Source: Candidatus Saccharimonadota bacterium (GTDB taxonomy: Bacteria; Pseudomonadota; Gammaproteobacteria; Enterobacterales; Enterobacteriaceae). From it: a DNA stretch of 32,000 nt. The DNA lies in the NCBI GenBank assembly GCA_000217635.1, contig CP001817.1, positions 360,001-392,000 of the forward strand, written 5' to 3'. A model generated the notes under the pieces. That model did no database searches. It had not been told where the DNA came from and saw only the letters and a list, made by a program, of their open reading frames with translations. Numbering within the stretch: the stretch's first letter is position 1; every line of letters starts with the position of its first letter. Made by a program: the position numbers and the translations under genes. This document shows, piece by piece, positions 1 to 32,000 of this stretch.

Positions 1-1151
1 GTCCATAACATGGATAAATGAAGTCTAATACGACCTCCATACATAGTAAATAACCAATTAAATATTTTTACTCCAGTTGGAATAGCAATAATCATAGTAG
101 TAATACTAAAAAAACTATTCACATGAGGTCCGGAACCCATTGTAAAAAAATGATGTAACCAAACAATAAAAGATAGAACGGTGATTACTATTGTAGCCCA
201 AATTAATGAAACATATCCAAATAAAGTTTTTTTTGAAAATGTTGCTACTATTTCTGAAAAAATACCAAAAACCGGAAGAACAAGTATATATACTTCAGGG
301 TGACCCCAAATCCATATCAAATTAATATACATCATCATATTTCCACCCATATTATTGGTAAAAAAATGAAAACCAACATATCGATCGAAAGTTAATAACA
401 TTAATGTAACCAATAATACAGGAAAAGATATTAATATCAAAACATTAGTACATAATGCAGTCCATGTAAATACAGGTAATTTAAACATTGTCATTCCTGG
501 AGCTCGCATTTTTAAAATAGTAACTAAAAAATTAATTGCAGTTAATGTAGCCCCTATACCTGAAATTTGTAAAATCCAAATCCAGTAATCCACCCCTACC
601 CCTGGACTATATTGAATACCTGATAATGGAGGATAACCTAACCATCCAGTTTTCGCAAACTCTCCCAACCCTAATGATAATGTCATTAATATTACTGAAC
701 CAGCAGTTAACCAAAAACTGATGCTATTTAAAATAGGAAAAGCGAAATCACGTGCGCCTATTTGTAGTGGGACTATATAATTCATTAAACCAATCACAAG
801 AGGCATAGCTACAAAAAAAATCATTATTACCCCGTGAGCTGTAAATACTTGATCATAATGATGTGAAGGAAATAAACCAAGATATCCGCATGATACTAAT
901 ACTTGTTGTAATCTCATCATAATCGCATCAATAAATCCGCGAATTAGCATAATAAATGCTAAAATTAAATACATTATAGCGATTTTTTTATGATCTACAG
1001 ATGTTAACCATTCAGACCATAAATATGTCCATTTTTTAAAAAAAGTAATACTAATTAATCCACAAAAGAAAACAAAAAGGATAATAAAACACGTCATCAT
1101 AATAACTGGATCATGATAAGGAATTGCATTAAAAGTTAATTTTCCAAGCAT
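1..1151 (-). CDS. cyoB: cytochrome bo3 ubiquinol oxidase subunit I, N-terminal ~383 codons (continues past the left edge)
   Basis: Reverse translation from the ATG at 1149-1151 gives [24 protein letters not shown]...[18 protein letters not shown]...[43 protein letters not shown]. This is colinear with E. coli CyoB (MFGKLSLDAVPFHEPIVMV...). The frame stayed open in every segment I translated down to position 1. Confidence 0.95.
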
Positions 1152-1205
1152 ACTTACTCCATAATTGTATCTATTTTATTTTACTCTATTATATTTATTA
1201 TAAAA

Positions 1206-2075
1206 CTATACTTGATATTTAATCATATTAATTATTTTATAAAACAATAATGGATCTACATATGAAAAATATTGTATAAAAATATTCCCAGAAGGTTTAG
1301 AAATTTTTAAAAATTGTTTTTTAAAGATCAATTTATTTTTTGATAATTTAACTTCTTTAATCCACGCATTTAATCTAGAAAAATTTTCTACAATATGAAC
1401 ATTAAATTTCATATTCGAAAAACCTTTTCCACTATAATTAGCAGAAATTCCTTTATATATTCCTGTTTTACCTGTTTTTAAATTTAATGTAGTTTTCATT
1501 CCTGCCATAGCATATATCTGACTTCCTAAATCAGGAATAAAAAAAGAATTCATGATAGAATTAGATGTAATATTAAAATTTACTGCTGTATTTTTTGGTA
1601 AAAAAATTTCATTAATTGTTGCTATTTTATATTGAGGGTAAATAAATAACCAACGCCAATCTAAAGCTATAGCGTCAATAAAAAGTACCGGATTACTACT
1701 TTTTAATGATTTTTTAGGATCTAATAAGTGTGTTGATTTATAAGACAAAGTTGCTAAAAAAATTACTATACAAATTGGAATAATCCAAATTAGTATTTCT
1801 AAAAATGTTGAATGTGACCAATTCGGAATATAATGCTTATCCATATTAATTTCATTATATTTATATACAATATAAAATGTTAATAAAAAAACAGGAAGGA
1901 CTATAGCTAGCATAGTTTTAAACGCTAACAATATTAATTCTAATTCAATACGAGAAATATCACCATTCACGCATACATATATATATTTACTATATTTATA
2001 GATAATAATTAAAAAAAAAACAAAAAAAAACATAGCGACCTTTTTATAATTTAAATAATTTTTTTTAAAATTCAT
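1206..2075 (-). CDS. cyoA: cytochrome bo3 ubiquinol oxidase subunit II
   Basis: 289-aa ORF. Motifs PNWSHS, DWRWLFIYP, TSNSIMNSFFIPDLGSQIYAMAGM and ISANYSGKGFSNMKF align with E. coli CyoA. It lies directly upstream of cyoB. Confidence 0.95.
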   Translation of the reverse strand: MNFKKNYLNYKKVAMFFFVFFLIIIYKYSKYIYVCVNGDISRIELELILLAFKTMLAIVLPVFLLTFYIVYKYNEINMDKHYIPNWSHSTFLEILIWIIPICIVIFLATLSYKSTHLLDPKKSLKSSNPVLFIDAIALDWRWLFIYPQYKIATINEIFLPKNTAVNFNITSNSIMNSFFIPDLGSQIYAMAGMKTTLNLKTGKTGIYKGISANYSGKGFSNMKFNVHIVENFSRLNAWIKEVKLSKNKLIFKKQFLKISKPSGNIFIQYFSYVDPLLFYKIINMIKYQV

Positions 2076-2396
2076 TATTAGTACCTATTAAAAGTTTTTT
2101 AATTATTTTTATAAAAAAATATATTTTTTAAAAATTAAACATGTACTTATATTATAAAACATTAATTTTTTAATAAAATTTTTATAAATGTTTGTTTATT
2201 AATTATAATTATTAATAATAATTATAATTTTAATAACATTTAAATATAGTATATAAAAATATAACTACACAAGACATCGAGAACAATGTTATAGTATAAA
2301 AAAAATAAATACTTATTAAATAAATTATCTTAAACAAAAATAAAAAATTTTTTTTAATTATTTTTGTTTAAAACATTAAAATCATACATATGACAT

Positions 2397-2720
2397 ATGA
2401 AAGAACTTATATATAAAAAAAATAAAAAAAAAATTAATATTTTCTACTTTAAAATATATAACGATACTAAAAAACATATATTAAAAAATACTATTAAAAA
2501 ACATTATAGAATAATCATTGTTTCAAAAATTTTTCATAATCTTTCTTTAATTCATAGACATAAAAAAATTTATTCAATATTATATAAATACATTCCACAT
2601 AAAATATATTCATTACAAATATATGCCTATAGCACTAAAGAATGGAGTATTTTACCTAAAAAGATACATAGAGTAATTCAATGTTCAAAGAAACTCTATA
2701 AAAAAGATAACCAAAATTAA
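2397..2720 (+). CDS. bolA: BolA family morphogene / stress protein
   Basis: 107-aa ORF. HYRIIIVSKIFHNLSLIHRHKKIYSILYKYIPHKIYSLQIYAYSTKEW aligns with E. coli BolA [48 protein letters not shown]. Its position between cyoA and clpP is syntenic. Confidence 0.85.
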   Translation: MKELIYKKNKKKINIFYFKIYNDTKKHILKNTIKKHYRIIIVSKIFHNLSLIHRHKKIYSILYKYIPHKIYSLQIYAYSTKEWSILPKKIHRVIQCSKKLYKKDNQN

Positions 2721-3225
2721 AAAAATATAAATAAATAAAAGATTTTAAATTTTTTCTTCTATATCAAAAAATTAAATTAAACTATTAAAATTTATAAAAT
2801 ATATATGCGTCTTAAAAAACAATAAAAATTCTAAAACACATCTAATATTCTAAAATAAAAAACGAACTTCAAAAAAAACCTTTTTTTAAATAAATAAAAT
2901 ATTTTTTTATCTATTTGCTAAAAAATGATATTTATAAAAAAATTAAATAAAAAAAAATATAAAATAATTTAAAATATATATTCATACATAAAATTATCTA
3001 CAATTATAGAATATTATACATCACAGCTATAGCAAATTAAATTTCTACTTTAAAAAAATATTCTTTTAAATATATACTAATATATTAACATAACTTATTT
3101 AATTTCTTGTAATAATAAAAAAAAGTTTAATAAATCTTATAAGACACAGAATATAATTTTAAATAAAATATTAAATAAATTATAGTATATAGAAAAATAA
3201 AATATTTTAAATAAAAAGGAAAATA

Positions 3226-3842
3226 ATGAACAGATATTTTAAAAAAAACATAAAAAAAAACTCTATTTCTATACCATTTGTTATTGATCAGACAGAACGT
3301 GGAGATCGTTCATACGATATATTTTCACGATTATTAAAAGAAAGAATAATCTTCGTTACCGGAGTTATCGAAGATAATTTAGCTAATATGATTGTAGCTC
3401 AAATCCTATTTTTAGAATCAGAAAATAACTCTCAAGATATATATTTATATATTAATTCTCCCGGGGGAATCATTACAGCTGGTTTATCTATTTATGATAC
3501 TATGCAATTTGTAAATCCAGATATTAATACAATTTGCTTAGGGCAATCATGTTCTATGGCCGCAATATTATTATGCGCAGGTAAAAAAGGTAAGAGATTT
3601 TGTTTGCCTAATTCTAGGGTTATGCTACACCAACCTTTAGGTAGTTTTCAAGGGCAAGCTTCAGATATTTTTATACATGCAAAAGAAATAAAAAAACTAA
3701 GGATTCGGTTAATACTATATTGTCATATCATACTCAACAACCAATAAATAAAATCATAGAAGACACTGAAAGAGATTATTTTCTATCTCCACAAGAAGCA
3801 CTTCAATATGGAATAATTGACGATATACTTTATAAAAAATAA
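3226..3842 (+). CDS. clpP: ATP-dependent Clp protease proteolytic subunit, frame broken at an A7 tract (3690-3696)
   Basis: The ORF 3226-3747 matches ClpP up to IHAKEIKK and then diverges. The frame from 3696 to the stop at 3840-3842 reads [48 protein letters not shown], which matches the ClpP C-terminus. One added A joins the two frames into about 205 aa. Confidence 0.9.
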
Positions 3843-3912
3843 TCTATTTAACAAAACAATACATATACTGTATAACATATTTATATAAATAAAATAAACA
3901 TAAGAATATAAT

Positions 3913-5151
3913 ATGAATAATATAGATAATAATAAAAAATTATTTTGTATTTTTTGTAATAAAACTCCAGAGAAAACAAAAAAATTAATTATAGGACTAT
4001 CTGGTAATATTTGTACCCAATGTGTTATTTTTTGCTATGATACATTAAAAAAAATAATTATATATATAAAAAAAAGAGAAAAAAATGATTTAACTTCTCC
4101 ATATATAATAAAAAAACATCTAGATAAATATATTATTGGTCAAGAAAAAGCTAAAAAAATTTTTTCGGTATCTGTTTATAATCATTATAAAAAATTAAAA
4201 TATATCCAAGAAAATAAAAATAATATTGAATTAGAAAAAAGTAATATTTTATTATTAGGCCCCACAGGAAGCGGAAAAACCTTATTAGCAAAAACATTAG
4301 CAAAATATTTAAATGTTCCTTTTGCTATAGCAGATGCAACAACGCTTACTCAAGCCGGTTATGTTGGAGAAGATGTAGAAACTATTTTACAAAAACTAAT
4401 AGAAAATAGTAATTATGACATTAAAAAAGCAGAAAAAGGTATTATATATATTGATGAAATAGACAAAATTTCTAAAAAATCAGAAAATTTATCCATAACA
4501 AGAGATGTGTCAGGAGAAGGAGTACAGCAATCACTATTAAAAATAATAGAAGGCACTATAGCTACAGTACCCCCTAAAGGAAGTAGAAAGCATCCGCAAG
4601 AAGATCTATGGAAAATTAATACATCAAATATTTTATTTATTTGTGGAGGAGCTTTTTGTAATATAGATAAAATTATATTAAAACGTGTACAAAAAACACT
4701 AGGTATTGGATTTCACAAAAAAATAAAAGACATTAATAAAATTGAAAAAAAAATATCAAAAAAAGAAAAGATACAACCTCAAGATTTAATAAAATTTGGA
4801 TTAATACCTGAATTTGTCGGAAGATTTCCAATTATTGCAAATTTTGATAGCTTAACTCAACAAAATTTAATAGATATTTTATGTCAACCAAAAAATTCTT
4901 TAATAAAACAATATCAAATTTTATTTTCACTAGATAATATTCAATTAGAATTTGATAAAGAATCTTTAATAGAAATAGCTAAACAGGCTGTGTTAAAAAA
5001 TACAGGTGCAAGAGGTTTACGTGCAACTTTAGAATCAATATTATTGAATACTATGTATGATATATCAATATTAAAAAATATAAAAAAAGTATGTATTAAT
5101 GCTTCTGTAATAAAAAATAAAACAGCACCAAAATTAATTTTTTCAAAATAA
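3913..5151 (+). CDS. clpX: ATP-dependent Clp protease ATP-binding subunit ClpX
   Basis: 412 aa. It has an N-terminal CxxC...CxxC zinc finger, Walker A GPTGSGKT, IYIDEIDKI, RDVSGEGVQQSLLK and TGARGLR. It is colinear with E. coli ClpX. Confidence 0.97.
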   Translation: MNNIDNNKKLFCIFCNKTPEKTKKLIIGLSGNICTQCVIFCYDTLKKIIIYIKKREKNDLTSPYIIKKHLDKYIIGQEKAKKIFSVSVYNHYKKLKYIQENKNNIELEKSNILLLGPTGSGKTLLAKTLAKYLNVPFAIADATTLTQAGYVGEDVETILQKLIENSNYDIKKAEKGIIYIDEIDKISKKSENLSITRDVSGEGVQQSLLKIIEGTIATVPPKGSRKHPQEDLWKINTSNILFICGGAFCNIDKIILKRVQKTLGIGFHKKIKDINKIEKKISKKEKIQPQDLIKFGLIPEFVGRFPIIANFDSLTQQNLIDILCQPKNSLIKQYQILFSLDNIQLEFDKESLIEIAKQAVLKNTGARGLRATLESILLNTMYDISILKNIKKVCINASVIKNKTAPKLIFSK

Positions 5152-5295
5152 ATTTTTAATATAAATTTTAATTTATAAAATTTTCTACAATACATACATA
5201 AATTTAACATTTTCTTAAAATTTTATTTACAGTTTTATTTTATATCTTTTTAATAATTCTATATATTCTAAAATATTTTAACAAAAGAGAAAATT

Positions 5296-7656
5296 ATGAA
5301 TTTTAGGTGTTTTGAAACAATAGAAATTCCAGTATTACCATTACGAGATATGGTAATTTATCCTCATATGATTGCACCATTATTTATAGGACGAGAAATA
5401 TCTATTAAATGCATAGAATTTTCTATGAAAAATAATAAAAAGATTTTATTAATTTCTCAAAAAAAATCAACCATAGAAAATCCACAAGAAAATGATTTAT
5501 TTACAGTGGGAACAGTCTCTGTAATATTACAAATGCTAAAATTACCCGATGGAACAATTAAAATTTTAGTCAAAGGACTTAAAAGAGCTAAAATAACAGA
5601 AATTAAAAAGAATAACGTTTATTTTTTAGCAATAATAAACTATTTAAAATCTCCAAAAATTAATATAATAGAAAAAAAAGTACTTATTAAAACTACTTTA
5701 AAACAATTCGAAAAATATATTAAATTAAATAAAAAAATATCTATAGAAATTTTAAATTCTTTAAAAAATATTAATAACTTAGAAAAAATTGGTGATATTA
5801 TTTCTGCTCATATCCCATTAAAATTGAAAGATAAACAATCAATTTTAGAAATGTCAAAAATTAATAAACGTTTAGAATTTTTAATGAGTATAATGGAGAC
5901 AGAAATAAATTTATTGAAAATTGAAAAACGTATTCGAAACCGTATTAAAAGACAAATGGAAAAAAGTCAACGTGAATACTATCTCAATGAACAAATAAAA
6001 GCAATACAAAAAGAGTTAGGAGATCTTGATGAAACCTTAGATGAATATAAATCTTTACAAAAAAAAATAAATTTAGCAAAAATGCCAAAAACAGCCTGTA
6101 AAAAAAACAAAGACAGAATTAAAAAACTAAAAATGATGTCGCCAATTTCCGCAGAAGCTACTGTTGTACGAAGTTATATAGATTGGATGATTCAAGTTCC
6201 TTGGTATAAACGTAGTAAAATTAAAACAGATATCAAGTCTGCAAAAGAAATTTTAGATTTTGATCATTTTGGGCTAGAAAAAGTAAAAGAACGCATATTA
6301 GAGTATTTAGCAGTACAAAACCGAAAAAATAAAATCAAAGGTCCAATTTTATGTCTTGTAGGTCCTCCTGGAGTTGGAAAAACTTCTTTAGGTAAATCAA
6401 TTGCTCGAGCTACCGGACGAAAATATATACGTATGGCATTAGGTGGAATACGAGATGAAGCTGAAATTAGAGGACATCGAAGAACATATATTGGATCTAT
6501 GCCTGGAAAATTAATACAAAACATATCTAAATCTGGAGTAAAAAAATCCTCTTTTTTATTAGATGAAATAGATAAAATATCATGTGATTTGCGTGTAGAT
6601 CCTGCATCCGCTCTTTTAGAAGTTTTAGATTCAGAACAAAATATGTCATTTAATGATCATTATTTAGAAACTGATTATGATTTATCTGAAGTAATGTTTA
6701 TTGCTACATCTAATTCTATGAATATTCCGGCTCCATTATTAGATCGCATGGAAATAATACAATTATCTGGATATACAGAAGATGAAAAATTAAATATTGC
6801 AAAAAATTATTTAAGACCAAAACAAATTATAGAAAATGCATTAAAAAAAAGGAAAATAAGTATTCTAGATGATGCATTATTAAAAATTATTAGGTATTAT
6901 ACAAGAGAAGCGGGTGTTAGAAATCTCGAACGCGCCATTGCAAAGATATGTAGAAAATCAGTAAAAAAAATAACATTAGATAATAATCAAAAAATGATTA
7001 TTATAAATAAAAAAAATCTAAAAGAATATTTAGGCATTAAAAAATATACTTATGGACAAAGAAATAAAATTAATAAAATTGGTCAAGTGATTGGTTTAGC
7101 TTGGACTGAAGTTGGTGGTGATTTACTAACTATAGAAAGCGCATGTATCCCTGGGAAAGGAAAGTTAACTTATACCGGATCGCTGGGAGAAGTGATGCAA
7201 GAATCAATACAAGCAGCACTAACTGTAGTACGTTCACAGGCTCATAAATTAAATATAAAAAAAAATTTTTATGAAAAAAATGATATTCATGTACATGTAC
7301 CTGAAGGAGCTACTCCTAAAGACGGACCTAGCGCTGGAATTACCATGTGCACAGCTATTGTATCTTGTTTAACAAATATTCCAGTAAAATCCGAAATTGC
7401 TATGACAGGCGAGATTACTTTAAGAGGAATTATATTAAGTATTGGAGGACTAAAAGAAAAATTGATTGCAGCACATCGGGGAGGTATAAAAATCGTATTA
7501 ATTCCTCAGGAAAACATTCGTGATTTAGAAGAAATACCTAAAAATATCATCTCAAATTTATCTATTTGTCCGGTAAATAATATTAAAGAAGTATTAAAAT
7601 TAGCTCTAGAAAGAGATCCGTATATTAAGACTAATTTGTATAAAAATATAAAATAA
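5296..7656 (+). CDS. lon: Lon protease
   Basis: 786 aa. It has IEIPVLPLRD, GPPGVGKTS, the catalytic Ser context PKDGPSAGI and EKLIAAHRGGIK. It is colinear with E. coli Lon along the whole length. Confidence 0.97.
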   Translation: MNFRCFETIEIPVLPLRDMVIYPHMIAPLFIGREISIKCIEFSMKNNKKILLISQKKSTIENPQENDLFTVGTVSVILQMLKLPDGTIKILVKGLKRAKITEIKKNNVYFLAIINYLKSPKINIIEKKVLIKTTLKQFEKYIKLNKKISIEILNSLKNINNLEKIGDIISAHIPLKLKDKQSILEMSKINKRLEFLMSIMETEINLLKIEKRIRNRIKRQMEKSQREYYLNEQIKAIQKELGDLDETLDEYKSLQKKINLAKMPKTACKKNKDRIKKLKMMSPISAEATVVRSYIDWMIQVPWYKRSKIKTDIKSAKEILDFDHFGLEKVKERILEYLAVQNRKNKIKGPILCLVGPPGVGKTSLGKSIARATGRKYIRMALGGIRDEAEIRGHRRTYIGSMPGKLIQNISKSGVKKSSFLLDEIDKISCDLRVDPASALLEVLDSEQNMSFNDHYLETDYDLSEVMFIATSNSMNIPAPLLDRMEIIQLSGYTEDEKLNIAKNYLRPKQIIENALKKRKISILDDALLKIIRYYTREAGVRNLERAIAKICRKSVKKITLDNNQKMIIINKKNLKEYLGIKKYTYGQRNKINKIGQVIGLAWTEVGGDLLTIESACIPGKGKLTYTGSLGEVMQESIQAALTVVRSQAHKLNIKKNFYEKNDIHVHVPEGATPKDGPSAGITMCTAIVSCLTNIPVKSEIAMTGEITLRGIILSIGGLKEKLIAAHRGGIKIVLIPQENIRDLEEIPKNIISNLSICPVNNIKEVLKLALERDPYIKTNLYKNIK

Positions 7657-7695
7657 TACAAAAAAATATTTAAAAATTTTATACTTTATATTTAT

Positions 7696-7730
7696 AGCTG
7701 GCAAAATAATTAGTCATTGCCAGCTTCTTT
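7696..7730 (+). terminator. putative hairpin terminator downstream of lon
   Basis: A GC-containing inverted repeat, agctggcaa (7696-7704) and ttgccagct (7717-7725), sits in AT-rich sequence 40 nt after the lon stop. The loop is about 12 nt and the T-tail is only weak (tcttt). Confidence 0.4.
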
Positions 7731-7805
7731 AACATTGATATCTTAATATAAAAAGTTAATTTTATTATATTAAAAATATCAATATATTATTTGGAACATA
7801 TTATT

Positions 7806-9682
7806 ATGTCAAAAATTAATTTTTTTTCAAAAAAAATATTAGCAATTATTATTATCGTAACAATTATGCTATCTATAATCTTTAATAGTATAGTGATTTA
7901 CTTTATAAAAGATTATAAAAATCACGCTATTTTAATTAATAACGAAAAAATTTCACCTAAAATAATACAGTGTCTGTATTCTTTTAAAAAAAAATATCAT
8001 CAGAATCAAGAAAAAAATAAAACAAATGATTTAGAAACTAATTTTTATAAAAATTATTATATAAAAAAATATTAATGAAAATAATTTATACTTCTTTATT
8101 AAAACAATATACACAAAAAATTCATTTTCACATTAATACTGAAAATATTAAAAATATTATTAAATCATCAAAATTCTTTAAAATAAATAATAAATTCAAT
8201 TTAAATAAATATTTAAATTTTTTAAATTCTATTGAATTAACTAATGCTCAATATTTATCTGCTCTTAAAAATAAAAATTCCGTAAAATCTTTAATATTAT
8301 TATTATTAAAATCAGAAATATTTCTTGAAAAATATGTTCATAAAATTATGAATCAGCATCTTGAGAAAAGAAATGTACAAATAGGATCATTTAATAGTTC
8401 TTTAACAGATTTAGAAAAAAAAATTCCATTTAAAGATATAAAAAACTATTATGTTTTAAATAAAAAAATTTTTTTTATCCAAAAAGAATAAAGTTAGTAA
8501 TATTATGTTTTAAAAAAGCCCTTCCAACAATAAAAAATAATAATAAAATAAATAAATTTAATACAAAAAACATAAAGAAAACTACTCAAAAATACCAAAA
8601 AAAATATCAAATAATTAAAATAAAAAAAATAAAATATGCACAATTATTATTTCATAATATCCAACATAAAAAAAAATTTCATCAAAATATTACAAAACGT
8701 TTACTAGAAATAAAAAAAGAGTATGAAATCCTAAATACAAAATGGATTAATGAAAAAAATTCTTCTGAATTTATAAGAAAATTAAAACTAGATAAAATAG
8801 GAGACATTTCTAAATTAATTAAATATAAAAATAATTTTTATATTGTGATATTAAAAAATAAAAAAATTGAATATACTCACTATCCTGATATTATAAAAAA
8901 AATACAAAAAATCGTATTAATACTATTAATAAAATATCCAAAAATATAAAATTTATAAAAAATATTTCAAATTTATTAATAGAAAATCAATTAAATTTAC
9001 CAAAAAATAATAAGAATATTTATTTAAAAAAATAGAAACAAAATGGATTACACAAGATAAGAAATCCCAATATCGTTATACACATTCATTAATGCATTTC
9101 ATACAAAAAAATTTTTTTTAATCAAACTAATAATTTAACAAATAAAAACCCAATAAAAATTTTTTTATCAAACAAAAATAATGTATATATTTTACAAAAA
9201 AAACTATATCAACCAAAAAAAATTAAAAAATTGGAATGCGTTTATAATACTATTAAAAAAATTTTACAAATTAAAAAATTATATCTAAAAAATTCCTATT
9301 TAATAAAGAAATTTTTATCTAATAAAAATAATATAAATAACAATTTTTTAAAAAATAATAAATTAATATTACAACCAACAAAAACAATAACATTAAAAAA
9401 CAATAAAAAAGATAAACAACTTAAAATAATTTTTAAATTACCTATACCAAAAAAAATAATTTCGTATATACAATACTTCATCAAAAAAATAATCAAGACC
9501 GATTATTAATTTTAAAAAATGTATTTTACCAATCTATTAGTGAGAGTCAGAAAAGAGAATTAATAAAAAAAATAAAAAATCAATATAAAAATTCAATTTT
9601 TTCTACTATATTAAAAAATATATTTCAAAAATCTACAATTCAATATAATGAAAAAATATTAAAAACGATTCAAGTATCTTAA
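7806..9682 (+). pseudogene. ppiD: periplasmic chaperone / PPIase PpiD, fragmented by multiple frameshifts
   Basis: PpiD-like segments occur in order but in different frames. The N-terminal TM segment is 7806-8075 (a TTG at 7791 is also possible). 8075-8491 matches LIDEALLDQY...GKFDNSRY. About 8478-8948 is parvulin-like (YAQLLFHNIQ...NFYIVILKN). 9231-9509 follows, and the last piece ends NSIFSTILKNIFQKSTIQYNEKILKTIQVS at the stop 9680-9682. I traced at least 5 to 6 frame changes. Two of them are at A7 tracts (8063-8069 and 9483-9489). Confidence 0.85.
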
Positions 9683-9740
9683 CATATATTAATATTTAAT
9701 TATTATTAAAATATTTATATATTTAAAGTAATATTTTTAT

Positions 9741-9850
9741 AAAAAAAAATCCTGTTAGCTACTATAACACCTATATCATTTAATTTGGCTGCTTCTTTCC
9801 AGATCTGACCAGATAATTAAACTAATAGCGTTAAGTATTTCTAACAGGAT
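9741..9850 (-). ncRNA. ffs: 4.5S RNA (SRP RNA)
   Basis: The minus strand reads AUCCUGUUAG...AACGCUA...CUGGUCAGAUCUGGAAAGAAGCAGCCAA...GUAGCUAACAGGAU followed by a U-run. The conserved domain IV of E. coli 4.5S is GGUCAGGUCCGGAAGGAAGCAGCCAA. The terminal 10-bp stem pairs 9749-9758 with 9841-9850. The exact ends are approximate. Confidence 0.88.
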
Positions 9851-9985
9851 ATAAAATTTAATATTGCTTTAATTTTAAAAAATTTATTTTTATAATTAAA
9901 CAATAAATATATTGTAGAGTCAAGAAAAATATATTTTTTTTAAAATTAATTTATTTTTTAAAAAATTTCAAAAGATAGGATAAAC

Positions 9986-11077
9986 ATGAAAAAATATCAA
10001 ATACTATCAAATATTTGGAGGCCTCAAACTTTTAATAATGTTCTCGGTCAAAAATATATTATCAATGCAATTAAAAATGGATTAGATACCGGGCGAATTC
10101 ATCAAACATGGTTATTTTCAGGAAAACACGGAATAGGAAAAACTACTATTGCTAGAATTTTAGCAAAAAGTTTAAATTGTTTAAAAGGTGTAACTTCTAA
10201 TCCGTGTCGCTCTTGTTCTCATTGTATTGATATTGAAAAAGGAAAATTCTTAGACTTTATAGAGTTAGATGCTGCATCAAGAACAAAAGTAGAAGAAATA
10301 AAAGTTTTATTAGAAACAATTCAATATTCTCCTATTAAAGGTCGTTTTAAAGTATATTTAATAGACGAAGTGCATATGTTATCTCGACATAGTTTTAATG
10401 CTCTATTAAAAACATTAGAAGAACCACCTAAATTTATTAAATTTATTTTAGCTACCACGGAACCTGAAAAAATTCCTTCCACTATTATTTCGCGTTGTTT
10501 ACATTTTCCTTTACAATCTATAAAAAAAAAAGACATAGTATCACACTTAAGTTATATTTTAAAAAGAAAAATAAATACCCCGTTAGAAGTATTAAATAAT
10601 ATTGCAAATAATTCTTATGGTAGTATTCGAGATTCATTAAATATGTTAGAATTAGCTATTTCTTCTACTACAAATAATGAAATTACTATTTCTAAAGCTG
10701 CAAAATTATTTGGTTTTTTTGATAAGAATATAGTATTAACTTTAGTAAAAAATATATTAAATAAAAATATTAAAAATATATTAAAATTAATAGACGATGC
10801 TGAAAAAAATAATATATCATATGATAGTATCATGTTATCATTAATTAAGTGTTTTCATAAAATATGTATTTTACAAATTTTACCTAAAGAAAATTATCTT
10901 AATAATAAAAAAAAATCCACATATAAATATGATTTATATCAAATCTCTCAAAAAATTTCATTTAATAATCTTAATAATTATTATAAAATATTAATTAACG
11001 GAAGAAAAAATTTAAAATATACATCAAATACACGAATCATTTTAGAAATGACTATTTTTGAAATCTGTCATAAATAA
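9986..11077 (+). CDS. dnaX: DNA polymerase III subunit gamma/tau, short form (363 aa)
   Basis: It has Walker A GKHGIGKTT, the zinc module CLKGVTSNPCRSCSHCIDIEKG, LIDEVHML and the SRC motif IISRCLHF. It is colinear with E. coli DnaX domains I-III and ends at a stop without the tau C-terminal domains. Confidence 0.95.
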   Translation: MKKYQILSNIWRPQTFNNVLGQKYIINAIKNGLDTGRIHQTWLFSGKHGIGKTTIARILAKSLNCLKGVTSNPCRSCSHCIDIEKGKFLDFIELDAASRTKVEEIKVLLETIQYSPIKGRFKVYLIDEVHMLSRHSFNALLKTLEEPPKFIKFILATTEPEKIPSTIISRCLHFPLQSIKKKDIVSHLSYILKRKINTPLEVLNNIANNSYGSIRDSLNMLELAISSTTNNEITISKAAKLFGFFDKNIVLTLVKNILNKNIKNILKLIDDAEKNNISYDSIMLSLIKCFHKICILQILPKENYLNNKKKSTYKYDLYQISQKISFNNLNNYYKILINGRKNLKYTSNTRIILEMTIFEICHK

Positions 11078-11264
11078 TAAAACTTTCAACTTAAATTTAA
11101 TAATCATTAATTAATATTAAGTTATATTAAAGAAAAACAATAAATATTCAGTTCTGTATTTAATATTAACTCTTTAAAATCAAAGTTTTACATATAGTAT
11201 TATTAAATATTTTAATAATGCTATAATAAATATATTTGAATTATTAAATAACGAGATTGTATAA

Positions 11265-11559
11265 ATGTTTACTGAAAAAAATATTACTGAATTTATGAAT
11301 CAAGCTAAAAATATGCAAGAAAAAAATAAAGAAGATGCAAAAAAATATACAAAATACAGAGGTAATAGGACAATCCGGAGCAGGAATGATTCATATTACT
11401 GTTACTGGAACATATGAATGTAAAAAAGTAGATATTAGTAAAGAATTAATAAATCAAAATAGCAAAAATATTCTTGAAGATTTAATTTCGGCAGCTTTTA
11501 ATGATGCAATAAAAAAAATTTTAGATATACAAAAAGATAAATTAACTTTACAATCATAA
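11265..11559 (+). CDS. ybaB: nucleoid-associated protein YbaB/EbfC, frame broken at an A7 tract (11339-11345)
   Basis: The ATG at 11265 opens MFTEKNITEFMNQAKNMQEKNKEDAKK, compared with E. coli [20 protein letters not shown]. The remainder (IQNTEVIGQSGAGMIHITVTG...AAFNDAIKKI) lies in the next frame, which is the track ORF 11335-11559. Removing one A gives an alignment of exact length. Confidence 0.85.
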
Positions 11560-11723
11560 ACAAAAATTATATTTTTATAATATAAAAAACTGATATTTAT
11601 ATCTTATAAAATAAAAAAAAGAAATTAAAAAAATAAAATATTTTATATAATATATATTAAATATATTAAATATATTTTTATATACAATCACAAGACTTTT
11701 AAAAAAATATAGAAGAAATATAT

Positions 11724-13601
11724 ATGAACAATGAAAATAAAACGAAACATTCTTTTCAGTCAGAAGTTAAACAATTACTCCATTTAATGATTCATTCTCT
11801 ATATTCAAATAAAGAAATCTTCTTACGAGAATTAATTTCTAATGCATCTGATGCTATCGAAAAATTAAGATTTTCCGTTATTTCTAATCCTAAAAAATTT
11901 ATAAATCATAATAATACTGCAAAGATACAAATTTCTATTGATAAAACAAAAAAAACATTATCAATTTATGACAATGGTATCGGTATGACTTATGATGAAG
12001 TAAAAAATAATTTAGGAACAATTGCAAAATCAGGTACAAAATCATTTTTAAAAAATATTAGTAATGATAAAAAAGAAAAGAATGATTTTATTGGACAATT
12101 TGGAGTAGGATTTTATTCTTCTTTTATAATTGCAAAAAAAGTATGTGTATTTACTAAACATGCTCAAAACCTATCTGATACAGGAACATTATGGGAATCT
12201 GAAGGTCAAGGTGAATATACAATCGAAAAAATTAAACAAAAAGAATATGGAACAAAAATTATTTTATATATTAAAGAAACAGAAGAAGAATTTTTAGAAA
12301 CTTGGAATATAAAAAACATTGTAAAAAAATATTCTGATCATATTTCTATACCTGTAGAAATAGAAAACTATGATGAAAAAACAAAGTTATTTCTTGGGAG
12401 AAAATTAATCAAGCACAAAGCATATGGACTAAAAATAAAAAAAGAAATTTCTGCAAAATCATATCAAGAATTTTATAAATATATAACACATGATTCTGAG
12501 GAACCATTATTATGGAGTCATAATAAAGTTGAAGGAAACCAAGAATATACAAGTTTATTATACATTCCTCAAAAAGCTACTTGGGATATGTGGCACAGAG
12601 AAAATAAACATGGTTTAAAATTATATGTTAAACACGTATATATTATGGATGATGCAATTCAATTTTTACCAAATTATTTAAGGTTTGTAAAAGGAATTAT
12701 CGATTCTCAAGATTTACCTTTAAATATTTCTAGAGAAATTTTACAAGATAATAAAATTACGCAAAATTTACGAAAATCTTTAACTAAAAGAGTATTAACT
12801 ATATTAAATAATTTATCTGAAACAGATGACATTAAGTATCAAAAATTCTGGAATATTTTTGGTTTAGTATTAAAAGAAGGACTAGCAGAAGATTCAATCA
12901 ATCAAAAACAAATATCTAATTTACTTCGATTTACATCTATTAGTATGCAAAAAAAAGAACAAACATTATCGTTAAAACAATATATTAATAATATGCTTCC
13001 TGAACAAGAAAAAATATATTTTATTACAGCAGATAGTTATGAATCAGCAATTAATAGCCCTCATTTAGAAATATTTCGAGAAAAAAATATTGATGTACTT
13101 TTATTGTCAGATCGTGTTGATGAATGGATGATGAATTATTTGCCAGAATATGAAAATAAAAAATTTCAATCGGTAAGTAAATCAGATATTTCATTAGAAA
13201 AATTAATTAAAAATGATAAATTAAATATAGATCAAAAAGATCAAAATATAGATATTTTTATTGAAAAAAATAAAAATATATTAGGAAATCGTGTTAAAGA
13301 TGTTCGTATGACTAACCGACTTATTAATACTCCTGTAATGGTATTAACTGATACAAATGATATGAGCACTCAAATGGCAAAATTATTTAGTGCAGCTGGA
13401 CAACCTATACCAGACGTGAAATATTTATTAGAAATTAATCCAAAACACCCATTAATAAAAAAAATACAAAATATAAAAGATATAGAAAAAATTTCTATAT
13501 GGATTGAAATGTTATTTGAACAGGCAATTTTTGCTGAAAAAGGAACATTAGATAATCCTCATCAATTTATTAATAGAATTAATAAATTGTTTATATCATA
13601 A
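11724..13601 (+). CDS. htpG: molecular chaperone HtpG (Hsp90); open ORF containing an internal out-of-frame segment
   Basis: 625 aa. It has FQSEVKQLLHLMIHSLYSNKEIFLRELISNASDA, GQFGVGFYS, NYLRFVKGIIDSQDLPLNISRE and MSTQMAKLF. It is colinear with E. coli HtpG except for 12381-12443 (see findings). Confidence 0.95.
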   Translation: MNNENKTKHSFQSEVKQLLHLMIHSLYSNKEIFLRELISNASDAIEKLRFSVISNPKKFINHNNTAKIQISIDKTKKTLSIYDNGIGMTYDEVKNNLGTIAKSGTKSFLKNISNDKKEKNDFIGQFGVGFYSSFIIAKKVCVFTKHAQNLSDTGTLWESEGQGEYTIEKIKQKEYGTKIILYIKETEEEFLETWNIKNIVKKYSDHISIPVEIENYDEKTKLFLGRKLIKHKAYGLKIKKEISAKSYQEFYKYITHDSEEPLLWSHNKVEGNQEYTSLLYIPQKATWDMWHRENKHGLKLYVKHVYIMDDAIQFLPNYLRFVKGIIDSQDLPLNISREILQDNKITQNLRKSLTKRVLTILNNLSETDDIKYQKFWNIFGLVLKEGLAEDSINQKQISNLLRFTSISMQKKEQTLSLKQYINNMLPEQEKIYFITADSYESAINSPHLEIFREKNIDVLLLSDRVDEWMMNYLPEYENKKFQSVSKSDISLEKLIKNDKLNIDQKDQNIDIFIEKNKNILGNRVKDVRMTNRLINTPVMVLTDTNDMSTQMAKLFSAAGQPIPDVKYLLEINPKHPLIKKIQNIKDIEKISIWIEMLFEQAIFAEKGTLDNPHQFINRINKLFIS

Positions 13602-13672
13602 ATAAACAATTTTTTATTTATACATTAAAAATAATTATTTTTAATAAATAAGAAGGAGTGTAAAAGTATATT

Positions 13673-14320
13673 ATGATCAAGATTGTTATGCTTGGAGCGC
13701 CCGGAAGTGGTAAAGGTACTCAAATGCAATTACTGTCTAATTATTATCGTATACCGCCTATATCTGTAGGCGATATACTACGTAAAAAAATTAATATTAA
13801 TCAAAAATTTAAAAAAAATATCAAAAATTATATTAATAACGGAAAACTAGTAAATGATGATATTATTATTGAGTTAATAAAAAAAAGAATAGAAAAAAAA
13901 GATTGTAAAAGTGGATTTATTTTAGATGGTTTTCCGCGCACTATAAAACAAGCTGAAATTTTAAAGAATAATTTATTTACAATAAATTATATCTTACATT
14001 TAAAATTATCAGAAAAAAAAATTTTTGAAAGAATTTCTGGAAGACTTGTACATATACCATCTGGACGCTGTTATCATGAAAAATTTAACCCGCCTCAAAA
14101 AAAAAATAGGGACAACATAACTGGAGAAAAACTAAGTATTAGAAAAGATGACAATATTAATATTATTAAAATAAGATTATATGAATATCAAAAGTATATC
14201 AACCCATTACTTATATGGTTCAATAAAAATATGAATCAAAAAAACATAAAGTTTTTTGAAATTCAAACAAATGATTCAATTAAGAATATACATAAAAAAA
14301 TATTATCTTTATTAAAATAA
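13673..14320 (+). CDS. adk: adenylate kinase
   Basis: 215 aa. It has the P-loop LGAPGSGKGT, FILDGFPRT and HIPSGRCYHEKFNPP. It is colinear with E. coli Adk. Confidence 0.97.
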   Translation: MIKIVMLGAPGSGKGTQMQLLSNYYRIPPISVGDILRKKININQKFKKNIKNYINNGKLVNDDIIIELIKKRIEKKDCKSGFILDGFPRTIKQAEILKNNLFTINYILHLKLSEKKIFERISGRLVHIPSGRCYHEKFNPPQKKNRDNITGEKLSIRKDDNINIIKIRLYEYQKYINPLLIWFNKNMNQKNIKFFEIQTNDSIKNIHKKILSLLK

Positions 14321-14335
14321 TATAAAAATATATTT

Positions 14336-14409
14336 TGCGCTCTACGGGATTCGAACCTGTAACCTACAGCTTAGAAGGCTGTTGCTCTATCCAATTGAGC
14401 TAAGAGCGC
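14336..14409 (-). tRNA. argU: tRNA-Arg (anticodon UCU)
   Basis: The minus strand reads GCGCTCTTAGCTCAATTGGATAGAGCAACAGCCTTCTAAGCTGTAGGTTACAGGTTCGAATCCCGTAGAGCGCA. It folds as a cloverleaf with a 7-bp acceptor stem and the anticodon loop CU-UCU-AA. It is very close to E. coli argU. No CCA is encoded. Confidence 0.9.
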
Positions 14410-14591
14410 GAAAAAAATTATATAATCTCTCTAAATATCTAGGTATTATTGAAAAAAATTATTTTGTAATAATAAATATATTATAACGAATAAAAAAATA
14501 TATCAATACCGGAAATACACCATACTTTATAATAAACAATGATTTTTTTTATTATTATAAAAATTTAAAAATTATTTTAGGTTATATTTAT

Positions 14592-15458
14592 ATGATTACA
14601 AAAATAATGAAAGGATTAAAAATATCTAATCAAATAAAAAATAAAATAAGAAAAAAAAATAAAATTAAAAAAAAAAATAATAATAGAGCCCCTGGATTAG
14701 CTGTAATATTAATAGGTAATAACCCTTCTTCTTTAATTTATATTAATACAAAAATTAATGCTTGTTATTCAGTGGGATTTTTTTCAGCATACTGGCACTT
14801 ATCTGAAGATACATGCGAAAAAAAAGTAGTAAAATTAATAAAAAAATTAAATAATAATAAACTTATTGATGGAATTCTTGTTCAATTACCTTTACCTCAC
14901 CAAATGAATACAACCAATGTTTTAAATAGTATTGATCCATATAAAGACGTAGATGGATTTCATCCATACAACTCTGGATTATTATATCAAGGTTACCCTA
15001 TGTTACGTGCATGTACGCCGCGAGGAATTATAACTTTATTAGAGTATTATAATATTGATTTAACTGGATTAAATGCAATAATTATTGGTAGTTCAATAAT
15101 TGTTGGAAAACCATTATATCTTGAGTTATTAAGAACCAATTGTACGATTACTATCGCAAATAAATTTACAAAAAATTTAAAAGATCATGTAAAAATGGCG
15201 GATTTAATTATTATAGCTATTGGACATCCTAATTTTTTATATGGTGACTGGATAAAATATGGCGCAATTGTTATTGATGTAGGAATAAATTATATGCAAA
15301 AAAACAAAAAAATAGTTGGCGACGTACATTATGATTCCGTATCTTTAAAAACATCTTATATCACTCCTGTACCTGGTGGAGTTGGACCTATGACTATCGC
15401 TTCATTATTACAAAACACATTGGAAATTTATGAAAAATCTCAAAAAAATTTTAAGTAA
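14592..15458 (+). CDS. folD: bifunctional methylenetetrahydrofolate dehydrogenase / cyclohydrolase
   Basis: 288 aa. It has RAPGLAVILIG, DGILVQLPLP, KDVDGFHPYN, CTPRGI and YITPVPGGVGPMT. It is colinear with E. coli FolD. Confidence 0.97.
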   Translation: MITKIMKGLKISNQIKNKIRKKNKIKKKNNNRAPGLAVILIGNNPSSLIYINTKINACYSVGFFSAYWHLSEDTCEKKVVKLIKKLNNNKLIDGILVQLPLPHQMNTTNVLNSIDPYKDVDGFHPYNSGLLYQGYPMLRACTPRGIITLLEYYNIDLTGLNAIIIGSSIIVGKPLYLELLRTNCTITIANKFTKNLKDHVKMADLIIIAIGHPNFLYGDWIKYGAIVIDVGINYMQKNKKIVGDVHYDSVSLKTSYITPVPGGVGPMTIASLLQNTLEIYEKSQKNFK

Positions 15459-15465
15459 AAAAAAA

Positions 15466-16893
15466 TTATAAAAATCTATATATTGAATTATTTTTTGTAT
15501 CTTGTATTTTAACTCCTAAATTTAATAATTTATTTCTAATTTTATCAGCTAACTCCCATTTTTTAATATCACGGTAATACATTCGTAATTTTATTAATTT
15601 ATTAATAAAATTCATTTTTTTAGAATAAATAGAGGGATTTTGAAATAAAAATTTTTCTGGATTTGTTTTTAATAAACCTAAAATATTTCCAAAATATATA
15701 AGATCACTCACTAAAGCTCGCGCTAATATTCTGTTATTTTTATAAATCATATTAATATAACGGGATAAATCATAAAGCAAACTACAAACTTTAGGGGTAT
15801 TAAAATCATCATTCATAGCATTATAAAATTTCTTTTTAAAATTATTTCGAATTTTTTTATCTTTAAAATCTAATACATCAGTCAATAAAATTAAATAGTT
15901 ATCAGAGATCACAGTATATATGCGATTTAAAATTTTCTGTGAAATTATTAAATTATTTTCATTATAATACAACGGATGTCTATAATGAGTACTTAAAAAG
16001 TAATATCGAATAACTTCCGGATGATATTTCAATAATAAACTACGTATTGTAATAAAATTATTTAAAGACTTTGATACTTTTTTATTATTTAAAATCACCA
16101 TTCCTGTATGCATCCAGAAATGTATTGGAAAATCACTATTAATACAACAAGATTGAGCTAATTCATTTTCATGATGGGGAAATAACAAATCAATCCCGCC
16201 CCCATGAATATCTACGCCATCTAAACAATAACGTTGGTGAATAGCAGAACATTCGATATGCCAACCAGGGCGACCTAAACCCCATGGAGAATCCCAAAAA
16301 ACAGAATCTTTTTTATCGGTTTGTTTTTTAAGTAAAAAATTTTTCCATAACACAAAGTCCTTAATAAAAACATTATTTTTCTTAAAATCTGTATTTTTTT
16401 TATCATGAATATTTATTAACCGACGAGAAAGTTTTCCATATTTTGAACAATTTTTAATAGAAAATAAAACATCACCATTTTTTTCAATATATGCATATTT
16501 ATTATTTATTAATTTTTTAATAATAGAAATTATATCAGTAATTGATTCAGTCACTTTAGGTTCATAATTTGGTTCTAAAAGTCCCAAAGAAAAAAAATCT
16601 TTTTTCATTTCTGAAATCATACGTAATGAAAAATTTTTTACTGATTCATTATTATTGATAGCTCTATTAATAATTTTATCATCGATATCTGTAATATTAC
16701 GAACATAATTAGTTACATAACCAATATTTTGTAAATATCTTATAAGCATATCAAAAATTAAAAAAGTTCGAGCGTGTCCGATATGACAAAAATCATAAGT
16801 TGTAACCCCACAAACATAAATATTTATAATTTTTTTATATGAAAAAAAAAATTTTTCTTTCATTTTTGTTAACGTATTAAAAATCTTTAACAC
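15466..16893 (-). CDS. cysS: cysteine--tRNA ligase
   Basis: 475 aa with a GTG start. It begins MLKIFNTLT, and has the HIGH motif CHIGHARTF, GWHIECS and the KMSKS-like KVSKS. It is colinear with E. coli CysS and converges on folD with a 7-bp gap. Confidence 0.97.
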   Translation of the reverse strand: MLKIFNTLTKMKEKFFFSYKKIINIYVCGVTTYDFCHIGHARTFLIFDMLIRYLQNIGYVTNYVRNITDIDDKIINRAINNNESVKNFSLRMISEMKKDFFSLGLLEPNYEPKVTESITDIISIIKKLINNKYAYIEKNGDVLFSIKNCSKYGKLSRRLINIHDKKNTDFKKNNVFIKDFVLWKNFLLKKQTDKKDSVFWDSPWGLGRPGWHIECSAIHQRYCLDGVDIHGGGIDLLFPHHENELAQSCCINSDFPIHFWMHTGMVILNNKKVSKSLNNFITIRSLLLKYHPEVIRYYFLSTHYRHPLYYNENNLIISQKILNRIYTVISDNYLILLTDVLDFKDKKIRNNFKKKFYNAMNDDFNTPKVCSLLYDLSRYINMIYKNNRILARALVSDLIYFGNILGLLKTNPEKFLFQNPSIYSKKMNFINKLIKLRMYYRDIKKWELADKIRNKLLNLGVKIQDTKNNSIYRFL

Positions 16894-17287
16894 AATTCAG
16901 ACCTCTAAAATAAAATTTAGAAAATAAATGTTTTATTTTTTAAAACTTAATAATCAAAATAATATATATTTCAATTTTATCATAGAAAAAATATTAAATA
17001 TATCATAAAAAAATCATTTATAATTCATTAATAGGTAAATATTTTTGTTCAATATAAAATAAATAAAAAAAATAATATATAATGCTATAAATAAATGTAT
17101 TATACTATAATATAGTAATATTTACGTAAAATAAATAAATTTATACAAGTAAATTATAAAAAGTATAAGTAAATAATTTTTTTTAATTCGAAAGGAATTA
17201 AAGTATAATAAATGGATAAATATAAATTAAAAATAATTTTAATTTTTTATATATTTATATGTTTTGATTTAAATAAGAAGGGGTTGT

Positions 17288-17551
17288 ATGAATAATTCAA
17301 TGGTAAAAAAACTAAAATTTCCTTGTTCTTTTACTTATAAAGTTATTGGAATATCTCAGCCAGAATTAACAAATAATATTATTAAAATTATTCAACTACA
17401 TATTCCGGGCGATTATATTCCAAAAATAAAATCTAGTAATAAAGGAACATATTTATCAGTATCAGTAACAATATTTGCAAAAAATTTTAAACAAATTGAA
17501 AAGTTATATAACGAATTAAGTAAAATACACCTTGTACGTATGGTATTATAA
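17288..17551 (+). CDS. ybeD: UPF0250 family protein YbeD
   Basis: 87 aa. FPCSFTYKVIG...PGDYIPKIKSSNKGTYLSVSVTI...LYNELSKIHLVRMVL compares with E. coli YbeD FPTPFTYKVMG...[23 protein letters not shown]...LYEELGKIDIVRMVL. An AAGAAGGGG Shine-Dalgarno sequence lies upstream. Confidence 0.9.
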   Translation: MNNSMVKKLKFPCSFTYKVIGISQPELTNNIIKIIQLHIPGDYIPKIKSSNKGTYLSVSVTIFAKNFKQIEKLYNELSKIHLVRMVL

Positions 17552-17556
17552 AAAAA

Positions 17557-17595
17557 TTTTGCGATGCGGTTATTATTTAATTCCGCACCGCAAAA
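17557..17595. terminator. hairpin between convergent ybeD and cspE; better suited as the cspE terminator
   Basis: The arms are ttttgcgatgcgg (17557-17569) and ccgcaccgcaaaa (17583-17595). The single non-Watson-Crick position is A.C on the + transcript and G.U on the - transcript. Only the - strand reading is followed by a U-run. Confidence 0.55.
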
Positions 17596-17629
17596 GCCCT
17601 GCTAAATATATTATATCTTATTAATAATA

Positions 17630-17839
17630 TTATATACTAATCACATTAGCAGCTGATGGCCCTTTTGCGCCTTCGGTAATTTCAAATTCAACACTTTGAC
17701 CTTCTGCCAAAGTTTTAAATCCGTTGCTTTGTATAGCAGAAAAATGAACAAAAACATCTTTGCTTCCATCTTCTGGGGTAATGAAACCAAAACCTTTAGA
17801 TTCATTAAACCACTTAACATTACCTTTAATCTTGGACAT
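17630..17839 (-). CDS. cspE: cold-shock domain protein CspE
   Basis: The 69-aa product [69 protein letters not shown] differs at about 5 positions from E. coli CspE as I recall it. Confidence 0.97.
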
Positions 17840-18028
17840 CTATATATTACCTTCGATTGAAAAATATAAACTATAGCTTATACCTTGCTGTTAATTCAAT
17901 ATTTATAAACTATTTCATCTAAAAAAATATTAGTATAAAAATCATAAAAAAATAATTTAGACATCAATAAGAATATAAAACATTTTTTAAAAAAATTTAA
18001 AATAAAATATTAATTTATTAAAAAACAA

Positions 18029-18148
18029 ATACCTGGCAATGTCCTACTCTCACACAAGGAAGCCCTGCACTACCATCGGCGTTGAAATGTTTCACTTCTG
18101 AGTTCGAAATGGATTCAGGTGGTACCATAACACTATGTTTACCAGGTA
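18029..18148 (-). rRNA. rrf: 5S ribosomal RNA
   Basis: 120 nt on the minus strand, UACCUGGUAAAC...CGAACUCAGAAGUGAAAC...GCCGAUGGUAGUG...GAGAGUAGGACAUUGCCAGGUAU, colinear with E. coli 5S. Confidence 0.95.
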
Positions 18149-18163
18149 TATGTTTTTTAGAAA

Positions 18164-18180
18164 AACACCTCTGGTGTTGT

Positions 18181-18185
<5 letters not shown>
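18164..18185 (-). other. 3' half of the 23S rRNA processing stem (pairs with 21105-21124)
   Basis: aacacctctggtgttgtaagg (18164-18184) is nearly the reverse complement of ccttacaacccacaggtgtt (21105-21124). The two halves bracket the 23S gene, as RNase III processing stems do in enterobacterial rRNA operons. Confidence 0.55.
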
Positions 18186-21106
<2,921 letters not shown>

Positions 21107-21237
21107 TTACAACCCACAGGTGTTTTTCTAAATTAATAATTATTCCAAATTTTTAAAGAACAATATTAAAACTTTTTTATTTATGAAACTTATAATATCA
21201 TATTTTTATTTATTAGTATATAAATATTTTTAATTTT

Positions 21238-21309
21238 TGTCCCTTAGGGGATTTGAACCCCTGTTGCCGCCGTGAAAGGGCGATGTCCTAACCGCTAGAC
21301 GAAAGGGAC
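21238..21309 (-). tRNA. gltX-type tRNA: tRNA-Glu (anticodon UUC)
   Basis: The minus strand reads GTCCCTTTCGTCTAGCGGTTAGGACATCGCCCTTTCACGGCGGCAACAGGGGTTCAAATCCCCTAAGGGACA, near-identical to E. coli tRNA-Glu. It lies about 130 nt upstream of the 23S gene. No CCA is encoded. Confidence 0.93.
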
Positions 21310-21340
21310 ATTTAAAAAAAATATAATTACGTATTAATAT

Positions 21341-21368
21341 ATGTTACAGAATGCATCCAAAGAGTCAA
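21341..21368 (-). promoter_or_regulatory. candidate sigma70 promoter for the tRNA-Glu-23S-5S unit
   Basis: The minus strand reads TTGACT (21368-21363), then a 16-nt spacer, then TAACAT (21346-21341), about 30 nt upstream of tRNA-Glu. A TTGAC -35 hexamer is uncommon in this AT-rich background, but -10-like hexamers are common. Confidence 0.35.
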
Positions 21369-21446
21369 GTCTTTTTTTATGTTTTTTAAAAAATATCATT
21401 TTTTATAAAAATTTTTATGTAACAAACGAATAAATAAATTAATATT

Positions 21447-22230
21447 TTAAATATTAAGTATTATATGAAACCACGAAAAAAAACGTAATCTGTATTACTA
21501 AAATACCTATCCTATCAGAAAAATTTTTTATTCCTTCTCTTTTACATAATAATAAGAATGAAGTCAAGTTACCATTTTTATTATAAGAAATATCATAAAA
21601 AAAGTTTTTTTATATAATATAACAAGTATGAAATATAAGGAATGTCATCATAAAAACTACATGAAATAGAATTTACAATACAATAAAAAAAATTAAATAC
21701 CATATTTTATTTTAAAAATAAAAATTTCTCTAAATATTTTAAATTTTTTAACTAATATTTTAAATTTTTGGACAGCTTTCTTTAATATATAAACACGATA
21801 ATTTTTGATTAATAAATAATATATAACTAATATTGTAATTCCACCTACTCCTAATCATAAAGAGTTTGTATTTTTTTTAAAAAAAAATAAATCTTTTAAA
21901 TCATATAATAAACTTAATCCATCAATATTACTACCTATAATTTTTTGTTAGAATATTTTATTAAAGTATTTACTGTTTTTAAATTCTTTTAAATATCTAT
22001 TTATTATATAAATAATTAAAAAAATTTTCTTTTTTAAAGATATAATAATATTAACTCTAAAATTTCCATTACCACAAAAATTAAAAAATATAACAAAAAA
22101 ATTTATACCTACATATAATACAGAGATTTATTGATATAATATATTTTTTTCTTTGAAAAACATTTATGTATTATATAAGTGATAATAGATATTTAATAGG
22201 ATTTCCAAATAATGTAATATATTTTCCCAT
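21447..22230 (-). pseudogene. aroE: shikimate dehydrogenase remnant, near full length but with frameshifts and an in-frame stop
   Basis: The minus strand starts at the ATG at 22230 with MGKYITLFGNPIKY (E. coli ETYAVFGNPIAH). Later pieces lie in other frames. They are GNGNFRVNIIISLKKK (GGKGANVTVPFKEE), QKIIGSNIDGLSLLYDLKDL ([20 protein letters not shown]), a TGA followed by LGVGGITILVIYYLL (LIGAGGASRGVLLPLL), and DRIGILVIQ (DGLGMLVAQ). Confidence 0.8.
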
Positions 22231-22484
22231 TTTTTTCTAAAAGACTTTTTTGCAACATATCATAATCCTATGGTATAATAAAAAAAATTTAAAATTTTAT
22301 TAATATATTAATTAAAAAAAATAAATTTTTTATACACTTGTAATATCATTACTTTATATACTAAAAATTAAAAAATTATTAAAAAAAAATTTTTTTAATA
22401 ATTTAAAAAATTTGTTTTAAGTTCATTAATTCTTTTTTATAATTCTTTTTTATATTAAATTTACATATAAATTAAATAATATCT

Positions 22485-22931
22485 ATGTCTATAAAAAAAA
22501 TTTTACAATATCCAGATAATCGTTTACGAAAAATTGCGAAACCAGTCAAAAATATTGGACGAATAACTAAAAAAATAATCAGTGACATGTTTGATACAAT
22601 GTTAGCACATAAAGGGATTGGATTGGCCGCAACGCAAATTAATATTCACCAACAAATTATTGTAATAAAAAAAAATATATACAAAAATCCATCATTAATT
22701 TTAATTAATCCTATTCTTTTAAAGTCTTCCGGAAACATTGCTATTAATGAAAGCTGTTTATCTGTACCAAACATTCAAAAAAAATTAATCGAGCATATTA
22801 TATTCACGTTAATGCAATAAACTATAACGGAAAAAAAAATAACAATAAAAGCTAAGTCTTTATTAGCAATATGTATTCAACATGAACTAGATCATTTAAT
22901 AGGAAAACTATTTATTGATCACCTTATATAA
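22485..22931 (+). CDS. def: peptide deformylase, frame broken at A8 (22777-22784) and A9 (22831-22839) tracts
   Basis: Frame 0 reads [21 protein letters not shown]...GIGLAATQ...[12 protein letters not shown]. The middle piece [18 protein letters not shown] lies in another frame. The last piece [30 protein letters not shown] returns to frame 0, with its stop at 22929-22931. The three pieces joined align to E. coli Def with exact spacing. Confidence 0.88.
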
Positions 22932-22962
22932 ATATAACTTTATAAAATTTTAATATATTAAG

Positions 22963-23902
22963 ATGTCTAAAAAAAAAATTACGTATTATTTTTGCTGGAA
23001 CTAATGAGTTTTCACTCCAACATTTAAAATCATTATTTTTATCAAATTATATTATTAGTGCTGTTATTACTAAATATAATAAGAAAACAATTTCTCCTAT
23101 AAAAGATTTTGCATTAAATCACAATATTTTTATATTACAACCTAAAAATTTAAATAAAAAAAGTTTTTATAATACAATTAAAAAATACAGGCAAATATTT
23201 TTAATTGTATGTGCATATGGTATGATTATACCTTCTTCAATACTAAAACTGTTTTCAAAAAAAGCAATAAATATACACGCTTCTCTGTTACCCCGATGGA
23301 GGGGAGCTGCTCCAATCCAATGGGCTATATTATCTGGTGATAATAATACCGGAATTAGTATTATTCAAATGAATGATCAAATAGATGCTGGAAAAATTTT
23401 ATATTCCGTCTCTTGTCCTATTCATAACTCTGATACAACTAAAACAATATATAAAAAATTAATACCTATTTCAATAAACGCTATGCATCATATTTTAATA
23501 AAAATCATTAAAAATAACATTATCAATTCTTATAAACAAGATATAAAAAAAATAACTTACGCGCCCAAAATAAAAAAAGAACAGACACGGATATCATGGA
23601 AAAAATCAGCACAATATAATGAACGATTAATACGCGCATTAAACCCTTATCCTTATTGTTATTTTATTTTAAAAGATAAAATTATTAAAATAATACAAGC
23701 ATCTGTATTATTAAATGATTATAAAAAAAACTATAGAATTGGAGAAATTGTGTGCGCCAATCAGTTAGGTATACAAGTATATTCAAAAAATAAATTATTA
23801 AATATAGAAGTAGTACAAATAGCCGGAGGTATACCTATACATGTTAGTCAATTATTACATTCTAAAAAATCTTGGTTTACTCCTGGAACTATAATATTAT
23901 AA
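22963..23902 (+). CDS. fmt: methionyl-tRNA formyltransferase, frame broken in an A10 tract right after the start codon
   Basis: ATG TCT at 22963 is followed by A10 (22969-22978). The next frame is open from there to 23902 and reads [16 protein letters not shown]...VCAYGMIIP...INIHASLLPRWRGAAPIQ, colinear with E. coli Fmt ([20 protein letters not shown]...). The track ORF 23222-23902 is only the part after an internal Met. Confidence 0.9.
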
Positions 23903-23943
23903 TGTATCTTACAATAAACAATATAAATATTTTTTATAAATAA

Positions 23944-23972
23944 AAATAACGGCATAAAAATGCCGTTTTTAT
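23944..23972. terminator. bidirectional intrinsic terminator between convergent fmt and rplQ
   Basis: The hairpin is acggca (23949-23954), a taaaaa loop, then tgccgt (23961-23966). T-runs flank it on both strands. Confidence 0.6.
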
Positions 23973-24025
23973 AAAGAATATATGTTTATAAAAAAAATCA
24001 AAAAAATTAACTTTAGAAATATATT

Positions 24026-24388
24026 TTAACGATGACGATCTATTAATTCAATATAAGCTAAAGTCGCATTATCACCTTTTCTAAATCCACATTTTAATAT
24101 ACGCGTATATCCTCCTGATCTTAAAGAAAAGTGCGGACCTAAATCATTAAATAATTTTTTAACTATTAAAATATCACGAATACGTGAAAAAATTAACCGA
24201 CGATTAGAAATCGTATTATTCTTTGAATAATTAATAATTGGTTCTACAAAACGACGCAATTCTTTAGCTTTAGGAAGTGTAGTTTGAATATACTCATATT
24301 TTATTAATGAACACGCCATATTTTTTAACATGGCATTTAAATGATTTTTTTTTCTATTTAATAAACGTCCACTCTTTCTATGTCTCAT
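24026..24388 (-). CDS. rplQ: 50S ribosomal protein L17
   Basis: 120 aa, [25 protein letters not shown]...GGYTRILK, matching L17. It is the last gene of the alpha operon. Confidence 0.96.
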
Positions 24389-24440
24389 AAATATACCTCT
24401 CTATATCATATATAAATATATGAAAAAAATATAGAAATAA

Positions 24441-25430
24441 TTAATTTTCTAATAAAGTATCGGGAGGCCAATTATCTAATTTCATACCTAAAGATAAACC
24501 TCGAGAAGCTAATACATCTTTTATCTCAGTTAAAGATTTTTTTCCTAAATTTGGAGTTTTTAATAACTCTACTTCCATTTTCTGCACTAAATCACCAATA
24601 TAATGAATACTTTCAGTTTTTAAGCAATTAGCAGATCTTACTGTTAATTCTAAATCATCAACAGGACGCAATAAAACAGGCTCAAATTCCGGTTTTTCTT
24701 CTTTAATAATCGGTTCTCGAACCCCTCTAAGATCTACAAATGCTTCCAATTGTTCTGATAAAATCGTAGCAGATTTTCGAATTGCTTCTTCAGGATTAAT
24801 GGTTCCGTTAGTTTCTAAATTAATAATAAGTTTATCTAAATCTGTACGTTGTGCAACACGTGCTGCTTCTACATTATAAATAATTCGTTCAATAGGACTA
24901 TAAGAAACATCTAAAAACAAAGTTCCGATTGTTCTATTATCTTCATAAAGTTTTTTTCTTGATCCGGCTGTAACATAACCTCGACCACGAATCACTTTCA
25001 TTCTCATTTCAATAGATGCAGAGGGGCTAGTTAAATTACAAATTACATGATTTAAATTAATAATCTCTATTGATGCATCAGAATTAATATCAGAAGCTAA
25101 AACTGGACCCACACCTGTCTTCTTTAAAAATAAAATAACCTCATCTTTATTAAATAATTTAATTGCTAACCCTTTTAAATTTAACAAAACCTCCAAAATA
25201 TCTTCTTTCATTCCTTCTTTTGGCATATATTCATGTAATATACCATTTATTTCAACTTCAGCTATAGCGCAACCTGGCATGGATGATAATAAAATTCTTC
25301 TTAAAGCATTACCTAAAGTATGACCAAAACCACGTTCTAATGGTTCTAAAATAATTTTTGAATGAGTTAAACTAATTTGTTGAATATCTACTAAACGTGG
25401 TTTTAAAAATTCTATTACAGAGTCCTGCAT
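24441..25430 (-). CDS. rpoA: DNA-directed RNA polymerase subunit alpha
   Basis: [20 protein letters not shown]... is colinear with E. coli RpoA ([20 protein letters not shown]), giving 329 aa. The track's 4-codon extension (GTG AGG AAA AGA) is the GAGGA Shine-Dalgarno sequence. Confidence 0.96.
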
Positions 25431-25460
25431 TCTTTTCCTCACTATCTGTATTATATAACA

Positions 25461-26081
25461 TTACTTGGAATACAGTTCTATAATTAAATGCTCATTAATA
25501 TCTAATAATACATCGCTACGTACAGGAATTCTCTTTATATAACCTTCCATTTTTTCGTTATTTATTTCCAACCAATCTGGTTTTTCTCGTTGAATCATTA
25601 ATTCTAAAGCCGCTTTAATACGTATTTGATTTTTTGATCTTTCACGAATTGATATTTTATCATTTAATGAAACTTGAAATGAAGGAATATTAACAATTTT
25701 ATTATTTACTAAAACAGATTTATGACTAATTAATTGACGCGATTCTGATCGAGTAGAACCAAATCCCATACGATATATAATATTATCTAAACGACGCTCT
25801 AATAAAGAAAGAAGATTATTCCCAGAATTTCCTTTTAATTTTGCTGCTTTTTTATAATAATTATGAAATTGTTTTTCTAATACACCGTATAAACGACGCA
25901 CTTTTTGTTTTTCTCTTAATTGTATTCCATATTCAGATAAACGTAACTTACGAGAACCATGTTGACCAGGCGCTCTATCTATTTTACATTTAGATTCAAT
26001 AGCACGGACCCCAGATTTTAACAATAAATCAGATCCTTCTCGACGAATTAATTTTAATTTAGGTCCTAAATATTTTGCCAT
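25461..26081 (-). CDS. rpsD: 30S ribosomal protein S4
   Basis: 206 aa, [33 protein letters not shown]...[12 protein letters not shown], colinear with E. coli S4. Confidence 0.97.
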
Positions 26082-26110
26082 ATTACACCTTTATTTAAAT
26101 TTTTAAAAAA

Positions 26111-26524
26111 TTATACACGACGCTTTTTTGGTGGACGACAACCATTATGAGGAATGGGTGTAATATCTGTAATATTTGTAATACGAAACCCAACAGTATT
26201 TAATGCTCTAATTGTAGACTCTCGTCCCGGACCAGGACCTTTTACCATAATTTCTAAATTTTTTATTCCATATTCTTTTACAATATCAGCGCATCTTTCG
26301 GCTGCAACTTGTGCTGCAAAAGGCGTTGATTTTCGCGATCCTCTAAACCCTGAACCGCCTGAAGTAGCCCAACCTAATGTATGACCTTGACGATCAGTAA
26401 TTGTGACAATTGTATTATTAAATGATGCATGTATATGAGCGATACCATCAATAATTTGCCTTTTAACTCTTTTTTTAAATGTAATGTTTTTGTTTTTACC
26501 ATTATTTAGTAACCCTATCTTCAT
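26111..26524 (-). CDS. rpsK: 30S ribosomal protein S11
   Basis: 137 aa. [51 protein letters not shown]...[15 protein letters not shown] matches S11. Its ATG overlaps the rpsM TGA as ATGA. Confidence 0.96.
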
Positions 26525-26886
26525 TCATCTTTATTTTTTATTAATTTTCTAGGCCCTTTACATGTACGTGCATTCGTTTTAGTTCTTTGTCCACGTGCAG
26601 GAAGGTGTTTTCGATGACGTAAACCGCGATAACAACCAAGATCCATAAGTCTTTTAATACTCATTTTATTTTCACGACGTAAATCTCCTTCAACAACAAG
26701 TTTTGAAATAATTATACGTAATTTTTCAATTTCTTGATCATTTAATTTATTTACTTTAATATTTGGTGCTATATTAACTGCAAAACAAATTTTTCTAGAA
26801 CGTGAAATTCCAATTCCATAAATTGAAGTTAATGCAATAGATAAATGTTTATGAATAGGAATATTAATACCAGCAATACGAGTCAC
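26521..26886 (-). CDS. rpsM: 30S ribosomal protein S13
   Basis: 121 aa with a GTG start preceded by [18 protein letters not shown]...[28 protein letters not shown] matches S13. Confidence 0.96.
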
Positions 26887-27008
26887 TTATATTACTCCAA
26901 AAGTTAAAAATTGAATAATGTATATCTTATAATATATAAAACAATAAAAGTTATATAATAATCTATAAAATTAAAGTTACTTTAATAATATTTTATATAA
27001 TAAAATAA

Positions 27009-27125
27009 CTACCCTTGCCTTTGTTTATGTTTTGGGTAATTATTACAAATTACACGAATAACATTTTTACGTCGTACAATTTTACAATCACGACATATTT
27101 TTTTAACAGATGCCCTAACTTTCAT
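27009..27125 (-). CDS. rpmJ: 50S ribosomal protein L36 (38 aa; too short for the ORF track)
   Basis: The minus strand reads [38 protein letters not shown], compared with E. coli [38 protein letters not shown]. It sits between secY and rpsM as expected. Confidence 0.95.
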
Positions 27126-27154
27126 ATATAACTCCTAAAAATTACTATATCTTT

Positions 27155-28447
27155 TTATGTTTTTAAATATAAATGCGCTTTTTTTAAAACCGATTTATAT
27201 TGAGTAGACATAATAAATGTTTGTACTTGAGTTATAAAATCTATTATAACAACAACTATAATTAATAAAGACGTTCCACCAAAATAAAATGGAACACATA
27301 AAAAATAACGCATGATTTCAGGTGTTAAACAAATAAAAACAGTATATATAGATCCAATTAATGTTAACCGTAATACTATTTTTTTAATATATTTAGATGT
27401 TTGTATTCCCGGGCGTATTCCAGGTAAAAAAGCACCAGATTTTTTTAAATTATCAGATGTATCGTTAACATTAAAAATTAAACCGGTATAAAAAAACAAA
27501 AAAATATAATCAAAAAATATAAAGAACAAAATATAAAAAATGATTAGGACGTAAAGATAATAAAAAACTAAAAAATTGTTTTTTTCATTACAAATATTAT
27601 AAAAATAAGTAGCTATCATTGATGGAAATAAAATAATACTTGATGAAAAAATTACTGGAACAACTCCAGCCATATTTAATTTTAAAGGCAAATAACTACT
27701 ATTTTTTGAATATGTATGACGATTTTGCTGTTGTCTGGCATAATAGACAATAATATTACGCTGACTTTGTTCTATTACAACAACTAAATAAATAATCAAT
27801 ACCATAATTATGGTCACTAATAAACAATAAAATACACTTAATCGATGTAAAAAAATATATTTAATTGTATTTGCTATTGATTTTGGTAAACCAGATAAAA
27901 TACCAGAAAAAATAATTAAGGAAATACCATTACCTAACCCCTTTTCTGTAATTAATTCACCTAACCACATTAGAAAAATAGTCCCAGTTACTAAACTAAT
28001 TACTGCAGGAAAATAAAATTCAAAGCCAGAAGCAATTATAATATTTTTCATTCCGGGTATATATGGTAAACCAATAATAACACTAAAAGATTGAATGCAT
28101 GCTAAAAAAAAAGTAATAAACTTTGTGTACTGATTAATTTTATTTCGTCCAAGCTCACCTTCTTTTTTTAGCTCCTTCAAAAAATTACACGTTACAGTTA
28201 ATAATTCAATTATAATAGATGCAGAGATATATGGCATGACACCTAATGCAAATATAGATGCCCTACTTAAAGAACCTCCAGAAAATAAATTAAAAATTTC
28301 TAAAACAGAATTATGCTTCTGAATTAAAAATTGTTGTAATACGTCAACATTAATTCCAGGAATTGGAATAAATGATCCTATTCGAAATATTAAAATTGCT
28401 CCAATTAAAAACCAAATTCTATTTTTTAAATTATTTATATTTTCCAT
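27155..28447 (-). CDS. secY: preprotein translocase subunit SecY
   Basis: 430 aa. It has FRIGSFIPIPGI, FSGGSLSRASIFALGVMPYISASIIIELL, NLKKSGAFLPGIRPG and FYFGGTSLLIIVVV. It is colinear with E. coli SecY. Confidence 0.97.
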   Translation of the reverse strand: MENINNLKNRIWFLIGAILIFRIGSFIPIPGINVDVLQQFLIQKHNSVLEIFNLFSGGSLSRASIFALGVMPYISASIIIELLTVTCNFLKELKKEGELGRNKINQYTKFITFFLACIQSFSVIIGLPYIPGMKNIIIASGFEFYFPAVISLVTGTIFLMWLGELITEKGLGNGISLIIFSGILSGLPKSIANTIKYIFLHRLSVFYCLLVTIIMVLIIYLVVVIEQSQRNIIVYYARQQQNRHTYSKNSSYLPLKLNMAGVVPVIFSSSIILFPSMIATYFYNICNEKNNFLVFYYLYVLIIFYILFFIFFDYIFLFFYTGLIFNVNDTSDNLKKSGAFLPGIRPGIQTSKYIKKIVLRLTLIGSIYTVFICLTPEIMRYFLCVPFYFGGTSLLIIVVVIIDFITQVQTFIMSTQYKSVLKKAHLYLKT

Positions 28448-28495
28448 TTTATTTTTTCTATAAAAATATATAGTATTATATATAATATTGTTGCG

Positions 28496-28930
28496 TTATT
28501 TAATGCAACCACCTGCAGATTCAATGATAATACGAGCACCTTTTGTTACTTTTAAACCTGAAATAGATATTGGTGAAAAAATATTTCCAGAATAAATAAT
28601 TTTAACAAATTTTATTGTTTTTTTTGATAATATTAAATTTTTTAAAACATCTAATGTAATATCAATTTTTTCTTTAATTTTTAAGAGTTCTGATGTTCTG
28701 ACTTCAGCAGTAATTCTTTGTTTTTTAGATATAAATCCAAATTTTGGTATTCGTCTATATAATGGTGTTTGCCCTCCTTCAAAACCACGACGAACTTTTC
28801 CTCCTGCTCTAGATTTTTGTCCTTTATGACCACGACCTCCCGTTTTTCCAAATCCAGAACCTATTCCACGGCAAATTCTTTTTTTTTGTTTACGATTATT
28901 TAACGATAAAGATAAAGTATTTAGATACAT
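28496..28930 (-). CDS. rplO: 50S ribosomal protein L15
   Basis: 144 aa, MYLNTLS...[23 protein letters not shown]...[19 protein letters not shown], matching L15. Confidence 0.96.
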
Positions 28931-29115
28931 CTTTTTTCCTTCTCTTTTATTTGAATCATATAATAAACTTTTTTTATCATCCCTCTAATAGAAGGAGTAT
29001 CTTCACGAATTACAATATCACCAATATAACGCAAACCTAAACCTTTAATTGTAGATTTATGTTTAGGAATCCTTCCAATTATACTTTTGATTTGTTTAAT
29101 AATTATTTGTTTCAT
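28921..29115 (-). CDS. rpmD: 50S ribosomal protein L30
   Basis: 64 aa. [40 protein letters not shown] matches L30. A short C-terminal extension overlaps the rplO start by 10 nt. Confidence 0.93.
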
Positions 29116-29130
29116 ATATTTACTCTTTTT

Positions 29131-29631
29131 TTATAAAAATAATTTAATTGGTTTATTTCTTTTGCGCGAAATAATTTCTGGAGATCGAATTTTTTTTAAT
29201 CCATTTATCGTTGCTCGCACAACATTAATAGGATTGGTTGAACCATATATTTTAGCTAAAATATCATGTATACCTACAACATCTAAAATAAAACGCATAG
29301 CACCTCCCGCAATAATTCCTGTCCCCTCAGATGCTGGTTTCATAAACACCTTTGAACTAGTATGAATACCTATCACAGAATGTTGTATCGTTTTTTTAAA
29401 CAAAGGTATTTGAATCATATTTTTTCTTGCCTGTTCCATAGCTTTTTGAATAGCAGAAGGCACTTCACGTGCTTTTCCATAACCAAAACCAACTCTACCA
29501 TTACTATTGCCTACTACGGTTAATGCTGTAAAAGAAAATATTCGCCCTCCTTTTACTGTTTTAGAAACTCGATTTACTGCAATTAATTTTTCCTTTAATT
29601 CACTATGTAATCCTTTTGTTTCAAAATTCAT
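29131..29631 (-). CDS. rpsE: 30S ribosomal protein S5
   Basis: 166 aa. [49 protein letters not shown] matches S5. Confidence 0.97.
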
Positions 29632-29650
29632 ATATATAAAATCCTTATAC

Positions 29651-30019
29651 TTAAAATATTAAGCCGAATGAACGAGCTGATTCAGCTAATGATTTAATGC
29701 GACCATGATATTTAAAACCAGAACGGTCAAAAGAAACTTTTTTAATTCCTTTTAATAAAGCACGTTTAGCAATTAATTCACCTACTAAACGTGCAGATAT
29801 TTTATTTCCAGTATATATTTTTGCTATATTAAAATGATTTTTTTCTAAAGTTGACGCACACGTTATTACTCTTGCATTTTCATTCGAAATAATTTGTGCA
29901 TATATATGCTTAGAGCTACGATGAATAATTAAACGAAAAAGCGATTTTAATTGAATTTTTTTTCTTAATTTCATATAACGCCGCATACGTGAAGAATTTT
30001 TATTCACCTGACCTTTCAT
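29651..30019 (-). CDS. rplR: 50S ribosomal protein L18
   Basis: 122 aa. [13 protein letters not shown]...YTGNK...[26 protein letters not shown] matches L18. Confidence 0.96.
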
Positions 30020-30020
30020 A

Positions 30021-30563
30021 TTATTTCTTTTTTGCCTCTTTAATTATTACTTTTTCATGAAAATAACGAATTCCTTTACCTTTATAGGGTTCTGGAACAC
30101 GATATGCTCTTATATTAGCAGCAACCTGTCCTACTAATTGTTTATTTACACCGGTTAAAGAAAGTTCCGTATTAGATAACACATCTACCGTAATATATTT
30201 TGGTAAATAATATATAATAGGATGCGAGAAACCGAGAAATAATTTTAATATGTTAGTATGCTCTAAAGTTACACGATAACCTACACCAAATAACTGTAAT
30301 TTTTTAGTATACCCATTTGTAACTCCAAAAATCATATTTTGTAAAATTGAACGACATGTACCTGCTTGCATCCAACCATACGATTCTGATATATGATTAT
30401 GAGTAACAAATAACATATTTTTTTTATAATTTATTTTAATACATTTATGTATACGATATTTTAATAATCCTAAATGACCTGTAATAGTAATTACAGGTAT
30501 ATCGCTCAAAGATATTGAAATAGATTTAGGTATATTAATAGGTAATTTTGCGACTCGAGACAT
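30021..30563 (-). CDS. rplF: 50S ribosomal protein L6
   Basis: 180 aa. [12 protein letters not shown]...GVGYRV...[20 protein letters not shown] matches L6. Confidence 0.96.
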
Positions 30564-30588
30564 ACTTTAACTCTCCAAATAATTTATA

Positions 30589-30981
30589 TTATTCCACATA
30601 ACATATTATTTCTCCGCCTAAATTTTTTATACGTGCAACACGATCTGTTAAAATACCACATGATGTAGATATAATAGCAATACCTAAACCTTGCATAATA
30701 AGCGGAAGATCTTTTTTTTTACAATATTGACGTAACCCTGGCCGACTAACTCGCGAAATATTTTCAATAACCGGTTTACCTTTAAAATATTTTAATACTA
30801 TTTCTAAAACTTGATATGTCTTTTTATAAATATGATAATTTATAATATATCCTTCGCTTTTTAATACTTTAGTAATATTTTTTTTTAATTTAGAAAATGG
30901 TATAGTAATAGAAATTTTATTTGCGCGTTGTCCATTACGAATACATGTAATCATATCTGATATTGGATCTTGAATACTCAT
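30589..30981 (-). CDS. rpsH: 30S ribosomal protein S8
   Basis: [22 protein letters not shown]...VSRPGLRQY...GGEIICYVE compares with E. coli S8 MSMQDPIADMLTRIRNGQ. I start at the internal Met (30981). The 16 upstream codons of the track ORF have no S8 counterpart. Confidence 0.93.
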
Positions 30982-31029
30982 AAATATATTTCTCACTTCT
31001 ATAAATAGAACAATATTTTTAAAAGACAA

Positions 31030-31335
31030 CTACCAACTAGCTTTTGTTAACCCTGGAATTTCTCCTCTCATTGCTGATTCTCTTACTTTCATACGACTTA
31101 AACCAAATTTACGGAGAAATGCATGAGGACGTCCAGTTTGTCGACAGCGATTTCGTTGTCTGGAAGGACTTGAATCTCTTGGTAAAGTCTGTAATTTTAA
31201 CATGGCATTCCAACGGTCTTTTTCTAAAATACTTTGATTACATATAATTTTTTTTAATTTACATCGTAGTACATAAAATTTTAAAGCTAATTTAATTCGT
31301 TTAACTTCACGCGCTTTCATTGATTGTTTAGCCAT
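31030..31335 (-). CDS. rpsN: 30S ribosomal protein S14
   Basis: 101 aa. [13 protein letters not shown]...[41 protein letters not shown] matches S14. Confidence 0.96.
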
Positions 31336-31374
31336 CTTATCTTCTCTTATTATATATTATATAATTAATATCTT

Positions 31375-31923
31375 TTATTTTTTTCGAAAAGGAAAATTAA
31401 AAGCTGATAACAACGCCTGTCCTTCCATATCTGATTGTGCTTGTATAGTAATAGTAATGTCCATCCCTCTTATAGCATCAATTTTATCATAATTAATTTC
31501 AGGAAAAATGATCTGCTCACGTATACCTAAACTATAATTTCCCCGGCCATCAAATGAACGGACAGGCATGCCACGAAAATCCCGTATACGAGGAATAGCA
31601 ACAGTTATAAGTTTGTCAAAAAAATCCCATTTTCTATTGCCTCTCAAAGTTACTTTGCATCCAATAGGATATCCTTTACGAATTTTAAAAGTTGCAATAG
31701 ATTTTTTTGCTAACGTTACAATAGGTTTTTGACCAGAAATCAATTGCAAATCATTAATTGCATTATTTAACACCTTTTTATCAGAAATAGATTTTCCAAG
31801 ACCCATATTTAATGTTATTTTTTTAATTTGCGGAACCGCCATCACTGTTGTATAATGAAACCGTTTTAAAAGAATCGGAATCACGCTATTTATATAATAA
31901 GATTTTAACCGTGCTATCCTCAT
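31375..31923 (-). CDS. rplE: 50S ribosomal protein L5
   Basis: [43 protein letters not shown]... compares with E. coli L5 [48 protein letters not shown] Shine-Dalgarno sequence lies 9 nt upstream of the ATG at 31923. The longer track ORF overlaps the rplX tail. Confidence 0.93.
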
Positions 31924-31942
31924 TATATCCAACTCCTCATTG

Positions 31943-32000
31943 TTAAATAACTTCATTGGTTGATTTAAATGCACGAACTTTCTTGTTATTTACCCAAATA
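31943..32000 (-). CDS. rplX: 50S ribosomal protein L24, C-terminal 18 codons (continues past the right edge)
   Basis: The minus strand reads ...[18 protein letters not shown] with its stop at 31943-31945. The E. coli L24 C-terminus is ...EDGKKVRFFKSNSETIK. It occupies the expected position upstream of rplE. Confidence 0.8.

Follow-up and report, generated by a model that had tools for sequence, protein, structure and literature searches.

Several conserved genes in one stretch of a Buchnera genome appear to be broken, and the breaks fall on runs of a single base. Are these real frameshifts of a living symbiont, or errors in the deposited sequence? The window analyzed here (the whole stretch of 32,000 nucleotides, positions 360,001 to 392,000 of CP001817.1) comes from the 2011 genome record of Buchnera aphidicola (Cinara tujafilina), whose accession is given in Table 1 of PMC11193766. 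Its HtpG, ClpP, Def, Fmt, YbaB, Lon, and ClpX ORFs are identical to the C. tujafilina record proteins. A preliminary description had proposed either transcriptional slippage or homopolymer miscalling and considered the two inseparable by sequence. This holds for the window read alone, but they become separable once sister genomes are compared, and the evidence favors miscalling. In our view, the frame breaks are very probably single-base errors in the length of A/T homopolymers in CP001817.1 and not features of the living genome.

An inventory of single-base shifts

Shifts were called with our own frameshift-aware protein-to-DNA alignment against four sister Buchnera assemblies, namely LT667503.1 (C. 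confinis), two Logan contigs of SRR21069242, and one ENA k141 contig. These references are other species, with about 82% protein identity, and not the same strain; every shift counted as robust here is backed by two to three sister references. E. coli proteins as the sole reference were adequate for the breaks described earlier but missed the compensated pairs in lon, clpX, secY, and rplO, which is why sister Buchnera and a frameshift-aware alignment were adopted.

In this way, 23 robust single-base shifts and three weaker pairs were observed in the window (Table 1). All nine breaks reported earlier at A6-A10 tracts, each mended by the gain or loss of one A, were located where they had been placed. 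They are present in the deposited sequence, but the list was incomplete: ppiD has six shifts and not two, and clpX, lon, rplO, secY, and rpsK are shifted as well. Nor are the breaks confined to A tracts, as had been thought, since lon T6, ppiD T8, and the sense T6 and T7 of secY are also affected. The alignment to E. coli, described as gapless, is so approximately; htpG has a two-residue gap beside its first tract, which is present in the sister genomes too. Both folD tracts (A9 and A11), named earlier as intact, are indeed so.

The largest number of shifts is found in ppiD (six), followed by secY (three) and def, htpG, lon, clpX, and rplO (two each), and the single-break genes are clpP, ybaB, fmt (A10), and rpsK. 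In clpX, lon, htpG, rplO, and secY, compensated sets are hidden within apparently "intact" ORFs. The htpG ORF, for example, is still open, but the 20 codons between A6 and A7 are scrambled. Similarly, the SecY protein measures 430 aa (vs 431 in all relatives), with approximately 27 codons scrambled, the conserved LRPNHFLY...IIFFCFFYT included. The listed rpsK ORF of 137 aa begins at an upstream ATG, the sister proteins being 130 aa long.

Table 1. Shifted tracts and related features of the window (positions counted from its first nucleotide; "short" and "extra" refer to the deposited sequence)
Feature	Position	Strand	Description
clpP A7	3690-3696	+	one A short, needs +1 A; deposited CDS truncated, 173 aa (AEH39878.1), corrected 205 aa
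clpX A8	4047-4054	+	one A short; first of compensated pair
clpX A7	4079-4085	+	one A extra; second of compensated pair; 10 scrambled codons between tracts, genomic KKIIIYIKKR, corrected KKNNYIYKKK
lon A8/A6, weaker candidate pair	6100-6126	+	A8 (6100-6107) one extra, A6 (6121-6126) one short; genomic KKNKDRIKKL, corrected KKTKTELKKL, sister KKTILELKKL; single reference, lower penalty
lon A7	6540-6546	+	one A extra; first of pair
lon T6	6552-6557	+	one T short; pairs with A7 at 6540-6546; genomic reading GVKKSSFLLDE, GVKNPLFLLDE in E. coli and sister Buchnera (L013)
ppiD A5	8049-8053	+	one short
ppiD A7	8462-8468	+	one short, needs +1; adjoins T8
ppiD A8	8895-8902	+	one short
ppiD A7	9026-9032	+	one short, needs +1
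ppiD T8	9112-9119	+	one extra; adjoins A7
ppiD A8	9449-9456	+	one short
ybaB A7	11320-11326	+	one A extra, needs -1; deposited CDS 74 aa (AEH39882.1), corrected 97 aa
htpG A6	12376-12381	+	one A short, needs +1; first of pair
htpG A7	12437-12443	+	one A extra, needs -1; second of pair; 20 codons between tracts, record TKLFLGRKLIKHKAYGLKIK, corrected NKVISWEKINQAQSIWTKNK, sister NKVISWEKINQAQAIWTKNK
folD A9	14651-14659		intact
folD A11	14667-14677		intact
aroE remnant	21400-22300	-	2-4 substitution stops, 8-13 shifts, several off homopolymers
def A8	22777-22784	+	one A short, needs +1
def in-frame TAA	22818-22820	+	between A8 and A9 tracts
def A9	22831-22839	+	one A extra, needs -1; deposited CDS 111 aa (AEH39889.1), corrected 148 aa
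fmt A10	22969-22978	+	one A extra, needs -1; directly 3' of ATG 22963 (ATG in frame 1, gene body in frame 2); deposited CDS 226 aa (AEH39890.1), start at internal Met, corrected 312 aa
fmt A6/T5, weaker pair	23180-23202	+	A6 (23180-23185) one short, T5 (23198-23202) one extra; genomic KKYRQIFLIVCAYG, corrected KKIQANILIVCAYG, sister IHADILIICAYG; four references, 3/4 at lower penalty only
rpsK sense A7	26470-26476	-	one short, at codon 10; true start codon in different frame
secY sense T7	27490-27496	-	one base short; the three secY tracts (27490-27585) net -3
secY sense T6	27512-27517	-	one base short
secY sense A7	27579-27585	-	one base short
rplO sense A8	28618-28625	-	one extra; pair spans 28618-28643, genomic LKNLILSKK, corrected LKKFNIIKK
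rplO sense A6	28638-28643	-	one short

All 23 robust events lie on A/T tracts, and 22 are located in or adjoining an A/T tract of at least 6 bases, vs about 10% of the analyzed coding bases (P ~1e-22). The shifted sites are mostly short, with 21/23 tracts measuring 5-8 bases and only fmt A10 and def A9 reaching at least 9. Per tract, the shift rate amounts to 0.6% at length 5, 3.3% at 6, 14.5% at 7, and 15% at 8, followed by 6% at 9 (1/17) and 20% at 10 (1/5). Sense-A and sense-T tracts are equally often affected (18/214 vs 4/38 per tract); sense-strand T tracts make up 4/23 shifts, and minus-strand genes hold 6/23. The 5S and 23S rRNA region contains only 13 tracts of at least 5 bases, for which 0.1 events are expected; with so few tracts, a homopolymer indel test there is uninformative.

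Corrected proteins, sister genomes, and the contrast with aroE

Single-base edits restore ORFs of sister length (ClpP 205, YbaB 97, HtpG 625, Def 148, and Fmt 312 aa), and ppiD with all six edits yields 626 aa with 0 stops. The identity of the corrected proteins to the sisters equals the sister-to-sister level, ppiD reaching 0.586/0.551 (vs 0.553 between sisters). Neither stops nor added divergence are seen in ppiD, clpP, def, fmt, and ybaB, and an old pseudogenization of these genes is therefore rejected. The purifying selection on the downstream frame that such sister-level identity reflects is predicted by sequence error as well as by slippage rescue. No match to the corrected ClpP, Def, Fmt, or YbaB was found in a collection of 15 billion proteins; the HtpG and SecY protein clusters have one member each, and neither a second assembly nor reads of the C. 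tujafilina Buchnera strain were found in the searched collections.

In the sister assemblies (L013, L014, L016, and L017), all genes are in frame, and not one of the 23 shifts recurs there. The same test on the same genes called no internal shifts in these four assemblies; the calls obtained were at C-terminal ends only, bar one net -3 cluster in cysS of L013 (at lower penalty). The scrambled segments tell of no past life in the recorded frame either. Their ancestral-frame identity (73/88, or 0.83) is equal to that of the remainder of the genes, and their nucleotide differences by ancestral codon position are 0.148/0.045/0.261 (vs 0.107/0.054/0.276 elsewhere). Because the segments thus retain both ancestral-frame conservation and codon-position periodicity, the shifts are without an evolutionary trace. 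Read as recorded, they break invariant motifs of essential proteins, i.e., SecY IIFFCFFYT, Lon NPLFLLDEID, and HtpG SWEKIN.

The preliminary description had pointed to aroE, with a substitution stop, as a contrast, and we found two to four such stops in its remnant. Its identity to the sisters is 0.52-0.54, vs 0.71 from sister to sister. Judged by its sequence, aroE looks like a genuine aged pseudogene and hence offers an in-record contrast for real decay. Frameshifts, some of them at homopolymers, are found here as in the genes discussed above, whereas the stops, off-homopolymer shifts, and lowered identity of aroE are absent from the latter.

Real frameshifts or miscalled tracts

Transcriptional slippage reportedly rescues frameshifts at poly(A) tracts in Buchnera and Blochmannia, as Tamas et al. 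in 2008 and Wernegreen et al. in 2010 are said to have described, the latter using conservation of the frameshifted tract in related symbiont lineages as a criterion. In slippage-rescued genes, the frameshift falls within an extended run of A (or T) on the sense strand, typically of at least 9 bases. The window resembles these cases in that sense-strand homopolymers of an A+T-rich insect endosymbiont are broken while the downstream frame is open, conserved, and free of stops. Real frameshifts, with function kept by a fraction of in-frame transcripts as RNA polymerase slips at A/T tracts, would fit the position of all breaks on homopolymers. A single slip suffices for a full-length product only in clpP, ybaB, fmt, and rpsK, and for these single-break genes (fmt at A10) the explanation could still hold. 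In the seven other genes, however, two to six simultaneous slips would be required. Across the whole set, T tracts are involved too, and 9/23 events demand removal of a base from the transcript. The Buchnera community takes such genes as functional if the tract is conserved, conservation in relatives being the criterion of current annotators (bioRxiv 10.1101/2022.08.28.505559), yet the tracts discussed here, mostly A5-A8, are conserved in 0/4 sister assemblies. At 5-8 bases slippage is rare, as its frequency climbs exponentially with run length; transcription deletions rarely occur in homopolymers, and no frame-restoring transcription error was observed in Buchnera, albeit in a different strain (Traverse and Ochman 2017, PMC5574713). 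The compensated pairs would yield mainly the unslipped product, although it is the ancestral frame that selection tracked. Neither multi-hit genes nor invariant motifs that have been scrambled (SecY TM7, Lon NPLFLLDEID) can be repaired by slippage. Given unshared and short tracts, multiple shifts per gene, and the need for transcript deletions, slippage is unsupported as a general explanation, and we consider it very unlikely.

It is highly improbable as well that the shifts arose in this lineage as genuine, very young mutations, with clpP, ybaB, def, fmt, and ppiD partly en route to loss and essential genes re-framed by selected second-site slips. Clustering and frame compensation above chance are the expected product of selection for frame restoration, aroE shows real indels accumulating in the lineage, and def and fmt, which belong to one pathway, are both broken. 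However, all 23 events would need to be of near-zero age, with none over the same genes in four sister assemblies. The def pair leaves its ORF broken because of the TAA between the tracts, ppiD shows no stop and no extra divergence despite six shifts, and the scrambling of about 27 SecY TM7 residues or of Lon NPLFLLDEID is unlikely to be tolerated. Mutually compensatory frameshift pairs in protein evolution, reportedly described by Biba, Klink and Bazykin in 2022, also place a +1 and a -1 shift near each other, with a brief scrambled stretch in an ORF that stays open; real pairs, though, age in their new frame, whereas the segments in the window still follow the old one and strike invariant motifs. 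Just as improbable is a mixed scenario with real tract lengths, in which a recent slippage burst left secY, lon, htpG, clpX, and rplO saved by second-site slips, and clpP, ybaB, def, fmt, rpsK, and ppiD dependent on transcriptional slippage or being lost. Least probable of all, tract lengths could vary from aphid to aphid and between the many genome copies within one cell, in which case the consensus would be a mosaic unlike any real haplotype. Replication slippage at homopolymers is frequent in A+T-rich symbionts (PMC5574713) and would result in zero-age differences. Nevertheless, functional alleles are expected as the majority at essential genes, so that an accurately called consensus should read in frame, and sister short-read assemblies display no such ambiguity. 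This scenario amounts in practice to a consensus-calling error.

Miscalled homopolymers in the deposited sequence remain the best explanation. The true tracts would be one base longer or shorter than deposited, and pyrosequencing-type miscalling is the presumable cause. The platform of CP001817.1, which we take to be 454, was not stated in the literature that we searched, nor was an erratum found there. As in the 454 miscalls of PMC3890641, the shifts in the window amount to one base more or less, affect A/T runs only, become more frequent with length, occur on both strands, are absent from the relatives' short-read assemblies, and have no evolutionary footprint. Poly-A regions of Buchnera are unreliable in 454 data, whose indels Sanger and Illumina sequencing later put right (Jiang et al. 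2013, PMC3890641). A companion genome of 2011 from the same laboratory was 454-only (PMC3213167), and C. tujafilina bacteriome DNA was sequenced by 454 FLX and Titanium, a 100-bp Illumina HiSeq library being described as well (PMC4122931). In a uniform re-annotation, CP001817.1 has 394 CDS and 78,487 non-coding bases, and an equal-sized sister 384 CDS and 68,133 (PMC11193766).

Unlike independent miscalls, the errors in the window are clustered and frame-compensating. Outside ppiD, 13/17 have a neighbor within 100 nt (vs 2.4 expected, P < 5e-5), and six genes carry net-zero sets (vs 1.7 expected, P = 0.0007). A model of purely random miscalls is therefore incomplete, and our confidence in a simple version of the artifact is lowered. 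An added process is needed, and it may have been manual finishing guided by ORFs, a correlation among flow-signal errors, or patchy coverage. As the sisters are other species, a process peculiar to the C. tujafilina Buchnera lineage has a small probability in place of miscalling.

Consequences for a reference genome

The finding is an ordinary one and serves chiefly to caution users of a flawed reference genome. Since rescue by poly(A) slippage has been described before and probably does not apply to the window, the biology most likely matters little. Nonetheless, a widely used reference appears to carry approximately one homopolymer error per kb of CDS in the window. The errors have led to truncated database entries (ClpP AEH39878.1, Def AEH39889.1, Fmt AEH39890.1, and YbaB AEH39882.1) and to full-length ones with scrambled stretches (SecY, Lon, HtpG, ClpX, L15, and S11). 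Gene-loss inference could be misled, with ppiD seeming a pseudogene and formylation and deformylation seeming lost, and so could rate estimates and catalogues of "slippage-rescued" genes. In the living genome, clpP, clpX, lon, ppiD, ybaB, htpG, def, fmt, rpsK, secY, and rplO are most likely intact.

Frame changes in the window

CP001817.1, the 2011 genome of Buchnera aphidicola (Cinara tujafilina), is listed for this symbiont in Table 1 of PMC11193766, and the window's HtpG is 100% identical to that of this organism. G+C content is ~22% in protein-coding stretches and ~25% across the whole window, where the genes follow the order bolA-clpP-clpX-lon-ppiD-ffs-dnaX-ybaB-htpG-adk-folD-cysS-ybeD-cspE-5S-23S-tRNAGlu-aroE-def-fmt-rplQ...rplE. 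The ClpP, ClpX, Lon, YbaB, Def, and Fmt ORFs are exact GenBank proteins within AEH39878-AEH39890; the window thus faithfully reproduces the public record.

Using a purpose-written protein-to-DNA aligner in which +1 and -1 frame changes are permitted but penalised, we compared each gene of each genome with the proteins from the other genomes. The four sister assemblies were LT667503.1 (L013, Buchnera of Cinara confinis), two Logan contigs of run SRR21069242 (L014 and L016), and an ENA k141 metagenome contig (L017); the more distant LR217700.1 (L015) was added to these. The window contains 23 frame changes, with two to three references behind each; three further pairs, in lon, clpX, and fmt, are less strongly supported. 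The preliminary description had listed nine breaks (two each in htpG, def, and ppiD, one each in clpP, ybaB, and fmt), all of which are present in the record at the stated tracts, but its list was incomplete.

Several shifts are concealed within apparently intact ORFs, mostly as compensated sets, namely nearby shifts that cancel so that the ORF stays open while the codons in between are scrambled. The Lon stretch GVKNPLFLLDE of E. coli and sister Buchnera appears in the record as GVKKSSFLLDE: an A7 tract is one base over, and a T6 tract eleven bases further on is one base under. Between its two tracts, htpG reads TKLFLGRKLIKHKAYGLKIK in the record frame and NKVISWEKINQAQSIWTKNK in the alternative frame, the latter being a conserved HtpG stretch found in all Buchnera sequences inspected and similar in E. 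coli. Three secY tracts inside ~90 bases are each one base short, changing FFSFLLSLRPNHFLYFVLYIFLIIFFCFFYT into NFLVFYYLYVLIIFYILFFIFFDYIFLFFYT and giving 430 residues instead of 431. Ribosomal protein L15 and ClpX each carry another compensated pair, and the initial ten codons of S11 lie in a different frame.

As claimed earlier, the breaks are non-random: 22 of 23 fall in or beside an A/T run of at least 6, whereas such sites make up ~10% of the analysed coding bases (P ~1e-22). Per-tract shift rates are 0.6%, 3.3%, 14.5%, 15%, 6%, and 20% for run lengths of 5, 6, 7, 8, 9, and 10, respectively. The homopolymer location therefore stands, but the restriction to sense-strand A6-A10 tracts does not, as four events hit runs of T on the sense strand and six belong to genes on the minus strand. 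Sense-A (18/214) and sense-T tracts (4/38) are shifted without preference, and the pattern extends beyond sense-strand A and the coordinates first listed.

A call in the last few codons of folD was left out of the 23 because sister FolD proteins end at different lengths (288, 293, and 289 aa); its direction is inconsistent, F+ or F- by reference. In a conserved part of the 23S rRNA, the window reads ACCA-CC against ACCACCC in L013, L015, and L007 (a Buchnera-like contig); a C3 run has thus lost one base, possibly through another miscall.

Frame changes and other features, in window coordinates unless a contig is named
Feature	Frame changes	Coordinates	Observation	Deposited protein	Edited ORF (codons)	Corrected identity to sisters	Sister-sister identity
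clpP	1	A7 3690-3696	frame 1 to frame 3	AEH39878.1, 173 aa	205	0.82-0.86	0.84
clpX	2
lon	2
ppiD	6	7806-9700; A7 8462-8468; A7 9026-9032	six shifts, no stop	no CDS annotation	626	0.586/0.551	0.553
dnaX		9986-11077; L013 8267-9361; L014 8369-9466; L015 8366-9493	363-375 codons
ybaB	1	A7 11320-11326	frame switch	AEH39882.1, 74 aa (RefSeq re-annotation 77 aa)	97	0.66-0.76	0.68
htpG	2	A6 12376-12381; A7 12437-12443	inside open 625-codon ORF		625
adk-cysS region		13673-16896; L015 11949-14417; L007 11956-14403
folD 3' end		15441-15465	A7 or A9 run
23S rRNA		~18913, minus strand	one-base loss
aroE		21400-22300, minus strand
def	2	A8 22777-22784; A9 22831-22839	one A short; one A long; TAA between	AEH39889.1, 111 aa	148
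fmt	1	A10 22969-22978	ATG 22963 in frame 1, body in frame 2; one A removed	AEH39890.1, 226 aa (RefSeq re-annotation 304 aa)	312
rpsK	1
secY	3
rplO	2

Conservation of the corrected frame

One-base edits restore the reading frames, as had been proposed, and the edited clpP, ybaB, htpG, def, and fmt ORFs have exactly the lengths of those in the closest sister genome. Corrected proteins resemble their sister counterparts to the same degree as those counterparts resemble one another. With six one-base homopolymer edits, ppiD is stop-free and conserved like intact sister ppiD, and it is probably not a pseudogene.

Read in the corrected frame, the scrambled segments match the sisters at 73/88 residues (0.83), the same as the remainder of those genes. 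Nucleotide differences per site at corrected-frame codon positions 1/2/3 are 0.148/0.045/0.261 in these segments and 0.107/0.054/0.276 elsewhere; the corrected frame has therefore been under selection for essentially the entire divergence, and the shifts have no measurable age.

Wherever covered, clpP, ppiD, ybaB, htpG, aroE, def, and fmt are intact in L013-L017. Reciprocal alignment of the same genes gave zero internal frame changes in L013, L014, L016, and L017, the calls being confined to some artefacts where C-termini are variable and, at the lower penalty, a net -3 cluster in L013 cysS. The window, L013, and L014 lie about equally far from one another, so a clade-wide natural process should give similar shift counts, whereas 23 versus 0 are seen.

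Origin of the shifts

The preliminary description had offered homopolymer miscalling and rescue by transcriptional slippage, and the former is now favoured: the frame breaks are very likely length errors of the deposited sequence. Slippage is an established mechanism, invoked by Buchnera annotators if a shifted tract is conserved in relatives (bioRxiv 10.1101/2022.08.28.505559), but none of the 23 tracts is so conserved in the four sister assemblies. It would also require two to six slips per transcript in seven genes, mostly at tracts of only 5-8 bases, and base removal for nine events. Transcription insertions increase exponentially with run length, deletions are seldom found at homopolymers, and none of the transcription errors seen in Buchnera put a gene back in frame (Traverse and Ochman, PMC5574713). 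Most product from a compensated pair would come from unslipped transcripts, but conservation follows the other frame. Slippage thus appears improbable as a general account; it is still conceivable for only clpP, ybaB, fmt, and rpsK, where the shared pattern argues for the same cause as the other shifts. Recent real mutation is marginally less probable again. Natural selection for frame restoration would yield clustered, compensating shifts, but these have zero age, are absent in sisters, and destroy motifs, and in def a stop still separates the two shifted tracts.

The errors are clustered in a way that purely random miscalling would not predict. With ppiD excluded, another event lies within 100 bases for 13 of the 17 (2.4 expected; P < 5e-5), six genes have shift sets summing to zero modulo three (1.7 expected; P = 0.0007), and the errors are not mutually independent. 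Manual finishing may have reopened ORFs through edits to whichever ambiguous run lay closest, neighbouring-run signal errors may be correlated in flow-based sequencing, or coverage may have been poor in patches. For their 2011 genome paper, Lamelas et al. reportedly used 454 pyrosequencing. The same laboratory's 2011 companion genome was 454-only, with Sanger just for contig joins (PMC3213167), and C. tujafilina bacteriome DNA was sequenced by 454 FLX and Titanium (PMC4122931). Jiang et al. found 454 unreliable at Buchnera poly-A regions, where indels needed Illumina and Sanger correction (PMC3890641). The case for a 454 origin is circumstantial.

Annotation, gene content, and aroE

Shortened ORFs were deposited as ordinary proteins (26111-26524 and 22485-23902), with copies in UniRef; around the unannotated ppiD, the neighbours' protein accessions are consecutive. 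Uniform re-annotation gives CP001817.1 394 CDS and 78,487 non-coding bases, against 384 and 68,133 in an equal-sized sister (PMC11193766), an excess of both that is expected if genes are split or truncated genome-wide.

The short dnaX of this Buchnera clade aligns to residues 1-354 of the 643-residue E. coli tau, which is about gamma length with the tau C-terminal part missing. Between adk and cysS, folD is present in the window, L013, and L014, and none was found at this interval in L015 or L007; mdlA and mdlB lie between ppiD and dnaX in L015 and are absent from the window, L013, and L014. Cinara Buchnera thus differ in gene content. L007 (JBPBPJ010000037.1, 100 kb, 25.5% G+C) is labelled a Janthinobacterium lividum MAG; its gene order is Buchnera-type (lon...dnaX-ybaB-htpG-adk-cysS...aroE-def-fmt-rplQ), its HtpG is 68% identical to that of the window, and the contig appears to come from an aphid symbiont and to have been misbinned.

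The contrast drawn earlier with aroE holds, and the gene serves as an internal control for how real decay looks within the same record. Substitutions have created 2-4 stops in it, several of its 8-13 shifts are off homopolymers, its identity to sisters is 0.52-0.54 versus 0.71 between sisters, and it looks like a genuine aged pseudogene. If its loss is real, one step of the shikimate pathway would be broken in this Buchnera, whereas the sisters have kept aroE.

Follow-up and report, generated by a model that had tools for sequence, protein, structure and literature searches.

Run-length anomalies in htpG and other genes of Buchnera aphidicola from Cinara tujafilina are probably homopolymer miscalls

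The DNA analysed here, which we call the window, is a stretch of 32,000 nucleotides with a G+C content of 25% from the genome of Buchnera aphidicola of the aphid Cinara tujafilina (BCt; record CP001817), for which the primary genome paper is reportedly that of Lamelas et al. in AEM in 2011. The genes clpP-clpX-lon-ppiD-dnaX-ybaB-htpG-adk lie here in the same order as in related Buchnera. Within htpG, two adenine runs and the bases that separate them set the gene apart from its relatives:

11724 to 13601, forward strand: htpG ORF, 625 aa, 100% identical to AEH39883.1 / WP_013878020.1 (heat shock protein 90)
12376 to 12381, forward strand: first run, A6 where relatives have A7, A7 and A6G (one base fewer); exit from the conserved frame
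12382 to 12436, forward strand: out-of-frame stretch of 55 nt; the ORF reads LFLGRKLIKHKAYGLKI, and another frame encodes VISWEKINQAQSIWTKN
12437 to 12443, forward strand: second run, A7 where relatives have A6 (one base more); return to the conserved frame

An exact-protein look-up returned no second BCt copy of HtpG, and the protein is the sole member of its 90% protein cluster. A BCt-specific 49-mer had no occurrence in the metagenome contigs scanned, and a scan of genome contigs for htpG returned distant HtpG loci only and no Buchnera. In a separate observation, contig JBPBPJ010000037.1, labelled as a metagenome-assembled genome (MAG) of Janthinobacterium lividum, encodes an HtpG that, compared over the full length, is 68% identical to the Buchnera protein. 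This is unexpectedly close for a betaproteobacterium, and the contig may have been mis-binned.

Read in the annotated frame across both runs, htpG gives ...YDEKTKLFLGRKLIKHKAYGLKIKKEISAKS... (also written KLFLGRKLIKHKAYGLKIKKE), and the alternative frame between the runs gives KNKVISWEKINQAQSIWTKNKK, free of stops. In that other frame the 55 bases between the runs encode KVISWEKINQAQSIWTKNKK, with 19 of 20 residues identical to the nearest relative. The alternative-frame peptide is identical to E. coli HtpG at 14 of 19 positions, a figure that the initial annotation had given and that is correct against the PDB sequence (2IOP/1Y4S), where residues 221–239 are VISWEKINKAQALWTRNKS; the portion VISWEKINQAQSIWTKN corresponds to residues 221–237. 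That a frame should stay open for 20 codons and match its orthologue at 19 of 20 residues is far beyond what chance would be expected to give.

The initial annotation had described an A6 and an A7 run within an ORF that stays open, had read them as one A lost from the first and one gained in the second, with the total length and the frame downstream kept and a conserved element between the runs translated in the wrong frame, and had proposed comparison with htpG of sister strains. This description holds on every point. The runs and the open frame are borne out by the sequence and the 625-aa ORF, and the comparison with the DNA of the three closest relatives (81–82% protein identity) gives A7, A7 and A6G at the first run and A6 in all three at the second, not A6 followed by A7. 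Thus the htpG of the window carries a change of −1 and then one of +1 relative to these genes, and a frameshift-aware protein-to-DNA alignment independently placed a −1 at 12376 and a +1 at 12437. Across the 55-nt stretch itself there are five differences from the relatives, four of which are synonymous in the old frame, the fifth being an Ala/Ser codon; as the differences are mostly synonymous in the old frame, there is no sign that the stretch has evolved in the annotated one.

At the protein level, the segment is located where the N-terminal domain meets the middle domain, and it includes what we take to be the Trp of the (A/P)xWTRN motif, a residue conserved from bacteria to human Hsp90. 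Crystal constructs of the isolated middle domain (2GQ0, 8K2R) begin inside the segment. When 18 HtpG proteins are aligned, all but the window protein keep to the motif xISWEKIN..(A/S)xW, and its departure coincides exactly with the stretch between the two runs; it lacks W225 and W235, each of which is conserved in at least 90% of the set. The initial annotation had named close homologues with the same LFLGRK-type segment as the case that would count against a frameshift. We looked for such homologues in the 18-protein alignment and in the DNA of the three relatives and found none, the segment being unique to the BCt record.

The htpG anomaly is not alone in the window. A tblastn search with a relative's proteins matched several of the window's genes in more than one frame, and we therefore aligned the window gene by gene with a frameshift-aware protein-to-DNA aligner written for this analysis, using as references the relative LT667503.1, E. 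coli ribosomal proteins and the S10/spc/alpha cluster of a closer relative. (An apparent C-terminal shift in rplQ, seen against the E. coli reference, vanished with the closer reference; cyoA was left out, its partial query having been translated in an uncertain frame with an unreliable alignment as the result.) About 19 one-base indels emerged, 13 of them −1 and six +1, over some 21.8 kb of coding sequence, and every one sits in an A/T run of 5–10 bases. They fall in nine of 30 genes: clpP, clpX, ppiD (six events), ybaB, htpG (two), def (two), fmt, rpsK and secY (three). Outside htpG, the affected sites are as follows:

3690 to 3696, forward strand: clpP, unpaired −1 at an A7 run; ORF cut to 173 aa
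4047 to 4085, forward strand: clpX, −1 at the A8 run 4047–4054 (A9 in relatives); ORF stays open
7806 to 9673, forward strand: ppiD, six one-base shifts in A/T runs, near 8050, 8469, 8891, 9031, 9113 and 9451
11320 to 11326, forward strand: ybaB, unpaired +1 at an A7 run (A6 in relatives); gene split into ORFs of 50 and 74 aa
22777 to 22839, forward strand: def, −1 at the A8 run 22777–22784 and +1 at the A9 run 22831–22839, 47–55 nt apart
22969 to 22978, forward strand: fmt, +1 at an A10 run in codons 3–6; gene start disrupted, where A9 would hold the frame
26470 to 26476, reverse strand: rpsK, −1 at a 7-base run near the N-terminus (8 bases in a relative); N-terminus in another frame
27490 to 27585, reverse strand: secY, three −1 changes, each in an A/T run and all inside about 90 nt; net −3, ORF open

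Some of these shifts cut an ORF short and others leave it open. In clpP the last 50 residues are well conserved and continue in another frame to 3839. In clpX the frame is restored about 30 nt after the −1, through a length change in A8/A7 runs that lie in a Lys-rich linker. The shifted stretch of def contains a TAA, so that the ORF ends at 22820 and the annotated Def is 111 aa long and lacks the HExxH motif. The corrected def frame is well conserved; the other frame gives 18 residues where the relative has INRAYKIQVAATNCNGKK. In secY a conserved membrane segment is read in the wrong frame over about 29 residues. Its corrected reading, E?KQFFSFLLSLRPNHFLYFVLY?FLIIFFC?FYTGLIFN (where ? marks a −1 shift), matches the relative's EQKWFFSFLFSLRPNHFLYFLIYIFLIIFFCFFYTGLIFN, and SecY is 430 aa in BCt as against 431 aa in all related Cinara Buchnera.

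After frame correction all nine affected genes are full length, stop-free and of normal identity, and as well conserved as their neighbours. For ppiD the corrected frame has no stop and its identity to the relative is 0.58, compared with 0.55 between two intact relatives. The genes secY, rpsK, def, fmt and clpXP are intact in every related Buchnera examined, and the same method applied between two Illumina-era relatives found no internal frameshift in 4353 codons. Among the 17 events tabulated by run length, the affected fraction climbs from 1.7% of 6-base runs to 8.8% of 7-base and 17.5% of 8-base runs; runs of at least 9 bases contribute few events (one in 23), contrary to the prediction of a simple model in which error grows with length.

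The events are not scattered evenly. Of the 17 events entered in the test, which did not include those in rpsK and fmt, 11 have a neighbour within 90 nt; random placement on runs of the same lengths would give 2.4 (P about 1.5e-4). Every cluster is frame-neutral: htpG, def and the ppiD pair at 9031/9113 as −/+, clpX, and secY as −/−/−. In the three unambiguous pairs (htpG, def and ppiD 9031/9113) the −1 always lies 5′ of the +1. Clustering, frame-neutrality and this order are not predicted by independent random miscalls, and an extra filter, editing or selection is needed to account for them. Candidate causes of the clusters include patches of low coverage or read ends, and ORF-guided manual repair applied at the wrong neighbouring run. 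Frame-neutral sets of errors escape notice because the ORF stays unbroken, and such sets may thus survive ORF-based checks and so become enriched. The biological alternative is that the clustering may reflect selection for real compensation.

The window also holds a gene with a decay pattern quite unlike that of the frame-shifted genes:

21405 to 22258, reverse strand: aroE pseudogene, about 9–13 frame changes and 2–4 stops

Its GGIGANITVPFK, NTDG and GAGGAA motifs (catalytic and NADP-binding) are mutated, and its identity to relatives is 0.53, against 0.71 between two intact relatives used as a control. In contrast to the frame-shifted genes, aroE is a genuine pseudogene, and a broken shikimate dehydrogenase is noteworthy in a symbiont that makes aromatic amino acids.

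Two further observations concern the neighbouring 23S rRNA gene (18181–21106, reverse strand). At 18913, on the reverse strand, BCt has specifically lost one C in GAAAUACCACCC (CCC to CC), a site that is identical in E. coli and in sister Buchnera; it is the sole such indel in rRNA that is 98.1% identical to the sister's. An ORF on the forward strand at 18572–19216 runs antisense inside the gene and has a counterpart in the sister genome (L010, 16857–17234), where it was called as a 125-aa protein; this antisense ORF is almost certainly spurious.

With these patterns in hand, we consider it very probable that the deposited run lengths are wrong and that the true htpG has A7 followed by A6, encodes KVISWEKINQAQSIWTKNKK and contains no biological frameshift. 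That both tract lengths were miscalled had been offered in the initial annotation as the alternative to a frameshift, and it is now the best explanation. The htpG runs differ from those of close relatives by exactly one base in either direction, inside mononucleotide runs. An artefact is favoured because about 19 such events, some of them in essential genes, are absent from relatives and come without other decay. It is also implausible that a viable obligate symbiont should have nine of 30 genes recently frameshifted. In def the two changes are again −1 and +1 and yet a stop is left, so that pairing in this gene cannot be put down to selection for compensation. The annotation deposited with the record retained the shortened ORFs (ClpP of 173 aa, Def of 111 aa, YbaB of 74 aa) and treated ppiD as broken; that it took whatever ORFs were left suggests that the frameshifts were apparently not verified.

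The most likely cause would be homopolymer miscalling in a 454-era assembly that was not polished with another chemistry, the platform being presumed, and manual or ORF-guided editing may have made matters worse on what is likewise a presumed route into the record. Another genome, published in the same year as that of BCt by the laboratory and first author responsible for it, was assembled with Newbler 1.1 from 454 reads alone, Sanger sequencing being confined to the contig joins (PMC3213167). DNA from C. tujafilina was sequenced in the same laboratory on the 454 FLX/Titanium, and a later assembly from this aphid required Illumina polishing (PMC4122931). By analogy with these projects, the BCt chromosome is itself probably a 454 assembly. 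The other papers examined that mention BCt give no error rate for its sequence. The 23S and 5S rRNA genes, a gauge of error that does not depend on frame, contain just one A/T run of at least 6 bases.

The initial annotation had favoured a genuine compensated frameshift. On this reading a deletion in the A7 run would have been fixed by drift in a symbiont of small population size, and an insertion in an A6 run 60 nt downstream would then have restored the frame. We consider this unlikely. Homopolymer indels are known to inactivate Buchnera genes (as cited in PMC5574713), the two htpG indels have opposite sign and restore the frame exactly, and frame-neutral clustering is the outcome expected from selection for compensation; the clustering and frame-neutrality, which independent miscalls do not predict, are the main reason why we leave any appreciable probability to this reading. 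Against it, a similar anomaly recurs about 19 times in the window, secY, def, rpsK and clpX included, so that the reading would need about 19 very recent indels across nine of 30 genes, among them secY and rpsK, with no substitutional decay and with none of the indels common to any relative. The def pair fails to rescue its ORF, the ppiD pair stands among four unpaired shifts, and the interior of the htpG stretch differs mainly at sites that are synonymous in the old frame. A further and very unlikely reading would place the variation inside the aphid: Buchnera is highly polyploid, and a mixture of run lengths could yield a consensus that is a minority or chimeric combination of real variants. 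Such heterogeneity would fit the presence of plus as well as minus calls at runs, but it accounts neither for the complete absence of events in relatives whose assemblies come from comparable mixed populations nor for frameshift variants at high frequency in essential genes.

Rescue by slippage, also raised in the initial annotation, would require a +1 at the A6 run and a −1 at the A7 run in one transcript, or two ribosomal shifts. As the insertion and the deletion are needed together, we rate it as exceedingly improbable; two independent events per molecule have the product of two small probabilities, and double slippage within one transcript, at runs of this length, is negligible in quantity. 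In Buchnera and Blochmannia, rescue has been documented at long poly(A) runs, with 12–50% corrected transcripts (PMC5009743), whereas the htpG runs are 6 and 7 bases long. Across the Buchnera transcriptome, insertions become exponentially more frequent as runs lengthen, deletions in runs occur far less often than insertions, indels of both kinds amount to about 3e-5 per nucleotide, and no frame-restoring transcription error was seen (PMC5574713). Frequent slipping at the roughly 250 runs of 6–8 bases in 21.8 kb would wreck most transcripts, and the htpG frameshift is unique to the BCt record, with no conservation across strains or species. Programmed ribosomal frameshifting was rejected by reasoning: a −1 shift would have to be followed by a +1 shift, relatives have nothing of the kind, and the first htpG site offers no canonical X XXY YYZ heptamer in the zero frame.

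Three known systems come close to the htpG anomaly. The first is the 454 homopolymer errors of AT-rich genomes. The window events resemble them in being one-base under- and over-calls confined to A/T runs (here of 5–10 bases), in being frequent, in a rate that rises from 6- to 8-base runs, in leaving genes otherwise intact, and in being absent from relatives sequenced later; they differ in clustering, frame-neutrality and the −1-before-+1 order, and the platform behind the window is itself presumed. The slippage-rescued frameshifts of Tamas et al. (2008), as far as they are described in PMC5009743, concern the same group of organisms and A runs in conserved genes and, like htpG, keep the downstream frame conserved. 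As described there, however, they are single shifts at long runs for which corrected transcripts were measured, whereas the htpG anomaly is paired, lies in runs of 6–7 bases and is common to no relative. To compensatory frameshifts in protein evolution htpG is alike in form, its −1 and +1 lying 61 nt apart, restoring the frame and replacing a short peptide; the differences are that the stretch is among the most conserved in Hsp90, that it shows no evolution in the new frame, and that the like-shaped pair in def does not rescue its ORF.

Were the compensated frameshift true after all, the 19 residues at the HtpG junction would have given way to an unrelated basic peptide, with the loss of two Trp conserved in at least 90% of aligned HtpG, and a deeply conserved element of Hsp90 would prove replaceable. 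It is doubtful that a large number of homopolymer frameshifts became fixed in the lineage in recent times, with several (htpG, clpX, secY) made good by a second indel a few dozen bases away. If the deposited lengths were true, this symbiont would tolerate a chaperone, a protease and a translocon with scrambled patches of 10–30 residues, a case of frameshift-and-compensate evolution under extreme drift, and compensated frameshifts would be common in a degenerate symbiont. If, as we consider very probable, the run lengths were miscalled, the NCBI and UniProt entries for HtpG, ClpX, SecY, ClpP, Def, YbaB, S11, Fmt and the PpiD fragments are likely scrambled or truncated, and inferences of gene loss and pseudogenes in BCt need to be re-checked against accurate reads.

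Follow-up and report, generated by a model that had tools for sequence, protein, structure and literature searches.

Peptide deformylase (Def) of Escherichia coli, a type 1B enzyme for which structures are available (PDB 1DEF, 1BS4), ends in a C-terminal helix, and its 147-aa core, the form used for 1DEF, is active; the gene, def, is paired with fmt. For genes interrupted within homopolymers, the closest described systems are the frameshifted genes of Buchnera and Blochmannia, AT-rich obligate insect symbionts, in which a ±1 indel in a long poly(A) run breaks a gene that is otherwise intact and free of accelerated protein evolution, and which are partly rescued by transcriptional slippage (Tamas et al. 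2008; PMC3164680; PMC3017870). The strongest published argument for the function of such genes is the maintenance of the frameshift across strains or species. Comparable differences have also been attributed to sequencing: Portiera CP003835, a largely 454-based genome, carries 18/23 genome-unique homopolymer indels, and these are suspected errors (Sloan & Moran 2013, PMC3673631). Recoding at A-runs is represented, moreover, by dnaX-type -1 frameshifting and by the A-run slippage of IS elements (PMC5009743).

The window, that is, the whole stretch of 32,000 nucleotides analyzed here (G+C content of 25.2%), matches Buchnera aphidicola of Cinara tujafilina (NC_015662 / CP001817; chromosome of 444,925 bp). 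The best matches of its Def and HtpG proteins are found in Buchnera aphidicola of Cinara aphids, and the closest complete relative is the Buchnera of Cinara confinis (LT667503.1). The def gene occupies positions 22485-22931 of the plus strand, from the ATG at 22485 to the stop codon at 22929-22931. According to the translation and to the alignment with intact Buchnera and E. coli Defs, its 5' part (22485..22784, residues 1-100) is read in the frame of the ATG (frame 0), and it includes motif 1, GIGLAATQ (22614-22637), which conforms to the family pattern GxGxAAxQ, and motif 2, ESCLS (22749-22763). This part ends with a first poly(A) run (run 1, A8, 22777..22784, flanked by C and T), which codes for Lys-Lys and the first base of an Ile codon and is one A below what the Def frame needs. 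Frame 0 then runs into a TAA (22818..22820), which overlaps the codons ATA-AAC (Ile-Asn) of the true Def frame and closes the open reading frame (ORF) as written after 111 aa. The middle segment (22784..22837) is correct in the shifted frame only, where 13/18 residues are identical to those of the closest relative. From the second poly(A) run (run 2, A9, 22831..22839, flanked by G and T, with one A in excess), the ATG frame gives the Def sequence again (22839..22931), with motif 3, HELDH, at 22881-22895, 3' of the TAA at 22818, and with the final stop codon.

HELDH is thus encoded in the DNA, but it comes to lie in one polypeptide with motifs 1 and 2 only after the addition of one A at run 1 and the removal of one A at run 2. 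When run 1 alone is corrected, the product ends with GKKNNNKS*, so both corrections are needed. A separate C-terminal Def fragment was ruled out, as no start codon follows the stop in that frame, and alternative fixes (-2 at run 1, +2 at run 2) were discarded as they alter the number of Lys residues, which the relatives conserve.

The doubly corrected gene encodes a protein of 148 aa, which aligns without gaps with residues 1-147 of E. coli Def as well as with the intact Defs of four Buchnera relatives from Cinara aphids, and the stretch that begins with the E of E(G/S)CLS and ends just before LLAIC is 37 residues long both in this protein and in E. coli. For the assessment of the Def motifs, we referred to the family TIGR00079 / PF01327, type 1B. 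Against TIGR00079, whose cut-off is 103.95 bits, the corrected protein scores 163.7 bits and the 111-aa ORF as written 97.9 bits, the former falling above the cut-off and the latter below it. Judged from the sequence, the Def match across both frame breaks far exceeds chance. In the alignment with the relatives, E89, C91, L92, and S93 of motif 2 are invariant, and C130, H133, E134, and H137 in the region of motif 3 are nearly so. As in the E. coli enzyme, Gln51, Cys91, His133, Glu134, and His137 are in place in the corrected protein, and fmt lies directly 3' of def. Different from E. coli Def, the corrected protein lacks the C-terminal helix and stops at 148 aa, in which it resembles the active 147-aa core, and the ORF as deposited ends ahead of motif 3. 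A length of 148 aa is shared by the Defs of three of the four closest Cinara Buchnera strains, while the fourth has been called as 159 aa from an upstream start and is compatible with 148 aa.

The first-pass annotation of this DNA had described def as carrying two poly(A) frameshifts, A8 at 22777-22784 and A9 at 22831-22839, with motifs 1 and 2 in frame 0 ahead of a stop at 22818-22820 and with the HExxH motif out of reach in the encoded frame. All of its coordinates and readings hold: the translation yields the ORF of 111 aa, and HELDH lies beyond the TAA. The claim that one A added and one A removed restore a 148-aa Def, with the same 37-residue spacing as in E. coli, is likewise borne out by the gapless alignment and by the score of 163.7 bits, so that its structural reading of def is supported. 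What the present analysis adds is the run lengths in the orthologues, the lack of relaxed selection, the hit in fmt, and the occurrence of seven defects in five genes.

A DNA alignment of def from the window and from four intact relatives allowed us to compare the two runs site by site. At run 1, where the Def frame of the window needs A9, two relatives have A9, the strain of C. confinis has an A8 with a G after it (codon GTC), and in the remaining relative the run is longer, with 11 A; at run 2, GG followed by A8 is found in three relatives and an interrupted run in the fourth. The bases that correspond to the TAA at 22818-22820 are TTA or CTA in the relatives, and the TAA of the window arises from ATT>ATA, a silent change as far as Def is concerned. 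The identity of def to its counterpart in the C. confinis strain is 81% at the nucleotide level, and the sole gaps are the two run-length gaps. All four closest relatives are therefore in frame at both runs, and the frameshift is not conserved among them; even these, the closest strains in the comparison, are separated from the window by a synonymous divergence of at least about 0.7. Among the matches listed, the named Buchnera Defs are full-length.

Selection on def shows no sign of relaxation. The dN/dS ratio (Nei-Gojobori) is 0.15-0.17 between the window and the relatives and 0.15-0.20 among the relatives, and a three-taxon calculation from the Nei-Gojobori distances gives about 0.15 for the branch of the window, the same as for the branches of the relatives. 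Moreover, def was checked for lesions beyond the two run-length defects, and none was found. In the search for a second copy of the strain, the truncated Def and RplQ, looked up as exact proteins, returned no match, homologue searches with Def and HtpG returned no near-identical copy (the proteins of the window being present on one contig only), and a pattern scan of metagenome contigs, in which A7-A10 were allowed at run 1, returned no match.

Directly 3' of def, the next gene is also frameshifted, a link that was absent from the first-pass annotation. In fmt (22963..23902, plus strand), the ATG at 22963 does not share the frame of the ORF of 312 codons, which is otherwise open and conserved, and the A10 at codons 3-6 (22969..22978) has one base in excess before TTA CGT. 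In the relatives, the corresponding site is either an in-frame A10 followed by a codon beginning with A or A7 followed by TTA, and fmt is intact in 4/4 of them. The corrected Fmt reaches 245.5 bits against TIGR00460 (cut-off of 201.5), and a check for lesions of fmt other than the excess base in A10 found none. The dN/dS ratio of fmt is 0.30 on the branch of the window versus 0.23-0.27 in the relatives, and we observed no relaxed constraint on the gene.

Defects of the same kind occur in three further genes of the window. In clpP (3211/3226-3842), the A7 at 3690-3696 is one A short and the last 50 residues are readable in another frame; ClpP of the C. confinis strain is intact, with 205 aa. 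In ybaB (11265-11559), the A7 at 11320-11326 is one base too long with respect to the A6 of the relative, and the 20 N-terminal residues and the remainder of the protein are in different frames. In htpG (11724-13601), an A6 (12376-12381) that is one short is followed by an A7 (12437-12443) that is one long, the relatives carrying A7 and A6, respectively. The 19-20 codons between the two htpG runs are out of frame but free of stops, so that the 625-aa ORF stays open; about 20 residues, KLFLGRKLIKHKAYGLKIKK, stand there in place of the conserved NKVISWEKINQAQSIWTKNKK; the latter can be read in the other frame and is kept in all relatives. The htpG pair in this way disrupts the ISWEKIN..ALW motif, conserved Hsp90-wide and kept in every relative. 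The first-pass annotation had likened the two pairs to each other, the first run short and the second long in both and the stop present only in def, and this comparison stands, as no stop lies between the A6 and the A7 of htpG.

Taken over the window, the defects number seven, all of them ±1 changes in runs of A6 to A10, all specific to the window, and distributed over 5/29 genes (17%), namely, def, fmt, htpG, clpP, and ybaB. In the Buchnera of C. confinis (LT667503.1), 29/29 of these genes, as well as aroE and ppiD, are intact. With the C. confinis proteins as probes, the 20 genes from adk to rplE gave single, uninterrupted matches, and the ribosomal-protein, rpoA, and secY genes of the window are free of defects. 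In Buchnera genomes that have been checked, each with about 350-560 genes, homopolymeric frameshifts number 1-18 (Degnan 2011, PMC3164680 Table 1); the density of ±1 defects in the window far exceeds this and is unusually high.

The 29 genes contain 208 A/T runs of at least 6 bases, 50 of which measure at least 8 bases. Off-by-one lengths affect 3/50 long runs and 4/158 runs of A6-A7. The affected long runs are all found in def and fmt, where they represent 3/7 of the runs of at least 8 bases versus 0/43 in the other genes (Fisher-type P of about 0.002), the other 43 long A/T runs in coding sequence being in frame. Furthermore, the seven defects form three adjacent pairs, an arrangement with a P of about 3e-4 to 6e-4 under independent placement; it follows that they are not independent events. 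In the shifted frames, stops occur at 0.11 per codon, so that the chance of an open shifted stretch is 0.18 for the 15 codons of def and 0.11 for the 19 codons of htpG. One open and one closed -1/+1 pair correspond to the chance expectation, so the idea, considered as a candidate, that selection has kept the shifted stretches of the two pairs readable is unsupported.

The window also contains genes whose state is of a different kind. The aroE gene (about 21400-22260, minus strand), coding for shikimate dehydrogenase, has 71% nucleotide identity to that of the C. confinis strain; it is interrupted by 10 frameshifting gaps and by no fewer than 4 premature stops, and its ORFs are all under 40 aa; on these grounds, we regard it as a truly eroded pseudogene. 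Its erosion implies that the chorismate pathway of this Buchnera is interrupted, a gap that the Serratia partner may cover. In ppiD (about 7806-9700, plus strand), which is intact in the C. confinis strain (618 aa), we counted 9 gap events and at least 5 matching pieces in three frames, at 31-65% identity, and the gene appears to be a pseudogene midway through decay. The pattern of dead genes in this genome is displayed by aroE and ppiD, and def and fmt do not resemble it; in def, the traits of an eroded pseudogene, that is, multiple lesions, in-frame stops, and an identity lowered with respect to the neighbors, are absent.

The explanation that we favor, with a probability of about one in two, is that the frame breaks of def are miscalls of homopolymer length in the deposited, probably 454-based assembly. 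The true run lengths would then be A9 and A8, and def would be an intact gene for an ordinary, selectively maintained peptide deformylase, reduced to a 148-aa catalytic core as in the relatives from Cinara aphids; the A10 of fmt and the ±1 defects of clpP, ybaB, and htpG would stem from the same cause. The corrected run lengths of def are those found in the orthologues, all of the defects are ±1 changes in A-runs, and the five affected genes are otherwise without faults. Four of the defects are in A6-A7 runs, where slippage is weak, and the overall pattern of seven defects in five genes favors an assembly error over a special double recoding. The clustering of the seven defects does not fit simple, independent miscalls, so that locally poor stretches have to be assumed, and we suggest that the errors would be located in such stretches of an assembly made from 454 pyrosequencing data without short-read polishing.

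Bacteriome DNA of C. tujafilina was sequenced by the originating laboratory with 454 FLX/Titanium, and the assembly of the co-symbiont needed Illumina polishing (PMC4122931); the same paper describes a HiSeq 2000 library made from this aphid population. The likeness to Portiera CP003835 lies in single-base homopolymer differences that are concentrated in one, here probably, 454-derived genome and break otherwise conserved genes. Against the miscalls, it has to be considered that the other 43 long coding runs are in frame and that the ribosomal-protein, rpoA, and secY genes are clean, that the depth at which bacteriome libraries usually cover Buchnera should limit consensus errors in runs of A6-A7, and that def and fmt are functionally coupled, so that joint hits are also predicted by a real relaxation.

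If the deposited run lengths are real, def and fmt could belong to the known class of endosymbiont frameshifts and be partially rescued by transcriptional slippage, a reading that we consider unlikely on balance. A small share of the def mRNAs would gain an A at run 1 and lose one at run 2, and only these would encode active Def; Fmt would be produced from transcripts that lose one A at the A10; and purifying selection on this trickle of product would keep the ORFs clean. In favor of this possibility, the runs of def and fmt, at 8-10 nt, are in the range in which slippage rises steeply (PMC5574713), and corrected transcripts in frameshifted genes of Buchnera and Blochmannia amount to 12-50%, according to the account of Tamas 2008 given in PMC5009743. 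In Blochmannia, moreover, frameshifted genes, including pth, show no rate acceleration (Williams & Wernegreen 2010, PMC3017870). The unchanged dN/dS ratios and the clean ORFs of def and fmt agree with this, and the synonymous ATT>ATA change, by which the stop in the shifted frame was created, could be tolerated only if the true frame is what counts. With the described genes of the two genera, def has in common the ±1 indel in a long poly(A) run of an AT-rich obligate insect symbiont, an otherwise intact coding sequence, and a protein evolution that is not accelerated, with no relaxed selection.

Different from those genes, however, def has two opposite defects that lie 46 nt apart and enclose a stop, which requires two slippages in each mRNA. 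Even at 12-50% for each event, the doubly corrected share would be 1.4-25%, and realistically far less for an A8 and an A9, the first run being only an A8. In Buchnera transcripts, homopolymers account for 16/57 deletions versus 151/157 insertions, and no frame-restoring event was found transcriptome-wide (PMC5574713). The frameshift of def is found in none of the four closest relatives, all of which are in frame, so that this comparison shows no maintenance across strains or species; in addition, the run lengths come from one deposited sequence, and the A6-A7 defects of clpP, ybaB, and htpG are left uncovered. The full version of this hypothesis, in which Def comes from doubly and oppositely slipped transcripts, Fmt from transcripts slipped at the A10, and the formyl-Met cycle persists under selection at a percent-level trickle, is in our opinion rather doubtful.

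It is also possible, although we think it improbable, that the run lengths are real and that def and fmt became pseudogenes only very recently, the cycle of formylation and deformylation having been dropped as a unit. The failure of fmt would make def needless, and the hypermutable A-runs would be the first to drift. Mazel et al. are said to have found in 1994 that def of E. coli is deletable only when fmt is inactive, which would suit a joint loss. The concentration of off-by-one long runs in the two genes (3/7 versus 0/43 elsewhere) points in the same direction, as does the stop in the shifted stretch of def, owing to which the -1/+1 pair restores no product. Besides, the genome is actively eroding aroE and ppiD, and gene inactivation in Buchnera usually begins with homopolymer indels (PMC3164680). 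On the other hand, in view of the lack of other lesions and of any rise in dN/dS, the three hits would have to fall, by our estimate, within roughly the last 1% of the lineage. Def is full-length in all of the relatives examined, and a loss confined to the formyl-Met cycle leaves the defects of the same type in clpP, ybaB, and htpG unexplained.

Programmed ribosomal frameshifting, with a -1 shift on the in-frame A_AAA_AAA (22778-22784) and a +1 shift on AAA_A at run 2, appears very improbable. The heptamer is in phase, as in dnaX-type frameshifting and in the A-run slippage of IS elements, so that a -1 shift there gives ...QKK INR..., and a +1 shift at run 2 gives GKK ITI.... However, different from those systems, def offers no stimulatory structure downstream of either run, the folding z-scores being +0.48, -0.45, and +0.83, and no Shine-Dalgarno-like (GGAGG-like) stimulator upstream; the site is not conserved, the relatives being in frame at both places; and the second, opposite shift that is required, within 55 nt of the first, would make the process very inefficient. 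Least credible of all is a real compensated frameshift, in which translation of the shifted stretch would give an altered but functional Def: the two changes cancel out in length and the htpG pair, of the same design, stays open, but translation through the shifted stretch of def is excluded by the TAA at 22818-22820, unless this is read through, and an open stretch of 15 codons had a chance of only 0.18.

As for the biological reading of def, the locus is most likely either an artifact or an unremarkable case of a class that is already well described. If the defects are miscalls, the favored case, the public genome carries many false frameshifts, including, within this window alone, those of def, fmt, htpG, clpP, and ybaB; its counts of pseudogenes and coding sequences are inflated, and studies of gene loss should rely on it only after polishing. 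With real lengths, def and fmt would provide a further example of the known homopolymer-frameshift class, with two modest twists, that is, the opposite corrections needed in one mRNA and the involvement of both enzymes of the formyl-Met cycle, and the pair could serve as a workable test of how much Def and Fmt a reduced symbiont minimally needs.

Outside the protein-coding genes, one C is absent from the conserved GAAAUACCACCC of the 23S rRNA (position 18913, minus strand, about position 2194 of the rRNA) in comparison with both the Buchnera of C. confinis and E. coli. Considered as an internal gauge of sequencing error, the gene has no A/T run of at least 6 bases, and the missing C is its sole indel in a conserved stretch; the lost base is probably an unpaired one, and its absence could be either a real change or a base-calling error.

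Finally, the long runs of the window are biased toward the sense strand, as the coding runs of at least 8 bases comprise 45 of sense A versus 5 of sense T. On the plus strand, 69 A-runs are found versus 20 T-runs, a distribution that follows the orientation of the genes and the AAA codons for Lys.
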